Shown here piece after piece: positions 1 through 64,000 of a DNA stretch of 64,000 nucleotides. The stretch spans positions 896,001-960,000 of the forward strand of contig CP147780.1 in assembly GCA_037310415.1 (NCBI GenBank), in the 5' to 3' direction. A program made the translations under genes and the position numbers. The stretch is from Candidatus Atabeyarchaeum deiterrae (GTDB lineage Archaea; Asgardarchaeota; Atabeyarchaeia; Atabeyarchaeales; Atabeyarchaeaceae). Positions within the stretch are counted from its first letter, which is position 1. Each line of letters begins with the position of its first letter. The notes under the pieces were generated by a model. That model was given only the letters and a program-made list of their open reading frames with translations. It was not told the origin of the DNA and made no database searches.

Positions 1-204
1 ACTCCTTTGATAGTACCACAACACAAACATGATTCCTTATTTCTATTTGATTACCTGCGCTATCTTATAAACTATGAAGAGACCAGTCTCCAAGGAACAG
101 AGCGCAGCCTACAAACTAGTGCTATATCAGAATTAAGCTATGACGCACTGAAATATAGCATGGAAGGTTCTAAAAATATAGAAGTAAGGGCGAGTTGCAT
201 AGCC

Positions 205-1398
205 CTAACGGTTTCCAGGCAAGGTTTCCTTCGTGTAGAACTCTGCTGAGTATTTCTTGAGCTCAGCTTCACTCCAAATCCAGCCTTTCTCCCTCTTGCC
301 GTCTACAAAGATCATTCTATCGGTGCAGCTGAAACATGGGTCAATAGCAGCCAGAACGATTGGTATGTCTGCCAAATATCCTCCTTTCAACATCTCACAG
401 ACAGCAAGAATATTCCCCAAAGTCGGAGCTCTGACCTTAACTCTCTCAGGCTTGTCTGAACCGTTTGATTTTACATAGTGGATGAGCTCACCACGAGGCG
501 CTTCAATCCTGCTAACAACTTCCGCAGGAGGTATTTTCCTAATGAGTTTTGTTCTATAATCACCTTTGGGCAAGTTTTCAAGAAGCCATTTGCATATGTG
601 AATGGCTTGAACTGTTTCACCAACTCTCACGATAACTCTTCCTGCTACATCACACATATCACTTGTAATGACCTCAAATGGCACCTCATCATAGGCAGCA
701 TAAGGATCGTCGCGTCGCACATCTGACTTTATTCCACTGGCTCGCAGAGTTGGACCCACAGCACACAGGGATCTTGCAACTTCGGGCTTCAGTATTCCTA
801 CTCCAACTGCCCTAGATAGCAGAGTCTTTTCAGTCAAAGCTACCTTCGTGTAATATTTCGTACGATCCTCAAGGACTTTAAGCCACTTGGTTAGCTTACT
901 CACTTGTTCTGGCGTGATATCTCTGCGGACTCCGCCAATGGTGTTGATAGCATAGTTGACACGATTGCCCGTCAACATTTCGAGAGCTTCCATTATGACT
1001 TCCCTGTCCCTCCAGACGTACATTAGGAATGTGTCCCAGCCAATCTCGTGTCCAGCTACACCTAACCAGAGCAAATGGCTATGAATCCTGTTCATTTCCG
1101 CTACTAGTGTTCTAAGATAGATTCCCCTAGGAGGCGCCTGGATGTTTCCACACTCCTCTACTGCTTGGCAAAAAGTGGTGGTGTGAGCATGTGAACAGAT
1201 ACCGCAGATCCTCTCGACCAGGTAAATGTCTTGAAGGTAGGTTCTGCTCTCACAAGCCTTCTCTATACCCCTATGATTATAACCAACCCTCGGGGTGACG
1301 TTAACAACGTATTCGCCCTCAACATCGAAGGTAAAGTTGGCAGGTTCCTTTAATGCAGGGTGTTGCGGCCCAATCGGAACTTTGAAGGTTGTAACCAA
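205..1398 (-). CDS. Group 4 [NiFe]-hydrogenase large subunit (NuoD-like)
   Basis: GPQHP, RICGICSHAH and DPCFSCTDR motifs (both Ni-binding CxxC pairs intact), EAPRGE, C-terminal extension. Confidence 0.93.
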   Translation of the reverse strand: MVTTFKVPIGPQHPALKEPANFTFDVEGEYVVNVTPRVGYNHRGIEKACESRTYLQDIYLVERICGICSHAHTTTFCQAVEECGNIQAPPRGIYLRTLVAEMNRIHSHLLWLGVAGHEIGWDTFLMYVWRDREVIMEALEMLTGNRVNYAINTIGGVRRDITPEQVSKLTKWLKVLEDRTKYYTKVALTEKTLLSRAVGVGILKPEVARSLCAVGPTLRASGIKSDVRRDDPYAAYDEVPFEVITSDMCDVAGRVIVRVGETVQAIHICKWLLENLPKGDYRTKLIRKIPPAEVVSRIEAPRGELIHYVKSNGSDKPERVKVRAPTLGNILAVCEMLKGGYLADIPIVLAAIDPCFSCTDRMIFVDGKREKGWIWSEAELKKYSAEFYTKETLPGNR

Positions 1399-1487
1399 TT
1401 AGCTTAATCCCTCCACGGATGGTACTTATATGCCTGTAATCTTCAGATTTGAGATTTCGTTTTTAACTTCTTGTATTGTCGTGGTGA

Positions 1488-2006
1488 TTAATCAGCAGGT
1501 TCCTCAGGTTTCCAATCCTTTCGGAGTGGGTAGACCCCCTTTGGCCAGTCATCTGGCAGTTCAAGTTTTTCCAGGTTCGGGTGTCCCTTGAACTCGATTC
1601 CGAACAGGTCGTGAACTTCCCTTTCATATACGTTTGAGCCTGGGATAAGATCGGTTATTGTGTCTATCTTGGGCTTATTGCGTGGGACCTCGGCTCTGAG
1701 GTTCACTGCAACATTCTTTGCGAAGAAGTGGAAGATGACTTCCAGGTTATCGCCAAGGTCTACTCCAGTTATGGTCGAGAGATGGTACAATCCCCAGTTA
1801 TCCTTCATATACTGGACGGCTTTCTTGTGTGCCCCGGGCTTTACCTTCACAAATATTCTTCTAGCCCTTGGAATCTTGGACTCAATCAGATCCTCACCGA
1901 GTGCTTTCTGAAGTTCTTCAACCATAGCTGTTTCAGCTTCGATTTTCTGCGGCGGAACAGGTTGAGTGACAGTCTTCTGCGGAGCAACCTTCTTCTCTTC
2001 ACTCAT
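1488..2006 (-). CDS. NuoC-like subunit
   Basis: YEREVHDLFGIEFKGHP...YPLRKD motif; start placed at ATG of MSEEKK (the longer ORF overlaps the nuoB-like gene). Confidence 0.9.
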   Translation of the reverse strand: MSEEKKVAPQKTVTQPVPPQKIEAETAMVEELQKALGEDLIESKIPRARRIFVKVKPGAHKKAVQYMKDNWGLYHLSTITGVDLGDNLEVIFHFFAKNVAVNLRAEVPRNKPKIDTITDLIPGSNVYEREVHDLFGIEFKGHPNLEKLELPDDWPKGVYPLRKDWKPEEPAD

Positions 2007-2026
2007 GATTTCTGAACCCTCCTCGT

Positions 2027-2458
2027 CTAACTGGCCTGTATCTTGGCCAGTAACTTCGCTACACCGTCTATAATCGCCTCTGGCTTTGCAGCACATCCAG
2101 GAACGTACATATCCACAGGTATCACTTTGTCTATTCCCCCCATGCAGTTGTAGAGACCTCTGAATACTCCTCCAGACGTGCCACACGTGCCAACGACAAG
2201 AACGAACTTCGGGTCAGGCATCTGCTCATAGATCCTTTTCAGTCTGGGAGCTGATTGTCGTGTTGCGGGTCCCGTGACCACGAGCACGTCTGCATGTCTA
2301 GGAGAACCTTTCAAGACAGCGCCGAAGCGCTCAATGTCATATTTCGGAGTAAGCGCAGCAATGATCTCAATGTCGCACCCATTGCACGATCCGCTGTTGA
2401 AGTGCAAGAGCCACGGTGATTTCACACGAGCCCACTTAATGAGTCTTTGTCCAACCAT
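2027..2458 (-). CDS. Group 4 hydrogenase small subunit (NuoB-like)
   Basis: SCNGCDIE, SPRHADVL, VGTC, VPGC motifs. Confidence 0.93.
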   Translation of the reverse strand: MVGQRLIKWARVKSPWLLHFNSGSCNGCDIEIIAALTPKYDIERFGAVLKGSPRHADVLVVTGPATRQSAPRLKRIYEQMPDPKFVLVVGTCGTSGGVFRGLYNCMGGIDKVIPVDMYVPGCAAKPEAIIDGVAKLLAKIQAS

Positions 2459-2620
2459 GTTTTCTCCCTTCAATAAGAATCTCTGTCAGATCGACACTCG
2501 CTATGACCTTCATACTTCATGAGCTATTTATTCCTATTACTGTTCAACTTACATCAATCATCTTATTGCTGATGATTATCCCACTGCAGTGCTTCCAGCT
2601 TTATGGTTCCGGGGCGATCT

Positions 2621-3001
2621 CTACCATTCTCTTTCTTCTCCAGCTTTCCATATGGGGACGGCGATTACCGCAACGAACAACAGGAGTGTGTAGAGTAACA
2701 CAAGAATCAAGCCAACTGGAGTGATAGCGCCGCCTGTTATTCCAGTGAATATCATGAACGCACCGGATTCGAAAATGATGAAGAAGACGGCGTAGTAGAA
2801 CCTATGGATATAGAACTGGACGTTGCCCGATGGCACATCTTCGCCGCAGGCATATGTTGACTCCTTCTCCTTGCTCTTCTTACCTTTCGGAGCCATTCTA
2901 CGCCCTACGTAGTAAAGGAGAAGCGCGAATCCAAGACAGAAGAAAAACGCTATTACGGGAATACCAAGTATCTCGGTCGGCATCTGAGCCAATGAAACCA
3001 T
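2621..3001 (-). CDS. NuoA-like membrane subunit
   Basis: 3 TM segments, K..TYACGE, FY.YAVFFIIFE. Confidence 0.85.
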   Translation of the reverse strand: MVSLAQMPTEILGIPVIAFFFCLGFALLLYYVGRRMAPKGKKSKEKESTYACGEDVPSGNVQFYIHRFYYAVFFIIFESGAFMIFTGITGGAITPVGLILVLLYTLLLFVAVIAVPIWKAGEEREW

Positions 3002-3243
3002 ACCTCTTTAGCTGTAGAATAACTACAATGTGTGTAGAGTGAGATTTCCCCCCATATAATAAGCTTACGCTTTCCATGATAAGAGTGGGAAACAAGAGTC
3101 CAGAATTACTTAACTCGCTTGCATAATTGCTCGTGTCACAATCTGATGAAGCGTCTCTAGCCCCATACTTTTTATTTCAACAATACTCATAAAGTGGTTT
3201 GCCTCATATCTGGTCTGACGAATTACGAAAGGAGGGATAATGC

Positions 3244-4278
3244 TTAGAGAGATTTAGGTTAACCAAGTCAGTTAGAGAGCATGGTTGAAGCTGCAAGATA
3301 CCTCAGAATGAGTTGACCCATCTCCTAGAACGGGCTGGTCTCTCGCAGATCGTCGCCGGTGAGAACATTCTCGCGGGGCCGCTACCAGCTGAAGACGCAG
3401 CCATTATCAAGATAAACGAAGAAACCTGCCTTGTGCAATCACTCGACTTCTTTACACCAATCGTTGATGAACCAATAACCCAAGGAGAGATCACTGCGTG
3501 CAATGTCACTAATGACCTCTATGCCAAAGGTGCCATAAACGTCCTTGGCGTTCTGGTCATCATGGGTTTTCCACCAGAGATGCCCAAGCCGATTGCCGTG
3601 GATCTTCTCAAGGGATTCAGCAACTTCTGTCAAAGACTCGGGACTCAAGTGATTGGCGGCCATACCATAACAAATCCCTGGCCCATTCTTGGAGGAGCAG
3701 CGACTGCGTCAATGAGAATTCGAGACGTAGCATACAAGAAGGGAGTAGAAGCCGGAGATAACTTGATACTTACAAAACCACTCGGAGTTCAACCAGTAAT
3801 GGCTGCATACCGATTGCTTAAGGAAGAAGTTCTCAACGAGGAACTTCTAAGTACAATGTCCCGCAAGACTATCAACGAAGCAATCAAGAAGACGATCAAC
3901 TTGATGACAACGAGTAACAAACCTGTTGCCGAGGCAATGCAGGAAGTCAAGGTAAATGCAGCAACAGACGTGACTGGGTTCGGTCTCGTAGGACATGGAT
4001 CGGAGTTGGCTGAGCAGAGTCACGTCGACTTGGAAATTACGACAATGCCATTGGTGAAGGGGAGCATGCAGATATCGGACATCCTCGGCTACTCGCTCAG
4101 GGATGGGCGCGCTCACGAAACTGCCGGTGGCATGCTGCTTTCTCTCTCGCCTGAGAAAACCGAACAGTTTGTTGAAGTTCTACGTGAGCGCCGGGTTACT
4201 CCCTTCTTGATTGGAAAAGCAAGGGTCGGAACAGGTAAAGTCAAACTCGCTAAGGATCTGCAATATCTAGAAGTCTGA
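3244..4278 (+). CDS. selD: Selenophosphate synthetase, selenoprotein form (in-frame TGA 3286-3288 = Sec)
   Basis: Frame extends upstream of the 3313 ORF as LERFRLTKSVREHG-U-SCKIPQ, the conserved G-U/C-x-C-K site; DFFTP, LTKPLG, TDVTGFGL and ETAGG motifs; start codon uncertain. Confidence 0.93.
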
Positions 4279-4360
4279 AGCAGCACTCGATGAAGGGAGA
4301 AAGCAAACTACGAAAGTAGATTTCTTCCTGAAAGAAGCCAGAAGCGGGCTGGCTGCTTCA
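4276..4360 (+). promoter_or_regulatory. Eukaryote-like (type II) SECIS element in the selD 3' UTR
   Basis: ATGA 4290-4293; helix AGGGAGAAA/TTTCTTCCT; unpaired AAA; apical stem CTAC-GAAA-GTAG; GA 4330-4331; basal helix TGAAGCAGC/GCTGCTTCA. Confidence 0.88.
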
Positions 4361-4592
4361 CAGAACTGTTGTGAGAGATGGGAACCACGCTACCTGGTTA
4401 AATGAACAAAAGCTTCCCAACTTCTCACCAGATTGAGCAACGTTTAAATATTACATGCAATCTTCAACTTCAATCGTTCAACGTCAGGAGAGAAAGCACT
4501 GCATCGGATACTCTGAACGCGGATTAGATCTTTCACGCGTGTTAAGTTCTTACGCAGAACACACACATTCACCGTGGGGTTGAGAAGGAGAA

Positions 4593-4847
4593 ATGGATCC
4601 AGTTGCTCTGATCTTGGAAATCATCCTACTTGCCTTCACCGTGGTATTCGCTGTTCTGGCAGTTGAATTGAAACGCTTGATATATGCAGCTGTTTCCCTT
4701 GCTTTGATGAGTATTTCTATCGCACTCATATTTTTCCTGCTCTCAGCGCCATATGTGGGTGTGTTTCAGTTGCTAATCTATGCTGGGGCAATAACCATAC
4801 TCTTCCTTGCCACAATCAGTTTGACTAAAGGAGAGGAAGAAGAATGA
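4593..4847 (+). CDS. NuoJ-like subunit, N-terminal half
   Basis: 3 TM, APYVGVFQLLIYAGAITILF. Confidence 0.85.
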   Translation: MDPVALILEIILLAFTVVFAVLAVELKRLIYAAVSLALMSISIALIFFLLSAPYVGVFQLLIYAGAITILFLATISLTKGEEEE

Positions 4848-5158
4848 CCGAAAGAAGCTGGTTCATCGCAAGAATTACGGGAGCATTGCTCGCTGCAATT
4901 CTCTTTGCTATCATATCTACAATTGTTTTAACACGGATAGTTCCTTTCGAGCTTGACCAGTTTGAGACCGTTATCTCTAGCTCACTTATTCCGGTCGGTG
5001 ATTATGTGACTGCCGGCGTGAACGCAGTGAGAGAGTTGTGGGCTTATCGTGGAATAGATGCATTACTAGTGGGAATTGTCTTGGTAGTAGCTGCGATAGG
5101 CGCGGCAACCCTTTTCAGACTTGAGAAGGGAAGAGAGGAGGAAGCCCAGGAGGACTAG
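4844..5158 (+). CDS. Membrane subunit, NuoJ C-terminal-like
   Basis: 2 TM, LW.Y...LL.G.VL.VA.IGA pattern; ATGA overlap with the upstream gene. Confidence 0.65.
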   Translation: MTERSWFIARITGALLAAILFAIISTIVLTRIVPFELDQFETVISSSLIPVGDYVTAGVNAVRELWAYRGIDALLVGIVLVVAAIGAATLFRLEKGREEEAQED

Positions 5159-5163
5159 AATCT

Positions 5164-5487
5164 ATGACCGTTGATTTGGGTCTTGAGTTGTATTTGGGCG
5201 TTGCAGCTTTCTTGTACGCCCTTGGAATATACTGTTTGGCTACGAAGAGAAATCTGATTAAGGTCACAATAGGCATAGAAATCCTGCTAAGCGCAGGAAA
5301 CCTTAACCTCATGGCGTTTAGCGCATTTCGAGTCTTGAGCTTCGTCGATCCACTCCCCCAAGCCCTAGCCATTCTGTCAATTGTGATCGGAGGGCTTGTT
5401 GCCGCAATCGCACTTTCGATAGTAATCAACGTTTACAGACACTACGGCACATTAGATACCCGAAAAATCAAGAAACTAAAATGGTAG
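5164..5487 (+). CDS. NuoK/MrpC-like subunit
   Basis: KRNLIKV.IGIEIL, YRHYGT. Confidence 0.88.
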   Translation: MTVDLGLELYLGVAAFLYALGIYCLATKRNLIKVTIGIEILLSAGNLNLMAFSAFRVLSFVDPLPQALAILSIVIGGLVAAIALSIVINVYRHYGTLDTRKIKKLKW

Positions 5488-5513
5488 CCTAGTCCAGCGG
5501 AGGTAAAAAGACA

Positions 5514-7511
5514 ATGTTACTACCCCCATTCGACCCGTGGCTTGTCTGGGTAATGCCTTTAATTGGAGCCTTGATCGTACCGGTGATTGGCCGTTTTACA
5601 AAATCTGAAGGCAGCAGAAAGATCAGGGACATCGTTGCTGTCGCCTTCTCAGCGTTGGCAGTCATATTCGCCATTTCCATGATTCCTGATGCTTCAACCA
5701 GTCACGATTGGCAGATCCCATGGATCTCAGCCATAGGTATAAACGCAGGGGTTTTGGTCGATCCTCTAAGTGTTTTCGTGGCCAACGTTGCCGCTGACAT
5801 TGGCTTCCTCATAATGCTCTACAGTGTTGGCTACATGAAGAAGGAGGAGGATATGGATCGGTACTGGTTCTTCATGTTGTTCTTCATCGGCGGAATGATT
5901 CTTCTAGTCATGGCAGACAACCTTCTGCAAATGTTCCTCGGCTGGGAAATCGTAGGTATGTGTTCATGGGGGCTAATCGGATACTGGTACAAGAAGAGCC
6001 GAGACTATGATGACCCATGGATAGGCGTAATGCCAGAAGGTGATTACAATGCCCATGCGGGAATGAAAGCATTTATAACAACCCGCATAGGAGATATAGC
6101 CCTCCTCACATCTATCCTAATAATCTACTTCTACACTGGGACATTCAATTACATAGCCTTAAGCAGCGGTTCAGCTTGGACAGCTCTGTCAGTAGCTGGT
6201 CTACTTGTTCCCACAGCGTTACTATTCTTCGGAGGACCAATTGGCAAGTCGGCGCAGTTCCCGCTTGATGTCTGGCTTATGGAGGCGATGGCTGGTCCCA
6301 CGACCGTTAGCGCACTCATCCATGCCGCTGCAATGGTTAAAGCAGGCGTATACCTAGTGGCGAGATTCATACCCATTTTCTTTGCCGCTTCACTGCTGTT
6401 CCATGAAATGACGTTGTTCTTCACGGTGGTGGCGGTGATTGGAGCATTCACAGCATTTCTCGCCGCAACGATGGGCTGTGTACAACGTGAATTAAAAAAG
6501 GTGCTTGCCTGCTCAACCATAAGCCAACTTGGATACATGTTCCTAGCCTTAGGTGTGGGTGGTCTATCAATCTATGCGGGTTACGGAGCGGGCCTCGTTG
6601 CTGCAGCTTTGCTCCTAGCTGTTCATGCAATCTTCAAGGCACTTCTCTTCTTAGGCGCTGGCGCTGTTCTCCACTCGGTTGAGTCGATCTATATGGACGA
6701 CATGGGTGGTCTAAGGAAGAAAATGCCGATCACATTCATCTGCATGCTGATAGGCGTACTGTCACTCTCTGGTATACCGCCTTTCGCAGGTTTCTTTGGA
6801 AAGGAAAACTTGTTCGACCTTCTTTGGACCGGAGGGCAAGGCAGTATTCTAATAATGGTGCTGTTCGTCATGGCGGCTTTGACTGCGGTCTTCACAGTCT
6901 TCTATAGTTTCAGAATGATCGGTTTGACATTCTTTGGTCCCCAAAGTAAACACATCAAGGAACTTGAGCATGAAGGGCACGAAGTCCACGAGGCGCCTTT
7001 AGTGATGTGGATCCCCCTAGTGATACTAGCACTATTCACAATGTTCTTTGGGGCTCTGGGCCCGTATTTCATGACCTACATGGGTTACCCCGTAAGCTAC
7101 GCTGAATTCCTAACAGAGATATTCACACCTGTTACCTTCAGCTTGACCATAATAATAATAGTTGTGGGGTTCCTTCCTGCATTCTTCCTCTACTTCAGGG
7201 GAAGAGCCAATGCTGGAAAACCTGGAAGACAAGGCGGCGGGCTCGGCGCAGTCCGTAAATTCTTCTTTAACAGGTGGTATATCAACGCCTTCTACTACAA
7301 GGTCTTTGTTAGTGGTTTCCTAGGGTTGTGCAGAAAGATTCGCAGCGTAGTTGAGGAGAAGATCATAGACCGATTCAACTATGTTGCAGCCCGAGGTTTC
7401 GGGCGCGTAAGTAACGGTCTGAGGAAGATCCACACTGGAATACTATCTGTGAACATAATTTACATAGCAGCGGGGATAGTTCTGTTCCTTCTCATACTGC
7501 TACTGGCTTAA
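5514..7511 (+). CDS. NuoL-like antiporter subunit
   Basis: GKSAQFPL.WL.EAMAGPTTVSALIHAA, STISQLGYM. Confidence 0.93.
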   Translation: MLLPPFDPWLVWVMPLIGALIVPVIGRFTKSEGSRKIRDIVAVAFSALAVIFAISMIPDASTSHDWQIPWISAIGINAGVLVDPLSVFVANVAADIGFLIMLYSVGYMKKEEDMDRYWFFMLFFIGGMILLVMADNLLQMFLGWEIVGMCSWGLIGYWYKKSRDYDDPWIGVMPEGDYNAHAGMKAFITTRIGDIALLTSILIIYFYTGTFNYIALSSGSAWTALSVAGLLVPTALLFFGGPIGKSAQFPLDVWLMEAMAGPTTVSALIHAAAMVKAGVYLVARFIPIFFAASLLFHEMTLFFTVVAVIGAFTAFLAATMGCVQRELKKVLACSTISQLGYMFLALGVGGLSIYAGYGAGLVAAALLLAVHAIFKALLFLGAGAVLHSVESIYMDDMGGLRKKMPITFICMLIGVLSLSGIPPFAGFFGKENLFDLLWTGGQGSILIMVLFVMAALTAVFTVFYSFRMIGLTFFGPQSKHIKELEHEGHEVHEAPLVMWIPLVILALFTMFFGALGPYFMTYMGYPVSYAEFLTEIFTPVTFSLTIIIIVVGFLPAFFLYFRGRANAGKPGRQGGGLGAVRKFFFNRWYINAFYYKVFVSGFLGLCRKIRSVVEEKIIDRFNYVAARGFGRVSNGLRKIHTGILSVNIIYIAAGIVLFLLILLLA

Positions 7512-7528
7512 GATGGTGAGATTTCAAA

Positions 7529-9031
7529 ATGGTGTTATTTGATGCCTTGGGTGTAGCTCCTAGCTCAATATTACTGTTCTCATTTCTGTTAATCTTTGCC
7601 GGCGCCATCCTTGTCTACGGACTTGGACGATCCACTAAGAAATATACAGGTTGGATAGCAGCAATAATCTCGCTAGTCTCAACTCTTCTGGTCATAGACG
7701 TAATTGTGCCCGCCACATCGGTTTCAGGCGTCATGGCAGGGCCGTATAGCTGGATCCCCCAGTTCCTGAATGTTGGACTATATGCAGATAGACTGAGTTA
7801 CCCTATTCTCCTGTTGATAAGCGCTCTCGGAACAATTACTCTGCTGTACTGTGCAGTTGACGCGAAAGAGATGGAAAACCCGGCGGCCTTCTATGCGAAT
7901 ATGTTACTGTTCATAGGTGGCATGCTCGGGGTACTGTTGTCTACGAACCTAATAGAATTCCTCCTGTTCTGGGAAGTAATGTTGCTTCCATCCTTCCTAC
8001 TTATCTCGATGTTTGGGGTGACGATCGAGAGAAAAGCTAGCGCCCTGAAGTACTTCCTGTACACCCATTTTGGGAGTGTCTTTCTATTCGCCGGAGTTTT
8101 CTTGATCGGATTACTTACAAATACATTCGATCTATACACTGGCCCTGCAGTATCTCCGATTAGAGCATTCTTGCCGACTGTAGCCCAAGCTGTGTTTGTC
8201 AGTGCCGTTGCCTTGATTCTTGTAGCATTCGTTGTGAAGATGGCAATTTTCCCTCTGCACACATGGCTCCCTTCGGCATACTACGACGCTCCGATTCCAG
8301 TGACGTTACTGCTCAGTTCAGCTATGACGAAGACGGCCGCGTATGGAATCGTGAGGATACTCTTGCTATTTCTCGCTCCACAGTTGCTCGACCTCAGACT
8401 CGGACTGCTGATAGTGGCTCTGATAACGATGTACTATGGCGGTATACTTGCATTGGCTCAAGATAACCTGAAAAGTATGCTTGCATACTCGAGCATGAGT
8501 CAAATGGGATACATACTGTTTGGATTTGCAGCGCTCAGCGTCTATGGTGTAAGTGGAGCTTTGTTCCACGTGATAAATCACGGTATAGCAATGGCCATAA
8601 TGTGGATCGCCTGTGGCATTCTCTTGAAGCAAGCGGGGACATTTGAATTCAGCAAACTAAGAGGGCTTGGCGCAAAGATGCCAATAACCACAATGTGCGT
8701 TGTGATAGCCGGACTGGGAATAGCTGGAACACCGCCATTGGCGGGCTTCTGGAGTGAATTACTGATCTTCTTGGGTGGGGTCTATTACAGCGCGATCTTG
8801 GTTCTTCTGGCTATTATAGCAACCGCCCTAACAGCAGGATACTATCTGTGGGCGATAAGGAGAATCTTCTTCGGCCCCATAAAAGCAAACTTGAAGAATG
8901 TCAAGGATGCCCCAGTGAAGATACAGTTACTCATGCTAGTGCTTGCATTCTTTGTTGTTATCTTCGGAATCTTACCAAACCTAGTCTTGGGAGTGTTAAC
9001 TCCAATCTACACGCCTCCTCCGTTGGCATAA
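7529..9031 (+). CDS. NuoM-like antiporter subunit
   Basis: FWEVML, KMAIFPLHTWLP, AYSSMSQMGY. Confidence 0.9.
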   Translation: MVLFDALGVAPSSILLFSFLLIFAGAILVYGLGRSTKKYTGWIAAIISLVSTLLVIDVIVPATSVSGVMAGPYSWIPQFLNVGLYADRLSYPILLLISALGTITLLYCAVDAKEMENPAAFYANMLLFIGGMLGVLLSTNLIEFLLFWEVMLLPSFLLISMFGVTIERKASALKYFLYTHFGSVFLFAGVFLIGLLTNTFDLYTGPAVSPIRAFLPTVAQAVFVSAVALILVAFVVKMAIFPLHTWLPSAYYDAPIPVTLLLSSAMTKTAAYGIVRILLLFLAPQLLDLRLGLLIVALITMYYGGILALAQDNLKSMLAYSSMSQMGYILFGFAALSVYGVSGALFHVINHGIAMAIMWIACGILLKQAGTFEFSKLRGLGAKMPITTMCVVIAGLGIAGTPPLAGFWSELLIFLGGVYYSAILVLLAIIATALTAGYYLWAIRRIFFGPIKANLKNVKDAPVKIQLLMLVLAFFVVIFGILPNLVLGVLTPIYTPPPLA

Positions 9032-9048
9032 AGGGGTGAAATTGAACA

Positions 9049-10608
9049 ATGGTTCCCGACCCATATGTAATGCTACCGATAATAATCTCAGCCGTCTCAG
9101 CGATAGTAACATTCACCTTGGGATCACTAGGTGAGCGATACAAGGTCAGAGGAATACCCGAAGTCATAAGTTTCATTGGGCTAGGTGCGACGTTCTGCTC
9201 CGTCATTTTCCTCATTTCCAGGTCTTGGTTCCAAGTGATCACCTTCTCTTACCTTGGTTTCGGACCTCCTTCTGGCGCTCTCATCGAGGCTGATGCCCTC
9301 AGTCTCTTCATGGCAATAATCTTCTCCGGGCTAGGTCTGATAGTCTCAATATACTCGATCGGCTACATGAAACATGACACGGGATTGCCAAAATATTATT
9401 CATTGTTGCAGCTTCTTGTCATGGGAATGATTGGGGTAGTCTTCGCAGGCGACCTCTTCACGCTATTTGTCTTCTTCGAAATGATGGCGATCGCCACCTA
9501 TGTCCTCGTCTCCTTCAGAAAATCGCAATGGGAACCGGTCGAAGCCGGAATGAAGTATCTATTCATGGGTGCCGTAGGCAGTACCACAGTCCTTTATGCA
9601 ATATCATTCCTATACGGAATCACTGGAACCCTCAACATTGCAGACATCGGCAAAGCGATGCAAGGAATGGATCTTGCAACTAAGCTGTCGACGACCCCAT
9701 TGATTGTTTTCTTGATTGTTCTACTCGTTGTAGGCTTTGGTGTGAAAGCAGCCATTGTTCCGTCTCACACATGGCTGATAGATGCACACCCAGCTGCTCC
9801 GAGTGGAATATCGGCGATGTTGTCTGGAGTGGTCATCAAGGTAGCAGCCATTGCACTTTTCAGAGTGTTGTTCGTGGTGTTCTACCCAATTGCAGTAGGT
9901 CCAGAAGTTGCGATCCTAGATTGGCGCCCGCTTATCGGGTTCATAGCAATAATCACAATGATTGTTGCCTCAATCTCGGCGCTAGTGCAGAGTGACTTAA
10001 AACGGCTGCTCGCATATTCCAGCATCTTGAACATGGGATATATTTTCATAGGTTTTGCTGTAGTGTCCTCTACTGACAGTTATTTGGGTGTAACGGCAAG
10101 TCTATTCCAGATCCTTAATCACGCTATTGCTAAAGGGCTCCTCTTCTTATGCGCAGGAGCATTCCTTCACGCAGCGAAAACGAGAGACTTAACGGAGCTG
10201 AGTGGCATTGGCAAGAAGATGCCTCTGACTGCACTGGCTTTTGGCATTGGAGCTTTCGCAATAGCTGGGGTTCCTCCGCTCAACGGTTTCTACAGCAAGA
10301 TACTCCTGCTTTGGTCAGCCGCACAGTTTGGAGGATTTCTGGGATACTCCCTGTTGGCATTCGGATTGTTCAGCAGCGCTATCGCGGTCTACTTCTATCT
10401 TAGAATCGTCCAGGTGATCGCTTTCGGAGACCCGTCAAGAAAAGTGGCGAATGTGAAGGAGACTCCAAGATCAATGCTAATAGCCATATGGACGCTCGCA
10501 GCATTATGCATAATAATAGGCGTATTTCCAAAGCCGTTCTTCGACTTCGTCCAACAAGCAGCCACGGCACTTACCGGGATATGGAGTTATATTGGCGCGG
10601 TCCCTTAG
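9049..10608 (+). CDS. NuoN/MrpD-like antiporter subunit
   Basis: EAGMKY, KAAIVPSHTWLIDAHPAAPS, KRLLAYSS. Confidence 0.9.
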   Translation: MVPDPYVMLPIIISAVSAIVTFTLGSLGERYKVRGIPEVISFIGLGATFCSVIFLISRSWFQVITFSYLGFGPPSGALIEADALSLFMAIIFSGLGLIVSIYSIGYMKHDTGLPKYYSLLQLLVMGMIGVVFAGDLFTLFVFFEMMAIATYVLVSFRKSQWEPVEAGMKYLFMGAVGSTTVLYAISFLYGITGTLNIADIGKAMQGMDLATKLSTTPLIVFLIVLLVVGFGVKAAIVPSHTWLIDAHPAAPSGISAMLSGVVIKVAAIALFRVLFVVFYPIAVGPEVAILDWRPLIGFIAIITMIVASISALVQSDLKRLLAYSSILNMGYIFIGFAVVSSTDSYLGVTASLFQILNHAIAKGLLFLCAGAFLHAAKTRDLTELSGIGKKMPLTALAFGIGAFAIAGVPPLNGFYSKILLLWSAAQFGGFLGYSLLAFGLFSSAIAVYFYLRIVQVIAFGDPSRKVANVKETPRSMLIAIWTLAALCIIIGVFPKPFFDFVQQAATALTGIWSYIGAVP

Positions 10609-10766
10609 GGACCACCACATCCCTCTTTTGTGCGTCAAGACCATTTTGAGCCGATCCAGGAAGGTTAATTGCCGATCTTGGGCAGGTTGTAATCTGCTAA
10701 GCAGTCAGAAGGCAGTTTCTGCGAACAAAAAGTTGGATCATTATCTGCATATGAAGTACTGGGACT

Positions 10767-11084
10767 GTGGCGTTAATTACCTTGAGCAAGAAACCGCGTC
10801 GTTCACGACGGCAAGTCCAAATACCAAGTATCTACAGATATTTCGTTCTCGGTCTTCTCCTTCCAGCGATGGTGATTGTCTGCATGATTCTTGGCTACAA
10901 GTATGGTCTAGCGTTCAGCGGGTTCTACGCCGCAGTGTATGCCGCACTGGGAAGCGTGGTGGGCCTAGTTATAGCGACCGCGATAATTGTCGAGACGGTT
11001 CTCTATTGGGACAAGCACATGTTGGCTACCATTAAGCAACGCCAAGTAAGAAAGTCAGTAGCAAGGAAATACAAGCGCGAATAA
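10767..11084 (+). CDS. Small 2-TM membrane protein
   Basis: Two hydrophobic helices with basic termini. Confidence 0.55.
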   Translation: MALITLSKKPRRSRRQVQIPSIYRYFVLGLLLPAMVIVCMILGYKYGLAFSGFYAAVYAALGSVVGLVIATAIIVETVLYWDKHMLATIKQRQVRKSVARKYKRE

Positions 11085-11242
11085 TATGGTGGGGCTCGGG
11101 GCTTGATAAGAGCGATTGTCACTCTTCACGAAATCAACTTGATAATTAGACAATTTATAAATAAGTAGAGACGAGAAAAGGGAAATTTATATATTCTGGA
11201 GCGGCTTCTGAGCGCGCGCTCTTGTTAATTTCCTTTGTTTTT

Positions 11243-11450
11243 TCATTTTGCAAACTCCAGCGCTTGTTTTATGAAGTATCGGAGTGCGTCTTTGTTTACA
11301 TCTTTTAGATCTTTGATTTTCACGTGTTTTGATACTTTTCCTACTCCCTGAAGCAAGCCATATTTGTCCTCAAACTCCGCACCCCGCGAAAAAGCAAAGA
11401 TAATGTCTTTCTTGGTTGGGCTTATGACAGCGAGTATCCGGTAGGTAAAA
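11243..11450 (-). pseudogene. C-terminal fragment of a DUF1801/YdhG-like protein
   Basis: FAFSRGAEFEDKYGLLQGVGKVSKHVKI resembles DUF1801; no plausible N-terminal half. Confidence 0.55.
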
Positions 11451-11607
11451 TGAATCAAAACCTTTGTAGTAATCCTATGGCTCTGCGCTGACAGGAACAC
11501 AACAGCGCACTATTCTTTGATCCATTTTTGTACCCACCTGCCCAGCTTCCATACACAGATAGTTGTTATAGGAGAGTAAATGTTATGTTAAGAAGGTGAT
11601 TGATATT

Positions 11608-11691
11608 ATGGTTAGAAAATGCAAACCTAGGAAAGGTGAAAGCAAAGCAAATCTTAAGTTGAGAAATCTTAGGAGAAAACAGCGCGCATAA
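11608..11691 (+). CDS. 27-aa basic micro-ORF
   Basis: SD AAGGTGAT upstream; MVRKCKPRKGESKANLKLRNLRRKQRA. Confidence 0.35.
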   Translation: MVRKCKPRKGESKANLKLRNLRRKQRA

Positions 11692-11906
11692 CGCGTGAAT
11701 GATTCTCGTTTTCTGTTACTGGAACGCTTTTATGCTGTGGGCGAGTTCTGGTCTATTCATCTTGTGGGCTGTTATGGCTGCGGCTAGGATGACGCGCGCG
11801 TGTACTCACTATCAAGCAAAAATACGAGCCATAGCTAGTTAGCTTCTATCTTTGTGTATGGAAATTTATGCAGATAATGTTTCTGCAACTTTAAGAGGGG
11901 ATAGGT

Positions 11907-12044
11907 ATGATTGAAAAGAAAGAGGATAGTAAGAAAAAGGAAAGAAGAAAGCATGATCAGCGTAGGTGGCGAGACTCAGCAGATTATCGTAGGGGAAAGC
12001 AACATACTGATTATCGTAAAGGAAAGAGATCATCTTGTAGGTGA
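11907..12044 (+). CDS. 45-aa basic micro-ORF with DYR(R/K)GK repeat
   Basis: SD-like GAGGGG upstream; internal repeat GATTATCGTA..GGAAAG x2. Confidence 0.4.
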   Translation: MIEKKEDSKKKERRKHDQRRWRDSADYRRGKQHTDYRKGKRSSCR

Positions 12045-12050
12045 ATTGAT

Positions 12051-12197
12051 ATGACTAAGAAGAAGGGGAAAAAAACTTATAAGAACGGTAACAAGACGTG
12101 TTGGGAGGTATGTCGTGATCCCGATAAGCCGAAGGCTGGGGAATGTACTACCGTAGGGGGAGAGGTAGTATGTATTCCTGAGATGGAAACTAGATAG
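12051..12197 (+). CDS. 48-aa basic, 4-Cys micro-ORF
   Basis: SD AGGTGA; MTKKKGKKTYKNGNKTCWEVCRD...ECTTVGGEVVCIPE. Confidence 0.45.
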   Translation: MTKKKGKKTYKNGNKTCWEVCRDPDKPKAGECTTVGGEVVCIPEMETR

Positions 12198-12370
12198 TAT
12201 ATAGTGGTATCATTAAGAGGGGGATAGAGGGCTATCTGAGAGGGTTATCTTAATGGGCTTAAGGCTATAGGCTTAATAAAACTACTAAGTTGGTTGAAGG
12301 CTATATCAAGGGGGGAGGGTATTAATGGGACGGGGATAAGCGATGGCGCGCGCTTAGAGGTGTGCATAAT

Positions 12371-12568
12371 ATGCAACCTAAGATAAAATACAAATGTCTT
12401 AACTGTTCGAGGGTGTGGGGAGATTTGGATAAGTATGATGTAGAGGTTGATCGATATTACTGTTCTAAGTGTTCGGATTACACGGATGAAATGAGTGACG
12501 GTCATGTGAGTAGAGTAGGGGATAGCCCCAAAATTCCTAGTGCGCGCTCAAATAATAATGACCATTGA
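12371..12568 (+). CDS. Small C4 zinc-ribbon protein
   Basis: CLNC...CSKC; SD GAGGTG. Confidence 0.5.
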   Translation: MQPKIKYKCLNCSRVWGDLDKYDVEVDRYYCSKCSDYTDEMSDGHVSRVGDSPKIPSARSNNNDH

Positions 12569-12922
12569 CTTACTAAGGCATCTGTCCAATTCTTCTTTCG
12601 AGGTACCAAGATCAGCCACAAGCTTTCTGACGACGTCTTTAAACTTTTCATCTATCAAATGCCTTCTTAAACATTCATCATCTACTTTTACAGAACCACC
12701 GTAGTCGAGATAGCATGGATACATTACACATTGGAGAGGTCTGAAGGACTGATCATTTGCAAAACATCTTTTATTCACATAATAAGGGCAGTCACTTTAG
12801 AATCATACACCTTCTCTCTGGAACACAGCATCTTCAAAATAGATGATCTTCCACTCTTCACCTGTAAAGAAAGAACCATGGAGTTCGTCTTCGCAATGGC
12901 TATCACAATTGAACTTTTCCAT
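12548..12922 (-). pseudogene. YkgJ/UPF0153-like Cys-cluster protein with two in-frame stops
   Basis: MEKFNCDSHC...EGV*F*SDCPYYVNKRC...RPLQCVMYP; stops at 12803-12805 (TGA) and 12797-12799 (TAA). Confidence 0.5.
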
Positions 12923-13280
12923 CTACAAACTCACCAAGATTATGCTGAATATCCCGAACACGATATTGACGTCGTTTACCATTTATGAATCCTCCCCAAC
13001 ACGCCAATGATCAAGTTCACGACATTTATGATCGACACCGAGGTTGACAGGTAACCGAATTTCAGTTGGAACATCCAAAACACCGTACCAATGAAATAGA
13101 TAGCACAACTTTTCTCTTGAACCTCTTTGCGATCTCATCTAATTCTCTCTTGGTGAATCTGCCTTCATATTGGATCCTCGCTTTGGCTGTGTCCTTAATA
13201 TTGTCTCCATTGATCATCCATATCTTCCATGTTTTGACTTTCCTATGTATCGACATTTCGACACTCTGAATAGAAAAAGG

Positions 13281-13298
13281 GAGTAGCATATGCTACTC
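13281..13298. repeat. Perfect 18-bp palindrome GAGTAGCATATGCTACTC
   Basis: Seen directly; followed by CCTTTTT on the minus strand (terminator-like), at the right edge of the AT-rich region. Confidence 0.6.
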
Positions 13299-13453
13299 AG
13301 CTCACGACGAGGAGCTAGATACTAAGCTATTACAGCAATATCCGTGAGAGTTAGGAATCGCCCGTGCATTTTAGTTACCGGAGAATTTCAATGGTGTTTA
13401 AAAGCGAGGGTCGCCTATTGTCCTTGCTAAAACCGACAACGAGGAAGTTAGAT

Positions 13454-13741
13454 TTGTCCAGAGAATCAAATATCATATACGTGGGTACAAACCCCCCGAT
13501 GGATTACGTCTTGTGGATTATTAGAGGTTTCAGCGGGCCAAACGTCAAAGAAGTCACTGTGAAGGCGAGAGGACACGCGATATCTACTGCAGTCGACGCT
13601 GTCGAGATAACCAGAAACAGATTGATGGAAGGCTTGGAGATAAGCAATATCACTATAGGTACCGAAGAAATGCCGCCCAGAGAAGGCGAAGGCAGAGCCA
13701 GGATGGTTTCAACGATCCAAATCATTCTGACACGAAAGTAG
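13454..13741 (+). CDS. alba: Alba DNA/RNA-binding protein
   Basis: IYVG..P.MDYV, VKARG.AIS.AVDAVEI, IGTEE, VSTIQI. Confidence 0.9.
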   Translation: MSRESNIIYVGTNPPMDYVLWIIRGFSGPNVKEVTVKARGHAISTAVDAVEITRNRLMEGLEISNITIGTEEMPPREGEGRARMVSTIQIILTRK

Positions 13742-14443
13742 ACTGAATAGTACATACTTGGTAAGATACTTCTTCAATTCCTTCTCGTTAAACCTCTTGT
13801 CGAATCGATTCGGCTTGACAAACTTGTGGCCTGCACTGTCTCAAGGAAATTCCAAAAAACCATACATAAGAAGCAAACACTCATCCTATGACCGAGCCAA
13901 GTAATAGCTCACTCAGAGAACACCTGAGTATTATCAAGTACCAGATTCAGTATGCCAAAATGAAACTCAATCACTGCAATTGCCTCGCCGATTACAACAG
14001 CTATCAGTCGCAAATAGAGCCTCTTCAAGAAGAGCTCAAGCTACTAAAATAGGTGTCTTGACTGCCTTCTCCCTATTTAGATAGAACTAGAATAGCAGGA
14101 GACTCTTAGATTAGTACCATCCGTTCTCTTTCTTTGCCATCCGCTGTGTCACGTATATCCATGTACCTGTTGATCTCCTTCCAGCGGGCGTGTGGTGCGG
14201 ACTCACACTAACGCGTTTAGGACCAGTTTGAAGTGTGATCGAAACTTCTTTCCAACCCCATACCCTTAAATATCTGAAAAAGCTTTGAGGGACAGGTTGC
14301 TGAAGGCACGTTCTCTTTCTAGAAAGGCTCGGAAACCTTGCGGAAATGTGATGCAGGATGTTCTTTGATGCCTTTTTCAGGAGAAGAGTGTACTCTACAG
14401 CTTGCATAAAGAAAAACGAACTGAGTAAGGTGTGAAGAAAAAG

Positions 14444-14755
14444 ATGTCTTACAGAAGAGGTTCAGGCGGCGGCTTCCGCGGTGGTTACGGCGGTGGCGAA
14501 GGCAGGTCTTTCGCACCCAAACCCGTCGAAGTGGGCAAAGTATACGACCTTGAAGTAACCGACACCAGTAAACGTGGTGAAGGTGTAGCGAAATACGAGG
14601 GACTCGTGGTTTTCATCCCAGGCGCGAAACCTGGACAGAAACTTAAGGTTAAGATAACCCGAGTTGGCCAACGCTTTGCCATCGGCGAACCGGCTGGAGC
14701 TGGCGGAGAAGAAGAAGCCGAGGAAACCGGCGTTAAGACAGCAGAAGATGAGTAA
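14444..14755 (+). CDS. Single TRAM-domain RNA chaperone
   Basis: PKPVEVGKVYDLEV...GEGVAKYEGLVVFIPG...RFAIGE; Gly/Arg-rich N-terminus and acidic tail. Confidence 0.9.
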   Translation: MSYRRGSGGGFRGGYGGGEGRSFAPKPVEVGKVYDLEVTDTSKRGEGVAKYEGLVVFIPGAKPGQKLKVKITRVGQRFAIGEPAGAGGEEEAEETGVKTAEDE

Positions 14756-15446
14756 GCTCTCTAGAACCAAGGCTTGCGAGAGCAACTCTCAGTAGGTTGT
14801 GAAGGTAAGGCGATACGGCGAATTCTCTTTTTTGACCGGCAACCTTACTATTTTTTTTGAGACCCTGCTGGCTAAGATGACCCCATAGGTAAATATGACT
14901 TTGATTGAAGTTTAGTGGTTTGAGATTCGATAACGTGTCTATGTGAAGTCCTATTATCTTACTCTTTCCTCTACGCATGGACTCCTCTACTCTCTTTTTC
15001 ATTCCTCGCTGATGTTGTGAAGGGCACGCGCCTATTCGCCCACCCAAGGAGCACTATGGCTTCGCATCTAGACCATCCTCGATCGCGCTAAGCGCGCGAT
15101 TAGCGCGCTTATAAAGTGTTCAAGGGTCCGCGATTTCTTGCTACAGTCAAAAAATCAATAGCATCAAGAGCGCTAAGAATAACTCTATCTGCAAGTAAAG
15201 AAATTGTGATAGCGCACACCAATTAGCTGACGCGAGATACTCTCTTCGATCTTTCCGAGCCGGTTATTACGCGAGTAATAAAAGAGTGGAGACCCCCATA
15301 CTAAGAAGCAGACTGGGTGCGTGTTTCAAAGCAAGTTTCTTCGATGTCGATAATATCGCGTTTCCCAGAGCTTATAAATAGGTAACAATCACTATCTCAA
15401 TACGTCACCGCCAGATCCGTAGAGGCCGCAGGAGGCCACAAGGAGA

Positions 15447-16514
15447 TTGTACATCAGAAACCCACGAAGATACGCCTACCTGAATGCGAAAATCAGGGCA
15501 TTGATCTCCAAGATGCTGAGCGCAGGAGACTACGAAAAAATCTTGCAGGCGGACTCGTTTGAGGAAAGCATGAGATCACTAGGTGCGACACCTACTGGTG
15601 GCGAACTTGTTGAGGTGCTGACGAAGACACCAGTGGACCTATTCGAGATTGACCAAGCTTTGACCAAGGCTCTTGTTTCAACCTTCAACATGATCTGCCG
15701 GTATACTCCGACCCAAGCTAGGCGTTTCTTGGAGACCTACATTAAGAAGATTGACATAGATGGGTTGAAGACAGTCATTCGAGCAGTTCAAAACAGAATA
15801 CCGAAAGCCGAAGCTATGAAATCGATTATAACTACCTCGACAAAGACAAGCGATGAATTCGGAAAGCTGCTGGATTCACAGTCAATCGTACAGCTTATCG
15901 AAGAAGTTCAGGATCGATCTCTAAAAGCAGCACTCACCAAAGCGCTTCCCGCATATGAATCCACTCATTCAACAGTTCCTCTGGAATCAGCACTTGACAA
16001 AGTCCTCTACAAATCGCTCTGGCTACTGATCAAGAAGAAACTTGGGCAAATAGACAGAACTCACGCTCAGAACCTGATTGGCGCAAGGGTTGATCTGAGC
16101 AACATGGTAGTCGCCCTTCGTTGGAAGCAGCTGAGCTTGCCGCCCACTGTGCTGGAGTTTCTCATAATACCAATGAAGCACAAGCTTCGTCTTAATCTAG
16201 ACGAAATGGCGAAAGCACGCACCGTCGGTGAGCTTCTCAACACATTTGCCTCAACTGGATACAAAGAAGTAGTTCAACAGGCGCGCGAGCTATATGAGAA
16301 AGAACCTGATTTGACTCAGGTTGAGAGCTTGGCTGACCGTTATATTGCCCATCGGAGTTTCAAAGAGTTTACAGGTTACTCTTTTCACATCGGAATTGCA
16401 TTGGCATACCTAAACCTTAAATTCTATGAGCTACGTAACATCAAAGCGGTGATAATCGGTAAGTATGAGAAAATCCCGATTCAAAAGATACGAAATATCT
16501 TAACGTTCTTCTAG
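15447..16514 (+). CDS. atpC: A/V-type ATP synthase subunit C
   Basis: YAYLNAKIRA...L, C-terminal YL.LK.YE.RNIK.V..GK. Confidence 0.88.
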   Translation: MYIRNPRRYAYLNAKIRALISKMLSAGDYEKILQADSFEESMRSLGATPTGGELVEVLTKTPVDLFEIDQALTKALVSTFNMICRYTPTQARRFLETYIKKIDIDGLKTVIRAVQNRIPKAEAMKSIITTSTKTSDEFGKLLDSQSIVQLIEEVQDRSLKAALTKALPAYESTHSTVPLESALDKVLYKSLWLLIKKKLGQIDRTHAQNLIGARVDLSNMVVALRWKQLSLPPTVLEFLIIPMKHKLRLNLDEMAKARTVGELLNTFASTGYKEVVQQARELYEKEPDLTQVESLADRYIAHRSFKEFTGYSFHIGIALAYLNLKFYELRNIKAVIIGKYEKIPIQKIRNILTFF

Positions 16515-16567
16515 GACAAGTATGCAAGCCTCTGATTGCGGCACAAGTAGGAGGTGTAGGAAAAACA

Positions 16568-16918
16568 ATGAAAAATAAGGGAAAGAACACTAAACCCTTC
16601 ATTACACGGAGAACTTTGATATTGCTGTCGGCGTCAGTCTTGTTGACCACAATATCGGCGACCTTCGTCTTAGTTAATGCCCAGACCCCTGGAGACACCA
16701 TGTATAAAGGTCTGATCGGTGTCGGAGTCGGATTAGCAATGGGTCTGGCTGGTCTCGGTGCTGGATTGGGCATGGGATCAGCTGGTGCAGCTGCGGTCGG
16801 TGCTATAAGTGAGCGTCCAGAAGTCTTCGGTAAAGCGATGATCTTCATTGTATTCATTGAAGCCATCGGTATCTACGGTCTTCTGATCGCATTCTTGCTC
16901 ATCGGACAGATGGCCTAG
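16568..16918 (+). CDS. atpK: A/V-type ATP synthase proteolipid subunit K
   Basis: Gly-rich helix, ERPE, FIEAIGIYG; N-terminal leader. Confidence 0.92.
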   Translation: MKNKGKNTKPFITRRTLILLSASVLLTTISATFVLVNAQTPGDTMYKGLIGVGVGLAMGLAGLGAGLGMGSAGAAAVGAISERPEVFGKAMIFIVFIEAIGIYGLLIAFLLIGQMA

Positions 16919-17040
16919 ATTGTAGGTCATTCCTTCCCCTTTTTGGTGGGTTCTATTTTTCGATTTCGACTTGAACGCTCTAAATAGAGAACATGGCAAG
17001 AATGTAAACCGTGTGAATGAAAGTGGCTATAAGAACAAGC

Positions 17041-17721
17041 CTACTCGAACAATACCTTAGCCACTCTAATCCTGATGTTTCGGATTATTCGTTCAATTCT
17101 GCCCTCGAAAGTATTATCAATCATGATACTTCCGTCGGCTTTTCTGACAATCGCCCCACCAATCGAACTGGAAGCACCTTGGGCGAGCTTTATCGCCGTG
17201 CTCTTTCCTGTTGACTTCTCCACACGCTTGGCAATACTGGCTAGGTCGACACTGACTTTGGTCCCCTTTCCTGCGACGACCACCTCTAATTCTCCACCGC
17301 CTAAACCCTCTGCACCTTCCTCTATCAATTTGCCAAGAACATCAATGTATTCCCTAGAAGATGTCAATCCGTGTAGCTTCTCTTTGGTTTTCAGGATAGC
17401 CTCATTGATTAGGTCCTCTCTTGCTGCAATAATAATCTGTTTTGCTTTTAGCCTAGCTTCGGCCGCTTTCTGCCTCTTTAGCGAGTCAGCTTCCTCTGTC
17501 CCACTACGAGTGATTTTGTCGGCTTCGATTTCCCCTTCTTTCCTCTTATCCTCCAAAATCTGTTTTCTCGCCTTCTCGGCCTCTTTGGTGATCTCTCGAG
17601 CTTTTTCTTCTGCTTCATCCATGATTCTTTTCTCGATTTTCTTCAGTCGCTCGGGTTCGCCTACGACTTCCATCTTATTGATCTTGCCTTCAATCGATTC
17701 AGCTGTCTCTGTCTTGCTCAT
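17041..17721 (-). CDS. atpE: A/V-type ATP synthase subunit E
   Basis: Coiled coil plus IGG.IV...DG.I.IDNTFE.R. Confidence 0.9.
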   Translation of the reverse strand: MSKTETAESIEGKINKMEVVGEPERLKKIEKRIMDEAEEKAREITKEAEKARKQILEDKRKEGEIEADKITRSGTEEADSLKRQKAAEARLKAKQIIIAAREDLINEAILKTKEKLHGLTSSREYIDVLGKLIEEGAEGLGGGELEVVVAGKGTKVSVDLASIAKRVEKSTGKSTAIKLAQGASSSIGGAIVRKADGSIMIDNTFEGRIERIIRNIRIRVAKVLFE

Positions 17722-17740
17722 GATTCCTCACCAAACAAGT

Positions 17741-18052
17741 CTATTCGCCTATAACCATCTTAACTACAGCGTCGGCGGCACTTGGTAAGTGGGACGAGGT
17801 TTTACTCTTGAATTCATCGACTTCCTTTTTCGCTTTATTGATTATGTCCACGCTTTCTTTCTCGATCTCTTTCTCTTTCTTCTTTCTATAGTCAAACACC
17901 TTCTTGTGGGCATCGTCAATCGATTGCTTCTTCGTTACGTCCCCTTCTTCGACTGCTTTTTTCTTGCTAGACTCGGCCTTCTTTGTAGCGTTTCTGATGA
18001 TTTCATCGGCCCGGCTTTCAATTTCTCTTATTGCTTCCAAGGCGTTTGGCAA
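17741..18052 (-). CDS. A/V-type ATP synthase subunit H/G
   Basis: Charged coiled coil, LEAIREIE.RA; co-oriented with atpE. Confidence 0.8.
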   Translation of the reverse strand: MPNALEAIREIESRADEIIRNATKKAESSKKKAVEEGDVTKKQSIDDAHKKVFDYRKKKEKEIEKESVDIINKAKKEVDEFKSKTSSHLPSAADAVVKMVIGE

Positions 18053-18293
18053 CGTGATCACCCTTTCAGCCCTCGGCGTGTTCAACGACTCAGAATATCT
18101 TATTTGATCTATTTATAAGTTTTTCAGCTGACATTGGCAAATGATAGGGCGAAAAGGCAGCATCTTTCGAACTTGCATGCAGAAAGCTTAAATCTTAATT
18201 ATTATCGACATGATAACGCTTCAATGACTGATTATGCATATTTCGGAACACCTAACGAGAGCCTTCTCGAACCCAACACGGAGCGAATCCAAT

Positions 18294-20564
18294 ATGTTCA
18301 GATCATCAGAGATGTACATTGCAAAAATAATCTGCCACAAGGATGCTGAGAGGGGACTCGTTAGATCCCTTCATGAGAGTGGTCTGGTTCAACTCATTGA
18401 TGTGGAGAAGAGAGAGGGCTTCGCTTCTCGTACGTTGGAGCATGAGAAAGAGATTTCATCACTTATTGCACGGATCGCTAGAATAAACGACTTCCTGAAA
18501 ACTGAAAAGACAGTGGCACCTACTCTCAAGAAATCTACCAGCGTCTCTGACGAGACTGTCGATGGAGTTAGAAGATACGCGGAGGAAACTTGCCAGAAGG
18601 TTGAACAGAAGATTGAAGAGCTTCGCGTGTCGCTTTCGAGGGTTCAGCAAGAGAAGGAGGAACAGACAGGTCTGCTGAAGGTCGCGCAGGCGCTGGAGCC
18701 TCTAGGTATCGATCTCTCTCACTTGGGAGGTGGACGAGATCTTTATGCCGTAGCGGGGATCGTCAAGTCCCTGAGAGTAAGGAGACTCGAATGGAACATA
18801 AAAGAGGCAACAGATGACGCTTACATATTCAACGAGGTTTCTATTGGAAAATCAGAAAGTGTCGTTATTGTGGGAGTCCTCAATGAGAAGAGAGACATCT
18901 TGGACAGGATTCTCACATCCTTCAGTTTTCAGGAGTTTCGCCTTCCTCAGACTGCCAAAGGAACTGCCAAGCAAGTTATCTCAGCTTCCCAAAAGAGACT
19001 CGCTGAGCTTGATGGAGAGAGCACAGACATCGAAGAACAAGGCGCCAAGCTTGGCAAGAAGTCTGGCAAGGAGCTACTCGTTGCTCAGGAGCTACTGCTC
19101 ATTGAAAGAGACAGGATGGAAGCGGAACGCCTATTCCGAGAGACACCTAGCACGATCGAGATTTGGAGTTGGGTACCGAAGAAGTCCAGAGAGAAGCTGA
19201 AAATGATAGTGGAGAGTTCAACAGCCAACGCCGCCATAATCAGTTTCAATAAACCGGATTTCGCTCCTGAAGAATACCCTTCAAAAATGCAGGACCCAAC
19301 GATCGCCAGCTCCTACGCGTTTCTTGTAAAGGCTTATGGAACCCCATCGTACAATGAAATAGATCCTACTAGTTTCTTTCTAATCACATTTCCAATTATC
19401 TTTGGTATCATGTTTGCGGACATGGGTCACGGCTTCATCATTCTGATGGTAGGTATTATAGGCTACACCCTGAAAAAGATCAAGTACCGAGCTGGCGAGT
19501 ATGTCAACTACATGCTACGAGCCAGCTATCTTCTCATACCATGTGGGTTAGCAGCGATGATAGGCGGATTACTTCTTGGCTCAGCCTGGGGCTCTCACTT
19601 TCCCGCGTGGTGGTTCAGCCCTGAAAACAAAGCTGGGCAAGTCTATTTGATTGAGCTCGCCGTATGGATTGGCGTTTTTCAGATCTCATTTGGCTTGGTT
19701 CTAAACCTTATAAATAGATTGATAGAGCGCAAACGGACTGAAGCATTCTTCGTTCCAGGTTTGCTATTAGTTACTTATTGGTCTGCCGCACTCCTAATTT
19801 TCGGCGTGGGTACCCACGTTCAGGACGGGGTCAACTTCATAAATTGGTTCAGTCCTACCCCTCTCACGCTCAAGGTGTTATGGTATAGAGTGCCTTTGCC
19901 ACCCTTTTTTAACGCCCTGGGAGTTTTCGTTGTTGGTCTGATTGTCCCAGTAGTGATCTTCATGATCTTTGAAATGAAACATCACGGAACGGAGGGATTT
20001 GGAGAAGCTCTCGATTACGTCATCTCACTTCTCAGCAACTCAGTTTCTTTCGCCCGAATATTCGCATTGAACCTTGTTCATGCTGTCATCAGCCTACTTT
20101 GTCTCCAACTAGGGATGGTGTTAGCAACGGGTGAAGACCCAGGCTCCCAGATGAGCACATATATCGGATTTGGGATCTTCCTAGCATTCTTCATCGCTCT
20201 TCTCACGCGGTTCCGCATAGGCTTCAAGAAAGGACTCCTGCTCGGACTGATAATAGGACTGCCAACCGCGTATGCCTTAGTGACAACACAGCTGCTCCCC
20301 ACTGTGCTCCCTGCTCCGGTTTTCTTCCCAACTATTACTAACCCCGGTGATATGCGGCTGCCGAGTGAGACCTTGCCCCTGAGCTTCATCGGAGTCCTTA
20401 TCGCAATAGTCGCTGTAATCCCGTTTGAAGGTTTGCTAGCGTTCCTCCACACCTTGCGACTACACTGGGTCGAGTTCTTCAGCAAGTTCTACATGGGTTC
20501 AGGCGTGGAATTCAAGCCATTCAAGACTGAACGTCGCTTCACTCAAGCATCCATCAAGAAGTAG
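18294..20564 (+). CDS. atpI: A/V-type ATP synthase subunit I
   Basis: YGTPSYNEIDPT, FGIMFADMGHG, SFARIFAL, HTLRLHWVEFFSKFY. Confidence 0.95.
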   Translation: MFRSSEMYIAKIICHKDAERGLVRSLHESGLVQLIDVEKREGFASRTLEHEKEISSLIARIARINDFLKTEKTVAPTLKKSTSVSDETVDGVRRYAEETCQKVEQKIEELRVSLSRVQQEKEEQTGLLKVAQALEPLGIDLSHLGGGRDLYAVAGIVKSLRVRRLEWNIKEATDDAYIFNEVSIGKSESVVIVGVLNEKRDILDRILTSFSFQEFRLPQTAKGTAKQVISASQKRLAELDGESTDIEEQGAKLGKKSGKELLVAQELLLIERDRMEAERLFRETPSTIEIWSWVPKKSREKLKMIVESSTANAAIISFNKPDFAPEEYPSKMQDPTIASSYAFLVKAYGTPSYNEIDPTSFFLITFPIIFGIMFADMGHGFIILMVGIIGYTLKKIKYRAGEYVNYMLRASYLLIPCGLAAMIGGLLLGSAWGSHFPAWWFSPENKAGQVYLIELAVWIGVFQISFGLVLNLINRLIERKRTEAFFVPGLLLVTYWSAALLIFGVGTHVQDGVNFINWFSPTPLTLKVLWYRVPLPPFFNALGVFVVGLIVPVVIFMIFEMKHHGTEGFGEALDYVISLLSNSVSFARIFALNLVHAVISLLCLQLGMVLATGEDPGSQMSTYIGFGIFLAFFIALLTRFRIGFKKGLLLGLIIGLPTAYALVTTQLLPTVLPAPVFFPTITNPGDMRLPSETLPLSFIGVLIAIVAVIPFEGLLAFLHTLRLHWVEFFSKFYMGSGVEFKPFKTERRFTQASIKK

Positions 20565-20581
20565 TTTGCTGAAGTTCAGCC

Positions 20582-21367
20582 TTACTCTTTTATCAAAGCC
20601 TTTCGTGCGAACGTCATGTAACCTGTATGCCCCACCATAAAAGTCTCTGGACGCGTCTTTCCTTCTCTAACGAGTATCTTCCTCACTAGAGATTCGAATG
20701 TTTGAACATCTCGGAACAAGTTGTCTTCCAGCGCCTTAACTGTCTTCTGAGTCTGCTCTATTGTGGGAGAGTAAGACAAGAGAGATCCGCCTCCCTTCAA
20801 TGCCTCTCTGGCAGATTGAATAAACAACCAAGGAGTGGCCAAATCCAGAATCACAGCATCTACATCCTTTTCGTCAATCCCGTTGCCTATATCCCTATTC
20901 TTGATCTCGACCCATTCCGATACACCAGTACGCTCTATATTCTTCTTGGCTAGATTGATGAAATCCTCTCTGACTTCATAAGTGTAGACGCGACCCGTTG
21001 GTTTGACATAGCTCGCTAGCATGGTTGTCAATGAGCCGCTTCCTGTGCCAGCTTCAACGACAATACTACCAGGAACTATTCCGCAGTTTATTACTATTAG
21101 TGCTGAGTCCTTAGGATAGACTATTTGAGTCTGCCTAATGATCTTAAGCAACGCCATGTCTGCCATTGTAGGTTTGAAAACAGTAAACTCCGTCTTCGCG
21201 CTCTCCACAATAGTGCCGAACTCTCGTCCGATCAAGTTGTCGAACTTGACTATTCCCTTATGCGTGTGGAGGTCGCCACCTGCTTCCGCTTTCACTATCC
21301 ATCTTCTCTTGTCATCCAAGACAACCAGTAAGTAGTTGCCATCACGAATAATATTGTCTTCTCTCAT
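20582..21367 (-). CDS. trmI: tRNA (adenine57/58-N1)-methyltransferase
   Basis: QTQIVYPKD, EAGTGSGSL, DLATPW, HTGY. Confidence 0.93.
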   Translation of the reverse strand: MREDNIIRDGNYLLVVLDDKRRWIVKAEAGGDLHTHKGIVKFDNLIGREFGTIVESAKTEFTVFKPTMADMALLKIIRQTQIVYPKDSALIVINCGIVPGSIVVEAGTGSGSLTTMLASYVKPTGRVYTYEVREDFINLAKKNIERTGVSEWVEIKNRDIGNGIDEKDVDAVILDLATPWLFIQSAREALKGGGSLLSYSPTIEQTQKTVKALEDNLFRDVQTFESLVRKILVREGKTRPETFMVGHTGYMTFARKALIKE

Positions 21368-21510
21368 AGTGCATCATTCAACAAGAGCTGAATCTGATGG
21401 CTTCAAGAACATATCTACCGCATGGATGAAGCTTCTAACCCTAAAGAATGTTGCCATAGGAGAAGAATATGGAACAATCAGCCGTTTTGAAGATTCTTGT
21501 GAATGTCATG

Positions 21511-22011
21511 CTATTTAGGCTCGCCAATTACTAACATGTCGACCATCTCGCTTTCCCATTCTGCATCACTGAAGACCCAGACTTTCTTCCCGAGCCCAAG
21601 GTTGGCTTTCTTAATAATCTCTTTGGCTTGAGATGCCCCACTGACGTCGGGAAACACTATGACAATGCCTTTCATGGAGAGATTGTCCTTGATTGCCTCT
21701 AGCCATTCACTGACCTTCTTGGTCATTGCGTCTTCATTTACAGGCTCAAACCAGTACTGTAACATGTAAATGTCTCTGTGTTCCATAGACTCAAGGAAAG
21801 CTTCACAGCAAAAACCGTTGGTAAATACTCTTCCTTCGCAGTCCCAGGCCCTGAATGTTATGGGATCCAGCCTGCAGCGTGAACTGAGGTCTTGGCTGTA
21901 GTACCTGCAATCACCTTTCTCGGAAGAGTAGTCTTTGATCAAAGCCCAGATTCTATCTTCTTTAACCCTTGCATCGGGCTTTTCCCTCTCCTTGTCATTG
22001 GGCTTTGACAT
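21511..22011 (-). CDS. Hypothetical protein with Cys-rich N-terminal half
   Basis: 166-aa ORF with SD-like GAGG; no family recognised. Confidence 0.6.
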   Translation of the reverse strand: MSKPNDKEREKPDARVKEDRIWALIKDYSSEKGDCRYYSQDLSSRCRLDPITFRAWDCEGRVFTNGFCCEAFLESMEHRDIYMLQYWFEPVNEDAMTKKVSEWLEAIKDNLSMKGIVIVFPDVSGASQAKEIIKKANLGLGKKVWVFSDAEWESEMVDMLVIGEPK

Positions 22012-22185
22012 TGACCTCGGATCTCCGCAACTTTCGATGATCCATATCCCCCACCATCTCTAGGTGCTCAATAACCGAGTGCTCCGACTTGTTCGTCGTT
22101 ATAAGATCACTTGCATCCATTAACTTATATCTATTCATTTAATATCTTTGCTCATGGCTTTCGAATCTGCAAATGAATATATCGC

Positions 22186-23381
22186 CTATATCCTTCCTTG
22201 ATGGTTTCTTGGGTTGTTGAGTGATACTGCATTTCCCTGCAAGCATTTCCCTCGTATTCCTATTCTGTAGTGGCAATCGGGGCAGGTATTGTCTATCTGA
22301 TCAATTGCACAATATGCTATGCTCAGTCCACTGCGCTCTATCAAGAGATTGTTGCATATTGGGCAATAAGTATTCTCTCCTGGGTGCCCAGGCACATTTC
22401 CGAGGTAAACGTATCTCAAGCCTTCTTCTAGACCGATCTCCCTTGCTCTTTCCAGAGAGCTGATCGGAGTCTGCTGGGATAGACCAAGTGCCAATGCCTT
22501 GTGTGCAGCATAATATCTTGTGCAGTGCCATGGCACTTCAGCGCCCAGTTCATTTCTCATCCTAGACGCAATCAATCTAAGTATGGTTTCCTTGTCGTTG
22601 ACAGTGGGAATAACCAAAGTGACTACTTCGATGTGTTTCCCATACTTCTTCAATTCTCTCAGATTTCGCCAGACTATTTCGGCATCTACTCCGCAATACT
22701 TCCTTACGGCAATTGCGTCACCTTTTACATTCACACAGAAAGCATCACAGCCACTATTAACTATGAGTCTGAGCGCTTCTAATGTTGAATAGAGATTCGT
22801 TACATAGGTATTGTAAAGTCCCTTCTCCTTAGCTCTTCTCATCACGTCGAGGGAGTACTCGAAAAGAGATGTAGACGGTTCATTGAAAGAGAAGGATGTT
22901 CCATTGGAATGGGATCTCTTTGCTAGACTTACAAGTGTCTCTGGGTCTATGTAATTCGCATTGGAAGGGCTCGGGGGAGATTTGCTGACATCGAAATTCT
23001 GACACCTTGCCCGTCAAGATGCAACTTTCCGAAGGATGCACTTTGTCGCATCCTTGACTATGGGCATGTGAGATTACACCCGTAGCTCCCCACGGTCAAC
23101 GCCAAGCTTCCTGGCCAGAAATGAAAGAGCGGCTTCTTCTCAATTGGGTTCACGCTCATAGTTGAAATATCGCCGTATGTAACTGAATATAGTGTACCTT
23201 CGACGTTCATCTTAGTTCTACAGAAGCCTGCTTTTCCCTTGTCTATCGTACACCTTCGCTCACAGACGCCACATCTGACCCTTCCCCTTGACAAGCGCTC
23301 GTATAGCGGTGATTCTCTTACCCATTCTCTCTCAGTGAGACCTCTGTCCAAGCCCAAGAGTCTATTGCTCCTAATCTTCAC
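22186..23381 (-). CDS. AmmeMemoRadiSam-type radical SAM enzyme, spliced (exons 23381-23060 and 23006-22186; 380 aa)
   Basis: CGVCERRC, PIEKKPLFHF.PG, GCNLTCP|WCQN after intron removal, FNEP, YVYLGNVPG, TYCPIC. Confidence 0.9.
23007..23059 (-). other. 53-nt archaeal BHB intron in mRNA
   Basis: Canonical hBHBh': GCCC/GGGC central helix, AU|A and AA|G bulges, 13-bp intron stem. Confidence 0.88.
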
Positions 23382-23854
23382 TTCCTGATTATTCTTAGAT
23401 CCTGAAGGATCAGTTCCGCAACCTTGTCGACAGTCTCTCTGATCTCTCTGCTGAGCTCAGCCGAGTACATTTTCAGTTCCGTTATTTCGATCCCGTATAT
23501 GATGATCTTCTTTGGCATTTCGTCGGGGTAGACCGACTTTCCAATTTTTATCATTTCGGGCAAGCCGACATCGTGGGCGGAAGTTGGGTGAAGTGATGTC
23601 TTGACTTTAGTATCGATGTCGTTACCAGTTAATCGGTGAATTCTCCCAGGTGTATCACCTGCCAAAGAGTCTATGAATATGGCCCAGTCGAAGCCCTTAA
23701 CATTGTCAAGAAGAGCTAAGCCGCCGACTCCCCCTTCAACAAGCTCAACCCCTTTGGGCAAACGCGCAGAGCGCAACTTGTTTAAAACGTGTACCCCCAC
23801 ACCCTCGTCTCCAAGCAAAGTATTCCCTATGCCTACTATCACTACCTGTTTCAT
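23378..23854 (-). CDS. Hydrogenase maturation protease
   Basis: GIGNTLLGDEGVG, IDS, SAH. Confidence 0.93.
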   Translation of the reverse strand: MKQVVIVGIGNTLLGDEGVGVHVLNKLRSARLPKGVELVEGGVGGLALLDNVKGFDWAIFIDSLAGDTPGRIHRLTGNDIDTKVKTSLHPTSAHDVGLPEMIKIGKSVYPDEMPKKIIIYGIEITELKMYSAELSREIRETVDKVAELILQDLRIIRK

Positions 23855-23965
23855 TTCTATCCCTCGCTTTCTTGGAGTCATATTAAGGAAAGAAACCGAA
23901 TCAAAGATTGCACTCTCCTTGTTAGATTTGGTCTACTGCATCACGGATCGTCTGCTTTAAGGTCA

Positions 23966-24985
23966 CTATTTCGGTCTGACCTTGAGATAACTTATGAAAT
24001 ACATTAGCAGGAATAACCCAGCGGCGCTAAACACTGCTATAGATGCTGCATCTGGAGTAGGATTAGCCAAGGTGAATACGTAGAGTGCTAGGAATGCCAT
24101 CAGGAAAATGAGTCCCCAAACTGAGCTCCTACCCCGTGTTCTCTTGAGCCCTTTGAAGGTTGATACCAAGAATATGACTCCCACAATCCCTAAGCAAACA
24201 ATGTTGATTAAGTTGAGAGTAGAGGAAGATCCTGGAAGTGGGAGTGAAGGAGTTAAGAAGTATTGGAGACCAATGACGACGAAAATCGCGAAGACTATGG
24301 CTTCGAACAACCATATCAGTTTCGCGGGTGGTTTCGAGATGCGCAGGCCGTATGCTTGAAATTCAAACTCGGCTGCTCCAGCGTAGATGAACCATAGTAG
24401 GGAACCGACTGCCAAAGCGTCTCCAATGCAAAGGGTAAAAGCATAAATATTCTGAATAATGCTGGACCAGAAAGACGTGATCACATAGTACAGTCCAATA
24501 TACCTTGATAGGAAATAGATCAAGATGATGGTTGGGGTACCACCGAAGATGATAAGAAGGAGGAATATGAGAAACGCCCTGGCACGTCGGCTTTTCTTTC
24601 TTATGGATTCAGCCCCATAGTAGATTCTGCCTACAAGTATAATTCCGCCTATGACCGCCAAGACTGGGGAGAGGAATGGAAGTCCAAAGACTAGCAACAC
24701 TATTAGAGTATTGAAACCATAGAATATCCTCCATCTCACTGGTATGATGTATGACGTCTCCGTCATGTGTTTGATTGAAGCACTCAACCTGTCTCTGCCA
24801 AGGTATATGAAAAGAATCCATGGGATTGAGAAGAATAATGGCGCAGCAAAGTATTGGGTTAGCGCAAAGAGGACAGGATTGGCAATCTGAAACTTAACAT
24901 CTGGAGGAACAATAAAAAGGAGAACCCACAAGTACAAGGGGATCGTTGTGATCCCGACTGCAACTCCAAGTCTTGAATAATCCAT
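23966..24985 (-). CDS. Multi-pass membrane protein
   Basis: About 9-10 hydrophobic segments; no family recognised. Confidence 0.7.
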   Translation of the reverse strand: MDYSRLGVAVGITTIPLYLWVLLFIVPPDVKFQIANPVLFALTQYFAAPLFFSIPWILFIYLGRDRLSASIKHMTETSYIIPVRWRIFYGFNTLIVLLVFGLPFLSPVLAVIGGIILVGRIYYGAESIRKKSRRARAFLIFLLLIIFGGTPTIILIYFLSRYIGLYYVITSFWSSIIQNIYAFTLCIGDALAVGSLLWFIYAGAAEFEFQAYGLRISKPPAKLIWLFEAIVFAIFVVIGLQYFLTPSLPLPGSSSTLNLINIVCLGIVGVIFLVSTFKGLKRTRGRSSVWGLIFLMAFLALYVFTLANPTPDAASIAVFSAAGLFLLMYFISYLKVRPK

Positions 24986-25178
24986 ATTGCCACTTGCCTC
25001 CAACCCCAACAATAATGGAACGGCTATCTACTGAGTGGAATATATAATCAGTTGTCATGCACAACTGTTTTATATTGCCTATGTTCCCCTTAACTCTTCT
25101 CATTATGGATTGGCCGCATTGCTTAATTGAAAGACGAACATAAGAATAAGAAATGAATGTTTGAGGGGTGCTTGTAGC

Positions 25179-25508
25179 ATGTCTCAGAATATTACTCTTA
25201 GCGATTTTCAGAAGTTTGAGATAAAGGTCTGCAGGATCAAAGTTGCGGAAAAACTTGCTTCTTCAAAGAAGCTAATCAAATTGAAGGTTGATCTGGGCAA
25301 CGAGATTCGAGAAGTGGTTGCCGGAGTAGCGGAATACTACAGCTCGGAGGATCTAGAAGACAAAAACGTGATCGTACTGGCTAACTTGGAACCTAGGAAA
25401 CTCATGGGTGTTCAAAGTCAAGGGATGTTACTTGCTGCAGATGTCGATGGAAGACCATACTTGATCTTTGCAGATCCATCGATCCCTCCAGGCACCAAAG
25501 TCAGGTGA
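25179..25508 (+). CDS. tRNA-binding OB protein (Trbp111/CsaA/MetRS C-terminal type)
   Basis: KLIKLKVDLG, ANLEPRKLMGVQSQGMLLAA. Confidence 0.9.
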   Translation: MSQNITLSDFQKFEIKVCRIKVAEKLASSKKLIKLKVDLGNEIREVVAGVAEYYSSEDLEDKNVIVLANLEPRKLMGVQSQGMLLAADVDGRPYLIFADPSIPPGTKVR

Positions 25509-25512
25509 ATTC

Positions 25513-26328
25513 TCACCCAACGTTCAATATGATATTCCTGCAAAGACTGCGATTAGCTGCGGCGATAAATGATAATTTTGAGGTGGGGAGCAACTCTACG
25601 TTAACCTCAGCACCATTTCTGCCGACCATTACGCCGCCAGCTTCCTCTAAGACCAGATAAGCGGCAGCAATGTCAGTGACTCTAGCTATCCCTCTCAAGT
25701 CAATGAATGCATCATATTTCCCAGATGCGACAAAGCAGATCTCCAATGCGTTCGTCCCAAGGTATCTCTTCCTTTTTGCAACATTGAGAACCCGCAAGAT
25801 TCTTTTCATATAGACGCGCAAGTCCACGATGTTCAAATCTGCACTGATCATGCTCTCAGAAAGTCTCTCAACCTTGGATGGCGAAATACTAATACCGTTA
25901 CATTTGGCCCCTTTCCTGAATTCACCTTCGTAATATTCTCCTCTTGCCAGATCGACCACGAGAGCCTCATGAACATCGCTTAAACATTTGCCAGTGGCAG
26001 CAGCTATTGAGAAAGAATATGCTGGGATTCCGCGAATTGCATTAGCGCTGCCATCAATCGGATCAAGGATTATGGTGGTTTCACTCTTGCATTTGCCAAA
26101 GAAGCTTCTGCCTGATTCTTCACTGACTAAACTGAAATCCATGCCGCTGTCCTCGAGAGCTTTGACGGCGGCTTCCTCAGCCAGGTCATCTACTTTGCTA
26201 GTTACATCACCTTCCGTCTTGACTGTCACGACTTCGCCGGCGTCAGCAGTTCCAATGAGTGGCTTAACAACCCTCCTAACGTTTTCAGCTGCGCGTCTGA
26301 AAACAGGCATCCAACTCTCTAGAGTCAT
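25513..26328 (-). CDS. Inositol monophosphatase / FBPase family
   Basis: SEE, LDPIDGS.N, DIAAA. Confidence 0.9.
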   Translation of the reverse strand: MTLESWMPVFRRAAENVRRVVKPLIGTADAGEVVTVKTEGDVTSKVDDLAEEAAVKALEDSGMDFSLVSEESGRSFFGKCKSETTIILDPIDGSANAIRGIPAYSFSIAAATGKCLSDVHEALVVDLARGEYYEGEFRKGAKCNGISISPSKVERLSESMISADLNIVDLRVYMKRILRVLNVAKRKRYLGTNALEICFVASGKYDAFIDLRGIARVTDIAAAYLVLEEAGGVMVGRNGAEVNVELLPTSKLSFIAAANRSLCRNIILNVG

Positions 26329-26479
26329 AAGAGAACCACCACGACATCCTCCATCGCATCGACATGAATAAATCGAGGGCATGACACAATTTATGAGTCA
26401 TAGGGCCATAATCACTAGAACTCATTGGCTACATTTATCTATATGCAGGGGCTACTGAAGGGGAGAGAGCGGATGCCAC

Positions 26480-27292
26480 ATGCACAACAGCTCAAAAAGT
26501 TTCAGGCAGGTACTCGATGAGAGTTCAGCCTCCCGGGCGACAAGAATAGTACTGGCTCTCGATGTCTCTGAAAGGCTGCCTCAAGGGCGCCTCGACGAGG
26601 TCCGCAACCATTTGCTTGAGAAGGCTCTCTATATTCTCGAAGCAACCAACGAATATGTGGCTGCTCTGAAGATCAATCACCAACTTCTGCTGCCATTGGG
26701 TCTCTATGACCTCATGCAAACCATCATCAAGAAGGCAAAGTCCTACTCTCTTCCTCTGATAATGGACTGCAAAGCAAATGACGTTGAACACACAAACAGA
26801 TGGATAGCCACACACTACTTCGACGCTGGATTCGACGCTATAATCGCAAACCCCTTTGTAGGCTGGGAAGGTGGAATAGAGCCAATAATGACTCTGTCAA
26901 GGGAACAAGGAAAAGGGGTCATATTGTTAACCTACATGTCCCACAGAGGGTCGATCGAAGGCTACGGCCAACAAGTACTATCAGAAGAGTCTGCGAAACC
27001 AAGACCACAATACATGGTTTTTGCTGAGAAAGCGGCGAGATGGAAAGCTGACGGGATAGTAGTTGGAGCAACCTACCCAGAGAAGATCAGAGAGATCTAT
27101 AGGGCAATAAGAGATCAGGTTCCGATTTACTCGCCGGGCATCGGAGCCCAAGGAGGCGAAATAAGAGAGGCATTTGATGCAGGCTGCAAATACGCCATAA
27201 TAGGGCGTTCTATATATGAATCCGAAGATCCGTCCAGAGCCGCGAACGAAATGCGACAGAAGATAAATGGCGTGCTGAAGGGAGCATTGTAA
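26480..27292 (+). CDS. pyrF: Orotidine-5'-phosphate decarboxylase
   Basis: LALD, DCKANDV, VVGAT, PGIGAQGG, IIGRSI. Confidence 0.93.
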   Translation: MHNSSKSFRQVLDESSASRATRIVLALDVSERLPQGRLDEVRNHLLEKALYILEATNEYVAALKINHQLLLPLGLYDLMQTIIKKAKSYSLPLIMDCKANDVEHTNRWIATHYFDAGFDAIIANPFVGWEGGIEPIMTLSREQGKGVILLTYMSHRGSIEGYGQQVLSEESAKPRPQYMVFAEKAARWKADGIVVGATYPEKIREIYRAIRDQVPIYSPGIGAQGGEIREAFDAGCKYAIIGRSIYESEDPSRAANEMRQKINGVLKGAL

Positions 27293-27444
27293 CGAACTTC
27301 AGGTACTGTCGGACAATTCTGGTGCTTTGAACGACCTTTCAAGAGACTGGCGGGTCAAGAAAGTGCAGATGCTTCAAATCAATAGCTGAGAAATATACTT
27401 CTCAAAGTCCCAGATGAAGCCAGTCGAACCAAGGTTCTGTCTAC

Positions 27445-27606
27445 TCAAGTTCCTTTGGGGCGACCCGTACCCCAGAGTTCCTTTTTCAACATGTCTCTTA
27501 TCGCAATTCTTATTACTTCACTGCGATTCGGGTAGATTCCTGACTCGATGAGTTCATCGATACCGCTGAGGAAAGCCTCTGGGAGCTTCACGGTAACTAG
27601 TTTCAA
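27445..27606 (-). CDS. Ribbon-helix-helix regulator (CopG/CdrS-like), 53 aa, not in the ORF track
   Basis: [43 protein letters not shown]. Confidence 0.85.
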
Positions 27607-27809
27607 GAGGTACCGCCCTCATACATAGTAATCTGTGGTATCATGTGGGTAACACTAATAGACTGTGTTCGTAGCTGATAATAAGATTTTCCTAAGAGAA
27701 TTCCTGAGTGGGGTTTCTCGGAAAGGTTTTGACCCAATGTTAAAATAGTATGAAACCAATATCTTGATTCACCGACCTTGGTGGCACGAAACGAGAAGGG
27801 GTTAACCAT

Positions 27810-28613
27810 ATGACTGCTGATTCTTCTAAAGAAATGGGTTACTTTAAGACAGGAATAAAAGCTTTAGATTTCTCTCTTCCTGAGGGGGTTCCGCGGAACA
27901 GCTTTACATTGATATCTGGTGAGGGAGGTACCGGGAAGTCTGTACTTCTTACTCAGTTAATCTATGAACGTCTTAAGGCGGGAGAGCCGTGTATTCTGGT
28001 TTGCCTTGATGATTCACCTGTTGGGGTTATGCAGCAATTAACGAGTTTCGGTTGGTTTCCTGAGCCGTACATAAAGAAGAATCTATTACATTTTATTGAC
28101 TGTTTTTCTTTCAGAATGAAGCCTGATGAATCGTCAATCCCTGATTATGTAACCTATGTCAAATCGCCAACAGAGCTAGATGATCTCACCTCAAGGATTG
28201 CTGAGGTGGTTGACAGATTCGGGCTGCATAATCGTGGAGCTATGTTCATTGATTCGATAACCGAGCTTTGGTTCCTTAACCTCAAAGAGCCATATCGAAC
28301 AGTTGAATATGTGAAAACTTGGAGGGCAGAGCTTTCGAAAGAACGTCTTCTACCAGTTTTCTGTTCACACCATTACGGGTTGAAAGTCTTCGAGATATAC
28401 GAGGAACTCCTCGAGTACATTGTTGACGGGATTATAGACCTACGCTACGAGCCAAACTTAATGAAGGTTGGTTTGTTAGTGAAGCAGTTCAGGGTGAGGA
28501 AACTGAAGGGTGTGCACCATGACTCCAATTGGGTGTCTTTCACAATTACTGGCGAAGGAATCGACTTGCTCAGAATAAAAGTCAAGCCGCCCGAGAAGGC
28601 AGAAGATGAATAG
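27810..28613 (+). CDS. RAD55/KaiC-like RecA-family ATPase
   Basis: GEGGTGKS, FIDSIT, VDGIIDL, VRKLKG. Confidence 0.88.
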   Translation: MTADSSKEMGYFKTGIKALDFSLPEGVPRNSFTLISGEGGTGKSVLLTQLIYERLKAGEPCILVCLDDSPVGVMQQLTSFGWFPEPYIKKNLLHFIDCFSFRMKPDESSIPDYVTYVKSPTELDDLTSRIAEVVDRFGLHNRGAMFIDSITELWFLNLKEPYRTVEYVKTWRAELSKERLLPVFCSHHYGLKVFEIYEELLEYIVDGIIDLRYEPNLMKVGLLVKQFRVRKLKGVHHDSNWVSFTITGEGIDLLRIKVKPPEKAEDE

Positions 28614-28865
28614 TAGGGATCTCGTTGGCTGAAGTATCTTCTGGTACGCTTAGCAGAGATACTAATAGAGTTCTAGGCGATTCAGATTCCGAGTATGAGA
28701 AATATGGAAACTGATTTATATTCAGGAGCGACCCTCGTCTTATCTGCAGTTCGGAAGCTACAAAGGCTCATATGTTGAAACTGCCAAGGATTCTATTCTC
28801 AAGAATCGAATCTAGTACACGTAGGAATCTGATGAATCAATAAATGTTTTCGAGGAGTGAGTAAT

Positions 28866-30404
28866 ATGTCATGTTCAGGTACGCTTTCTCTGCCACATAC
28901 TACAAAGAGCGTATGCCCAGAGTGTCTCAAGGTTATTGACGCTGAGATCAAGGAGAAGAACGGAAAAGTAATTATTGAGAAGACATGCAAAGAGCACGGG
29001 ACCTTCACCGACACCTACTGGTCAGACGCTAATTACTTCAAGAGGGCCACAGAGCAAGACTACCCCGGGTGCGGGGTCGAAAATCCTAGAACCGAAACCA
29101 AGAAAGGATGTCCTTATGATTGTGGATTGTGCCCTAATCACAAGTCTCACACAGCTCTAGCTTTGATTGATGTTACGAACAGATGCAACCTTCGTTGTCC
29201 CATCTGCTTCGCTAACGCCGCCCATGCTGGCTACGTCTATGAACCCTCACTAGACGAGATACGCCAAATCCTCGTTAACTTTAAGAGTAACATGCCAGTG
29301 CCAGCCCCCGCTGTCCAGTTTGCTGGTGGTGAGCCAACCATAAGAAAAGACTTCCCAGAGATAGTCAAGATTGCTAGACAAGTTGGATTCAGTCACGTTG
29401 AGATCGCGACGAACGGAATAAGAATCGCGCAAGACTTTAATTTTGCCAAGGCCGTGAAAGAGGCTGGACTAAGCACCCTCTATCTGCAGTTTGATGGTGT
29501 GACACCTGAACCATTCATAGCTGCTAGAGGAAGGAATCTGCTACCGATGAAATTGAAAACCCTGGAGAACTGTAGAAAAGCAGGACTACATAGCATAGTT
29601 CTAGTTCCAACAATAGTAAAGGGAGTAAACGACCATCAAATCGGTGACATAGTTCGTTTCGCCATCAAAAACAAGGACATCGTTAGGGGAATAAACTTCC
29701 AGCCTGTCTCGATAACGGGGCGCATCGATAAAGAAGAAAGAGAAAAAATGAGGATTACAATACCAGACGTCTCAAAGCTTATGGAGCAACAGACAAATGG
29801 CATGATTAAGGCGGAAGACTTCTACACTTGTTGCTCGACTGTTCCACTAAGCAGAGTTCTTGGGCCACTTACAGGCAAGCAGGGAGTTGAGTTCTCATGT
29901 CACCCAGCATGTGGAGTTGCAACATATCTCTTCATTGAGGAGGATGGCACCGTCAACCCCATAACACACTACGTCGACTACATCGGATTAATAAAGGAGC
30001 TAAACAAGCGCCAGCAGGAGGGAACACTCGAAGGTCAACTTCTTGACGTCGTAGAAAAATTCGTCAAAGACGAGTCGATCGCAGATATGTTACAAACTAT
30101 ATTTACAGACCCTTCATATGAAGCACTAGGAAAGTATAGTCGATCAGCAATACTAGTCGGTTCAATGCACTTCATGGATCCATTCAATTTTGACGGCGAG
30201 AGAGTCTGCAGATGCGTCATACACTATGGTGTCCCTGCCAAAAAGGGTGTTCCCGGACCAATAATACCCTTCTGTGCAATGAACTCGATCCACCGCCCAG
30301 TAGTCGAGAAAGCTCTGGGAACCCCAATTGACCAATGGGTGAAAAGTCACAAAGGCGTTACTGTCGGTCCAAGTGAAGTGGGCGGGATTGTAGAAAAGGC
30401 ATAG
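28866..30404 (+). CDS. tes: Radical SAM tetraether lipid synthase (MJ0619/GDGT-MAS family)
   Basis: CPEC...CKEHG, GCPYDCGLCPNH, CNLRCPICFA, FMD..NFD.ER..RC.IHY, IPFC. Confidence 0.85.
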   Translation: MSCSGTLSLPHTTKSVCPECLKVIDAEIKEKNGKVIIEKTCKEHGTFTDTYWSDANYFKRATEQDYPGCGVENPRTETKKGCPYDCGLCPNHKSHTALALIDVTNRCNLRCPICFANAAHAGYVYEPSLDEIRQILVNFKSNMPVPAPAVQFAGGEPTIRKDFPEIVKIARQVGFSHVEIATNGIRIAQDFNFAKAVKEAGLSTLYLQFDGVTPEPFIAARGRNLLPMKLKTLENCRKAGLHSIVLVPTIVKGVNDHQIGDIVRFAIKNKDIVRGINFQPVSITGRIDKEEREKMRITIPDVSKLMEQQTNGMIKAEDFYTCCSTVPLSRVLGPLTGKQGVEFSCHPACGVATYLFIEEDGTVNPITHYVDYIGLIKELNKRQQEGTLEGQLLDVVEKFVKDESIADMLQTIFTDPSYEALGKYSRSAILVGSMHFMDPFNFDGERVCRCVIHYGVPAKKGVPGPIIPFCAMNSIHRPVVEKALGTPIDQWVKSHKGVTVGPSEVGGIVEKA

Positions 30405-30771
30405 GCGACCGGTTCGAGGAGAAGAACTGGAACACCCTTAACCCTTTTTGGTCTGATCTTGGTTTTCTTACGGTTGGAGCTATTTCCTGCTAGAATTCAC
30501 CTGTTTTGATCGAGCAGCTGAGACGGAGTTGAAGGTGACATGACTTTCTTGGAAATCAGATGCACTTTTGTTCTTTTTGATGATTCCAATCTTCAGTTGT
30601 TCAAAATGTCGGATGAAAAACCATCCCCATTAGAGAAGATCTTGGAAAACTTAGCGGTTTCAAGGTTGTATCTAAATAGCCACGATTTTGGCCTTCGCGC
30701 ATGATCAAATATATGTACGAAAGCACATTACACATATCTTCAATACATAGCAACAGAGGTGCTCCCCAACT

Positions 30772-31713
30772 TTGCTGGTCACTGCGCTGAGCGGCGGTGT
30801 CGGAGGCGCCAAACTCGTACTCGGTTTATCGAAACTCCTAGAGCGTGGGGAGTTAGTGGTCGTCGGGAATACTGGTGACGACTTTGATCTTTTCGGTTTG
30901 CACATTTCGCCTGACCTCGATATTCTGATGTACACATTAGCTGGGATAGCCGATGAAGTGAACGGCTGGGGAGTCAAAGATGACACTTTCAACTGTCTGG
31001 TTGCTCTGAATGAGAATTTTGGCCTGGAGAAATGGTTTAATCTCGGGGACAAAGACCTTGCCACCCATATCTATCGAACTGAGCTCCTGAAAGGAGGCTA
31101 CAAACTCTCGCGAACAACAGAGACACTTTGCTCGTCACTACATGCTAACAATGTGAGAATAATTCCTATGACCGATGATAAGGTTGAGACATTAGTTAAG
31201 CTACAAGATGGGTCAATAGTTCACTTTGAAGAATACTTCGTTAAGAGACGTTCTAGCGAGCCAATCACGGGAGTCACATACAATGGTTCAGAGTCAGCTC
31301 GACCTGCCAAGGGCGTTCTGGAAAGTATAGCGCGATCCGATGTTATAGTCGTATGTCCGAGCAATCCAATCGCTTCGATAGGACCGATACTGTCGATCAA
31401 GGCGATAAGAAAAGCATTAAGCAATACGAAGTCCCCTGTTGTTGCGGTAAGTCCGATAATTGGTGGGATGCCTCTGAAAGGTCCTGCAGATAAGTTCATG
31501 AGGGGACTAGGGCTAGAAGTCTCAGCCTTGGGCGTAGCCAAGCTTTACATGGACATCTTAACCCACTTCATAATCGATGATAAGGATGCCCCACTAAAAG
31601 AAGCGATAAACTCAATTGGTTTAAGCACGATTGTGACAAATACTATTATGAACACTCTAGAAGACAAAGTCAGATTGGCTAGAGCTATCCTCAACTTGGT
31701 TCAAAAGAGTTGA
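30772..31713 (+). CDS. cofD: 2-phospho-L-lactate transferase
   Basis: LSGGVGGAK, PDLD, LGDKD, PSNP.ASI, KGPA. Confidence 0.93.
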   Translation: MLVTALSGGVGGAKLVLGLSKLLERGELVVVGNTGDDFDLFGLHISPDLDILMYTLAGIADEVNGWGVKDDTFNCLVALNENFGLEKWFNLGDKDLATHIYRTELLKGGYKLSRTTETLCSSLHANNVRIIPMTDDKVETLVKLQDGSIVHFEEYFVKRRSSEPITGVTYNGSESARPAKGVLESIARSDVIVVCPSNPIASIGPILSIKAIRKALSNTKSPVVAVSPIIGGMPLKGPADKFMRGLGLEVSALGVAKLYMDILTHFIIDDKDAPLKEAINSIGLSTIVTNTIMNTLEDKVRLARAILNLVQKS

Positions 31714-32366
31714 GATTATTGATTCCACATGCAGATGTAGTCATTCCTGTGAAGAAGCTAACACAGTCGAAAACCCGCCTCTCAGACACTCTTAGCTTGG
31801 AACAAAGAGAGGAACTCGTACTGGTCATGCTGGAGGATGTACTAGCTTCTCTACACAAATCAAACCTCATAGACCAGATAGTCGTAGTGACCCCAGACAG
31901 AATTGTTGCGGATCATGCAACAGACTTTGATGCCAAAACCATTATCGACTCAGACAGCTACGACATCAACGAATCACTGGCGAAGGTCAGAACGAGAGGT
32001 TCCTTACCTCTTCTTGTGTTACCGGTGGATGTGCCTTTGATAAAGGCAGATACGATTGACACCATCATCCGCAAAGTCGAGAATCCTTGTGACGCAACTG
32101 TTGTAGTCTCCCCATCAAAAACGAATGGAACAAATGCTCTTCTTAGAAACCCTCCAGATATAATTCCAACTCGCTTTGGAGCAAACAGTTTTGATGCTCA
32201 CGCGAACGAAGCCAAGCTAAGGGGAACTCGCTTGGTGGTTTATCGTTCTGAGGACTTGGAGATAGATGTTGACACACCTCTCGACCTCCACGAAGTTATC
32301 AAAAAAGGTGACTCAACAAGAACATCGCGCTTTCTAAGAACCATTCTTCGAACGACGAGCAATTGA
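31710..32366 (+). CDS. cofC: 2-phospho-L-lactate guanylyltransferase
   Basis: IPVK...KTRL, GTNAL, DVDTP.DL. Confidence 0.92.
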   Translation: MRLLIPHADVVIPVKKLTQSKTRLSDTLSLEQREELVLVMLEDVLASLHKSNLIDQIVVVTPDRIVADHATDFDAKTIIDSDSYDINESLAKVRTRGSLPLLVLPVDVPLIKADTIDTIIRKVENPCDATVVVSPSKTNGTNALLRNPPDIIPTRFGANSFDAHANEAKLRGTRLVVYRSEDLEIDVDTPLDLHEVIKKGDSTRTSRFLRTILRTTSN

Positions 32367-32388
32367 AACAAGAAGTGGAAATTCACTA

Positions 32389-33411
32389 CTACGTGAACAT
32401 TGTCGATGGATCAAAATGTTCATCCGCACGCTTGAAGCCTAGTTCAGCATCTCGATTAGAGCCAATCATTCTCAATGCAGGGTCACTTGTTCTCGCTCGT
32501 TTCATCGCTTCATAACCCAAGATGTAGAGCGCGTTTAGCACCAGTTGCGTCGCAGAAACACCAACTTCTGCACATAACTCGACAACATAAGTCAAGAGTG
32601 TCTCTGCCTCATCGTCAACAAAAAAAAATTTTCCAAAAGCATCTATTATGACGTCAAGAACACTATCTCGCGGAGAGACTAGACTCTGAGAGAACTTGCC
32701 CAATAGGCCTAGGGCGGCTGGGCTAATGTTGTGAAATACACCATAAGTCCTGACTATACACCCCGGAACAATCTTCCTGAACTTCCAGTCCTCGAGGATT
32801 TGGCTTGTTGAGGTAAAAACTGCTGCTCTGTCCCTGATTCTTTCGAGCTTCCCTGCATCCTTCTCACCTAAAGCAGCAGTTCTGCTAATAGGCACAGAAA
32901 GCTTGATTCTCTCCCCGATGTTGCTGCGCCAATGTGGTGACGATGGGTAGCTTGTGACCTCGTCGATCCCAGGAGTATTAACGTAAAGCATTGTAGGGGT
33001 AATCGCTCTGTAGAACTCTTTGTAAGACTCTTCGGTGAGTCTATCAGTATCCACAGCCGAGTAATGTTCAATTAGATTTCCAATCTCTTTGTTCGGTCGA
33101 ACAAGGTTTGCAGCATTAGTTCCCTTGTCGGTAAGCTGAATCACATGAAAGCCTCGATGGCGGTCGTCGGAGATCTTCCTGATTTGAACATATCCTTCTT
33201 GGCTAAGCTCATTTAGTGCATCCATGCAGTCAGTACTAAATGGGCCCCTCAAATAAGGTGCGAAAATGAATTTCGCCTCATCATCGATGGCACCCTTATG
33301 TTGAGACAGAAAAATGAGCTTCTGTAATCTCTTGATACCTCTGATTTGTCCATTAGAACACTTCAACATGAGTAGAAGAGTTTCATGCTGTGGTCTAAGA
33401 ATCTCACTCAT
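32389..33411 (-). CDS. Protein with N-terminal YwgA/Panacea(SocA)-like domain
   Basis: GIKRLQKLIFL...F.PY.RGPFS motif; C-terminal part not recognised. Confidence 0.6.
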   Translation of the reverse strand: MSEILRPQHETLLLMLKCSNGQIRGIKRLQKLIFLSQHKGAIDDEAKFIFAPYLRGPFSTDCMDALNELSQEGYVQIRKISDDRHRGFHVIQLTDKGTNAANLVRPNKEIGNLIEHYSAVDTDRLTEESYKEFYRAITPTMLYVNTPGIDEVTSYPSSPHWRSNIGERIKLSVPISRTAALGEKDAGKLERIRDRAAVFTSTSQILEDWKFRKIVPGCIVRTYGVFHNISPAALGLLGKFSQSLVSPRDSVLDVIIDAFGKFFFVDDEAETLLTYVVELCAEVGVSATQLVLNALYILGYEAMKRARTSDPALRMIGSNRDAELGFKRADEHFDPSTMFT

Positions 33412-33584
33412 GTTAGGATCGCTCTGCCAATCCTTTGATAGTCTGTGCCTGGGGGAGTATATAAACCACCCAAACGCAAAATCTCACTCATTTTAGAATC
33501 TGGGTGGTGAAACCGATGGATTGGATATCTTCTATTCGCGAGGATGAGTTTCTTAAGAACGTTGCAGGAATACTGAGGTGTCAC

Positions 33585-34490
33585 CTATCTCATCATTTCT
33601 CTGGCTACGGCTGGAGCAGCGCTCACATAACTGATTGGCGATGGTATGGTATCAGTTCCAACTACTATTTCAGCGCCTGCCTCAAAAATCTTCATCAAAG
33701 CACCCTCAACTAGTACAGGGTGGACAGTTGCAACGTAAATCTTGTTGACACCGTTGTTCCTCAGCACATTCATCGCTTGAACTATTGTTCCTCCTGTAGA
33801 TATTATGTCATCAACTATGAGAACGTCACGTCCTTTCATTGAGAGTTCACGAGGTCTTATCTCAACTTCACCATATTTCTTGTCGTCACGCGATGAGACT
33901 CTTTGCTTCTCCAGAACGTCATAATCTGCCTCCAGCTCTTTGGCAGCCACTTTTGCCCACTGCTCTGCTTCCTCATCAGGACCTACGACTGCAGGATTCC
34001 TCAGTTTGAAGTTCTTTTCGAAATATCTTGCTAGATCAGGGACGACTGAAAGATTGGTTGAAGGTATCCTGAAAACCTTTGCGATGCTTTCTATCCTGTG
34101 AAGGTGCAGGTCTATTGTGTAGACTTCGCTTGTTCCAACTGCTTCGATCAGGTTAGCAACTGTTTTCAGGGAGAATGCTTCACCAGGGTTGAATCGCCCG
34201 TCTTGTCTTGCATAGGCGAAATAGGGAATTATCCCTCTCACCTTGGAGGCACCGATGTCCTTTAGGTTGTCGACTATCAGAAAGTACTCAAAAAGAAAGT
34301 CATCTGGCTGTTGGTACATCGATTGGACAACATTCACTACTTTGCCTTCGACATCGCCAAGGACGCGCACATATCTTTCCCCGTCAGGGAACTTCTTCAA
34401 ATCCATCTTAATGAATGGAGTACGAGACTCCCTGGCGAGTTTTAGTGCGAAGACCTGAGCGGATGAGCCACCAACAACAACTTCTTCCAT
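33585..34490 (-). CDS. prs: Ribose-phosphate pyrophosphokinase
   Basis: FPDGE, PYFAYARQD, VDDIISTGGT. Confidence 0.95.
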   Translation of the reverse strand: MEEVVVGGSSAQVFALKLARESRTPFIKMDLKKFPDGERYVRVLGDVEGKVVNVVQSMYQQPDDFLFEYFLIVDNLKDIGASKVRGIIPYFAYARQDGRFNPGEAFSLKTVANLIEAVGTSEVYTIDLHLHRIESIAKVFRIPSTNLSVVPDLARYFEKNFKLRNPAVVGPDEEAEQWAKVAAKELEADYDVLEKQRVSSRDDKKYGEVEIRPRELSMKGRDVLIVDDIISTGGTIVQAMNVLRNNGVNKIYVATVHPVLVEGALMKIFEAGAEIVVGTDTIPSPISYVSAAPAVAREMMR

Positions 34491-34574
34491 GACAATACTC
34501 ACCGAGATAAGGGTCAACTATATTGCAGACTAGTCTACTCCTTGAAACAAATAAAAGCATTGTGTACCAGCCTT

Positions 34575-35537
34575 CTAATTCCTCTTCCTAGATACCTCAA
34601 GCATCTTTTCAAGATCTCCTCTGCAAGGACTTCCACGAGTCTCAGAATTCGCGGCTTTAAGTCCACCCGCGGTGTTGGCTCTCTCAAGTGATTGGATCTC
34701 TGAGTATCCCTGAGCAAGTGAGGCTGCGAAAACACCTAAAAACGCATCTCCACATCCAACGGTATTGATTACCATCAATCCAAGTTCTTTCAGCTTAAGA
34801 GCTGGTAACGTGATTTTTTCATCTTTTCTATCTGCGTAGGCACATCCCTTTTCGCCCAACTTGACTATGACCCCTAAGTCGATGTCAGATGTCTTCAGTT
34901 TATTTCTGACTTCAAGTGGATCAGTTGATTTTGTCAAGTTGTAGCTTTCAGTTGAATTCATTACAAGAATTGAAGTGTGGCTCAGGACATTCTTGAGTTT
35001 CTTAGGTCCCGCTTCGAGCTTGGTTCCACCATCATATAGAATTGTTGCACCATGTTCGTTTCCCAGGACTGCGAGCTTCTCAGCGGTGGGTATAAGTGGG
35101 TCACTTATTGCGATGACCTTACACTCCTTGATAACTGAGAGTCTCGAAGATTGGAGAAGATCCTCTGGAAAGAACTCATGGTTCGCCCCGAATAATGTCT
35201 CGATGACATTTGCTCCCCTCCTATCAATAGTAATATATGCCTGGCCAGATTCGACGCCACCCACAAACTTGATTTGGGATGTATCAACGCCCTCCTTGCC
35301 AAGAACGTCAATCTGCGTTCTCGCTATGTCATCTTTGCCTAAAGCTCCAAGTAAGCAGACCTTCCTTATTTCCGAAATCCTTGCCGCTGCAGTAGCAACG
35401 TTGGCAGCCTTCCCGCCAGGGAGCCTCGTGACTCTTTTGACGGGAACCTCCTCCCCAACATGAGGAAACTCATCTACCCAGATATTGATGTCCCAGTTGA
35501 TTGCTCCTAAAGCAATTACATCGACGAATCCAATCAC
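34575..35537 (-). CDS. PfkB-family carbohydrate kinase (ribokinase-like)
   Basis: PGGKAAN, NTVGCGDAF. Confidence 0.9.
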   Translation of the reverse strand: MIGFVDVIALGAINWDINIWVDEFPHVGEEVPVKRVTRLPGGKAANVATAAARISEIRKVCLLGALGKDDIARTQIDVLGKEGVDTSQIKFVGGVESGQAYITIDRRGANVIETLFGANHEFFPEDLLQSSRLSVIKECKVIAISDPLIPTAEKLAVLGNEHGATILYDGGTKLEAGPKKLKNVLSHTSILVMNSTESYNLTKSTDPLEVRNKLKTSDIDLGVIVKLGEKGCAYADRKDEKITLPALKLKELGLMVINTVGCGDAFLGVFAASLAQGYSEIQSLERANTAGGLKAANSETRGSPCRGDLEKMLEVSRKRN

Positions 35538-35768
35538 TCTCCTCAGATAATAACCGTGGATCCTTCTACCTATAATGCGTTTACTTTGTCATCTCATGAT
35601 CCGCAGCAGTACGCCTCACCCAAAAGATAAAATAGATGAACCCCTGGTTGTTGTATCTCATGCGAGCGTGCTTCTTAGAAGTTTTTCTTGGGCTCAAAGC
35701 AATAGTGTCTCTCTTTCCTGAGATCCCCCTTCAATACCCGTGATTGAGCGTCAAAGGGGTTAATAGGA

Positions 35769-36554
35769 ATTTCACGCAAGAAACTGTTTGATCACCATGA
35801 CGTCGACATTCTTCTAATTGACATGGACGGAACTCTAGGTTTCTCGCTCATTCCTGAAGAGATAGGTATGTCCATAGCATTGAAATATGTCTCAGATGAG
35901 GTTGCGAAACTTACTGGTCAAGACGCAAATCTTGTTGAGATTAGACAGCTCTATGACAGGATCAAGGGCATACAGTACAAATTGTATCCGCTGCAGACAC
36001 GTAGACACGACAAAGCTCTTCGATTCAAACTGATACTCGAGGAACTCTCTCGCGTGAAGGGAATAAAGACACCTGTATCGATGGTTGACAAGATCATGGA
36101 TCTGTACTGGGAAGTCTTCGAAAGCAAAGCTGAGCCGTACCCGCAGACTCATTCCACACTTGAAGCTTTGAAACGTGACTACAAGGTCATAATAATAACC
36201 AATAACGGCAAAGAGGAAGGCGAGAGGAAACGGAAGATCTTTGGCCTAGAGTCTGACAAGCACTACGATCTCTTCATCACTTCAGAAGAACTTCACAATA
36301 CCTGCAAACCCTCAGAGAAATACTTCGGAAGAGTCTTGAGTTTTATCAAGTCATCGTTAGACATCGATGCGAATCCAAAGAAGATCGTCATCATTGGAGA
36401 TGATCCGAGCGGTGACATTGCCTTGGCAAATATGTGCGGGGTTTCAAGTGTGAGAATCAAGAAGGATCTTCATTCCTCAGAGCAACCAAGAAATGATTTG
36501 GAAAGAGCTTGTGTTGAAATTAACGAGATAAATGAACTGCTGGGCATCCTCTGA
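35769..36554 (+). CDS. HAD-family hydrolase
   Basis: ILLIDMDGTL (motif I needs extension upstream of ATG 35823), ITNN, KP, IGDD...DI; start codon uncertain. Confidence 0.85.
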   Translation: MSRKKLFDHHDVDILLIDMDGTLGFSLIPEEIGMSIALKYVSDEVAKLTGQDANLVEIRQLYDRIKGIQYKLYPLQTRRHDKALRFKLILEELSRVKGIKTPVSMVDKIMDLYWEVFESKAEPYPQTHSTLEALKRDYKVIIITNNGKEEGERKRKIFGLESDKHYDLFITSEELHNTCKPSEKYFGRVLSFIKSSLDIDANPKKIVIIGDDPSGDIALANMCGVSSVRIKKDLHSSEQPRNDLERACVEINEINELLGIL

Positions 36555-36683
36555 CAATTCAATCTCTGAATTGGCTTCTCCTTCGTTGTAACGAACTTTC
36601 CAAAAAAGTATTGTCGAGGAAAGGTGACTTGCTTCACTCTTTTCCTCCACCCGAATCAAGTCGCTTCTGTTCGAACTGACTAC

Positions 36684-37166
36684 TTATCTTCTCGGTGGTC
36701 TTCTCCCGCGACCTCGCGATCCTCGTTCGTCTAGGTCTCTGTAAAGTGGTCTGAATCTTGGTCTGAAATCTCTTCCGCCGCCAAACCGTCTGGGCTGGTC
36801 AACAACCTTCTCAGACAAGTTGTTTTCGGTGTTAACAGTTGACACCTCTGCACTGCTGTCCATAATCTGCCCAAATCTGCCGATGTTCAGCCTCATGGAG
36901 CCTTTGAAAACTGATACGTAGCCGTTCTTGATCTCCACGCTCTTCCCTTCTGAGACCTTGCCTATTGAGTCATCCCAGAGTGTCAGCAGAATAGACCCTG
37001 TTTCGTCACCGACTAGGGCCTCAGCAACTTTGTGTGCAGATCCGTCAGCTCTGGAGCTAACCTCTCTTGGCGGACTTATGTTGGAGACTTTCGCCACCAC
37101 ATTTACTTGCCTAGAACGCTCACCGAGTTCTCCTATCTTCACACTTCTCTCTTCAGACAATTCCAA
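36684..37166 (-). CDS. ssb: Single-OB-fold ssDNA-binding protein with Arg/Gly-rich tail
   Basis: VGDETGSI.LTLW, NGYVSVFKG.MRLNIGRFG. Confidence 0.88.
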   Translation of the reverse strand: MELSEERSVKIGELGERSRQVNVVAKVSNISPPREVSSRADGSAHKVAEALVGDETGSILLTLWDDSIGKVSEGKSVEIKNGYVSVFKGSMRLNIGRFGQIMDSSAEVSTVNTENNLSEKVVDQPRRFGGGRDFRPRFRPLYRDLDERGSRGRGRRPPRR

Positions 37167-37501
37167 AATCCTTCTTGGTACCTAATTCATTGCGTATTTG
37201 TCTACCAACCAGCTACTCTTAGCAAAACGAGTCCGGTGGCATTCTGGAAGATAACGCTCTTAACGAATATTTAAAGGTGTCGCGCTTGCATTGAAGGAGC
37301 GAAGCATTACTAGATGCACTGCCAAGTGACTTTCTGATTCACGCTTCTCTTATGCTTGAGTCATGTTGCGATCTTCGTGCCGCTTGCGGACATGATGTTC
37401 CTTCTCACAGCAATTTAAATATGGATCGCGTTTCCAAGTTCCTATAGAGACTGCAGGTTTATCAGAACCATTTAAGAACAGGGAAATGTCGGGGAGAAAA
37501 A

Positions 37502-38929
37502 ATGGGAAGTTCAAGTTCAGTTTTCGGGAATCGTCTAGCAGTTTGCCTGATTCTTTCAACTATTCTCTTAATGTCAGTGGCATCAGTTTCAACCTTGCAG
37601 AACATTTCCTTGATGGATAGCGCCAAAGATTCAAACACAGGCGATAACAATGGTCTTCCAGCGCCTAATTACGAAAAGGCTCCTCCCCAATACGACAAGC
37701 TACTAGTGCTAAAGGCAAAATTATCGGATAGTTCATTTGGTTCAAACCCCGCTAGCCTAAGTGCGATGGCGTCAGGCAGCCTGAATTCATACTATCAGGA
37801 AGTATCATACAATCAAGAGCTCATGAATGCCACCATCATTAACACAATCTACAATCTAACTCAGACAGAGTCCTACTATGCTTCCGGAGGCAATATTATA
37901 CAACTTATTAATGAGACAGTAATCCAAGCCAATGCTTCAGTTGTCAGCCTAGGAGGATACTCGATCTTCAGGCATATCGTCATAATACATTCTGGGACAG
38001 ACAAGGCTGTCACACATACCTTAACTGATATCAGCTCTGAATTCGTCTACAACCTAGGCGGCTCACCATTAATCAATCGCAGTCACATTAGGATCCAGAA
38101 TGCATGCATAGTTGCGCAAGCTGATCCTCTTGGTGTCGTAGCACATGAAGTGGGACATAGCCTTGGTCTACCAGATCTCTACGACATAACGTATTCTGGC
38201 TCTGGCAGCATTGATCCCCCATTTGTGGGCAGATGGGATCTGATGGGCGCAGGGAGCTGGAGCCCCTATGACCCATTAGGGTTCAGTCTTCCCACCGGAA
38301 CCAGTCCAGCACACCCCAGCACATGGTGTAAGATCAAGTTGGGCTGGATAAAACCAGGACAAATAGTGAGTATAACACAAACAGCTATCCATGTCAGCGG
38401 ATCCAATGTGATTGTCTATCTCAAACCTGAAGAGGCAAATGAATCCACCCTTGCTATACGAATAGTGCTCGATAATGGAACCTACCTTCTGGTTGAGAAC
38501 AGGCAGCAGATAGGATACGATGCAGCGTTGCCTTCAAGGGGCATTCTAATCCTCTACTGCGATGACTCCATACCAAGTGGCTATGGGCCAGTTATAATTC
38601 GGAGTGCTAACCCTCCTGGTTATGGAGCCTTTGCGGCTTTTAATGTAGGTGGTTTTGTCTCCAACAATTTCTTTGGAGATCGCAGTGCTGACATAGGCGT
38701 TAAGATATTGAACAAATGGGTCAATGGAACATACAAGATCTTGGTTGGAGATTACGATTACGTATTCAACACGCCCACGGAGTACATGGATCCAGCCATT
38801 CCACTCATACTCTTCATAGCTGTTTTTGCAGTAGTAGCGATTGTCACATTGGTCGTCTACGTGAAACGGGGAAGGCAGAAGACACAGAAGTCCACCTACG
38901 GCGATATTACGACCATAAAACTTAGCTAG
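37502..38929 (+). CDS. Membrane-anchored M6 (InhA-like) metalloprotease
   Basis: Signal peptide, HEVGHSLGLPDLY, WDLMG.GSW, ENRQ..GYD, C-terminal TM. Confidence 0.85.
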   Translation: MGSSSSVFGNRLAVCLILSTILLMSVASVSTLQNISLMDSAKDSNTGDNNGLPAPNYEKAPPQYDKLLVLKAKLSDSSFGSNPASLSAMASGSLNSYYQEVSYNQELMNATIINTIYNLTQTESYYASGGNIIQLINETVIQANASVVSLGGYSIFRHIVIIHSGTDKAVTHTLTDISSEFVYNLGGSPLINRSHIRIQNACIVAQADPLGVVAHEVGHSLGLPDLYDITYSGSGSIDPPFVGRWDLMGAGSWSPYDPLGFSLPTGTSPAHPSTWCKIKLGWIKPGQIVSITQTAIHVSGSNVIVYLKPEEANESTLAIRIVLDNGTYLLVENRQQIGYDAALPSRGILILYCDDSIPSGYGPVIIRSANPPGYGAFAAFNVGGFVSNNFFGDRSADIGVKILNKWVNGTYKILVGDYDYVFNTPTEYMDPAIPLILFIAVFAVVAIVTLVVYVKRGRQKTQKSTYGDITTIKLS

Positions 38930-39050
38930 ATAGAAGTTGGGTGGCGCTGGGCTTTCCATCCCTCTTTTTATTGCTGAATAGTAATAGTGTATTGGTTTCT
39001 CAGGGCTGATCGTGATAGGATTGATTCCTATGACTCTGTTTTGACATCTC

Positions 39051-40337
39051 TCACAGCTTCTCTAGGGGTGAAGTTACCCCCCAGTTTTTCAGATTCGCCT
39101 TCACAATCTCCTTGATCTTCTCGTCAGTTAGTTTCTTGATCTGGCTCGGCCTATAGGAACCAATGTCCATTATGATTTCTGTGATGTGCTCTGGCGGAGT
39201 TACGTCGAAAGCCGGGTTATATATCAGCACCTTGTGACTCTCAGGTTCATGTTGCGTAGCGATCAAACCTCTGGGGGGCCATTCATCTAGGGCTTTCTCT
39301 GATGTGACCCCATTTCGTTTCTTGTCCTCTGCCTCCAATCTGTAAGGATACGTAAACTCCTCAATGCTTCTCTCCTCAATTGGTATATCCTTCCCCAACT
39401 TTGTCTCCAAATCTATAGTTGAATAGGATGTGCAGTAGTAAAATGGGAGTCCATATCCATGGAACACGGAAGCAGCATCAGCCGATCCAATCTTGTTTGC
39501 AACGGATCCGTCTCTTGCGACGCGATCCACGCCTAACATCGCCTTGGTCAGTCCGAATTTACGGATGGCTGCATTGGTCATACCATCAGTTATAGCAATC
39601 ACGGGCAAGCCACAACGCAATGCCTCCCAAACCGTCAGCTTAAAACCTTGGGATCTAGGTCTTGTTTCGTGGGAAACCAACACGAGGTCCAATCCATCGG
39701 CATAAGCCTCTTCGATTCCACATGTGGCATGCGCACCATAAGAGCCTGCTAAGCCAGCGTTGCAGTGATGTAGGATAACATCTCCGTTCTCAAGATGTTT
39801 CCTTATCTCTTTTCTGGTGCAGGCGTTCAAAGCGAGATCAGACGCCAAGATGTAGTCAGCCACGGCTCTTACAACTTCAACCATATCATCAACTTTCATG
39901 CCTTTGTGATAGGCTTTCTCCACTGCCCCAATCGCCAAGTTGACAGCCCAAGGTAACGGCTGCGCTGTGGGCCTCGAACTTGCTATGAAATCGCCCTTCT
40001 TCTTGAGCTCGCCCATGAACTTTCTGGGGTCTCCGGTAGCTTTAGCAGTGCTGACGGCAGCCAGCAGCATGCAGTATCCTCCAGCGACTCCTATGGCTTG
40101 GCTTCCGCGGATTATCATGCCTTTGATGCCTGGATCAGCTGCCTGCTTCCAGTCCTTCGTCCTCCAGGTTGTGATCTCGAAAGGAAGCTTGGTTTGATCA
40201 AGGTATGCGAGCTCCTCATTCTCGTGATCGTAGTAAATCGTTAGGGGAACGTGCGTTTTCCTATGCACCTGTATTCCGATCTCGTCGTCATATTCCAGCC
40301 CGATCTTTTCGATGACGCTGTCTACTTTAGATCCCAA
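39051..40337 (-). CDS. mtnA: Methylthioribose-1-phosphate isomerase
   Basis: LDQTKLP, IRG.QAIG, SRPTA, HCNAG, ETRP..QG, NKIG, NPAFDVTP. Confidence 0.9.
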   Translation of the reverse strand: MGSKVDSVIEKIGLEYDDEIGIQVHRKTHVPLTIYYDHENEELAYLDQTKLPFEITTWRTKDWKQAADPGIKGMIIRGSQAIGVAGGYCMLLAAVSTAKATGDPRKFMGELKKKGDFIASSRPTAQPLPWAVNLAIGAVEKAYHKGMKVDDMVEVVRAVADYILASDLALNACTRKEIRKHLENGDVILHHCNAGLAGSYGAHATCGIEEAYADGLDLVLVSHETRPRSQGFKLTVWEALRCGLPVIAITDGMTNAAIRKFGLTKAMLGVDRVARDGSVANKIGSADAASVFHGYGLPFYYCTSYSTIDLETKLGKDIPIEERSIEEFTYPYRLEAEDKKRNGVTSEKALDEWPPRGLIATQHEPESHKVLIYNPAFDVTPPEHITEIIMDIGSYRPSQIKKLTDEKIKEIVKANLKNWGVTSPLEKL

Positions 40338-40582
40338 GCGACAAACTCCTCCTGTAAGAAGTCAATGGCTTTCGTGATTCCCGAATCTAGTTTCTTTTCG
40401 CCATCTCATGGTCTAGTTAGTTCTAAAGTCATACTCTCCTATTTCCTTTAAACTTTCCGATATATGGATTGGCAGAACATTCACGAGAACAGGGGAAACA
40501 GTAGCTGCAAGAGACCAGCACAGAAGCGAGAACCCCAATCCGAAAAGTGAAGGTGAGAACGAGGGCATTCAACTTCCTATGA

Positions 40583-41683
40583 CTATCTCTCTTCTTCCTC
40601 TTCCGCCGATCTGACTTTTCCTAACGCTCGCTCCTCAAGTTTCTTTAAGGCTTTCTCCAGGTCCTCTCCCAATTCGCCCTCAACGATCTTTGCGAAGCTA
40701 TCCGCTTCCGAGACTATGGTGGTCCTTTTCCCCTCCTCGTACACTCCTTTTGTCAGCACATCAATTGCCTTCTGAGGTTCCTTGACCACAACCGACGCTG
40801 ATTCCTTGGGCGCAGGCACTCCTTTCATCCTTACCAGCTTTTCTCCCATCCTCTTAGTTCTCACGAGAGGCATGGAGATCGGCACGCCTTCCTTGACCGA
40901 TGCCAACAATTGCGTCAATTGGCTCTTCTCTCTGAACATTTCGAATACAATGTGCGAGATTGACAATTCGTTTATAATTGATGCCGGTTTCTCTAGTTCA
41001 AAGATTAGGTCATAGTTGTCATTTATGCATTCAACTTCTTCTGCTGTTCTGCCTGAGCGCAAGCCGTTCATTATTTTTTCTGCTCTCCCGCGAGCCTTTT
41101 GTCTTTCTACGACGAATAGTCTTGACGCGTATGTTGGTGCTAAAGCCGTGGTCAAGGCTATGAAGAATACTGCCGTGTCTACTGGCGTGGCTAGGGGATG
41201 ATAAGCTCTCCACTCGGTCACTATGGGCTGTATGAATCCTTCAACGATTTCCCTTGTTTTGACCTGAAAATCGAGTGGTGTCATGGAGCCGTCGTCGGTA
41301 TCCTCTTTGTCAAGCTGAAGCATCTCGATTGCTCTGTTAACGTATGGGTTGAAGATTGAAAGAATGAACGTGTTCCACATCGCTTCTTTCTGCATAGATG
41401 TGATGTCAATGCTGCTAAGATCTCCATATACGCTGTCAATGAATCTGATGTTTTCTTGGGTATTGCTTCTTCCAGTATCCTCAAGTAGCTGCAACAGATA
41501 TGCCTTCTGTGGTGGAGTTCCAAACTTCTTCGAAAGTTGATTAAGTACGTCGTTCGGAATTGGCTCAAGCTCTGTTGGAAATTCTTCTACAGCGGATTCA
41601 GCCTTGTCTTTCGGTGTACTTATTCTGCCGATTGCGAGTAGCTCACGCCTTAAGCTCTCATCGTCTTCCATGATCGACTCCAC
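40583..41683 (-). CDS. Hypothetical acidic helical protein
   Basis: 366-aa ORF; no family recognised. Confidence 0.7.
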   Translation of the reverse strand: MESIMEDDESLRRELLAIGRISTPKDKAESAVEEFPTELEPIPNDVLNQLSKKFGTPPQKAYLLQLLEDTGRSNTQENIRFIDSVYGDLSSIDITSMQKEAMWNTFILSIFNPYVNRAIEMLQLDKEDTDDGSMTPLDFQVKTREIVEGFIQPIVTEWRAYHPLATPVDTAVFFIALTTALAPTYASRLFVVERQKARGRAEKIMNGLRSGRTAEEVECINDNYDLIFELEKPASIINELSISHIVFEMFREKSQLTQLLASVKEGVPISMPLVRTKRMGEKLVRMKGVPAPKESASVVVKEPQKAIDVLTKGVYEEGKRTTIVSEADSFAKIVEGELGEDLEKALKKLEERALGKVRSAEEEEER

Positions 41684-41923
41684 TTCTCACATTATTAGTC
41701 TCAAAGCGGACAGACAATTCTCCACCTTGCGAGGTTCTCCAAGGCGAAGTCACAGTATATAGAGAATAAAATCAGGAAATAAACACTCCGTTCATAATTA
41801 GTAAAGCATGCTGTGACTTTTATAGATTTAGGATTGAGAACTTCATGAGAGCTAGGCGTCTGCTCAAAAAAGGAGATTTTTGGACTCATTGGGTATCTCA
41901 AAACCTTGAGTCCAATAGTCACT

Positions 41924-42810
41924 TCACATTTGAGCACTCTTCAGAGCGTCCTTGCATTCACACTTTCTTTCCTTTGGAACCTTCGGTATCACGCTGAAAA
42001 GCAGCTTGTTGACGTCCTCAATGTTTTGCTTCATAGACTTCACGACCTGTTCCGCCGTCACTGGTTTCAAACCATAGACATCAGTATCAGTAGGCATCGC
42101 TATGTTGGCAAAGCATATCTCTGCTTCTCTGGCAAGAGCACATTCAGGATAGGCCGTCAGTGCGGGGCAAATCGGTTCTTCACCTAATTCCTTGCCTTTC
42201 CGACAACATCCCATCCTTGTCTCTTGTAGAAGAGGGACTCTGCTCTGGTTGAGAATCTTGGTCCTTCGATGCAAACGTACTCAAACGAGTCATGATCTCT
42301 GGAGTTCTCTTTGGCGTGAATCTTCATGCCCAGTTTGGTAGCCGTATCCATTATCGTCTTTCTAAGCTCACTGCAAAACGGCTCAGCGAATGCGATGTGT
42401 CCTACAATGCCTCCGTCGAAGAAGGTTTGGTTCATTCGTGGCGCTGCAGTGAAGGTGACTATCTGGTCGCATGCTACGAATTCGCCGGGTTTGATTCTGT
42501 CAGGCTGTAAGCTTCCCACCGCGGCAGGGCTAATTATTCGCGTGACGCCAAGCGCCTTCATGGCCCAGATGTTGGCCCTGAAGTTAATTTTATGCGGAGG
42601 TATTCTATGTCCTCTTTGATGCCTGACTAGGAAGGCTACTTTCCTATCACCAATGTAGCCGACAAAAACATTATCGCTGGTCGCTCCATAAGGTGTGTAC
42701 ACTTTGAGTTCCTTTGCTTCCTTCATTATCTTGGGGTCGTAGCTGCCTGAACCCGCGAAAATGCCAATCTCTGCGTTTTCATGTGGGTCTATTAAACCAA
42801 TCATGCACAT
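41924..42810 (-). CDS. mtaP: 5'-methylthioadenosine phosphorylase, spliced (exons 42810-42198 and 42159-41924; 282 aa)
   Basis: GSG, TPYG, RH..GH..PPH..N.RANI, EGPRFSTRAES, VVG|MTAYPE after intron removal, LAREAEIC, TD.D. Confidence 0.9.
42160..42197 (-). other. 38-nt archaeal intron with relaxed BHB/BHL motif in mRNA
   Basis: CGG/CCG helix, AA|A bulge, GGCAA/UUGCC intron stem, AC|U 3' site; excision gives GGA ATG ACG. Confidence 0.82.
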
Positions 42811-43203
42811 CTCTCTCCATTTCGCATTAGAGGTATACTCGTGGATTGTTTCAATCGAGTATAATTGCTTGTGAATGTGGAATACACCGCATATTTATCG
42901 CTATCGCTACAAAGGAAACCTCCTCTGAGGCTTGAAACAGATAGAAGAATCAGAAAGCAAACAGTCGGGTGGTTTCTCACCCAGGAAACGTCGCTGACCG
43001 CCCGCAGAACACACTGCAGATAGTTCTCGCAAGTAACCTATCAAACCTGAGGAGTTTAGCACGCTACAATGTTGTTCGAGTTTTGCTGATGGTTGTCGTC
43101 TCTACTGGTTTCCTTGTTTGGTAGTTATGTTTCCAAGTTGATTATTCGCAGTGTTATCGGTGATTTGTCTGCTCTCCATGGAATGTTAATCATTTCCCCC
43201 TCT

Positions 43204-43509
43204 TTATAGGTCCCCCTTAATGCCTAAGAGCTCTTCATCCAACTCTTCTTCGATTTCTCTGTCTTCTTCTGTGAGTAGCATGTAGCTGCGTTCTCCGCGT
43301 ATGTCATCTACGTAGGGGTAACACACTTGTATTTCCTCCTTGTCTTCTGCAAGTGAGATCGCGTGGTTTGCTTCTTGTGGTGTCATGTCTTCCTCAATTA
43401 GTAGTTCCACCATTTTGTCTGCTTTGCAGAATTTTTTTTTCGCTTTAGCAAATACTCGTTTTACCGCCGACAAAAGTTGTTCTTCGTTAATGGTTGTCAT
43501 CGTCCTCAA
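43204..43509 (-). CDS. Small acidic hypothetical protein (possible winged helix)
   Basis: Overlaps the end of the upstream ORF; same composition. Confidence 0.55.
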   Translation of the reverse strand: MRTMTTINEEQLLSAVKRVFAKAKKKFCKADKMVELLIEEDMTPQEANHAISLAEDKEEIQVCYPYVDDIRGERSYMLLTEEDREIEEELDEELLGIKGDL

Positions 43510-45214
43510 TTCTTAGCGCCCTCCTGAGTGTTTCCTGTTTCCTATTCTGTGGAAACCCTATTTCCTCGTAGAATATCCTGCTGCCCTCTCTGGAAGTTGT
43601 GCGCATTCTCCATGTGACGCCATAGCCGCCGTCTTCTCGCTTATATATTGTAGTTGGGGACTTATTGGTTTTTATGCCGAAGTCGTCATGGAGTATTCTT
43701 GCTTCTGACTCTAAGAGCCGTGGACACTCAGACTCCAATACCTCTCGGATGTCCTTAGGTAAGGCATGAAACCTAGAATACTTGTTCTGTACTCTCCACC
43801 CATCTGGGAATAATTGTCTCTTCCATTTTTCGCTCAATACATCGAGCCGGTTTCTTTGCTCGTCTGATAGTCTATGAGTAGCATCTACGCCTCTCGACAA
43901 CGTTAGCAACCCCCTTCGAGTATAAGTTGTTCCTTCGTCACCGAAGGCTTGTTTTAGCCACTCTCGTTTCATTTCCTTTGATCCTTGCAAGATGAAGGTA
44001 GGTATGTCTGGGTTTTGTGTAACGACTTCGCCAGCTATTGCCCCTGATCTCCGCAGTGCGCATCCAATGACTTCCGTTGTTGCGCGCACTGTCGCAGCCC
44101 TGCCATCATCGTATTCTCTAATAAGTATATTTGGTCTGCCGAATACGTTTGTTAGTGATGCTATGACCCTAGTTCTTTGTTCTGCATCATTGTTTGTGTA
44201 GACGAATCTTGGTCCTCTGCCTTGAGTTGCGGAGAGCGATCCATCTGAGAATCTTGCCGCGTGGAGTCTCACTCCGTCGATGCCCGCCAGTCTAAAGCGG
44301 AGGTTCGGATTCTCAACCGCTCTTAGGTGTCCTATTGCTCTAATGTGGCAGTTGGGCTCGTTGAGATTTCTGTCGAGGTATGTTAGGATAGGAATCAGTT
44401 TATCAACTCTCACACCGTCCAGTCGGTCATGTAGTTGCTGCCATAAATATATGTTCCTAGTGTGTGTTCCTCTCTTTTCTAACTCCTGTCGGAGCGCGGT
44501 TTTCCCTCCTGCTTTTTCTATTGCAGCCTCAAGTAATTCATGTCTATATTGTCTGTCGAGATATATGTCGGTGGTTGGTGGTAGTGCAAACCACGGTGTT
44601 TCGTAGGGTGGGATTGTTGTGTTTTCTCTTGGTATGTGGAGGAATTCTTCTCCTTGTCTTGTTTTGTATCTGTAGAGTTCTAAGTCTCCTATTTTTTCTT
44701 GCTCTACTATTGTGATCTTGTAGTTCTTGTTCTCATGGATTATTGTGAGCCCTTCACTTACATCGAACTTCAATGTTGTTTTATCGTCTAACTTTGCTTC
44801 ATCTTTCTCAGGGATTACTCCTTGTTTTACGGATTGTTCTCGGTTGCCGTTGATGAACGCTAGTGGATCTTCACTCAATCTCCTAGGGTGGTGTTCTCCT
44901 ATTGCTTCTCTTTTCCTATCTGCGTCTTCTTCGTTTTCTTGCTTCAGTCTGTCAGCATCGGCGCTGGGATTCTCTGATTCAGTATTAGTCGACTGGTTTC
45001 TTTTCTCTGCGCCTACTCTATGTTCTTCCATCTCGCCTACCTTGATTGTTTCATTGCTCTCAACAGGAGTATTCATTGACCTCTCATATTCTTCCAAGCA
45101 CCATTCCAAGAAGTAGTCGTCTTCGCCATCTTCTTCGCGTGAGTTTTCTGCTTTTTCCCGTAGCTTTTCTCCACTCTCAACAGGCAACCTCTCAACCTCC
45201 AACAGCCTTGTCAT
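43487..45214 (-). CDS. Free-standing LAGLIDADG-like domain protein with long acidic N-terminus
   Basis: LHAARFSDGSL, FVYTNND, WLKQAFGDEG, FYEEIGF...RKQ..L; no intein splicing termini seen. Confidence 0.7.
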   Translation of the reverse strand: MTRLLEVERLPVESGEKLREKAENSREEDGEDDYFLEWCLEEYERSMNTPVESNETIKVGEMEEHRVGAEKRNQSTNTESENPSADADRLKQENEEDADRKREAIGEHHPRRLSEDPLAFINGNREQSVKQGVIPEKDEAKLDDKTTLKFDVSEGLTIIHENKNYKITIVEQEKIGDLELYRYKTRQGEEFLHIPRENTTIPPYETPWFALPPTTDIYLDRQYRHELLEAAIEKAGGKTALRQELEKRGTHTRNIYLWQQLHDRLDGVRVDKLIPILTYLDRNLNEPNCHIRAIGHLRAVENPNLRFRLAGIDGVRLHAARFSDGSLSATQGRGPRFVYTNNDAEQRTRVIASLTNVFGRPNILIREYDDGRAATVRATTEVIGCALRRSGAIAGEVVTQNPDIPTFILQGSKEMKREWLKQAFGDEGTTYTRRGLLTLSRGVDATHRLSDEQRNRLDVLSEKWKRQLFPDGWRVQNKYSRFHALPKDIREVLESECPRLLESEARILHDDFGIKTNKSPTTIYKREDGGYGVTWRMRTTSREGSRIFYEEIGFPQNRKQETLRRALRIEDDDNH

Positions 45215-45273
45215 TGCCGTCAGTGTGCCTCGGTAGGTAGTTTGGCGTGTGCAGCTTGGCTGGCCGATTGTCT

Positions 45274-45710
45274 TTATGCTAGTTCTCTTTCAACGATGCT
45301 GACGAGCTCTATACGTGCCAGTGGATTCGCTCCCTCGTTGTACTTATTGGTGGATTTCTTGAAGATCTTCAATGCCAGCGTCGCCATCCTATCTGGTTCC
45401 CCTGTGTATCTTGCTGCCTCGACCACGAGAATATACACTAATCGCTCAACGTTCCCTGCTTTATAAGCCTTAGAAACGGCTTCGCAGTAGTGCTCTGAAC
45501 TCTCTTAAGTCAACGATTGATTCGGCCAATTTGTCCTCATCGATTATTGAGAGAATTGCTGGCGACACCGTATTCATTGCCATGCTTGTTGCTACTGCTT
45601 GCGTTCTGAGGTATTCTGGGTGGATGTCGTAGAAAGCTGTTTACATGTAGTTTCTCAGTTCTCGGTCTGTGATGAACTTGGTTGGGTTGATCTCATACCG
45701 TATTACACGC
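45274..45710 (-). pseudogene. Decayed ORF upstream of the LAGLIDADG-like gene
   Basis: SD GGGAGGT; protein-like frame with internal TAA (45641-45643) and a frame change near 45495. Confidence 0.4.
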
Positions 45711-45955
45711 GTGACCTCCCCTTAGAAAGGGTGGCTCACACCTGGGATCTTGATGATCGGTTTATCCACTAAGCTAGTATAGTGCCCACTTCTGCTCCTC
45801 GTTCAAACCGAGCATCCTCGCAACTTTCTCCGCATCCTCATCATCTGCAAGCTGGTGGACAATCTTGGTCGACGTATTCTGCGTAACCTCAGTTGGAAGG
45901 TTCACTGCAGATTGGTATCGAAAAACAGGCGGCTATTTCGTCTATGTTCTTGCAT

Positions 45956-46537
45956 TCAGCTCTTCTGAGTGGTCCTGCGAATTGTGCTTGCAAGCAATCC
46001 TGCTAATCTAAGAGGCTCAGGAACGCCACCTTGAAGCGTGAAGTCATCAAGCAGTTTCACGGCTTCCTCATACTCAAGTCCGACCTCCCGAAGAAAGATG
46101 CTATAGCCTGTGTGGAGCGTAACTTCCCTTCTTCCACAATTCTTATTGAATATGTCTAGTCTGGTGTCCCAATCGTCTGGAAAGTACTCTTTGAAATACT
46201 TCTCCAAACCCTCTGATTCCTCGTAGGTTACACAGACTAGAGGTAAGTTCAACTCTTGGTGAACCAGAGTCAAATCTATAACGTTAAACCATGCGATTAT
46301 ACATCCGCTGAGCATCATCAAATTGATATCATTTCTTCCAAGAGACTTGAACAAACGAATCACGCCGTTAGTGGCATCTGTGCCGCCCACAGTTATTTCC
46401 GTTAGCGCAAAACCATCAATAATCAAATCCTTCCTCATGACGACGCCTGCGAGAACGGATGGTCCTGCCTCTCCTTTAGAGAAACTCTCAGCGATTCCCA
46501 AAACTCGGAGACCCTTCTTAGACAGATGGAGACGCAA
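45956..46537 (-). CDS. DUF99 family (endonuclease V-like) protein
   Basis: RVLGIAESF, GTDAT, WFNVID, PEPLRLA. Confidence 0.85.
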   Translation of the reverse strand: MRLHLSKKGLRVLGIAESFSKGEAGPSVLAGVVMRKDLIIDGFALTEITVGGTDATNGVIRLFKSLGRNDINLMMLSGCIIAWFNVIDLTLVHQELNLPLVCVTYEESEGLEKYFKEYFPDDWDTRLDIFNKNCGRREVTLHTGYSIFLREVGLEYEEAVKLLDDFTLQGGVPEPLRLAGLLASTIRRTTQKS

Positions 46538-46752
46538 CGAGCCTCACCACAAGGTTACGGTCACCCACGGATAATCTGATCCCTCATTACACCAAACTAC
46601 ATTGCAAGTAGATATATCCATTCGTTACGTCAATGCGAAACTAACCGCTCGGCATTCAAATACCTGTAACTTGGCTACAATAAGCATACATTTATATTTT
46701 GATAACTCTATCTTAGAGTTAATAGGGAAAGTGGGCGGAAGGCGGTCTTGGG

Positions 46753-47316
46753 TTGCCAGTCGTCAACGTTAGTGAAAGCAAAGTAAACAAATTGAAGGGT
46801 CTTCTCCAGAATCTCACTCAGCTCGGGATAAGTTTCTACATAGTAGGAACCAGGGAAGGACTTAGCGTCTTGACCGATTCTGGTGTTACAATGCCTGACC
46901 CAGATGTGCTCTCAGCCGCTACAGCAACTCTGGTATCAACTGCAGATTTCCTGAGTGAGAAGTACAAAGAAGGCATAACAAAGGAGATAGTGGTAACCGT
47001 CGAAGGTGGCTATATTCTTGTATTCAGGGTTGGGAGTAGCTACCACTTTGCGGCGATCACAAAGAACGTTACCAATCTCGAGTACTACCTAGACATACTG
47101 AGAAGATACGCGAAATCCATTGAAGAAGTTCTTGTATCTGGTGAAGAGCAGGTCGTTGAAGCGGAGGAAATTCTGAGGAAGGAACTCGAGTTGATCAAGT
47201 TCTCTCCCGAAGGTCTTGGAGAGGCCGGAATAGCAGAAGAAGGCCAGACGCGGCAATCAACTAACGAGCCCCGCAAGAGCAAAGCTGCCTCGCCAAAGAA
47301 GAGGAAATCTGGTTAG
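46753..47316 (+). CDS. Roadblock/LC7 domain protein
   Basis: VGTREGL, D.LSA.TA.L, EI.V..EGG.ILV. Confidence 0.75.
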   Translation: MPVVNVSESKVNKLKGLLQNLTQLGISFYIVGTREGLSVLTDSGVTMPDPDVLSAATATLVSTADFLSEKYKEGITKEIVVTVEGGYILVFRVGSSYHFAAITKNVTNLEYYLDILRRYAKSIEEVLVSGEEQVVEAEEILRKELELIKFSPEGLGEAGIAEEGQTRQSTNEPRKSKAASPKKRKSG

Positions 47317-47666
47317 CCTGCGAAGGAGCATAGGACTGGTCCTCTTAGGTCCTGATATGAGTTCCTTCGAAAGAATTCATTGTGATTTGACTTGCCTTTT
47401 TTGGATCTCTTTCTTTCTACGAGTCTCCACATTACGATTTGTTGAACGGCTTGCGTAGCAAGGGTCCATCAATAAGGGAATCAGATCACAAGAGAAGGTA
47501 AGACTCCGTAATACTTGGATGTTCTTTGCATATTACGCAACATGGACACCCAAGTTATGTGCGACAATCGCAACCAGATAGAAATGTTATTAGATTCAAC
47601 TTCCCTACGGTATGCTCGGTTATTTACGTATATCTAAGAATACTTCTTTCGGAGAGTGAAACACCG

Positions 47667-49370
47667 TTGGATGCTGCGCACCCAGAGCTAATCACTGAAT
47701 TGAGCCCCTCTGAGTGGTTCATGAGGAATAGAAACATTGCAGGCTTTGACAATGCATCTCGGGCTCTTTATACGGCTGTGAGAGAACTGGTTGAGAACGG
47801 ACTCGATGCTTGCGAAGCGTCCAGAACTCTGCCAGAGATAATAGTTACCTTGAGAAGAGAGCATGAGGACAAGAAAGAACCCACAGTATACCTGTTGCGC
47901 GTTGAGGATCACGGGATTGGTGTCCCTCCAGAGGACATACCCACATTATTCGGAAAGGTGCTGACAGGCACCAAGATGTCGCTCAAGCAGCACAGAGGAC
48001 ACTTTGGACTTGGAGGAAAGATGGCATTTCTGTATGGTCAGGTCACTACACAATCACCCATAAAAGTCATTTCATGCCGTGTGAGCTCACGTAAGTGTGC
48101 CATTTTCAGTCTAAAATCAGATATCCAGAAAAATGAACCCATAATACTCGAGAGAAAAGTAATTCCTGTTTCAAAATTCCTTGCAACTCAGAAAACGACA
48201 CCACCTGTCACAGACAAAAAAGGCAAAGAAAGCAAGTCTCCCAAGAAATCAGCAAAGAAAGAACCTTCTTGGCATGGCACAATAACGGAGTTCTCTCTAA
48301 TGGGGGACTGGCAAAGGAGCAAATCAAAGATCTTGGAGTACTTCAAGAGAACAGCGATCATAGTGCCGTACGCCAACCTGACGTTCGAAACTCCCGAAGG
48401 CGAGGTCTACAAATATGAGCGTGCAACGAAACTTCTACCAGAGCAACCCGAAGAGATACTCCCACACCCTCATGGAGTCGATACAGAGACACTTTCACGG
48501 ATGATCAAAATCTCTAAGGCCACTACACTAAAAGAATTCCTTACGGATAGTTTTCACAGGGTCGGTGAGAAAACTGCTGAAGACTATCTCAATTTTGCAG
48601 AGCTACCCGGCAAGAAGAACCCTAAGAAGTTAAGCCGGGAAGAAATGGTCAAACTGATGGAGACCATGGAGAAATACGACAAGTTTCTGCCTCCAGACCC
48701 GAAGTGTCTCAGCCCGATCGGAGTGGAGATACTTGAGACAGGGATTAAGAAGGAACTGTCTCCCGTCTATGTAACTGCAATAACTAGATCTCCATCAGTC
48801 TACAGCGGTCATGCATTCGTTGTTGAAGTCGGATTGGCTTACGGCGGGCAGATCCCTCCAGGTCTGAATCTATACAGATTTTCAAACCGCATCCCTCTTC
48901 TGTATGATGAGGGTAGTGACGTTACCTCAAAGGTCGTTAGAGAACTTGACTGGAGAAGGTATCACATCTCACAAGAAATACCAGTAGCTATTTTCATACA
49001 TCTAGCGTCAACTAAGATCCCCTACAAGACAGTCGGAAAGGAATTCATCGCCGAAGTTGACGAAATCAAGCGAGAAATCGATCTCGGATTGAAAGAGTGC
49101 GCAAGAAGACTGTCCATATGGCTCAGCAAAAAGGAGCACACAGAATATGCCGCAAAGAGAATGACACTTCTAAAGGACTTCTATACATTCATCGCTTCGA
49201 CACTTGAGAGATCGATCGCCCGGAGGGTCGACATCGGCAAACTGTTCAACAACGGAAAGGCAAATGGAGCTGATTCGGCGAACTCACGTATGGAGGGAGA
49301 CCAACCTATTGTCGACGGCAAATCCGTCTTCGAAAAAGCTGCAGCCGCAAGTGAAAAAGGAAAGGCGTAA
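47667..49370 (+). CDS. top6B: DNA topoisomerase VI subunit B
   Basis: AGFDN, ELVENGLDA, DHGIG, RGHFGLG, PHPHG, RF.NRIPLLY. Confidence 0.93.
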   Translation: MDAAHPELITELSPSEWFMRNRNIAGFDNASRALYTAVRELVENGLDACEASRTLPEIIVTLRREHEDKKEPTVYLLRVEDHGIGVPPEDIPTLFGKVLTGTKMSLKQHRGHFGLGGKMAFLYGQVTTQSPIKVISCRVSSRKCAIFSLKSDIQKNEPIILERKVIPVSKFLATQKTTPPVTDKKGKESKSPKKSAKKEPSWHGTITEFSLMGDWQRSKSKILEYFKRTAIIVPYANLTFETPEGEVYKYERATKLLPEQPEEILPHPHGVDTETLSRMIKISKATTLKEFLTDSFHRVGEKTAEDYLNFAELPGKKNPKKLSREEMVKLMETMEKYDKFLPPDPKCLSPIGVEILETGIKKELSPVYVTAITRSPSVYSGHAFVVEVGLAYGGQIPPGLNLYRFSNRIPLLYDEGSDVTSKVVRELDWRRYHISQEIPVAIFIHLASTKIPYKTVGKEFIAEVDEIKREIDLGLKECARRLSIWLSKKEHTEYAAKRMTLLKDFYTFIASTLERSIARRVDIGKLFNNGKANGADSANSRMEGDQPIVDGKSVFEKAAAASEKGKA

Positions 49371-50517
49371 GACCAAACAGGGATCAGTTTCGACTTTCGA
49401 CAGGTCAACTGTCGTCTCACTGATCAAAGATTCCCTAACACAGGTCGCAGACCAAATTGACAAAGGAATCTTTCCCGCCATAGACTATTACGGTGCCTCA
49501 AAGAAAAATGTCCAATACAAGAAGGACAAAGGCTACGTTTCTATTGACAATAACGCATCAATGATCGATGGCAGCCATGTCGCAAGTGCAAAAATACTGA
49601 CTATGATAGCCTATGGACTGGCGCGATTCAAGGAACACATGGAGAACAACATGTCCATGAGCCTGAGAGATTTCTACTACTTGTTCAAAGTGAAGGAAAT
49701 ACTCGATCTACTTAAGATAGAAGATCAAAACGAAACAGACTCAATAATCAACTTGTCTGAGCGGATCGTCAGACTTCAAGGAAGATCTGTTCCAAGGGAG
49801 GAGTTCGGCGTCGTATCATCTCCGAAAGGAACCTTTTTCGGTGACATAGTTATTATTGACTCAAGTGGGAAACGGGTTAGGTGCTCCGAAGTCGGAGAGT
49901 GGGGCTACTTCGTAAGTAGCCGCCCCTTTGATGTAGTGATAGATGAGATCAACATAAAGGCCGCGGTATTCGCTGAGAAAGAGGCATTCGCGCGGACCCT
50001 AATTGAACTTGGGATACCGGAACAGCTCAAGGTAGGAGTTGGCGCCTTGTTTGGGCAGCCAGGGAGGAACATGCGAGGATGGATAAGACGTTTGGCAGAC
50101 GAAAAGGTTCCAATTCTCGTTCTCACTGACCTATCGCCATGGAGCATTCGAATCTTCTCTACGATAAGAAACAATAGCATAGAACTCTCCAATATCAATG
50201 GGTTGGCAACACCAGAAGCCAAAATGATAGGATTGCATACATCAGATTTCTTTTCCCCAGGTGGGCAACTAAAAGGTATAACCCATGCACTTGAAGACTT
50301 GGATGAACAGGATCTCAAATGTGCAATTCAGAATCGACAAGTGCCGGCAATAGGGCAAGATGAGTTGCTTCGAGAAGAGAACGAAACGATCATAGAGACG
50401 AAAAAGAAGGGTGAACTCGAGTCTTTCAAAGCGTTCGGCGTAGCATTGAAAGCCCTTAAGAAGAAATACGTGGATTACATGACTCAGAAGATTCAGGGCG
50501 CTGGCGTCAGACTGTAA
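49309..50517 (+). CDS. top6A: DNA topoisomerase VI subunit A (Spo11 family), divergent
   Basis: SLRDFYY, AEKEA, GQP, LTDLSPW, K.ELE; overlaps top6B. Confidence 0.85.
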   Translation: MSTANPSSKKLQPQVKKERRKTKQGSVSTFDRSTVVSLIKDSLTQVADQIDKGIFPAIDYYGASKKNVQYKKDKGYVSIDNNASMIDGSHVASAKILTMIAYGLARFKEHMENNMSMSLRDFYYLFKVKEILDLLKIEDQNETDSIINLSERIVRLQGRSVPREEFGVVSSPKGTFFGDIVIIDSSGKRVRCSEVGEWGYFVSSRPFDVVIDEINIKAAVFAEKEAFARTLIELGIPEQLKVGVGALFGQPGRNMRGWIRRLADEKVPILVLTDLSPWSIRIFSTIRNNSIELSNINGLATPEAKMIGLHTSDFFSPGGQLKGITHALEDLDEQDLKCAIQNRQVPAIGQDELLREENETIIETKKKGELESFKAFGVALKALKKKYVDYMTQKIQGAGVRL

Positions 50518-50644
50518 TTCTGCTTCATGTCTCCTGGCTGCGTTCAACGATTCACTCACAATTGCCTTATGAGTTGATGAGCACACACATCTTTCGCAGA
50601 GGAAAACAAGATTAACTTGGACCGGAAAGACGAGGTTCTGGTTT

Positions 50645-51223
50645 TTGAATTCAGTATTGATATCTGGAACACCCGGGACAGGAAAAACTACGCTTGCAAC
50701 GAAACTGTCTGAGTGCAGAGGGTACGGACTCATAGATATGGGTAGACTTGCAGAAACGGAACACATTTACGTGAGAATTGATGCTGGGAGAGACACAAAG
50801 ATCATCGACGAAAGAAAACTATCGATACGTGTAGAGAGAGAGATTCGCTCAACCAAGGGCAAAGTCATTATCCCTAGTCATTATGCCGAGATAGTCAAGC
50901 CTAAGCTAGTCGACAAGATAATAGTCTTGAGGACCAGACCAAGCGAACTCAGAAAAAGACTCATGCATCGTGGATGGAGTGAGGGCAAGATCCAGGAGAA
51001 CTTGGAGGCAGAGATACTTGGAGTCTGCTCATATAATGCCTTAACCAAATACGGAAGAAGTAAAGTCTACGAGATAGATACGACAAGCCTCTCCCCAGAC
51101 GAGACGCTCAAAATAGCGCTGGATATCCTTGAATCCAAAGAGGAATCCCATATTGCTGGTTCCATCGATTGGCTTGCAGAACTGGAAGAAAGTGAACTTG
51201 ATCTCTACATGATGAAGAAATAG
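50645..51223 (+). CDS. Adenylate kinase, AK6/Fap7 type
   Basis: GTPGTGKTT, SHY, RGW...KI.EN.EAEI. Confidence 0.9.
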   Translation: MNSVLISGTPGTGKTTLATKLSECRGYGLIDMGRLAETEHIYVRIDAGRDTKIIDERKLSIRVEREIRSTKGKVIIPSHYAEIVKPKLVDKIIVLRTRPSELRKRLMHRGWSEGKIQENLEAEILGVCSYNALTKYGRSKVYEIDTTSLSPDETLKIALDILESKEESHIAGSIDWLAELEESELDLYMMKK

Positions 51224-51259
51224 AAAAGGCCGCAGTTCACCGAATCTAAATGGTCACTG

Positions 51260-52351
51260 TCATCTCTTCTTGAGCTCTTTCTCTATTTCAGATAGATTCT
51301 CAAGTCTCTTGTAGACTGGAGGGTGGGTTGAGAAGAGCGTGTTCAGAGATAGGAAGCTATTCTTCTGTCTCCCGACCTCCATAGTCTTGGTTATCTCCTT
51401 GTCGCTTAACAATCCACGTTCCTCAAGGTTTTCAACTTCCTTTTGGGCATTAACCGGATCAGCTATGAAGAATGCCCGCACACCGGCTACCTTACTCTTG
51501 CTTTGGCTTAGGTTCGTAGAGATCTTTACGAGAGCGCTTTGCAGGCTCTTAGGATTCCTTGTTGTAGTCGCGGAAAACCTGTCAGCAAAAAACTCACGTG
51601 TTCTACTGATGCTTAGGACTATCATCTGGAATATGAAGTAAACCAAGAGGGCAAGAACTCCAGCTGCAACAATTAGCCCTCCTGGATTATTGTTTTTGGA
51701 GCTACTTTGCCCGCGAGAGTAGAACATTGACTGGAACGCGACGTTTGCCACCATGTATGCAAGCAAGGGAAGGACACTGAGAATCGTAAGGATTCTGTAA
51801 TCCTTGTGTTTAATGTGCCCAAGCTCGTGCCCTATCACTCCGCGAATCTCATCCTGATTCAGCGTATTCAATAGTCCATCGGTGACCGCCAACGTCGCCC
51901 CTTTGGACGTTCTGCCGAACGTGAACGCATTAGCTTCCTTCATGGGAGAGATGGCTAATTTCGGAGTAGGAACCTTACTTTCCTGAGCTAGGCCCTGGAC
52001 AGTCTCTTGTAGCCAAGGTTTCTCCCCAGGTTCCACGTATCGTAGACGCATAGCCCTTCGAACTATACTTGGGCCAATCGCGTACTGTATTATTACGAAG
52101 AAAATTGTCAATATGAATGGATAGAAGAGTGGGCCCATGATAGCATTTATGAACATGACCAACAAGGCATCGAGCGTTGGTCCAATCACTGGTATCAATC
52201 CTATTAAGGGAATATGCGATACACTGATTATCTGAGTGCTGGGCAAGTATGCCTGAAGAAGATAAGTAATCCCCCAGACAAACAAGAAGAACACTATTGC
52301 AGAAACCAGTAATGCAATATACATCCTAAGCTTCAATCTTACAAGCGTCAA
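51260..52351 (-). CDS. htpX: M48 zinc metalloprotease HtpX
   Basis: NAF..G, HELGH, SR.RE..AD, FSTHP. Confidence 0.9.
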   Translation of the reverse strand: MTLVRLKLRMYIALLVSAIVFFLFVWGITYLLQAYLPSTQIISVSHIPLIGLIPVIGPTLDALLVMFINAIMGPLFYPFILTIFFVIIQYAIGPSIVRRAMRLRYVEPGEKPWLQETVQGLAQESKVPTPKLAISPMKEANAFTFGRTSKGATLAVTDGLLNTLNQDEIRGVIGHELGHIKHKDYRILTILSVLPLLAYMVANVAFQSMFYSRGQSSSKNNNPGGLIVAAGVLALLVYFIFQMIVLSISRTREFFADRFSATTTRNPKSLQSALVKISTNLSQSKSKVAGVRAFFIADPVNAQKEVENLEERGLLSDKEITKTMEVGRQKNSFLSLNTLFSTHPPVYKRLENLSEIEKELKKR

Positions 52352-52473
52352 CGCCCGATTCCTCCCTAGTGAGAATCGTTAATTGAGTACCGCAAGGATG
52401 TCCCTTTAAGTCTTTTTGTTTTCAGATTCGATGGGTATCAATTCCTCGCAAGATTAAAATAACCAAGTTAGAC

Positions 52474-52495
52474 TTTAGGTTCACTCTAACCTAAA
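52474..52495. promoter_or_regulatory. Operator-like palindrome TTTAGGTT-N6-AACCTAAA
   Basis: Perfect 8-bp arms, just downstream of a TATA-like TTAAAAT, between divergent htpX and acd. Confidence 0.5.
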
Positions 52496-52674
52496 TGAGG
52501 AGGTAACGCTGAATACATCTGGATAAACCTCAATAGCTGTTTTAGTAATGCTCTAACCTCAGGTTTCCTCACAGATTCAGATTGCCAAGGAAAGCATTGC
52601 CGTTAGCCGATTGCCTCCGGACGAAAAAGTTAGCTTCGTGCAGTAACCCAAATCATATGAGGTAAGACTTTCCG

Positions 52675-54783
52675 ATGAACACACCCAAAGGTATTTTCAA
52701 TCCCTCCACAATTGCTGTCGTAGGTGCTTCAAGAAGTCCTGATAAGATAGGAAATGTTGTTCTAAGAAATATTATTCAGAGCGGCTACAGGGGAAAGATC
52801 TTACCGGTAAATCCGAACGCTCCTGAGATATTGGGATTGAGAACTTATCCTAAGGTTGCGGATTATAACGGAGAAGTTGATCAAGCCGTAATAACTATAC
52901 CCGCACAGTATGTTCCCAACGCTTTAATTGAGTGCGGTGAGAAAGGAGTAAAATCGGTTGTCGTTATTACTGCTGGGTTCAAGGAAGCTGGACATGAAGG
53001 ACTTCAGCTTGAGAAACAGTGCGTTGAGATTTGCAGGAAATATGGAATGCGCATGCTTGGGCCCAATGTTGTTGGATATATCGACACATGGGTGCCAATC
53101 AACGCAACCTTCGCTCCCGGGATGGCCTTGAAGGGCAACATAGGACTTGCATCTCAGTCTGGCGCGTTATGTACGGCTCTGCTTGATTGGTCAGTCCAAG
53201 CTGGAGTCGGGTTCTCGAAGTTCATAAGTGTGGGGAATAAGGCTGATCTCACCGAATCTGACATGTTGGAAATAATGTCCGATGATCCCGCTACACACGT
53301 AATAGTCCTATACTTAGAGTCGGTTGTCAATGGATCTAGATTTATCGATGTCGCGCGAAGAGTAACCCGCAAGAAACCAGTCATAGTCCTGAAGTCTGGA
53401 ATCTCAGATGCTGGGGCACGCGCGGCCTCATCTCATACAGGTGCTTTGGCTGGTAGTGATATCGCAGTTGAAACCACCTTCAATCAAATGGGTATCTTGC
53501 GTGCCCATTCCCTAAGCCAATTGTTTGATCTTGCCATAACTCTCTCATCTCAACCCGTTCCTAAGGGTGAGAACGTTGGCGTTGTGACAAATGCGGGTGG
53601 TCCAGGAGTATTGACGGCCGATGCCGTTGAGACTAGTGGACTTAAGATGGCTTCTCTTTCGCCAGAAACACTCAACACCCTGCGGAAGAACCTGCCTGAG
53701 GAGGCTGCCGTTAACAACCCAGTAGACGTCGTTGGAGATGCTGACATCAACCGTTACTCATTTGCGCTCAGGACCGTTCTCAAAGACCCGAATGTCAACA
53801 GCATGATCGCGATGATAGCGCCGGTCGCCGTTCTACCCCCAGACAGCTTAGCTGATCTTCTCATTTCAGTCAGAAACGAAGGTGTGGACAAGCCGATGAT
53901 TGGGGTGCTCGTCGGCGGACCAACAATGAAGAGTGCTTCTGATCGGCTTCTTGCTGCAGGGATACCAACTTTTACATTTCCTGAAGATGGTGTCGAAACA
54001 ATCCTAGGCTTGACGAAGTATGCGAAGATTCTTGAGCTTCCAATTAACGAGCAAATACCCAAATTCATTGTAGACAAGAGAAAGGTAGAAGCAGTAATTG
54101 AAGCAGCCAAAATTGACGGCAGGGCAACTTTGCTTGGCTCAGAGGCCATGGCCGTTGCAGAAGCCTATGGAATAAACGTTCCCCCGACTAGCCTTGTCAC
54201 CTCAGGCAAGCAGGCTGCGGAACTATCCGAAGAGATTGGCTATCCTGTTGCTCTCAAAGTCTCTTCACCTCAGATTCTACATAAGACGGATGTGGGTGGA
54301 GTCAAGCTTAATTTGAATTCTGCGAAACAAGTTGAAGAGGCATTTGCAGACATAATGGATCTCGTCTCAGCCAGATTCCCAGATGCCAGGGTTTATGGGT
54401 GTGACCTACAGAAGATGGTGAAACCAGGATTTGAACTAATAATGGGATCGAGCAAGGATCTTGTGTTCGGACCGCTGGTCATGTTCGGTTCGGGCGGCAT
54501 CTTTGCCAACTTCCTAAAGGATGTCTCTTTTGGACTTGCGCCTTTACCTGAGAGAGTTGCAGAAGAGATGATAGGTAGAACCAAGGCAGCCACAATACTG
54601 AGAGGCGTTCGCGGAATGAAACCCTATGACCTGAAAGCGATTCGCGAAATGCTTCTCAGGCTCTCTCAACTGGTAATAGACTTCCCAGAGATAACTGAAG
54701 TAGATGTCAACCCAGTTTTCGCATACCCTACAAACGAAGGGTGCGTAGCTCTAGATGTGAAAATAGTTGCTGGCGGAAGATAA
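52675..54783 (+). CDS. acd: ADP-forming acyl/acetate-CoA ligase, fused alpha-beta
   Basis: VGAS, SQSGA, SHTGALAG, TNAGG, HKTDVGGV, DVNP. Confidence 0.93.
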   Translation: MNTPKGIFNPSTIAVVGASRSPDKIGNVVLRNIIQSGYRGKILPVNPNAPEILGLRTYPKVADYNGEVDQAVITIPAQYVPNALIECGEKGVKSVVVITAGFKEAGHEGLQLEKQCVEICRKYGMRMLGPNVVGYIDTWVPINATFAPGMALKGNIGLASQSGALCTALLDWSVQAGVGFSKFISVGNKADLTESDMLEIMSDDPATHVIVLYLESVVNGSRFIDVARRVTRKKPVIVLKSGISDAGARAASSHTGALAGSDIAVETTFNQMGILRAHSLSQLFDLAITLSSQPVPKGENVGVVTNAGGPGVLTADAVETSGLKMASLSPETLNTLRKNLPEEAAVNNPVDVVGDADINRYSFALRTVLKDPNVNSMIAMIAPVAVLPPDSLADLLISVRNEGVDKPMIGVLVGGPTMKSASDRLLAAGIPTFTFPEDGVETILGLTKYAKILELPINEQIPKFIVDKRKVEAVIEAAKIDGRATLLGSEAMAVAEAYGINVPPTSLVTSGKQAAELSEEIGYPVALKVSSPQILHKTDVGGVKLNLNSAKQVEEAFADIMDLVSARFPDARVYGCDLQKMVKPGFELIMGSSKDLVFGPLVMFGSGGIFANFLKDVSFGLAPLPERVAEEMIGRTKAATILRGVRGMKPYDLKAIREMLLRLSQLVIDFPEITEVDVNPVFAYPTNEGCVALDVKIVAGGR

Positions 54784-54856
54784 CCTAAAGCGTAAATGCA
54801 TGAATGAACATATATCTGATAATATATGAATTTCAGATTGCCGCCAATGGAGTTGT

Positions 54857-55951
54857 TTGTCGATGGCCAAGACTCTCTATATTGCTTCGTCCAACGAATT
54901 CAGTGGCAAGACTGCAATATGCTTAGGTTTAGCTCTGAAGTTCAAGGAATTTGGATTGAGAGTTTCTTACTTGAAACCTATAGCTCCTGCAATCAGCACA
55001 ATAAGAGCAGGTCACCCTACAGATGATGACGCTCAGCTATTGATTGAAAGCCTCGGCTTGCCTTACCCTATAACGACAGTTGTCGCTGGTTTCTTGGAGC
55101 GTCGTTACCTTGACAAGGTGTCCCTCGAATACAAGAAGAGTCTACTAAAGAAAATCGATAAAGCATATGCCGAGGTGTCGAAGGATGCGGATTTGGTGGT
55201 CGTGGAAGGCTGTCGGAGATTCCGAGATGGAATAGCTCTTGGTATTGACCCTTCAAGCTTGTCGAAGAGGCTCGGTGCCAAGATGATCATAGTCTGCAAA
55301 GGTGGCGAGGACACCGTAGCAGACAAGATCATCATAGAGAAAATGGTTACCGACATGAACCAAGTAGAGCTCATTGGCTCGATAATCAACAATGTTCCAA
55401 AGACTATGATAGAGCGGGTTGAAGGTGTTGTTAGACCAGTTCTGGAATCAAAGAACGTTCCCGTCCTTGGCATAATACCTGAGGAGGGCGGGCTCACGGC
55501 TCCCTCGGTAGCGGATATCCAGGCGACACTACAAGGGGAAGTTCTAGCTGGGGAAGAGAACTTCGAAAGAACGGTCCGACACATTTTGGTGGGAGCAATG
55601 ACCCCGAGTTCAGCCCTCAGATTCCTAAGAAGTGTAGACGATAAGGTAGTCGTGACAGGAGGAGACAGAGCTGACATAGCTCTACTTGCACTTGAAACTG
55701 ATACATCACTCCTTGTCCTAACAGGAAACATGTACCCTGACATCCACGTAATCTCGAAAGCAAGAGAAAAAAATGTTCCAGTAATTCTAGTCCCCGACGA
55801 CACCTACTCAACTGTAAGCAAGATCGAATCAGTTACGGGACGCATAAAACCGGGTGATCAAAAGAAGATCAATATTGCACGTCAGATTTGCTCTAGTTAC
55901 ATCGACTGGAAAAAGATACTCGCAGTACTCGGTTTTGAATCACAAGCATAG
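54857..55951 (+). CDS. Phosphotransacetylase N-terminal-like (BioD-type P-loop + DRTGG) protein
   Basis: SGKT, KP, VVEG, VGAM, VTGGDR.D. Confidence 0.88.
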   Translation: MSMAKTLYIASSNEFSGKTAICLGLALKFKEFGLRVSYLKPIAPAISTIRAGHPTDDDAQLLIESLGLPYPITTVVAGFLERRYLDKVSLEYKKSLLKKIDKAYAEVSKDADLVVVEGCRRFRDGIALGIDPSSLSKRLGAKMIIVCKGGEDTVADKIIIEKMVTDMNQVELIGSIINNVPKTMIERVEGVVRPVLESKNVPVLGIIPEEGGLTAPSVADIQATLQGEVLAGEENFERTVRHILVGAMTPSSALRFLRSVDDKVVVTGGDRADIALLALETDTSLLVLTGNMYPDIHVISKAREKNVPVILVPDDTYSTVSKIESVTGRIKPGDQKKINIARQICSSYIDWKKILAVLGFESQA

Positions 55952-56091
55952 AGCCCTTCTATCTTCAGGAATGAGTCGACAGACACGTTATCCTTCAATT
56001 AATGCAAATAACACATCTCGTTGAAAAAACAACAATCTAGCTTTCAAAGTTAGTCACTCCGATTCCAAATAGAAAAAGGAGGTAGCAACCT

Positions 56092-57123
56092 GTGGCTGAA
56101 GTCGCCGTCTCAATTCAGGATCTGACCAAGAGATTCGGCGATGTGATGGCAGTTGACCACATCAACCTAGAGATCAAGAAAGGTGAGATTTTTGGTCTCC
56201 TCGGACCGAATGGGGCTGGCAAAACTACTACCATTAGATTGCTTTGCACTCTACTCGAGCCAACTGAAGGCACAGCCAGAATCGCAGGATACGATATTCG
56301 AAAGCAAGTTGCAGAAGTGAGAAGAAACATCGGAGTCGTATCAGAAGGAATAGATCTTTATGGTGACTTGACCGCAAAGGAGAACTTGATCCTGTTCGGG
56401 AAGCTATTCGGTGTACCCAAGAAGACATTGTTAAAAAGAATAGATGAGCTTCTTGACTTCATTGGACTCACGGATAGGGCCAATGATCTTGTATCAACAT
56501 TTTCAACAGGTATGCGAAAGAAGACGTTGATAGTGTCGTCCCTGATCCACAGCCCACAGATCCTCTATCTCGACGAGGTCACGAGTGGGCTTGATCCCCA
56601 GACAGCCGTGTCAGTAAGAGAAATGACGCGTCGACTGCGTGAACAAGGAATAACCATAATCTGGACGACTCACTATCTTGATGAACCCGATAGGATCTGT
56701 GACAGAGTTGGGATCATCTATGGAGGGCGGATCCTGGCACTTGGGACTCCGAAGGAGGTCAAGAACATTGCTTCTGGTTCTGTGACTATAGAGTTGACTC
56801 TCGACAAACACCCGCCCCAGGAATGTTTGGATTACTTCAATAGCTTGGACGGTGTGATAGCAGTCAAGTCTGAAGATAAAGAGCTCAACCTTACAATCCA
56901 TAACCATGAAACATCGGTATCTAGAGTAATAGAATGCCTCAGTAACTTTGGCATCAAAATCACCGATTTATCAAAGAAGGAGCCTTCACTTGAAGAGGCA
57001 TTCTTGAAACTCATCTCGGAAGCCTCGACGAAAGAATCCAGTAACCAAAAAAGAGTTGAAGATGAAATAGAGCGCCTCCGAAATCAGATAATCAAAGCAA
57101 TGGAAAAGATCAAACTGGAATAG
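56092..57123 (+). CDS. ABC-2 exporter ATP-binding subunit
   Basis: GPNGAGKTT, FSTGM, LDE, TTH. Confidence 0.93.
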   Translation: MAEVAVSIQDLTKRFGDVMAVDHINLEIKKGEIFGLLGPNGAGKTTTIRLLCTLLEPTEGTARIAGYDIRKQVAEVRRNIGVVSEGIDLYGDLTAKENLILFGKLFGVPKKTLLKRIDELLDFIGLTDRANDLVSTFSTGMRKKTLIVSSLIHSPQILYLDEVTSGLDPQTAVSVREMTRRLREQGITIIWTTHYLDEPDRICDRVGIIYGGRILALGTPKEVKNIASGSVTIELTLDKHPPQECLDYFNSLDGVIAVKSEDKELNLTIHNHETSVSRVIECLSNFGIKITDLSKKEPSLEEAFLKLISEASTKESSNQKRVEDEIERLRNQIIKAMEKIKLE

Positions 57124-57175
57124 AGAAGAGAGATCAAGAGCCACTAAGGGAATTAATTAAGTAACCTCGTATAGA

Positions 57176-58345
57176 ATGGGCTGGTGTCAAGAGTTGCGTC
57201 GCCGCAGAAGAGTAACAGGTACACTTCACGATATGTCACTGATCGCCACTAAGGAGGTACGGCAACTATGGCGTGACAAAGCGAGCCTAACGTTAACATT
57301 TCTGATACCCGTCGCAATTCTGCTCGCCTTTGGAGTCACCGTGCCAGCTTCCTCATCGCTCACGACTGGAAATGTTCCTGTCAATGTCACTGTATGTGAC
57401 TTCGATCAAACTTCACTATCCCATGACTTTCTAGCAATCGTTAGTAACTCAACATCATTCGTGATAACATACCAAAGTGATGTTGCCAAAGCAAGATCAG
57501 ATGTAGAGTGGGGCACATATGTAGCAGCTATCATAATCCCACAAGGATTCGCCACAAACTTGACACGCAGGCCTTACCCTGCAAACATTAGTATCACTAT
57601 CATATTGGATGACTCGAAATCGTATATGGTTGGGATGGTTGAGTCAGATCTTGCAAACGCCACTCAAATCTTCATGGGACGCCTCGGACTTGAGGTCAAA
57701 CCAAACGTGAAGCTGACAGAGGACAAACTAAGTGGGAGAGATCTGACTTTTCGCACAACAATTGCGGCCCCTGTTATGGGTATAGCCCTCATTTTCGGTT
57801 GCTTCGATGACGCTGCAGGCTCGATGGCCAGGGAGCGTGAAAGAGGTACCTTCAGCCGCTTGCTTCTAACTCCCATCAACAGGCTCAGCATATTCATGGG
57901 AAAAACATTCTCGAGTATGATCCTAACCATAGTCAGAACCTCACTTCTCTTGCTGTTCCTGATTTATTATCTGAACGTCACCATAGCGGGCAGTTTGCTG
58001 CTTGTGTATCTCATCGCTCTCTTGATAGATACAACGACAGTTGCTCTTGGATTCGCAATCGCCTCCCGAGCAAAAAGTACTAGAAGTGTAGTAATAGCCC
58101 AAATAGCAATAATGATACCATTGATCTTCTTGACAGGAGTCTTGAGACCAGCTGAAGCAATGCCAGAATATGCGAGGGGGCTAGTCAACATAATACCTTA
58201 CACCTACGCAAACGACGCATTCAGACGCGTGGTTAATCTTGGGCAAGGACTCCAATTCATCTTGGGAGACATAGCAGTTCTCCTAACTGCTACAATCATC
58301 CTGTTCACTGTGGCAGCACTATTGATGAAGCGCAGCATAGTCTAA
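57176..58345 (+). CDS. ABC-2 exporter permease
   Basis: RERERGT...LL.TP, 6 TM plus extracellular domain. Confidence 0.9.
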   Translation: MGWCQELRRRRRVTGTLHDMSLIATKEVRQLWRDKASLTLTFLIPVAILLAFGVTVPASSSLTTGNVPVNVTVCDFDQTSLSHDFLAIVSNSTSFVITYQSDVAKARSDVEWGTYVAAIIIPQGFATNLTRRPYPANISITIILDDSKSYMVGMVESDLANATQIFMGRLGLEVKPNVKLTEDKLSGRDLTFRTTIAAPVMGIALIFGCFDDAAGSMARERERGTFSRLLLTPINRLSIFMGKTFSSMILTIVRTSLLLLFLIYYLNVTIAGSLLLVYLIALLIDTTTVALGFAIASRAKSTRSVVIAQIAIMIPLIFLTGVLRPAEAMPEYARGLVNIIPYTYANDAFRRVVNLGQGLQFILGDIAVLLTATIILFTVAALLMKRSIV

Positions 58346-58352
58346 AAGAAAA

Positions 58353-59120
58353 ATGGGGTTGAGTACAACGAAATCAGTTGGCAGGACATCGAGGAGCAAT
58401 GACACAATACGAGTCATTTCAGCCGTAGCAGTATCAGGGATGATTATGTTGTGTATGGTTCTGGGTCAACTCAATGTGGCTAGCCAACCTCCAGCTAGTC
58501 CAACATCTGACCCAGCGGTAGTTGTAGTGGGGGGAAACCCCTCATGGGACTTGGTCGGATCAATGATCCTCTACAGAAGCAATTCTGATGCTGGCGATCA
58601 GCCGTACTGGGTAGCTCAGTCATTTCAAGTAGTGAGAAACGCCAGTTCCATTGTGCTAAGTCTTGAGATCTACATATGGCTAGCGAGAGACGTTCCGCCT
58701 GACTCTTCATTCCCACAAACGGTTGACAACATTACAGTTTTGCTTACAAACGCTACAGCCGCCGGAAACCCCAACATTCTTGACCCAATTGCTAACCGAA
58801 CGATCGGTCCTCAGAACATAACGGCAGCTGGCCCGTATCCTCGGGGTTTGATGAAGATAAACGACACCTTTGCCGTCCACCTTTCTCTCGTTGCATCAAA
58901 CCCGCTTGTGGGGTTTAGTCCAGGAGAGTACTTCATATTCCTCTACCGCAGCAATTTGGGTGATAACGAGGATTACCATAATGGTTACGCCTACTACTGG
59001 GCCGCATCAAAACTCGACCTCTATTACGGGGGAGGGAGTTGGATGCTCAACAACAAAGGAGAATGGAGATCTTACCCCAATGACTTGTGCTTTGCGTTGA
59101 TTGAGGTCACATTCCCTTGA
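58353..59120 (+). CDS. Secreted/membrane-anchored beta-rich hypothetical protein
   Basis: N-terminal hydrophobic segment; AQSF...DLCF pattern; follows the ABC genes. Confidence 0.6.
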   Translation: MGLSTTKSVGRTSRSNDTIRVISAVAVSGMIMLCMVLGQLNVASQPPASPTSDPAVVVVGGNPSWDLVGSMILYRSNSDAGDQPYWVAQSFQVVRNASSIVLSLEIYIWLARDVPPDSSFPQTVDNITVLLTNATAAGNPNILDPIANRTIGPQNITAAGPYPRGLMKINDTFAVHLSLVASNPLVGFSPGEYFIFLYRSNLGDNEDYHNGYAYYWAASKLDLYYGGGSWMLNNKGEWRSYPNDLCFALIEVTFP

Positions 59121-59312
59121 GAACCGTAGGCTTAATAAGAAAAATACTCTTATATCTTGAAAACTAGGTGGGTCGTCAGTCTATGCCTAATAGATTCTGT
59201 CTTGCGTTATGACCTGAGTTTTCAGATCGCTCGCTTTCAGCGTGTTGGCATATTTTGGGGGGAGGGGCAAGCGATCCATGTGGTGAGTCTTCTAGGGGAA
59301 GAGTGTTGTGAC

Positions 59313-61238
59313 TTGTCTAAGGTGGAAGAGGAAGAATACTTCCTGAGGCGTGAGGTCGGCTGGTTCGGTTCCTTCTCTATGGGTTATGCCGACGTTGGAG
59401 CCGATATTTTTGTAGCCCTCGGACTAGTTGCACTATACGCTGCTGGGGCTGCGCCGGTAGCTTTCGCCATAGCTTCAATAACATACATCTGTACAGCTAT
59501 GGCTTACTCTGAGCTTGCCTCAACATACCCGTACTCAGGTGGTGCTCATGTCTATGCAATGAAAGCTTCGACTGACATGGTGGGGTTCATAGCCGGATGG
59601 GCAGTAATGTTAGATTACACGATCGACATATCTCTTTTCTCTTTGGCAACATCAGGATACATTTCCTTTTTCATTCCGGGGTTGAAGTCGCTATACATAC
59701 CGCTTTCTTTGTTCGGATTTCAGCTCAGTATCCCATACATTGGGCTAGTTGCCTTCTCTTTGGTGATTTTCCTACTCATAATCAACATTATCGGTATTAG
59801 TGAATCATCAAAACTGAACGTCGCACTGGTGACGCTAACACTGGTCGCCGAGTCGATCGTATTGATACTGGGCTTTTTGCTGTCATTCAAGCCAGCTACC
59901 TTCTTGAGTCAGGTTGTATCGCCTGGTGCAGATACGCAATATAGCAACATCTCATATTTCTTTGGGCAAGATGTTAAGACGCAGAACTTCATCTACGGCG
60001 TTACCCTAGCCATGTGCAGTTTCATAGGTATAGAATCGATAGCACAGGCAGCAGAAGAAACAAAGAAGCCTCATAGATGGTTGCCGCGTGCAATTAAGCT
60101 TTCAATAGTATCTGTGATAATATTCGCTTTGGGTCTCTCCATTTTGGCCATAGGTGTTGCGCCATGGCAGGTGATAGCTGAAAACAAGTTGAACCCGATG
60201 GCAGCAGTCACAAGTACTATTCCAGTCATAGGTGCTGTTCTCTCAGTCGTCGTAGCATTCACAGGGATAGCGATTTGCTATGTTTCAACAAATACAGGTA
60301 TAATAGGTGTATCGAGAGTCGTATTCTCAATGGGTCGGTACAAGCTACTGCCCAGATGGTTCTACAAAGTCCACCCGAAGACCAAGACACCATACAGAAC
60401 CATCATAATCTTTGGAATGATCGGGGGTCTACTTGCTCTAGTTGGAGAATTGCAGTTAGTAGCGGACCTCTACAACTTCGGTGCACTACTTTCATACATA
60501 ATCGTGAACATCTGTGTAATAGTTCTGAGAAATAAGGACAAGGAGGCCTACCGGCCATGGAAAGTTCCACTTGAAATAAGGATCAGGTTCAGAAGCAGAA
60601 AACTTCTCTTGCCAATAATCTCAGTAATCGGAGTTGTAAGTTGCTCGGTCATATGGCTCTTGGTGGTGCTGTATCATCCGGAAGGAAGAATATTCGGTAC
60701 ACTATGGATTCTGATAGGCATAATTGGGTTCATCGTATATCGCAAGCATATTGGTCTGTCTCCCTTCTCTAAAGCGATGGGTAGAGAGGTTCGTCCAGCT
60801 GGATACCTCATGAACGCGCTAGTATTAGTTAGGGTGCCCGAAGACGAAAGAAAGATTTTCTCAACAATCAAGAAAAACGTGGATCGACGTTTTTCGATTA
60901 CGCTCTGCAATATAGTGGATCCGGATGAATATGGTCTGACGCTCGAAAATTTGAAATCGTACTCAGTTCTTAAGACAATAGAAGAGGAAAGTAGGATTGC
61001 AGTAGAGAAAATGGCCCGCAAACTCAGAAAGGAAGGCTATAAGAGCAGAAGCAAAGTCCTATTGGGTTATACAGGTGAAGTATTGGACAAGGAAGCTGCA
61101 TCTGAAGACAATGATCTGGTAGTCCTGATTAAAAGGAGAACTGGAAGGACAGGAATGGAGAAACATATGGCTCAGGCATATGAAGTCGCTTCGAAGTATT
61201 CAGGGAAGGTAATGGTCATAAGACGAGAGACAGACTGA
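59313..61238 (+). CDS. APC-family amino acid permease with C-terminal USP-like domain
   Basis: GADIF, YSELAS.YP.SGG, FIGIE, SRV.FSMGR. Confidence 0.88.
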   Translation: MSKVEEEEYFLRREVGWFGSFSMGYADVGADIFVALGLVALYAAGAAPVAFAIASITYICTAMAYSELASTYPYSGGAHVYAMKASTDMVGFIAGWAVMLDYTIDISLFSLATSGYISFFIPGLKSLYIPLSLFGFQLSIPYIGLVAFSLVIFLLIINIIGISESSKLNVALVTLTLVAESIVLILGFLLSFKPATFLSQVVSPGADTQYSNISYFFGQDVKTQNFIYGVTLAMCSFIGIESIAQAAEETKKPHRWLPRAIKLSIVSVIIFALGLSILAIGVAPWQVIAENKLNPMAAVTSTIPVIGAVLSVVVAFTGIAICYVSTNTGIIGVSRVVFSMGRYKLLPRWFYKVHPKTKTPYRTIIIFGMIGGLLALVGELQLVADLYNFGALLSYIIVNICVIVLRNKDKEAYRPWKVPLEIRIRFRSRKLLLPIISVIGVVSCSVIWLLVVLYHPEGRIFGTLWILIGIIGFIVYRKHIGLSPFSKAMGREVRPAGYLMNALVLVRVPEDERKIFSTIKKNVDRRFSITLCNIVDPDEYGLTLENLKSYSVLKTIEEESRIAVEKMARKLRKEGYKSRSKVLLGYTGEVLDKEAASEDNDLVVLIKRRTGRTGMEKHMAQAYEVASKYSGKVMVIRRETD

Positions 61239-61348
61239 AACGCATTCCCTTTAGTGCGCTCATAATGCTTGTATAAATGAGCACCGCAACATATTTCGGT
61301 AGAGTAAATACAAACATGAAAAAGAGTAGCCAGTAAAAACCCAAAGGG

Positions 61349-61630
61349 TTGTTGGTAAGTTTGCCGAAAGGAATCCTGTCCATAATAAACATCTTCGTTG
61401 AATCGAAGATGCTTGATAATGTGGTCAAGAGTGTTACTGAACTCCCCGAGGTAACAGATGTTTTCGAAGTTACTGGGGAGTATGACGTAGTTGCCCTGGT
61501 CAATACTAAAGATATACTCGAGTTCAGATCACTTATCAAAAACAAGATCCTGAAAATACCTGGAATAAGAAGCACTGTTACGGCAGTAGTACTGTATACG
61601 CATAAGATGGGAGGCAAAACTGTCGATTAA
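61349..61630 (+). CDS. Lrp/AsnC ligand-binding (RAM) domain protein
   Basis: PEV...FEVTGEYDV, I..IPGI.ST.T. Confidence 0.85.
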   Translation: MLVSLPKGILSIINIFVESKMLDNVVKSVTELPEVTDVFEVTGEYDVVALVNTKDILEFRSLIKNKILKIPGIRSTVTAVVLYTHKMGGKTVD

Positions 61631-61651
61631 CTTGTCTTGGCTGGTGGATAG

Positions 61652-62146
61652 ATGACCGCTGAAGGTAAACAGAGGCCATTTCCAAAAGACGAGGATCAGC
61701 ATCCGAACAAGATTTTGATCCCGTTGGGTCCAGCGCTAGACAAGGCCAAGATTGTTGCTGCTTTACAAGCGCTTTCTTCGTTCAGGAACCCACTCATTGT
61801 CTTGTTTAACGTGATTGAGCTTCCGAGTAGGACTGCACCATTGGATCCGGCTTATTACGAGAGCGAATTCAAGGAAGCTGAGAAGAGGTACTTGCTGAAT
61901 GTGGCACGGTGGCTTGATGAGCAAGGTTACCATGTTAAGATGAAGGTTGCTGTTGCAAGAAATGTGGTTGACGGGGTAATTGAGGAAGCAAACAGTGGTG
62001 GATACGAAGCCGTGCTATTGCTTAAGAGACGAGTGAAGAAAGGTCTACTTAGACGCCATAGGAGTGTAAGCGAAGAGGTTTCAAGGTACGTGGAATGCTT
62101 GGTTATCACTCAACTTGTCGGGACTGAGAGTGAAAGAGCAGAATAA
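61652..62146 (+). CDS. Universal stress protein
   Basis: KILIP, L.NVIELP, SVSE.V...VEC.V. Confidence 0.75.
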   Translation: MTAEGKQRPFPKDEDQHPNKILIPLGPALDKAKIVAALQALSSFRNPLIVLFNVIELPSRTAPLDPAYYESEFKEAEKRYLLNVARWLDEQGYHVKMKVAVARNVVDGVIEEANSGGYEAVLLLKRRVKKGLLRRHRSVSEEVSRYVECLVITQLVGTESERAE

Positions 62147-62170
62147 GCCAGCGTGGAGGGTTCCTCTCTA

Positions 62171-63133
62171 TTACTGGTACTTGTTCTTCAGCCATTGAGC
62201 GTATCTCCTAATTCCCTCTCTGGTTTCAACCTTAGGTTTCCATCCAAGTTTTCTGATTTTGGTTGTATCTAATAACATCTCTGTCACGTCGCCTACCCAC
62301 CCCTGCCTTCCACCAGTGTATGTGAACTCAACGTCGCGGAGCCCGAGCTCATCGACAACTATCTTGGCTATTTCATTAACTTCCACCATCTCGTTGGATC
62401 CAACATTGTAGACTTCAAATCCTTTGTCTCCACTCTTCTCGGTGGCAAGTATCGACGACTCGATGCAATCAGTTATGTAAAGGTAGGATTTCATTTGCTT
62501 TCCGTCACCGAGTATCTCAAGCTTCTTGGGGTTCTTCCTGAGCTTCATGAAGAAGTCATAGACAACCCCATGGTTTGATCTAGGCCCAAACATGTTTGCG
62601 TAACGCAGAGAAATACAGCTCATATTGTGGCAAGATGCATAAGACATCAGGTAGTTCTCACAAGCACTCTTTGAAGCTCCATAGTTGCTTATAGGAGCCA
62701 AAGGGTGAGTCTCAGGCGTGGGCACAACCTTTGTTTGACCATAGACCGTGCTTGTCGAAGTGAAAACTATTGCCCTGACTTCTTCACTTCTCATTCCTTC
62801 AAGAACATTCAATGTTCCCCTGACATTTATGTCAAAATCTTCGAGTGGTCGCGTTAAACTCAGTCTAACGTCTGGCTGTGCAACAAGATGGATCACCAGA
62901 TCCCTGCTGGAACACTGTTTCCTTACAGTGTCGAGATCCCTCACATCTCCCCTAACGAACCTGAACCCCTTTTGATTGACATGAGGCTCAATGTACTCTG
63001 TGGTTGATGCTGATAGGTTGTCTAGGACTGTGACCTCGTTTCTACTATCAAGCAAGGCATCAACTAGATGACTTCCGATGAAACCGCATCCACCTGTGAT
63101 GAGAATACTCATTTCTTCTAGTTTCCGTGCCAT
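62171..63133 (-). CDS. NAD-dependent sugar epimerase/dehydratase (GalE-like)
   Basis: TGGCGFIGSH, YGASK. Confidence 0.92.
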   Translation of the reverse strand: MARKLEEMSILITGGCGFIGSHLVDALLDSRNEVTVLDNLSASTTEYIEPHVNQKGFRFVRGDVRDLDTVRKQCSSRDLVIHLVAQPDVRLSLTRPLEDFDINVRGTLNVLEGMRSEEVRAIVFTSTSTVYGQTKVVPTPETHPLAPISNYGASKSACENYLMSYASCHNMSCISLRYANMFGPRSNHGVVYDFFMKLRKNPKKLEILGDGKQMKSYLYITDCIESSILATEKSGDKGFEVYNVGSNEMVEVNEIAKIVVDELGLRDVEFTYTGGRQGWVGDVTEMLLDTTKIRKLGWKPKVETREGIRRYAQWLKNKYQ

Positions 63134-63307
63134 TTGTCACACCAGCAGCAAACGTTAATGTACTACTTAGGGGCAAGAAGACGTTTTCTGTCTTCTGGCC
63201 TTCAATTGCATGGTCACTTCCTCATGGAGGTTATTGTCTTTCGAAGCAATGGAGACGTTCAAATGAGAGCATTTTCCTCAAATGTCATGTATTTCTTCCA
63301 AAACGGG

Positions 63308-64000
63308 TCATGGACTCCGGATTGGCGTTCTTGATGAGGTGAAGCCCCAGAATTCTTCGTTGATGTCGCTGACTTCTTGTTTCTTGGAGGTATCTACTTT
63401 CTTTCTAGCCAAGAACAGTTTCCTCGGTGTTTCCACATCGGTCAACTTGACGACTTTTACGAGTCTATTCTTTGCCGCCCTCCTCGCTGCTATGGAGGAT
63501 ACTATGCTGACACCCAGTCCTTGGGAGACCGCGTTGATTACCGCTTCAGTGCTCCCGAGTTCGGAAACCACTTTGAACTCGCTCCAATCATGTCCTTCCT
63601 TGGTCAACATGCCTTCAATCTCCTTGCGAGTTCCCGAACCTGTCTCCCGGGAAATGAAGGGATGCTTAGTAACCTCGTTTAGACTGACTTTGCCCTTCGC
63701 TGCAAGAGAGCTATTAGGTGGAACAATGAGAACCAGTTGCTCACTTGCAAGTTCAATCAAGTCGAAGAACTCCGAGTCCTTCCCAACGGTTCCAACTGCT
63801 GCAAAGTTAGCTTGGCCGTCTCGTAGCATTCTCCATGCTTCTTCACTATCACATACCTTCACCTTGAAGCTAGCATCTGGACGGCTTGATGTAAACTCCC
63901 TTATTAACAGTGGAAGCAGGTGTTCACCTGGGACAGTGCTTGCAGCAACCTGAATTATGTTTCCAGCTGAGCCAGCAACTCTGGCTAATTCCTCCCGAAG
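63308..64000 (-). CDS. LysR-family regulator (CysL/YeiE-like), 5' end outside the window
   Basis: Frame open to the window edge; AASTVPGEHLLP, RETGSGTR, LGSTEAV. Confidence 0.85.
   Translation of the reverse strand, partial: LREELARVAGSAGNIIQVAASTVPGEHLLPLLIREFTSSRPDASFKVKVCDSEEAWRMLRDGQANFAAVGTVGKDSEFFDLIELASEQLVLIVPPNSSLAAKGKVSLNEVTKHPFISRETGSGTRKEIEGMLTKEGHDWSEFKVVSELGSTEAVINAVSQGLGVSIVSSIAARRAAKNRLVKVVKLTDVETPRKLFLARKKVDTSKKQEVSDINEEFWGFTSSRTPIRSP

Follow-up and report, generated by a model that had tools for sequence, protein, structure and literature searches.

Two enzyme genes of an Asgard archaeon very probably depend on mRNA splicing at short bulge-helix-bulge introns

Are two enzyme genes whose reading frames break inside their most conserved motifs dead, or are they repaired at the RNA level? 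The question is raised by a 64,000-nt stretch of the Candidatus Atabeyarchaeum deiterrae genome (GCA_037310415.1 CP147780.1:896001-960000), hereafter the window, from whose first letter positions are counted. A preliminary description had reported that two enzyme genes each contain a short insert, of 53 and 38 nt, and we found both where it had placed them. It further held that the inserts are phase 1, start with AG, are not multiples of three and cause an early stop, all of which was borne out on reading the sequence. We consider it highly likely that both inserts represent introns of the bulge-helix-bulge (BHB) kind, cut from mRNA by EndA before the exons are joined by RtcB. Very probably, the two enzymes can be made only after this cutting and re-joining of their mRNAs.

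Results

The first gene, on the (-) strand, is predicted to encode a radical-SAM protein of the AmmeMemoRadiSam type (TIGR04337). Exon 1 (23060..23381) matched profile positions 4-83 (E 1.9e-23) and ends in ...GSYGCNLTCP followed by U, the first base of a split Trp codon. Exon 2 (22186..23006) matched positions 86-329 (E 4e-42), supplies the GG of this codon, continues with CQNFDVSK and closes with a stop codon at 22186-22188. Between them lies the 53-nt, phase 1 insert (23007..23059), supported by its fold and its precise absence in Atabeyarchaeia-1. The insert starts with AG, and a UAG stop arises directly at the junction (CCA U|AG). Without the insert, the gene reads C-N-L-T-C-P-W-C-Q-N, which is the CxxxCx(aromatic)C cluster motif, and the CxxxCxxC motif is whole only once the insert is removed. 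The exons adjoin on the profile (83|86). Scored one by one they reach 82.9 and 144.3 bits, which add up to about 227; the curated cut-off is 220.

The second gene, also on the (-) strand, clearly belongs by profile match to the MTA phosphorylase (MTAP)/PNP family, within which its S-methyl-5'-thioadenosine specificity is putative. Exon 1 (42198..42810) matched NF006334 profile positions 4-189 (E 8.6e-70) and ends in ...QGWDVVG followed by A, the first base of a split Met codon. Exon 2 (41924..42159; positions 190/192-266, E 9.5e-23) begins with the UG of this codon, continues with TAYPECALAREAE and terminates at 41924-41926. The 38-nt, phase 1 insert (42160..42197) is a predicted BHB intron of relaxed form, supported by its fold and a seven-lineage alignment. 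It likewise begins with AG and, if retained, leads to a stop after four codons (KARN). Its removal gives W-D-V-V-G-M-T-A-Y-P-E, with the exons adjoining at 189|190. Against NF006334 the exon scores were 234.9 and 80.7 bits, for a total of about 316, below a cut-off of 382 that none of the Asgard relatives searched reached; against TIGR01694 they scored 199.7 and 47.1, a sum below the cut-off of 274.85.

We set the junction positions using protein profiles, independently of the BHB motif, and scored the BHB register at those positions. The radical-SAM insert is predicted to fold into a textbook BHB motif, in which ACAU pairs with GUGU (outer helix), GCCC with GGGC (central helix), and GUCAAG with CUUGAC (inner helix), and the bulges are AUA and AAG. 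It has 12 of 12 core pairs, whereas random genomic positions average 4.45 (sd 1.69; p about 8e-6). The MTAP junction is canonical on its 5' side, where it has an AAA bulge and inner helix GGCAAG/UUUGCC. On the 3' side, the copy in this genome is relaxed, having a U.C mismatch in the central helix (UCGG/CCGC) and AC|U as the 3' bulge. The outer helix is weak in strict register, and the 8 of 12 core pairs give a p of 0.04 by themselves. A full 4-bp central helix is present in two sister lineages (UUGG/CCGG and UCGG/CCGG). Hence, the earlier claim of a 3-nt bulge on each side is strictly true for the radical-SAM gene only, because the MTAP 3' side is relaxed. Cleavage had been proposed to follow base two of each bulge, and the bonds at that point coincide with the profile-set junctions. 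The predicted cuts follow CCCAU and GGGCAA in the radical-SAM transcript and CGGAA and CCGCAC in that of MTAP. Cuts there restore CPWCQN and VVGMTAYPE, and the predicted junction peptides of the spliced radical-SAM and MTAP products are ..TCPWCQNFDVSK.. and ..QGWDVVGMTAYPE.., respectively. Among the other genes split in this genome, five have 9-12 of 12 core pairs, and combining all seven genes by Fisher's method gave p = 1.5e-15 relative to random positions.

The preliminary description had suggested comparing orthologues for intron absence and compensatory base changes, and the comparison revealed both. The radical-SAM insert occurs at the same codon in eight lineages, with lengths of 53, 52, 52, 52, 48, 48, 48, and 29 nt, and the MTAP insert occurs at the same codon in seven, with lengths of 38, 35, 39, 37, 36, 38, and 37 nt. 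These lengths cover all residues modulo 3, and the in-frame versions contain stop codons. Across the eight lineages, 92.3% of cells in the radical-SAM intron were paired, versus 24-46% when the partner was slid, and the central helix was 100% paired. The corresponding values for the MTAP intron across seven lineages were 91.8% and 34-54%. Each intron showed five compensatory pairs and a covariation score that was matched by 0 of 500 shuffles. One MTAP central-helix pair appears as C-G, U-A, and U-G, such that a synonymous exon change from GUC to GUU is matched inside the intron. Intron interiors drift, while the insert ends and helices are kept through compensatory change.

In Atabeyarchaeia-1, the syntenic radical-SAM orthologue reads TGCCCCTGGTGTCAG (CPWCQ) and the insert is precisely absent. 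The gene is likewise unsplit in 21 other relatives in one scan. By lineage, the radical-SAM site carries the intron in several Atabeyarchaeia-like lineages and in Ca. Baldrarchaeum yapensis, but lacks it in Atabeyarchaeia-1 and in Njord- and Hermodarchaeota. We also compared this genome with 85% of the Atabeyarchaeia-1 genome by tblastn, which makes no use of the motif. Within that portion, the radical-SAM intron was the sole clear intron difference in a protein gene. Other small differences between the two genomes fell in frames resembling rRNA or non-coding sequence.

Six further genes are split likewise in the same genome: cbf5, gatE, glyA, valS, rio2, and a RuBisCO-like gene. For the first five, which our comparison covered, the split sites are the same in Atabeyarchaeia-1, and the cbf5 intron lies at a G|AT Asp codon, the same as the crenarchaeal site. 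The suggestion that this lineage splices more mRNAs thus holds up, with at least eight mRNA introns in 2.76 Mb, all identified by sequence; this is a modest number rather than a flood. The same cannot be said for a splicing system spanning 20 kb. The window instead holds two independent introns, with the machinery encoded elsewhere. A shared link to SAM chemistry is probably coincidental because cbf5, gatE, glyA, valS, and rio2 are unrelated to SAM, and a regulatory connection through that chemistry is unsupported for the same reason. In line with the predicted mis-annotation, public gene calls in relatives are truncated, giving MTAP products of 207-215 aa plus a separate one of 78 aa, and radical-SAM products of 201-281 aa.

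Several genome-wide scans for additional introns were tried and rejected. Scanning for BHB motifs that join open frames returned about 5,200 hits per strand versus about 5,300 for a mirror-image control. The motif by itself is insufficient for finding mRNA introns. When a relaxed motif was required at the same junction peptide in both this genome and Atabeyarchaeia-1, there were 2,138 hits. A codon-usage filter reduced these to 118 clusters, most of them boundaries of genes or non-coding frames that are conserved. That scan recovered cbf5 exactly, and MTAP, glyA, and rio2 only as wrong nearby junctions. A census of genes lacking a start codon upstream of their conserved part gave 196-481 candidates depending on tolerance. 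Its noise was too high, as conserved leaders and antisense frames also get through.

Identifying the EndA subunit type had been proposed as a check. Two EndA homologues matched PF01974, one an ORF with the Tyr/His/Lys catalytic residues and the other without the His, and the genome is predicted to encode a two-subunit EndA (alpha, beta). RtcB is present as one intact copy (PF01139). On G000 C1 of this genome, the two EndA genes are located at about 215530-216246 (minus strand) and about 625319-625915 (plus strand), and the RtcB gene at 982706-984013. Asgard archaea have an (alpha-beta)2 EndA with an L1 loop, which broadens substrate range (PMC5829648). By that statement on Asgard archaea, the host EndA would accept relaxed motifs. 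Introns are reported in 92-95% of the tRNA genes of these genomes (PMC11291895).

A single RNA run (share of words 0.09) provided five contigs of 158-408 nt within 19.8 kb, none of which spanned either intron. A search of the protein collection found no near-identical full-length MTAP or radical-SAM protein, as would derive from a spliced RNA contig, which is not evidence against splicing.

We considered whether the broken frames could be explained without splicing. This genome was derived from metagenomes, and the inserts might be assembly or sequencing artefacts; the preliminary description had listed assembly artefacts as a refuting outcome. However, both inserts were unchanged in independently built DNA contigs from two metagenome runs of two studies, which may be the source samples. 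Because these contigs span both inserts unchanged, the inserts are not assembly artefacts. Homologous inserts also exist in other genomes and in metagenome contigs of other samples. By these cross-genome data an artefactual origin is already refuted, and we assign it almost no probability. Inactivation of both genes by a small insertion, leaving pseudogenes that are now decaying, would agree with frames that are broken when read literally. It would also agree with a plain 1-nt frameshift in the same radical-SAM motif in relative G037, and with an intact radical-SAM paralogue in the same genome (G000 2428720-2429709), by virtue of which loss of the split copy would not necessarily be lethal. 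Yet the substitution patterns show strong purifying selection on the exons of both genes, including the downstream exons that lie out of frame. Comparison of three intron-bearing genomes gave MTAP a dN/dS of 0.02-0.04 across both exons (0.03 for exon 1), at nearly saturated synonymous sites. In the radical-SAM gene, pN was 0.15-0.21 versus a pS of 0.77-0.80, with exon 2 at 0.15 and 0.77 when compared to the intron-bearing copy of G002. Furthermore, no second lesion has gathered in the split genes across seven to eight lineages, compensatory change has preserved the insert ends and helices as the interiors drifted, and a profile search found MTAP to be the sole match to its family in the genome. 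Decay of both genes is very improbable, and the dN/dS values have largely refuted it already.

The remaining alternatives place the repair at or after translation. In phage T4 gene 60, ribosomes hop over an insert that has a stop codon and a hairpin at the take-off site. A stop at or just after the take-off point followed by a hairpin is also what we observed, and ribosomes might hop over the inserts or shift frame without RNA processing. However, hopping cannot rebuild a split codon, and both splits lie inside a codon (phase 1). The sequence has no matching pair of take-off and landing codons, insert length varies (29-53 nt in one gene, 35-39 nt in the other) over all residues modulo 3, and what is conserved is BHB geometry, including base pairing between exon and intron. 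Recoding is accordingly a slim prospect. It is also conceivable that each gene is truly split, with two polypeptides assembling into an enzyme. Gene callers give two MTAP products (207 and 78 aa), and the split MTAP codon is TTG, a possible start, in the unspliced frame of two relatives. But the corresponding codon is CTG in this genome, and in radical-SAM exon 2 the first 53 codons past the junction include none of ATG, GTG, and TTG, even though conservation starts at the junction. Two polypeptides would also put the second Cys and the third Cys of a single Fe-S loop on different chains and leave the conserved BHB motif and restored split codon unexplained. We view this arrangement as unlikely.

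Discussion

Under splicing by EndA and RtcB, the reading that we prefer, exon and intron bases would pair after transcription to form an outer helix and, beyond a 3-nt bulge, a central helix of 4 bp, followed by another 3-nt bulge and the hairpin of the intron. An (alpha-beta)2 EndA, the enzyme that would serve the lineage's heavily interrupted tRNA genes, would cut each bulge behind its second base. Ligation by RtcB would then rebuild two split codons, Trp in the radical-SAM Fe-S cluster motif and Met in the MTA phosphorylase G-M-T motif, while unspliced mRNA would yield truncated products only. Both steps are inferred from gene presence and from other archaea. Junction geometry, covariation, free lengths, selection, absence from the sister genome, and the presence of the enzyme genes together lend strong indirect support to removal at the RNA level.

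A broader proposition, towards which we lean with some reservation, is that Atabeyarchaeia run a standing mRNA-splicing regime dependent on EndA and RtcB. The population of BHB introns that overran the tRNA genes would also have colonised conserved-motif codons of housekeeping mRNAs, including essential valS, where such introns would persist for long periods, with precise gains and losses. The tRNA-splicing machinery would therefore be needed to express these enzymes and could tune their expression. If true, this would constitute obligatory mRNA splicing based on protein enzymes in the closest archaeal relatives of eukaryotes.

The nearest known counterpart is the BHB intron of crenarchaeal cbf5 pre-mRNA in Desulfurococcales and Sulfolobales (PMC2738675). 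It too is short, splits a catalytic-motif codon in phase 1, must be removed for a working protein, and is gained and lost sporadically among relatives whose EndA is an (alpha-beta)2 enzyme, as here. In contrast, the hosts here are a radical-SAM enzyme and MTA phosphorylase, the lineage is Atabeyarchaeia (Asgard), and one genome has at least eight mRNA introns rather than one. Splicing of cbf5 has been demonstrated by experiment; for the present introns it is predicted from sequence. In the literature searched, archaeal mRNA splicing by the tRNA endonuclease was confirmed for cbf5 alone and in Crenarchaeota only. In this complete Asgard genome, two metabolic enzyme genes and six more bear such introns, with strong comparative support.

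In eukaryotes, HAC1/XBP1 splicing involves cutting of hairpin/bulge sites by Ire1 and joining of the exons by a tRNA-splicing ligase, which is RtcB in animals. As proposed here, a short mRNA intron is removed independently of the spliceosome and the splice alters the reading frame. The endonuclease there is Ire1 and not EndA/TSEN, and the process is stress-regulated with one target, unlike the introns described here, for which no regulation is evident. The link between RtcB and XBP1 has been noted (PMC8718801).

Within the same organisms, Atabeyarchaeia and Freyarchaeia have non-canonical and multiple tRNA introns (PMC11291895; bioRxiv 10.64898/2026.10.13.758758), and mRNA introns are unmentioned in both papers. 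The tRNA introns of Atabeyarchaeia share the motif geometry, A-rich bulges, and lengths of tens of nucleotides with the introns reported here, and presumably the same EndA and RtcB. They differ in that the host RNA here is an mRNA, whose product must keep its reading frame and whose outer and central helices must therefore come from coding sequence.

Asgard archaea attract study for what they may reveal about how eukaryotic RNA processing arose. Since public annotation shortens the split genes or divides them into two calls, metabolic reconstructions, for example of methionine salvage, may wrongly score pathways as broken. The split genes also offer defined substrates for gauging the in-cell substrate breadth of an (alpha-beta)2 EndA and any possible regulatory use of splicing.

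In another Asgard genome, G029, an intein interrupts the orthologous radical-SAM gene within this conserved motif or adjacent to it. Inteins resemble these introns in being selfish insertions at the most conserved motif that are removed after transcription, but they are translated, in frame, hundreds of residues long, and removed at the protein level.

Inserts in two enzyme genes coincide with bulge-helix-bulge motifs

The window spans 896001-960000 on an archaeal chromosome that is complete at 2.76 Mb, and contains two interrupted enzyme genes on the minus strand. The radical-SAM gene, of AmmeMemoRadiSam type, consists of exon 1 (23381..23060), an insert (23059..23007), and exon 2 (23006..22186). 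A profile search matched its N-terminal piece to positions 4-83 of TIGR04337 and its C-terminal piece, in a different frame, to positions 86-329. The junction reads ...UGU AAU CUC ACA UGC CCA U / 53 nt / GG UGU CAG AAU..., and excising 23007-23059 yields C-N-L-T-C-P-W-C-Q-N; this is the Fe-S cluster-binding motif, CxxxCx(aromatic)C. The S-methyl-5'-thioadenosine phosphorylase (MTAP) gene comprises exon 1 (42810..42198), an insert (42197..42160), and exon 2 (42159..41924), with its pieces matching NF006334 at profile positions 4-189 and 190-266. Its junction reads ...GUU GUC GGA A / 38 nt / UG ACG GCC UAU..., and excising 42160-42197 yields V-V-G-M-T-A-Y-P-E, where intronless Asgard orthologues have GMTAYPE or GMTAFPE. 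In transcripts retaining the inserts, a UAG stop arises at the radical-SAM junction and a stop four codons on in MTAP. We confirmed that the inserts, as first described, are 53 and 38 nt long, lie in phase 1, begin with AG, are not multiples of three, and cause early stops.

Bulge-helix-bulge (BHB) pairing was scored out of 12 core pairs in a register fixed beforehand on the model of canonical pre-tRNAs (each strand runs from the outer helix through 4 nt of the central helix and a 3-nt bulge, with the cut behind the bulge's second base, to the next helix). Three million random position pairs of the genome served as the null (mean 4.45, sd 1.69). The radical-SAM intron formed 12/12 core pairs at its homology-set junction (P(12) = 8e-6), with outer helix ACAU/GUGU, central helix GCCC/GGGC, bulges AUA and AAG, and inner helix GUCAAG/CUUGAC. 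MTAP has an AAA bulge and inner helix GGCAAG/UUUGCC, and its central helix, UCGG/CCGC, contains a U.C mismatch; it scored only 8/12 (P(8 or more) = 0.04) because in the strict register its outer helix pairs poorly. The preliminary description had proposed that cutting within 3-nt bulges restores the family consensus in both genes; the consensus is indeed restored in both, but the motif is complete only in the radical-SAM gene and relaxed in MTAP.

Finding mRNA introns by the BHB motif alone proved useless, with a genome-wide motif-only scan returning ~5,000 frame-joining matches per strand whether the geometry was the true one or its mirror image, used as a control. The case rests on independently defined junctions coinciding with a BHB motif.

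Helices are conserved while insert lengths vary

Homologous interruptions of the radical-SAM gene, at the same site and phase, were found in the metagenome-assembled relative LC30 (52 nt; the restored residue is Tyr rather than Trp, still aromatic), in five metagenome lineages (52, 52, 48, 48, and 48 nt), and, as a 29-nt insert forming a perfect BHB, in Candidatus Baldrarchaeum yapensis. Across the eight aligned sequences, 92.3% of cells were paired versus 24-46% with a slid partner. The central helix was paired in all eight, and five pairs of the inner helix showed compensatory changes (e.g., GUCAAG/CUUGAC, GCUGG/CCAGC, and GCCAG/CUGGC). The insert is precisely missing from the syntenic gene of Atabeyarchaeia-1 (TGC CCC TGG TGT CAG), and is absent from 21 further relatives fetched from species-representative genomes. 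Atabeyarchaeia-1 is the closest named relative ('SRVP18_Atabeyarchaeia-1', CP147779.1), sharing gene order and an MTAP exon 89% identical, which places the organism studied here in the Atabeyarchaeia, a lineage of Asgard archaea.

At the MTAP site, Atabeyarchaeia-1 likewise has an insert, of 35 nt, LC30 has one of 39 nt that is in frame yet contains UAG, and metagenome contigs of four more lineages have inserts of 37, 36, 38, and 37 nt. In the alignment of seven sequences, 91.8% of cells were paired versus 34-54% when the 3' partner was slid by 1-3 columns. Compensatory changes occurred in five pairs, and none of 500 shuffles matched the observed covariation score. Where the exon changes synonymously from GUC to GUU, its intron partner is G or A, such that the central-helix pair appears as C-G, U-G, or U-A. 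In two lineages the central helix is complete at 4 bp (UUGG/CCGG and UCGG/CCGG), so the relaxed version seen here is a variant of a canonical motif. The comparison of orthologues proposed in the preliminary description showed compensatory changes in both genes, and presence/absence variation in the radical-SAM gene.

We weighed four alternatives to splicing: that the genes are pseudogenes, that ribosomes hop or shift frame past the inserts, that the enzymes are genuinely split and made as two polypeptides, and that the inserts are artefacts. Although a stop precedes the downstream exons, which in most lineages are also out of frame, they are kept coding in their own frame. The MTAP exons 1 and 2 had dN/dS of 0.02-0.04 (pS 0.62-0.71) among three intron-bearing genomes, and the radical-SAM exons had pN of 0.15-0.21 and pS of 0.77-0.80 relative to LC30. 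Judging from these substitution patterns, the downstream exons of both genes have been maintained as coding for a very long time, which excludes pseudogenes. Insert lengths span all residues modulo 3 in both sets, so the inserts can neither be translated nor be passed by one fixed frameshift.

Selection on both exons and this variation in length count jointly against the four alternatives, as do the codon split in phase 1, the fact that radical-SAM exon 2 has no start codon, and the conserved BHB with exon-intron covariation. The inserts are also carried by independently built DNA contigs, which answers the earlier concern about assembly artefacts. Hence, each alternative fails on several counts.

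At least eight genes of this genome are interrupted

The expectation that this lineage splices further mRNAs was supported by other interrupted genes. Profile searches recovered abutting halves of cbf5 (7-71 / 70-320), gatE (2-86 / 84-621), glyA (5-55 / 51-399), and valS (8-83 / 83-812), and interruptions were also found in rio2 and in a RuBisCO-like gene. Three inserts of 41 nt, one of 31 nt, and one of 52 nt were measured among cbf5, gatE, glyA, valS, and rio2, and they form 9-12/12 BHB pairs at homology-defined junctions. In Atabeyarchaeia-1, these five genes are interrupted at identical codons, with diverged interiors and retained helices. Eight affected mRNAs is thus a lower bound for this genome.

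BHB introns in archaeal mRNA are of a known kind, with cbf5 as the sole confirmed case; others had been predicted only, according to PMC2738675. The 41-nt cbf5 intron found here (G000:C1:395677-395717; loci L214/L215) falls between bases 1 and 2 of the catalytic Asp codon (G/AT), exactly where crenarchaeal cbf5 carries its intron and in the same phase (PMC2738675). This shared site raises a choice between an ancient intron and repeated insertion at one site. What is new are the host genes, the Asgard lineage, and the number per genome. A full-text search of literature outside subscription journals found no report of BHB introns in Asgard mRNAs. In the genomes of PMC11291895, of which this is probably the second complete one, 92-95% of tRNA genes contain introns, often several per gene and at non-canonical sites; that paper makes no mention of mRNA introns, and neither does a preprint from 2026 about tRNA introns of Asgard archaea.

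The SAM chemistry common to the radical-SAM gene and MTAP had been raised as a link, but is best read as coincidence because the host genes are functionally unrelated. Two genes from MTAP lies an IF-2B family gene (39054-40337, minus strand) that is MtnA-like or ribose-1,5-bisphosphate isomerase-like. Methionine salvage could be the common pathway of MTAP, the MtnA-like gene, and the RuBisCO-like gene elsewhere in the genome, hinting at a set in which two members (MTAP and the RuBisCO-like gene) would need splicing.

Splicing machinery and RNA

The splicing endonuclease EndA, whose subunit type had been marked for identification, has two homologues in the genome. One ORF carries the catalytic Tyr/His/Lys (...DFGVYQHGPGIDHAPF...VRKK...), and the other lacks the His and for this reason is probably a structural beta subunit. 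Asgard archaea have an (alpha-beta)2 EndA with an L1 loop that widens specificity to relaxed motifs (Hirata et al., PMC5829648). A single intact gene for the ligase RtcB lies 22 kb outside the window. We infer that both mRNAs would be cleaved by EndA and ligated by RtcB.

In the single RNA run containing this DNA, only five short contigs map to the region, and neither intron is covered. The contig spanning 41206-41613 departs from the genome sequence at two bases, 41384 (T>C) and 41432 (G>A), most likely reflecting a strain variant in the sample rather than editing.

Annotation of intron-bearing genes and other insertions

In line with the predicted mis-annotation, gene callers split intron-bearing genes on public metagenome contigs. 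MTAP was called as 207-215 aa on six contigs (L253-L258), with a separate 78-aa product on four of them; the other two, from P0003, break off before it. The radical-SAM gene on L259-L263 was called as fragments of 201-281 aa, several named 'pyruvate formate lyase activating enzyme'. In the protein collection, its close relatives mix full-length (341-367 aa) and truncated (201-281 aa) calls, and our search there found no protein from a spliced contig for either gene. One nr record, P0122, is a 276-aa truncated radical-SAM protein that shares 71% identity with exon 2 and bears the label Candidatus Njordarchaeum guaymaensis. The fetched Njordarchaeota loci are unsplit and only ~50% identical, and the nr label or binning may be wrong.

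Other disruptions of the radical-SAM gene were observed. In another Asgard genome, G029, the orthologue (L089:506-3070) has a ~1.5 kb in-frame insertion with an intein splicing domain (PF14890), at or adjoining the CxxxCxxC motif that the BHB intron interrupts here; thus, two kinds of removable insertion occur at one site. In G040, the halves are split at the same motif and lie ~8 kb apart (L090, G040:C6:751300-761600). In G037 (L091, G037:C1:2483700-2485900), a 1-nt frameshift in a T run within the motif and three TAA stops in the match indicate that this copy is probably a real pseudogene.

Relative to their orthologues here, four large Atabeyarchaeia-1 genes (526263-527758, 658257-659626, 1030574-1031928, and 1429973-1431237) carry in-frame insertions of 1.27-1.5 kb, which are probably inteins found in only one of the two genomes. 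The two genomes also differ by inserts of 23-32 nt (Atabeyarchaeia-1 ~457578-457599 and 259607-259628 versus ~465000 and 271000 here). Because the frames holding them resemble translated rRNA or other non-coding RNA, these are possibly polymorphic rRNA introns.

What the first reader, a model, noticed from the sequence alone, without database searches (positions are those of the whole stretch)
23007..23059. Canonical bulge-helix-bulge intron inside the CxxxCxxC motif of an AmmeMemoRadiSam radical SAM gene
The minus strand reads ...CUC ACA UGC CCA U|AGUCAAGGAUGCGAC...GUUGCAUCUUGACGGGCAA|GG UGU CAG AAU. The fold is: outer helix ACAU/GUGU, 4-bp central helix GCCC/GGGC, 3-nt bulges AU|A and AA|G, and a 13-bp intron stem with one bulged G. 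Removing 53 nt gives C-N-L-T-C-P-W-C-Q-N and one 380-aa ORF joining 23058..23381 to 22186..22845 through the FNEP motif. Unspliced, UAG falls exactly on the junction.
Basis: partly seen in the sequence, partly recalled or inferred. Interest (0 to 1): 0.95.

Follow-up and report, generated by a model that had tools for sequence, protein, structure and literature searches.

The report
tRNA-type intron inside Asgard enzyme gene
A 53-base intron of the kind archaea normally cut out of tRNAs splits the iron-sulfur motif of a radical SAM enzyme gene in an Asgard (Atabeyarchaeia) archaeon; comparison with relatives indicates it is removed from the messenger RNA, something published for only one other archaeal protein gene (cbf5).

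Summary
Observation confirmed, interpretation supported. On the minus strand, 53 nt (23059..23007) interrupt the Trp codon of the CxxxCxWC motif of a TIGR04337-type radical SAM gene. The flanks fold as a textbook hBHBh' motif. The canonical cuts give one 380-aa frame that is colinear with the family profile (position 83, then 86).

The genome is an Atabeyarchaeia (Asgard) chromosome encoding two EndA paralogues and RtcB. Twelve other, different introns (29-52 nt) sit at exactly this site in relatives and metagenome contigs. All keep the two 3-nt bulges and the 4-bp helix, and every predicted splice gives TGG or TAT. Across the 8 Atabeyarchaeia-type introns the hairpins covary: 87% of cells paired against 25-41% in slid controls, with 7 pairs changed on both sides. 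Atabeyarchaeia-1 and 77 of the 80 nearest orthologues have exactly one codon there. dN/dS is 0.07, so this is not a pseudogene.

No RNA run was available, so splicing itself is inferred.

Four other protein genes of this genome are interrupted in the same way: MTAP (in this window), gatE (the only copy), glyA and a RuBisCO-like gene. In print, cbf5 is the only known coding-sequence case. Earlier follow-ups of this scan reported similar introns in other Asgard genomes.

The parts
23060..23381 (-). Exon 1: GTG start (overlaps the HycI stop as GTGA) through C-N-L-T-C-P plus the first base (T) of the split Trp codon
   Evidence: TIGR04337 profile 4-83, 82.9 bits
23007..23059 (-). 53-nt BHB intron: third bulge nucleotide A, a 13-bp hairpin with one bulged G and a 19-nt loop, the 3' strand of the central helix (GGGC), then AA
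   Evidence: homologous introns of 48-52 nt in 7 related sequences with covarying stem; unique in the genome
22186..23006 (-). Exon 2: GG of the Trp codon, the third cluster Cys, Q-N, the GTSFSFNEP motif and the rest of the enzyme, including the stop codon
   Evidence: TIGR04337 profile 86-329, 144.3 bits; Radical_SAM PF04055. The first in-frame start codon is 53 codons downstream of the junction
23062..23069 (-). Exonic 5' strands of the outer helix (ACAU) and the central helix (GCCC)
23059..23061 (-). 5' bulge AUA; predicted cut between 23060 and 23059; creates UAG directly after CCA in the unspliced RNA
23009..23012 (-). Intronic 3' strand of the central helix (GGGC)
   Evidence: 100% paired in 8 homologous introns
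23006..23008 (-). 3' bulge AAG; predicted cut between 23007 and 23006
23002..23005 (-). Exonic 3' strand of the outer helix (GUGU)
23378..23881 (-). Upstream hydrogenase maturation protease gene (HycI), overlapping the radical SAM start by 4 nt; probably the same operon
   Evidence: PF01750; the same gene order in related contigs

Best explanation

Proposed mechanism:
1. The HycI-radical SAM transcript folds locally. Exon 1 (ACAU-GCCC) pairs with exon 2 (GUGU) and with the 3' end of the intron (GGGC). This leaves two 3-nt bulges (AUA, AAG) on opposite strands of a 4-bp helix, capped by a 13-bp intron hairpin.
2. The tRNA splicing endonuclease EndA cuts after the second nucleotide of each bulge. 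The genome holds two paralogues, read here as a catalytic alpha and a structural beta subunit.
3. RtcB joins the exons to CCA-UGG-UGU.
4. Only the spliced mRNA encodes the 380-aa enzyme with an intact C-x3-C-x2-C [4Fe-4S]/SAM motif. Unspliced RNA stops at UAG after 107 residues.

Shown here: the sequence, the fold, exact colinearity with the family profile, same-site recurrence with covariation, purifying selection, and the presence of the enzyme genes.

Inferred: the actual cleavage and ligation, the alpha/beta assignment of the EndA paralogues, and any regulatory use of the intron.
For: 1. Geometry and frame. The canonical cuts remove 53 nt and give one 380-aa ORF. The pieces match TIGR04337 at profile positions 4-83 and 86-329 with nothing missing or extra.

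2. Intronless comparison. Of the 80 nearest orthologues (archaea and bacteria), 77 have exactly one codon between C-P and C. Atabeyarchaeia-1, from the same family, has CCC TGG TGT.

3. Same-site introns elsewhere.
- G002/LC30, 52 nt, and G009, 29 nt.
- Nine metagenome loci with introns of 52, 29, 33 and 30 nt.
- Five more of 48-50 nt, found through a protein-based search for N fragments ending in C-P followed by a stop.
- In total 13 distinct intron sequences. All show GCCC-AU|A, a hairpin, GGGY, and a 3-nt bulge. All splice to TGG or TAT.

4. Covariation. In 8 homologous introns, 86.8% of cells are paired against 25-41% in slid controls. Seven pairs change on both sides, and 0 of 500 shuffles reach the observed score. 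Hairpins of the non-Atabeyarchaeia introns are unrelated in sequence but intact, two of them with a single mismatch or bulged nucleotide.

5. Selection. dN/dS is 0.071 against L157 (exon 1 0.046, exon 2 0.081), and 0.12 between two close intron-bearing genes. All spliced relatives are full-length open frames.

6. Machinery. Two EndA paralogues and RtcB.

7. Other interrupted genes in the same genome. glyA, MTAP, a RuBisCO-like gene and gatE show profile colinearity once a BHB-like insert is removed. The interrupted gatE is the only GatB/GatE-family locus in the closed genome.

8. Not an assembly artefact. The 53 nt are present in DNA contigs from four studies.
Against: - No RNA evidence: no RNA run holding the locus was available, so the spliced junction has not been seen.
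- The nearest-neighbour MFE prefers a 5-bp helix with a 2-nt 3' bulge over the canonical 4-bp/3-nt register. With longer flanks a non-BHB fold of similar energy competes.
- In the Tyr-type relatives the outer helix is weak, with a U-U mismatch next to the bulge.
- A second, higher-scoring intact TIGR04337 paralogue exists, so loss of this copy might be tolerated.
- Motif plus ORF joining alone is not significant genome-wide.
- Both searches for further examples favoured sequences with a stop directly after C-P.
Confidence: 0.9

Rival explanations
1. Pseudogene: a 53-nt insertion inactivated a redundant radical SAM paralogue and is decaying neutrally.
For: A second intact TIGR04337 paralogue scoring 338 bits exists. 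The insert brings an immediate stop and a frameshift.
Against: dN/dS is 0.07 in both exons. There is no other stop or frameshift in any of 13 interrupted orthologues. The insert's helices are maintained by compensatory changes. Independent sequences of 29-53 nt all sit at the same nucleotide with the same bulge geometry.
Confidence: 0.03
2. Translational recoding: ribosomes bypass the insert, as in phage T4 gene 60, or frameshift across it, with no RNA splicing.
For: A stop codon directly follows the last sense codon and a strong hairpin follows it, which superficially resembles a bypass signal.
Against: There is no landing codon matching the CCA take-off codon near the 3' end. The conserved Trp/Tyr codon can only be formed by joining 1 nt from the 5' side to 2 nt from the 3' side. 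Gap lengths range from 29 to 53 nt with unrelated sequences but a constant BHB geometry. A frameshift would leave 10-17 extra residues inside C-x3-C-x2-C.
Confidence: 0.02
3. A split enzyme: the two ORFs are translated separately and assemble into a two-chain radical SAM protein.
For: Public gene callers annotate two genes, an N piece of 99-107 aa and a C piece of 201-269 aa.
Against: In the exon 2 frame the first ATG/GTG/TTG is 53 codons downstream of the junction. Separate translation would therefore lose the third Cys and the conserved GTSFSFNEP block, yet these codons are under strong purifying selection. The Trp/Tyr residue would be absent.
Confidence: 0.02
4. Assembly artefact or DNA-level excision: the 53 nt are absent from the expressed DNA template.
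For: None found.
Against: The stretch is present in identical or near-identical contigs from four studies, and no intron-less joint was listed. Contigs drop rare variants, however, so a minority excised form cannot be excluded. The insert is too short to carry recombination functions.
Confidence: 0.01

Closest known systems
cbf5 pre-mRNA intron of Crenarchaeota (Desulfurococcales, Sulfolobales; Watanabe et al. 2002; Yokobori et al. 2009, PMC2738675)
   Same: A short BHB intron inside a protein-coding sequence, removed by the tRNA splicing endonuclease and a ligase. It shows lineage-specific presence and absence, including precise loss, and gene callers mis-annotate the gene as two ORFs.
   Different: A different gene (radical SAM enzyme, inside its Fe-S motif) and a different lineage (Asgard/Atabeyarchaeia). 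The same site is occupied by unrelated introns in several divergent orthologues. It is one of several interrupted protein genes in the genome. Splicing has been shown experimentally for cbf5 but not here.
Archaeal tRNA/rRNA BHB introns, including the very intron-rich tRNA genes of Atabeyarchaeia and Freyarchaeia (PMC11291895; preprint 10.64898/2026.10.13.758758)
   Same: The same hBHBh' motif, the same size class, the same predicted enzymes, and the same host lineage. The tRNA preprint likewise reports repeated gains at sites able to form the motif.
   Different: The host RNA is an mRNA, so splicing changes the reading frame and removes a stop codon. Those papers describe tRNA introns only.
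BHB intron in the 5' UTR of Haloferax volcanii HVO_1309 (PMC7714728)
   Same: An mRNA substrate of EndA.
   Different: That intron lies in the UTR and does not interrupt a coding sequence.
HAC1/XBP1 unconventional mRNA splicing in eukaryotes (established knowledge; RtcB role noted in PMC8718801)
   Same: Non-spliceosomal cut-and-ligate removal of a short intron that changes the reading frame. The ligase is RtcB in animals.
   Different: The endonuclease is Ire1, which recognises paired stem-loops, and splicing is stress-regulated. No regulation is shown here.

Membership tests
Archaeal bulge-helix-bulge (EndA-type) intron | Two 3-nt bulges on opposite strands separated by a 4-bp helix | tested here: met
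   AUA / GCCC:GGGC / AAG. The central helix is 100% paired in 8 homologues. Caveat: the MFE prefers a 5-bp helix with a 2-nt bulge.
Archaeal bulge-helix-bulge (EndA-type) intron | Flanking helices h (exon-exon) and h' (intron) | tested here: met
   Outer helix ACAU/GUGU, 4 bp including U-G. Inner helix 13 bp with one bulged G. The outer helix is weaker in the Tyr-type relatives.
Archaeal bulge-helix-bulge (EndA-type) intron | Cuts after the second nucleotide of each bulge yield the functional mature RNA | tested here: met
   In silico, the cuts give CCA-TGG-TGT, a 380-aa ORF and profile colinearity 83 to 86. The same rule gives TGG or TAT in all 13 variants.
Archaeal bulge-helix-bulge (EndA-type) intron | Host encodes the splicing endonuclease and an RNA ligase | tested here: met
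   Two PF01974 genes (103.9 and 70.4 bits) and RtcB (582 bits).
Archaeal bulge-helix-bulge (EndA-type) intron | Cleavage and ligation observed on RNA (spliced junction, circular intron) | not testable with these tools
   No RNA holder was listed, and the only runs are DNA contigs.
AmmeMemoRadiSam system radical SAM enzyme (TIGR04337) | Whole-protein score above the curated cut-off (220 bits) | tested here: inconclusive
   The spliced protein could only be scored as two pieces, 82.9 + 144.3 bits. A second paralogue scores 338 bits.
AmmeMemoRadiSam system radical SAM enzyme (TIGR04337) | C-x3-C-x2-C cluster motif | tested here: met
   C-N-L-T-C-P-W-C, present only after splicing.
AmmeMemoRadiSam system radical SAM enzyme (TIGR04337) | Genomic association with AMMECR1 and Memo genes | tested here: not met
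   The neighbours are HycI, two proteins without a Pfam match, and TrmI. AMMECR1 lies at 792,928 and Memo at 523,935 of the chromosome.
Programmed translational bypass (T4 gene 60 type) | Matching take-off and landing codons flanking the gap | tested here: not met
   The take-off codon would be CCA. There is no CCA at the 3' end of any of the variants, and the aromatic codon is composite.

The most novel reading that the evidence does not exclude
EndA/RtcB splicing of messenger RNAs is a routine layer of gene expression in Atabeyarchaeia, and probably in other intron-rich Asgard lineages. A set of ordinary protein genes, including the only gatE copy, need BHB-intron removal to be translated.

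The same coding site has acquired unrelated mini-introns repeatedly in divergent orthologues. This implies an active, still unknown insertion or homing-like process that targets mRNA-coding DNA as well as tRNA genes in the closest prokaryotic relatives of eukaryotes.
Probability: 0.6. Interest if true: 0.9.

Novelty: new member of a known kind. Interest (0 to 1): 0.8.

Why it matters
In the papers I could search, a BHB intron inside an archaeal coding sequence is documented only for cbf5 of Crenarchaeota (PMC2738675; stated explicitly in PMC7714728).

This case adds a second gene family and places the phenomenon in Asgard archaea, the lineage closest to eukaryotes. It comes with unusually strong comparative support: 13 intron variants at one nucleotide position, covariation, and purifying selection.

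It has four consequences:
- Standard gene callers split or truncate real genes in these genomes. Public annotations list two ORFs here.
- The broad-specificity splicing endonuclease has mRNA substrates.
- Intron gain and loss in protein genes can be studied in a prokaryote: the site is absent in Atabeyarchaeia-1, present in its relatives, and recurs in distant orthologues.
- Because other genes of the same chromosome are interrupted in the same way, the question "do Asgard archaea splice mRNAs?" becomes directly testable with the existing wetland metatranscriptomes.

Tried and rejected
- RNA evidence: no RNA holder was listed for the locus, and only DNA contigs could be laid.
- Genome-wide strict hBHBh' plus ORF-joining scan (intron length 15-150 nt): 205 hits against 201-245 in three decoy geometries, with the same score distribution. 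A structure-only census is not informative, so I dropped it.
- Repeat or mobile-element origin: the 53 nt are unique in the genome. The best other match, 20 nt at 2,408,465, lies inside an open reading frame and looks like chance.
- Rfam: no family matches in 22800-23300 at E <= 1.
- Embedded C/D-box RNA: no box C/D motifs by eye in the intron.
- Class-level survey: the class holds only 3 species genomes.
- Phylum survey (400 genomes): only G000, G002 and G009 have the short insert. G244, G277 and G252 were contig-end truncations.
- The 'careful' 96-row tree did not finish in time, so the quick tree and a 51-row AU test were used instead.
- I did not identify the organisms behind the non-Atabeyarchaeia metagenome contigs.
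- The spliced protein could not be sent whole to the family, structure or homology tools, because it is not a direct translation of the DNA. It was analysed as two pieces.

Full report
**1. The observation**

The minus strand of 23381..22186 holds two ORFs in different frames. One is 107 aa and ends ...G-C-N-L-T-C-P followed by TAG.

- Outer helix: ACAU (23069-23066) pairs with GUGU (23005-23002).
- Central helix: GCCC (23065-23062) pairs with GGGC (23012-23009).
- Bulges: AUA and AAG are the two 3-nt bulges.
- Intron stem: 6 + 7 bp with one bulged G.

RNAfold on 81 nt returns this architecture at -26.9 kcal/mol, z = -3.1. There is one difference. The U before GCCC pairs with the first A of the 3' bulge, so the MFE has a 5-bp helix and a 2-nt bulge. 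For the two relatives whose stems are uninterrupted (G009, L122), the canonical register costs 2.5-4.3 kcal/mol more; the own-sequence figure there is not comparable, because the canonical evaluation left out the upper 7 bp of the stem beyond the bulged G. A competing fold appears with longer flanks.

Cutting after the second nucleotide of each bulge removes 23059..23007 (53 nt). This gives C-N-L-T-C-P-W-C-Q-N in one 380-aa frame.

**2. The gene**

- The N piece matches NCBIfam TIGR04337 (AmmeMemoRadiSam system radical SAM enzyme) at profile positions 4-83. The C piece matches at 86-329 from its first residue. The spliced product is therefore exactly colinear, with P and W filling positions 84-85.
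- Pfam finds Radical_SAM in the C piece.
- The chromosome also has an intact paralogue scoring 338 bits.
- AMMECR1 and Memo lie far from both paralogues.
- The interrupted gene overlaps the stop of a HycI hydrogenase maturation protease gene by 4 nt. This gene order recurs in related contigs.

I therefore call it a TIGR04337-like, HycI-linked radical SAM enzyme of unknown substrate.

**3. The organism and its splicing machinery**

- The window lies in a closed 2,756,679-bp chromosome with 46.6% GC.
- Its class holds only three species genomes.
- The nearest records are 'SRVP18_Atabeyarchaeia-1' (CP147779.1) and isolate LC30. The host is therefore an Atabeyarchaeia (Asgard) archaeon, probably the Atabeyarchaeia-2 genome of PMC11291895. 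That last identification is an inference from size and habitat.
- That paper reports introns in 92-95% of tRNA genes but says nothing about protein genes.
- ARAGORN finds only 24 tRNAs, nearly all with introns.
- The genome encodes two EndA paralogues. One is 238 aa with the conserved His context. The other is 198 aa without it, which I read as an alpha/beta pair (inference). It also encodes RtcB.

**4. Comparative evidence at the same site**

Intronless orthologues:
- Of the 80 nearest orthologues in archaeal and bacterial genomes, 77 have exactly one codon between C-P and C.
- Atabeyarchaeia-1 reads CCC TGG TGT.

Same-site inserts:
- LC30 has a 52-nt insert at the same nucleotide.
- A genome of another Asgard family (G009) has a 29-nt one.
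- A metagenome scan for the 5' junction found nine more loci, with inserts of 52, 29, 33 and 30 nt.
- A protein-based search, which does not depend on the DNA junction, found eight clusters of N-terminal fragments ending ...C-N-x-[T/S]-C-P.
- The DNA of five of these clusters carries inserts of 48-50 nt.

In total there are 13 distinct intron sequences. Every one has GCCC-AU|A, a hairpin starting directly after the bulge, GGGY and a 3-nt bulge. Every predicted splice produces TGG (Trp) or TAT (Tyr), the aromatic residue expected in C-x3-C-x-aromatic-C.

Structure conservation:
- Hairpins of the non-Atabeyarchaeia introns are unrelated in sequence but intact, two of them (L169, L117) with one mismatch or bulged nucleotide.
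- The 8 Atabeyarchaeia-type introns can be aligned. Across them, 86.8% of cells pair, against 25-41% when partners are slid by 1-3 columns.
- Seven pairs carry changes on both sides, against 1-3 in the slid controls.
- No shuffle out of 500 reaches the observed covariation score.

**5. Not a pseudogene, artefact or recoding site**

- Selection: dN/dS against the 77%-identical L157 gene is 0.071 (exon 1 0.046, exon 2 0.081). Between two close 33-nt-intron genes it is 0.12.
- Integrity: all spliced relatives are full-length open frames.
- Assembly: the 53 nt stand in DNA contigs of four studies.
- Split enzyme: in the exon 2 frame the first start codon is 53 codons after the junction. Separate translation would drop the third Cys and the conserved FSFNEP block.
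- Bypass: there is no landing codon matching CCA, and the aromatic codon is composite.
- Mobile element or known RNA: the insert is unique in the genome and matches no Rfam family.

**6. History of the intron**

- In gene trees the intron-bearing genes fall in at least four places.
- An AU test rejects holding them together (p = 0.003, delta lnL 72). I named the group after seeing the tree, so this is indicative only.
- Within the well-supported Atabeyarchaeia clade, eight genes have the intron and only Atabeyarchaeia-1 lacks it. Its position there is unresolved.
- Atabeyarchaeia-1 shares a genus code with intron-bearing LC30, so a precise loss is the simpler reading (inference).
- Recurrent occupation of one site matches what a 2026 preprint reports for Asgard tRNA introns.

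**7. The wider pattern in this genome**

Starting from first-stage notes of this scan, I tested four other genes myself:

- glyA: SHMT profile 4-54, then 56-399, across a 41-nt insert.
- MTAP, in this window: PNP_UDP_1 profile 2-173, then 176-232, across 38 nt at 42160-42197.
- A RuBisCO-like gene: a 28-nt insert whose removal restores G-G-G-I-H.
- gatE: a 41-nt canonical hBHBh'.

gatE is the only GatB/GatE-family locus in the closed genome, so it is unlikely to be dead. glyA has a second paralogue.

A structure-only genome scan cannot count such introns, because decoy geometries score as often as the real one.

Earlier follow-ups of this scan reported similar introns in Fe-S motifs of radical SAM genes in Odinarchaeia and in Freyarchaeia/Jordarchaeia. 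I did not test those.

**8. Comparison with what is known**

The searchable literature names cbf5 of Crenarchaeota as the only coding-sequence BHB intron. It adds a 5' UTR intron in Haloferax. No paper combining Asgard archaea, the splicing endonuclease and protein-coding introns describes this.

Mechanistically this is the cbf5 kind. It is new in four respects: the gene, the Asgard host, the recurrence of unrelated introns at one site, and its company of other interrupted genes.

**9. Verdict**

This is a real BHB intron that must be spliced from the mRNA (confidence 0.9). Splicing itself remains to be seen on RNA.

Noticed in passing
window 42160-42197 (minus strand): A 38-nt insert splits the MTAP/PNP gene at D-V-V-G|M-T-A-Y. 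The pieces match PNP_UDP_1 profile 2-173 and 176-232. The fold is a relaxed BHB (AAA bulge, long exon-exon helix; z = -3.7).
   Followed up: partly
L178:2227-2267 (chromosome 2222226-2222266, minus strand): A 41-nt canonical hBHBh' insert in gatE: central helix AGGC/GCCU, AGA bulges, outer helix GUUG/CGAU. This is the only GatB/GatE-family locus in the closed genome.
   Followed up: partly
L179:1210-1250 (chromosome 652709-652749, plus strand): A 41-nt insert in glyA at Y-A-E-G-W-P-G-E|R-V-Y. SHMT profile 4-54, then 56-399. The inner helix is slightly irregular. A second SHMT paralogue exists at 82750-83808.
   Followed up: partly
L180:1482-1509 (chromosome 2663481-2663508, minus strand): A 28-nt insert in a RuBisCO-like gene. 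Removing it restores G-S-G-G-G-I-H-A-H-P and the last 44 profile positions of RuBisCO_large.
   Followed up: partly
L028:2135-10251 (Ca. Borrarchaeum weybense, G040): The orthologous radical SAM gene carries an 8.1-kb low-GC (29%) insertion just after the cluster motif. It is bounded by a 15-nt direct repeat (CAGAATTGTGGAATT), so it is probably an integrated mobile element. A second N fragment with the same break (P0009) exists in metagenomes.
   Followed up: partly
L018:2235-2240 region (G037, closed 3.6-Mb Asgard genome): The orthologue has a 1-nt frameshift in a T run inside the C-N-F-x-C codons. This is either a sequencing error or a real frameshift. It is not an intron.
   Followed up: no
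window 23378-23881, and L182, L183, L184, L187: The HycI hydrogenase maturation protease gene lies directly upstream of the interrupted radical SAM gene in every Atabeyarchaeia-type contig that reaches that far upstream. This is a possible functional link to hydrogenase maturation.
   Followed up: no
whole chromosome: ARAGORN finds only 24 tRNA genes, 20 of them with introns. Some calls have implausibly long introns, which suggests many multi-intron tRNA genes are missed.
   Followed up: no
first-stage notes e1-5460943 and e1-5461419: Further claimed mRNA introns in pcm, endoQ and a hypothetical gene of this chromosome. I did not examine them.
   Followed up: no

What the first reader, a model, noticed from the sequence alone, without database searches (positions are those of the whole stretch)
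42160..42197. 38-nt relaxed-BHB intron splitting the GMT active-site motif of MTA phosphorylase
The minus strand reads GUU GUC GGA A|AGGCAAGGAAUUAGGUGAAGAACCGAUUUGCCCCGCAC|UG ACG GCC. CGG pairs with CCG (the fourth position is a U-C mismatch), the 5' bulge is AA|A, the intron stem is GGCAA/UUGCC and the 3' site is AC|U. The exons can also pair as GUUGUC/GACGGC. Excision yields DVVG-M-TAYPE, the MTAP/PNP consensus, and a 282-aa protein. A 1-nt left shift would give Leu, so the BHB rule independently predicts the conserved Met. The relaxed motif implies a broad-specificity EndA (inference).
Basis: partly seen in the sequence, partly recalled or inferred. Interest (0 to 1): 0.9.

Follow-up and report, generated by a model that had tools for sequence, protein, structure and literature searches.

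The report
tRNA-type mini-intron splitting Asgard mtaP
The only methylthioadenosine-phosphorylase gene of this Asgard (Atabeyarchaeia) archaeon is interrupted, inside the codon for its invariant active-site methionine, by a 38-base hairpin shaped like an archaeal tRNA intron, so the enzyme can very probably be made only after the mRNA is cut and re-joined, which published work has confirmed inside an archaeal coding sequence only for cbf5.

Summary
Minus-strand mtaP (window 42810..41924) carries a 38-nt insert (42197..42160). Removing it joins A+UG and gives ...DVVG-M-TAYPE, with Met invariant in 49/49 homologues and no gap at the junction.

It is the only PNP/MTAP-family gene in the 2.76-Mb genome. 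It is not decaying: dN/dS is 0.02-0.04 in both exons while dS is saturated.

Eight Atabeyarchaeia-type orthologues carry an insert at the same site. Lengths are 35, 36, 37 (three), 38 (two) and 39 nt, and interiors are diverged. All other homologues are uninterrupted.

The exon-intron helices covary: 92% of cells pair, five pairs change on both sides, and 0/500 shuffles reach the score. One exonic synonymous site covaries with an intron base.

The motif is relaxed: the central helix is 3 bp plus a U.C/U.G/U.U position, and the canonical outer helix does not form.

The genome encodes an (alpha-beta)2 EndA with the specificity-loop lysine, plus RtcB.

I verified three more split genes here: cbf5, a class-I aaRS and a radical-SAM gene.

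No RNA data covered the locus, so splicing is inferred (about 0.8). The main rival is a two-piece enzyme restarting at NUG.

This scan has reported similar Asgard mRNA introns before on other DNA.

The parts
42198..42810 (-). mtaP exon 1 (Met1..Gly, plus the A of the junction AUG codon at 42198). The start shared with relatives is the ATG at 42804 (MIGLIDP).
   Evidence: ORF list. NCBIfam NF006334 profile positions 4-189, E 5e-70. PF01048 at 77.8 bits against a cut-off of 25.1. dN/dS 0.027-0.035.
42160..42197 (-). 38-nt BHB-type (relaxed) intron; contains an in-frame TAG; unique sequence in the genome.
   Evidence: Orthologues carry 35-39-nt inserts at the same site with diverged interiors.
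41924..42159 (-). mtaP exon 2 (UG of the Met codon, then TAYPE...SAQM and the stop at 41926..41924).
   Evidence: NF006334 profile positions 192-266, E 1e-22. dN/dS 0.017-0.038 in the spliced frame.
42200..42203 (-). Central helix H, exon strand (UCGG).
   Evidence: Pairs with 42162-42165. Alignment columns 9-12 with 48-51. Column 10 (a synonymous site of the Val codon) covaries with intron column 50: C-G in 6, U.G in 1, U-A in 1.
42162..42165 (-). Central helix H, intron strand (CCGC). The outermost position is U.C here, U.G in two orthologues and U.U in one.
42197..42199 (-). 5' bulge AA|A. The predicted cut lies between 42198 and 42197.
   Evidence: Unpaired in the single-sequence and consensus folds; invariant in 8 of 8 sequences.
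42159..42161 (-). 3' bulge AC|U. The predicted cut lies between 42160 and 42159. The last intron base varies (C, U or G) among orthologues.
   Evidence: Symmetric to the 5' cut across the 4-position central helix.
42191..42196 (-). Intron stem h', 5' strand (GGCAAG).
   Evidence: Pairs with 42166-42171. Four of the 6 pairs change on both sides among the 8 orthologues; 94% of cells pair.
42166..42171 (-). Intron stem h', 3' strand (UUUGCC).
42204..42207 (-). Exon-1 strand (GUUG) of the conserved outer exon-exon helix, one register off the canonical h.
   Evidence: Pairs with 42156-42159 in 8 of 8 sequences. The canonical register pairs in only 4% of cells.
42156..42159 (-). Exon-2 strand (UGAC) of the outer helix. 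Its first base, U 42159, is also the third base of the 3' bulge if the terminal G.U pair opens.

Best explanation
The insert is an archaeal endonuclease-type (bulge-helix-bulge) intron in the pre-mRNA of the single-copy mtaP gene.

Proposed mechanism. The transcript folds so that exon bases UCGG pair with intron bases CCGC (3 bp plus one non-Watson-Crick position). A 3-nt bulge AA|A follows, with a 6-bp intron stem on one side, and the bulge AC|U on the other side. The heterotetrameric (alpha-beta)2 splicing endonuclease cuts two bases into each bulge. RtcB joins the exons. The 38-nt intron is released, probably as a circle. The junction creates the AUG codon for the invariant active-site Met of the GMT motif and restores the frame, giving a 280-282-aa MTAP.

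Shown: the anatomy; the exact restoration of the motif; purifying selection on both exons; insert-length variation at a fixed site; covariation of the helices; presence of the enzymes.

Inferred: that cleavage and ligation actually occur, and how efficiently.
For: (1) Excision at the symmetric BHB positions gives G-M-T. Met is invariant in 49/49 homologues and the junction aligns without a gap. The halves hit contiguous profile positions.
(2) It is the only PF01048 gene in the genome, and there is one match each in the two sister genomes.
(3) dN/dS is 0.02-0.04 in exon 1 and exon 2 separately, with dS 1.3-2.1.
(4) Eight orthologues at 85-91% protein identity carry inserts of 35, 36, 37 (three), 38 (two) and 39 nt at the identical site. 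The 39-nt insert is in frame but holds a TAG. Interiors are diverged and flanks conserved. More distant Asgard and other homologues are uninterrupted.
(5) Covariation on alignment A2: 92% of cells pair, against at most 55% when partners are slid. Five pairs change on both sides. 0/500 shuffles reach the covariation score. Series such as G-C/G.U/A-U appear in the intron stem, and C-G/U.G/U-A links an exonic synonymous site to an intron base. RNAalifold independently returns the same helices.
(6) The last intron base is C, U or G, as expected for a non-coding bulge base. The alternative cut one base to the left would give Leu or Val at an invariant Met.
(7) Machinery. The EndA alpha subunit is closest to the Aeropyrum pernix alpha subunit (E 2e-46), has the catalytic His, and has a Lys aligned with K44 of the specific loop. 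The beta paralogue has Thr in place of the His. RtcB is intact. Literature: only (alpha-beta)2 and epsilon2 enzymes with that loop cut relaxed motifs, and Asgard archaea have the loop (PMC5829648).
(8) Other genes in the same genome are split in ways a restart cannot rescue. In cbf5 the catalytic Asp codon is split G|AU by 41 nt. In a class-I aaRS, PF00133 positions 2-73 and 74-414 are separated by 31 nt. In a radical-SAM gene the CPWCQN motif is split by a 53-nt strict BHB insert, and the sister genome G001 has the exact intron-less sequence.
(9) 92-95% of the tRNA genes of these genomes carry introns, often at non-canonical positions (PMC11291895).
Against: There is no RNA-level evidence. 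The motif is not canonical: the fourth central pair is U.C in five of the eight sequences, and the canonical outer helix is absent (4% paired). In this species and in G001 the short-context minimum-energy fold prefers a competing exon-exon helix that buries the 3' site. Short-context z-scores are unremarkable, from +0.8 to -2.5. The eight sequences are close relatives, so the shuffle statistics overstate independence. The codon spanning the 3' boundary is UUG in 6, GUG in 1 and CUG in 1, and UUG and GUG are possible start codons.
Confidence: 0.82

Rival explanations
1. Split gene. Two polypeptides are made: an N-fragment of about 207 aa ending a few residues into the insert, and a C-fragment of about 78 aa re-initiated at the NUG codon that spans the 3' boundary, so the initiator Met stands in for the conserved Met. 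The two fragments then assemble into an active enzyme.
For: The boundary codon is UUG in six orthologues and GUG in one. JGI gene calls annotate exactly such a 78-aa ORF from TTG. In L105 the N-fragment stop overlaps the GTG (GTGA). Purifying selection on both halves fits this reading as well.
Against: This species has CUG, and none of the eight has AUG. No purine-rich ribosome-binding motif lies within 15 nt upstream in any orthologue, and that stretch is base-paired in the conserved fold. The reading does not explain the covarying exon-intron helices, the invariant AAA bulge with a fixed fourfold-degenerate Gly third position, or the 35-39-nt length window. cbf5 and the radical-SAM gene in the same genome are split inside codons with no possible restart.
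Confidence: 0.1
2. Pseudogene. mtaP was inactivated by a small insertion and is decaying.
For: Automated annotation yields a truncated 207-215-aa product in all close relatives.
Against: dN/dS is 0.02-0.04 in both exons, including exon 2 read in the spliced frame, at saturated dS. The interruption is retained at one site in eight lineages with no further frameshifts or stops. It is the only copy in the genome.
Confidence: 0.02
3. Translational recoding: ribosomal bypassing (hopping) or programmed frameshifting across the insert.
For: A hairpin follows a Gly GGA codon and a nearby stop, which superficially recalls phage T4 gene 60.
Against: The unspliced RNA has no AUG at the landing site. Met arises only by joining A to UG. 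There is no matching landing codon. Insert lengths fall in all three phases. Any frameshift route would place 11-13 unconserved residues inside the GMT active-site motif.
Confidence: 0.02

Closest known systems
cbf5 pre-mRNA intron of Crenarchaeota (Aeropyrum, Sulfolobales, Desulfurococcales; Watanabe 2002; Yokobori 2009, PMC2738675)
   Same: A short intron inside a coding sequence, flanked by a BHB motif that is often relaxed. It is attributed to the relaxed specificity of the heterotetrameric EndA. It is lineage-specific, with gain and loss.
   Different: A different gene (a metabolic enzyme, not an RNA-modification enzyme) and a different phylum (Asgard, Atabeyarchaeia). Splicing here is not experimentally shown. 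This genome also has a cbf5 intron.
Non-canonical tRNA introns with relaxed HBh'/BHL motifs (Marck and Grosjean 2003; PMC5829648), very abundant in Atabeyarchaeia (PMC11291895; bioRxiv 10.64898/2026.10.13.758758)
   Same: The same predicted recognition element (3-nt bulge, roughly 4-bp helix, intron stem), the same size range and the same enzymes.
   Different: The host RNA is an mRNA. [quoted passage not shown]
BHB intron in the 5' UTR of Haloferax volcanii HVO_1309 (PMC7714728)
   Same: EndA acting on an mRNA, confirmed there in vitro and by circular-RNA sequencing.
   Different: That intron lies in the untranslated leader and does not interrupt the reading frame.
HAC1/XBP1 unconventional splicing (IRE1 cleavage, RtcB or Trl1 ligation)
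   Same: Spliceosome-independent, structure-guided excision of a short mRNA intron, changing the frame, with RtcB-type ligation.
   Different: A different endonuclease (IRE1), a different recognition element (twin stem-loops), and stress-regulated. Any regulation here is unknown.

Membership tests
Canonical archaeal hBHBh' intron | [quoted passage not shown] | tested here: not met
   The central helix has 3 standard pairs plus U.C (5 of 8 sequences), U.G (2) or U.U (1). The canonical-register h pairs in 4% of cells.
Relaxed BHB intron (HBh' type) | One intact 3-nt bulge, a central helix and the intron helix h'; the second site lies in a disrupted bulge or loop at the symmetric distance | tested here: met
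   AAA bulge, CGG/CCG, and a 6-bp h'. The 3' cut lies two bases after the 4-position H strand. The motif is conserved with covariation in 8 orthologues.
Relaxed BHB intron (HBh' type) | Excision at the rule-given sites yields a functional RNA | tested here: met
   It creates the AUG for a Met invariant in 49/49 homologues, restores the frame and leaves no gap.
Relaxed BHB intron (HBh' type) | The host encodes a broad-specificity EndA ((alpha-beta)2 or epsilon2, with the specific-loop Lys) and an RNA ligase | tested here: met
   Alpha subunit closest to A. pernix alpha, with His and a Lys aligned to K44. Beta subunit lacks the His. RtcB is intact. The rule comes from PMC5829648.
Relaxed BHB intron (HBh' type) | The intron is physically removed from the RNA (junction reads, circular intron, in vitro cleavage) | not testable with these tools
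   No RNA run held the locus. The laid contigs did not cover it, and no full-length spliced protein is on record.
MTAP / PNP family (Pfam PF01048; NCBIfam NF006334, TIGR01694) | Full-length match to the family profile, with the GMT and DxD active-site motifs | tested here: met
   PF01048 scores above its cut-off on exon 1 alone. The halves cover NF006334 positions 4-189 and 192-266. GMT is restored and PTDTD lies in exon 2. The equivalog cut-offs could not be scored on the joined protein, so MTA rather than general purine-nucleoside specificity is inferred from named homologues at 64% identity.
Group I / group II self-splicing introns | A ribozyme core of hundreds of nucleotides with an Rfam match | tested here: not met
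   The insert is 38 nt, and the window has no Rfam match at gathering score.

The most novel reading that the evidence does not exclude
The mtaP intron may be one element of a genome-wide regime. In this reading, Atabeyarchaeia (and, by this scan's earlier notes, other Asgard lineages) routinely interrupt single-copy housekeeping genes, often inside active-site codons, with tRNA-type introns. Expression of core metabolism, translation and RNA modification would then depend on EndA/RtcB pre-mRNA splicing. These introns are gained and lost between sister species: the radical-SAM intron is present in G000 and G002 and absent in G001.
Probability: 0.55. Interest if true: 0.85.

Novelty: new member of a known kind. 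Interest (0 to 1): 0.65.

Why it matters
In the papers I could search, endonuclease-type splicing inside an archaeal coding sequence is confirmed only for cbf5 of Crenarchaeota, plus one 5' UTR in Haloferax (PMC2738675, PMC7714728). Neither Atabeyarchaeia genome paper mentions mRNA introns (PMC11291895; PMC11529989 was listed but not read for this).

A conserved, covarying intron in the sole mtaP gene of an Asgard archaeon extends the phenomenon to a metabolic enzyme and to the archaeal lineage closest to eukaryotes.

It also shows that standard gene callers mis-annotate such genes as truncated or split ORFs: 207-215 aa plus a 78-aa piece. That distorts metabolic reconstructions.

The locus gives a compact, testable substrate for the specificity of Asgard EndA.

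Tried and rejected
RNA evidence:
- The look-up of sequencing runs listed no RNA holder of the locus.
- Logan contigs of four metatranscriptome-labelled runs (X1, X2, X4, X7), laid on 20 kb around the gene, gave no cover of mtaP and only three short 90-95% fragments elsewhere.
- The protein search returned no full-length (about 282 aa) form at more than 85% identity that could have come from a spliced transcript.
- All three are blanks, not evidence.

Genome-wide census. I scanned both strands for BHB geometry (12-130 nt) combined with ORF joining and a hexamer coding score. Counts at the true register equalled those at registers shifted by 1-2 nt, roughly 8,300 against 8,200-8,600 per strand after coding filters. 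Sequence alone therefore cannot separate real mRNA introns from chance motifs at gene boundaries. I kept only the background motif frequencies from this work.

Synonymous-site conservation around the junction is only modest. The four flanking fourfold codons are identical in three species against a 39% baseline, but other windows in the gene score as high.

Repeat or mobile-element origin: the intron has no other copy in the genome.

tRNA and Rfam scans of the window found nothing.

Look-alike stretches in earlier scan notes: none for this locus.

Full report
**What is there.**
- On the minus strand, an ORF from window 42810 stops after ...WDVVGKARN (208 aa). The rest of the protein continues in another frame down to 41924.
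- Removing 42197..42160 (38 nt) joins ...GUC GGA A to UG ACG GCC... and gives one 849-nt ORF...QGWDVVGMTAYPECAL....
- The two pieces match adjacent positions of the MTAP equivalog profiles: NF006334 4-189 and 192-266, TIGR01694 2-179 and 181-239.
- In an alignment with 48 homologues fetched from genomes, the junction has no gap and the Met is invariant, 49/49.
- Only one pair of cut sites gives Met. One base to the left gives Leu and one base to the right gives Lys (read directly from the sequence).

**Organism and context.**
- The window lies in a 2.76-Mb single-contig genome.
- Its closest relatives are the complete genome 'SRVP18_Atabeyarchaeia-1' and MAG LC30, so it is an Atabeyarchaeia (Asgard) archaeon.
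- The published description of these genomes reports introns in 92-95% of tRNA genes, often non-canonical and multiple. It says nothing about introns in protein genes (PMC11291895).
- ARAGORN finds only 24 tRNAs, nearly all interrupted.

**Is the gene alive and unique?**
- PF01048 hits one place in the genome, and the exon-1 protein query found a single match in each of the two sister genomes.
- Across three species, Nei-Gojobori dN/dS is 0.027-0.035 for exon 1 and 0.017-0.038 for exon 2 in the spliced frame. dS is 1.3-2.1.
- Exon 2 carries the DxD base-binding motif.
- A decaying copy is excluded.

**Comparative anatomy.**
- Eight distinct orthologues at 85-91% identity carry an insert at exactly this site. 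They are three genomes, three JGI metagenome contigs, and two further lineages reached through protein clusters.
- Insert lengths are 38, 39, 35, 37, 37, 37, 38 and 36 nt.
- The 39-nt insert is in frame but contains a TAG. The others shift the frame.
- Interiors differ by substitutions and indels. The flanks (GGAAAG.C ... CC..A.|UGAC) are kept.
- The next-closest homologues (64% identity or less; Jord-, Freyr-, Thor- and Hel-archaeia, Bathyarchaeia and others) are uninterrupted 283-287-aa proteins.
- The insert was therefore gained in the Atabeyarchaeia lineage and has been retained since.

**RNA structure.**
- Using the symmetric BHB register, the central helix is exon UCGG with intron CCGC. 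The 5' bulge is AA|A, the intron stem is GGCAAG/UUUGCC, and the 3' bulge is AC|U.
- On the 8-sequence alignment A2, the structure (outer helix, H, h') pairs in 92% of cells, against at most 55% for slid partners.
- Five pairs show changes on both sides, and 0/500 shuffles reach the observed covariation score.
- Examples of covariation:
  - Second pair of h': G-C in 3, G.U in 1, A-U in 3.
  - Third pair of H: C-G in 6, U.G in 1, U-A in 1. Here the exon partner is the synonymous third position of a Val codon.
- RNAalifold, given no structure, returns the same helices.
- The motif is not canonical:
  - The outermost H position is U.C in 5, U.G in 2 and U.U in 1.
  - The canonical outer helix pairs in 4% of cells.
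  - A helix one register off, GU(C/U)G with UGAC, pairs in all eight.
  - If its terminal G.U opens, the standard 3-nt 3' bulge results (inference).
- In this species and in G001 a competing exon-exon helix is the short-context minimum-energy fold. Short-context z-scores are unremarkable. The 81-nt context gives z = -3.2.
- A motif of this quality occurs at 4e-4 of random site pairs in the genome.
- The last intron base is C, U or G. That fits a bulge base. It does not fit a coding position, which would read Leu, Leu or Val at an invariant Met.

**Machinery.**
- There are two EndA paralogues.
  - One has the catalytic His. It is closest to the Aeropyrum pernix alpha subunit (3P1Z_B, E 2e-46) and aligns a Lys with K44 of the Crenarchaea-specific loop.
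  - The other has Thr at the His position, as expected for a structural beta subunit.
  - Both carry the N- and C-terminal EndA domains.
- RtcB is intact.
- According to PMC5829648:
  - Only (alpha-beta)2 and epsilon2 enzymes with this loop cut relaxed HBh', hBH and BHL motifs.
  - Asgard EndAs have the loop.

**Is mRNA splicing plausible in this cell?** I checked three leads from earlier notes of this scan.
- cbf5 is split by 41 nt inside the catalytic Asp codon (G|AU, restoring GTLDPRV).
- A class-I aminoacyl-tRNA synthetase is split by 31 nt between PF00133 positions 73 and 74.
- A radical-SAM gene in this same window is split by 53 nt (window 23059..23007) with a strict motif: 4-bp H, 7-bp h', 4-bp h. 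Excision restores CNLTCP-W-CQN.
  - Sister genome G001 has the uninterrupted CCC TGG TGT at that spot.
  - G002 has a diverged 52-nt insert.
  - This is a natural intron-less allele that confirms the predicted boundaries.
- None of the three can be rescued by re-initiation.

**Rivals.**
- The serious rival is a two-piece enzyme. The boundary codon is UUG or GUG in seven of the eight sequences, and JGI calls a 78-aa ORF from it. Against it:
  - This species has CUG, and none has AUG.
  - The upstream stretch is pyrimidine-rich and base-paired.
  - The covarying exon-intron helices and the invariant bulge would have no explanation.
- Pseudogene and recoding readings are contradicted.

**What is missing.** No RNA run covered the locus and no spliced-form protein is on record. 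Excision is inferred, not shown. My sequence-only genome census failed.

**Comparison and novelty.**
- Mechanistically this is the cbf5 type of archaeal pre-mRNA intron (PMC2738675), in a new gene and a new phylum.
- The papers searched report no Asgard mRNA intron.
- Earlier follow-ups in this scan reported similar introns in other Asgard genomes, some with RNA-derived contigs lacking the intron. I did not test those.
- Verdict: observation confirmed, interpretation supported, new member of a known kind, confidence about 0.8, interest 0.65.

Noticed in passing
window 23007-23059 (minus strand); gene 22186-23381: A radical-SAM (AmmeMemoRadiSam-like) gene is split by a 53-nt insert with a strict BHB (4-bp H, 7-bp h', 4-bp h) inside the CxxxCxxC motif. 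Excision gives CNLTCP-W-CQN. Sister genome G001 is uninterrupted at exactly this point, and G002 has a diverged 52-nt insert with Tyr instead of Trp.
   Followed up: partly
genome C1:395677-395717 (+), locus L058:378-418: cbf5 is split by a 41-nt insert inside the catalytic Asp codon (G|AT, restoring GTLDPRV). Exon 1 carries the DKCLD domain and exon 2 carries TruB_N, TruB_C_2 and PUA. It is the same gene as the classic crenarchaeal mRNA intron, here in an Asgard archaeon.
   Followed up: partly
genome C1:457150-457180 (+), locus L059:451-481: A class-I aminoacyl-tRNA synthetase (Val/Ile/Leu type) is split by 31 nt that give an immediate TAA. The halves match PF00133 positions 2-73 and 74-414 (...GIDRNG|LPIE...). 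Five bases (CGGAU) are repeated at both boundaries, so the exact cut is ambiguous from sequence.
   Followed up: partly
L106:1343-1579; P0001-P0004: Public gene calls for Atabeyarchaeia-type mtaP are truncated 207-215-aa proteins plus a separate 78-aa ORF started at the TTG that spans the 3' splice site. The annotation therefore hides the intron.
   Followed up: partly
window 41927-41960 (minus strand): The C-terminus of the MTAP carries a CxC motif (...KERKCECKDALK...), conserved in all three genome orthologues. From memory, this recalls the CXC disulfide motifs of hyperthermophilic archaeal MTAPs. Not examined.
   Followed up: no
whole genome (C1): ARAGORN in intron mode finds only 24 tRNA genes, 20 of them with introns of 12-893 nt, many outside position 37/38. 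The real set must be larger and more fragmented than standard tools report.
   Followed up: no
L104:22-579, L106:1-560: In two metagenomic orthologous loci an Endo_dU (PF01949) gene lies directly upstream of mtaP. I did not check whether this neighbourhood is kept in the window.
   Followed up: no
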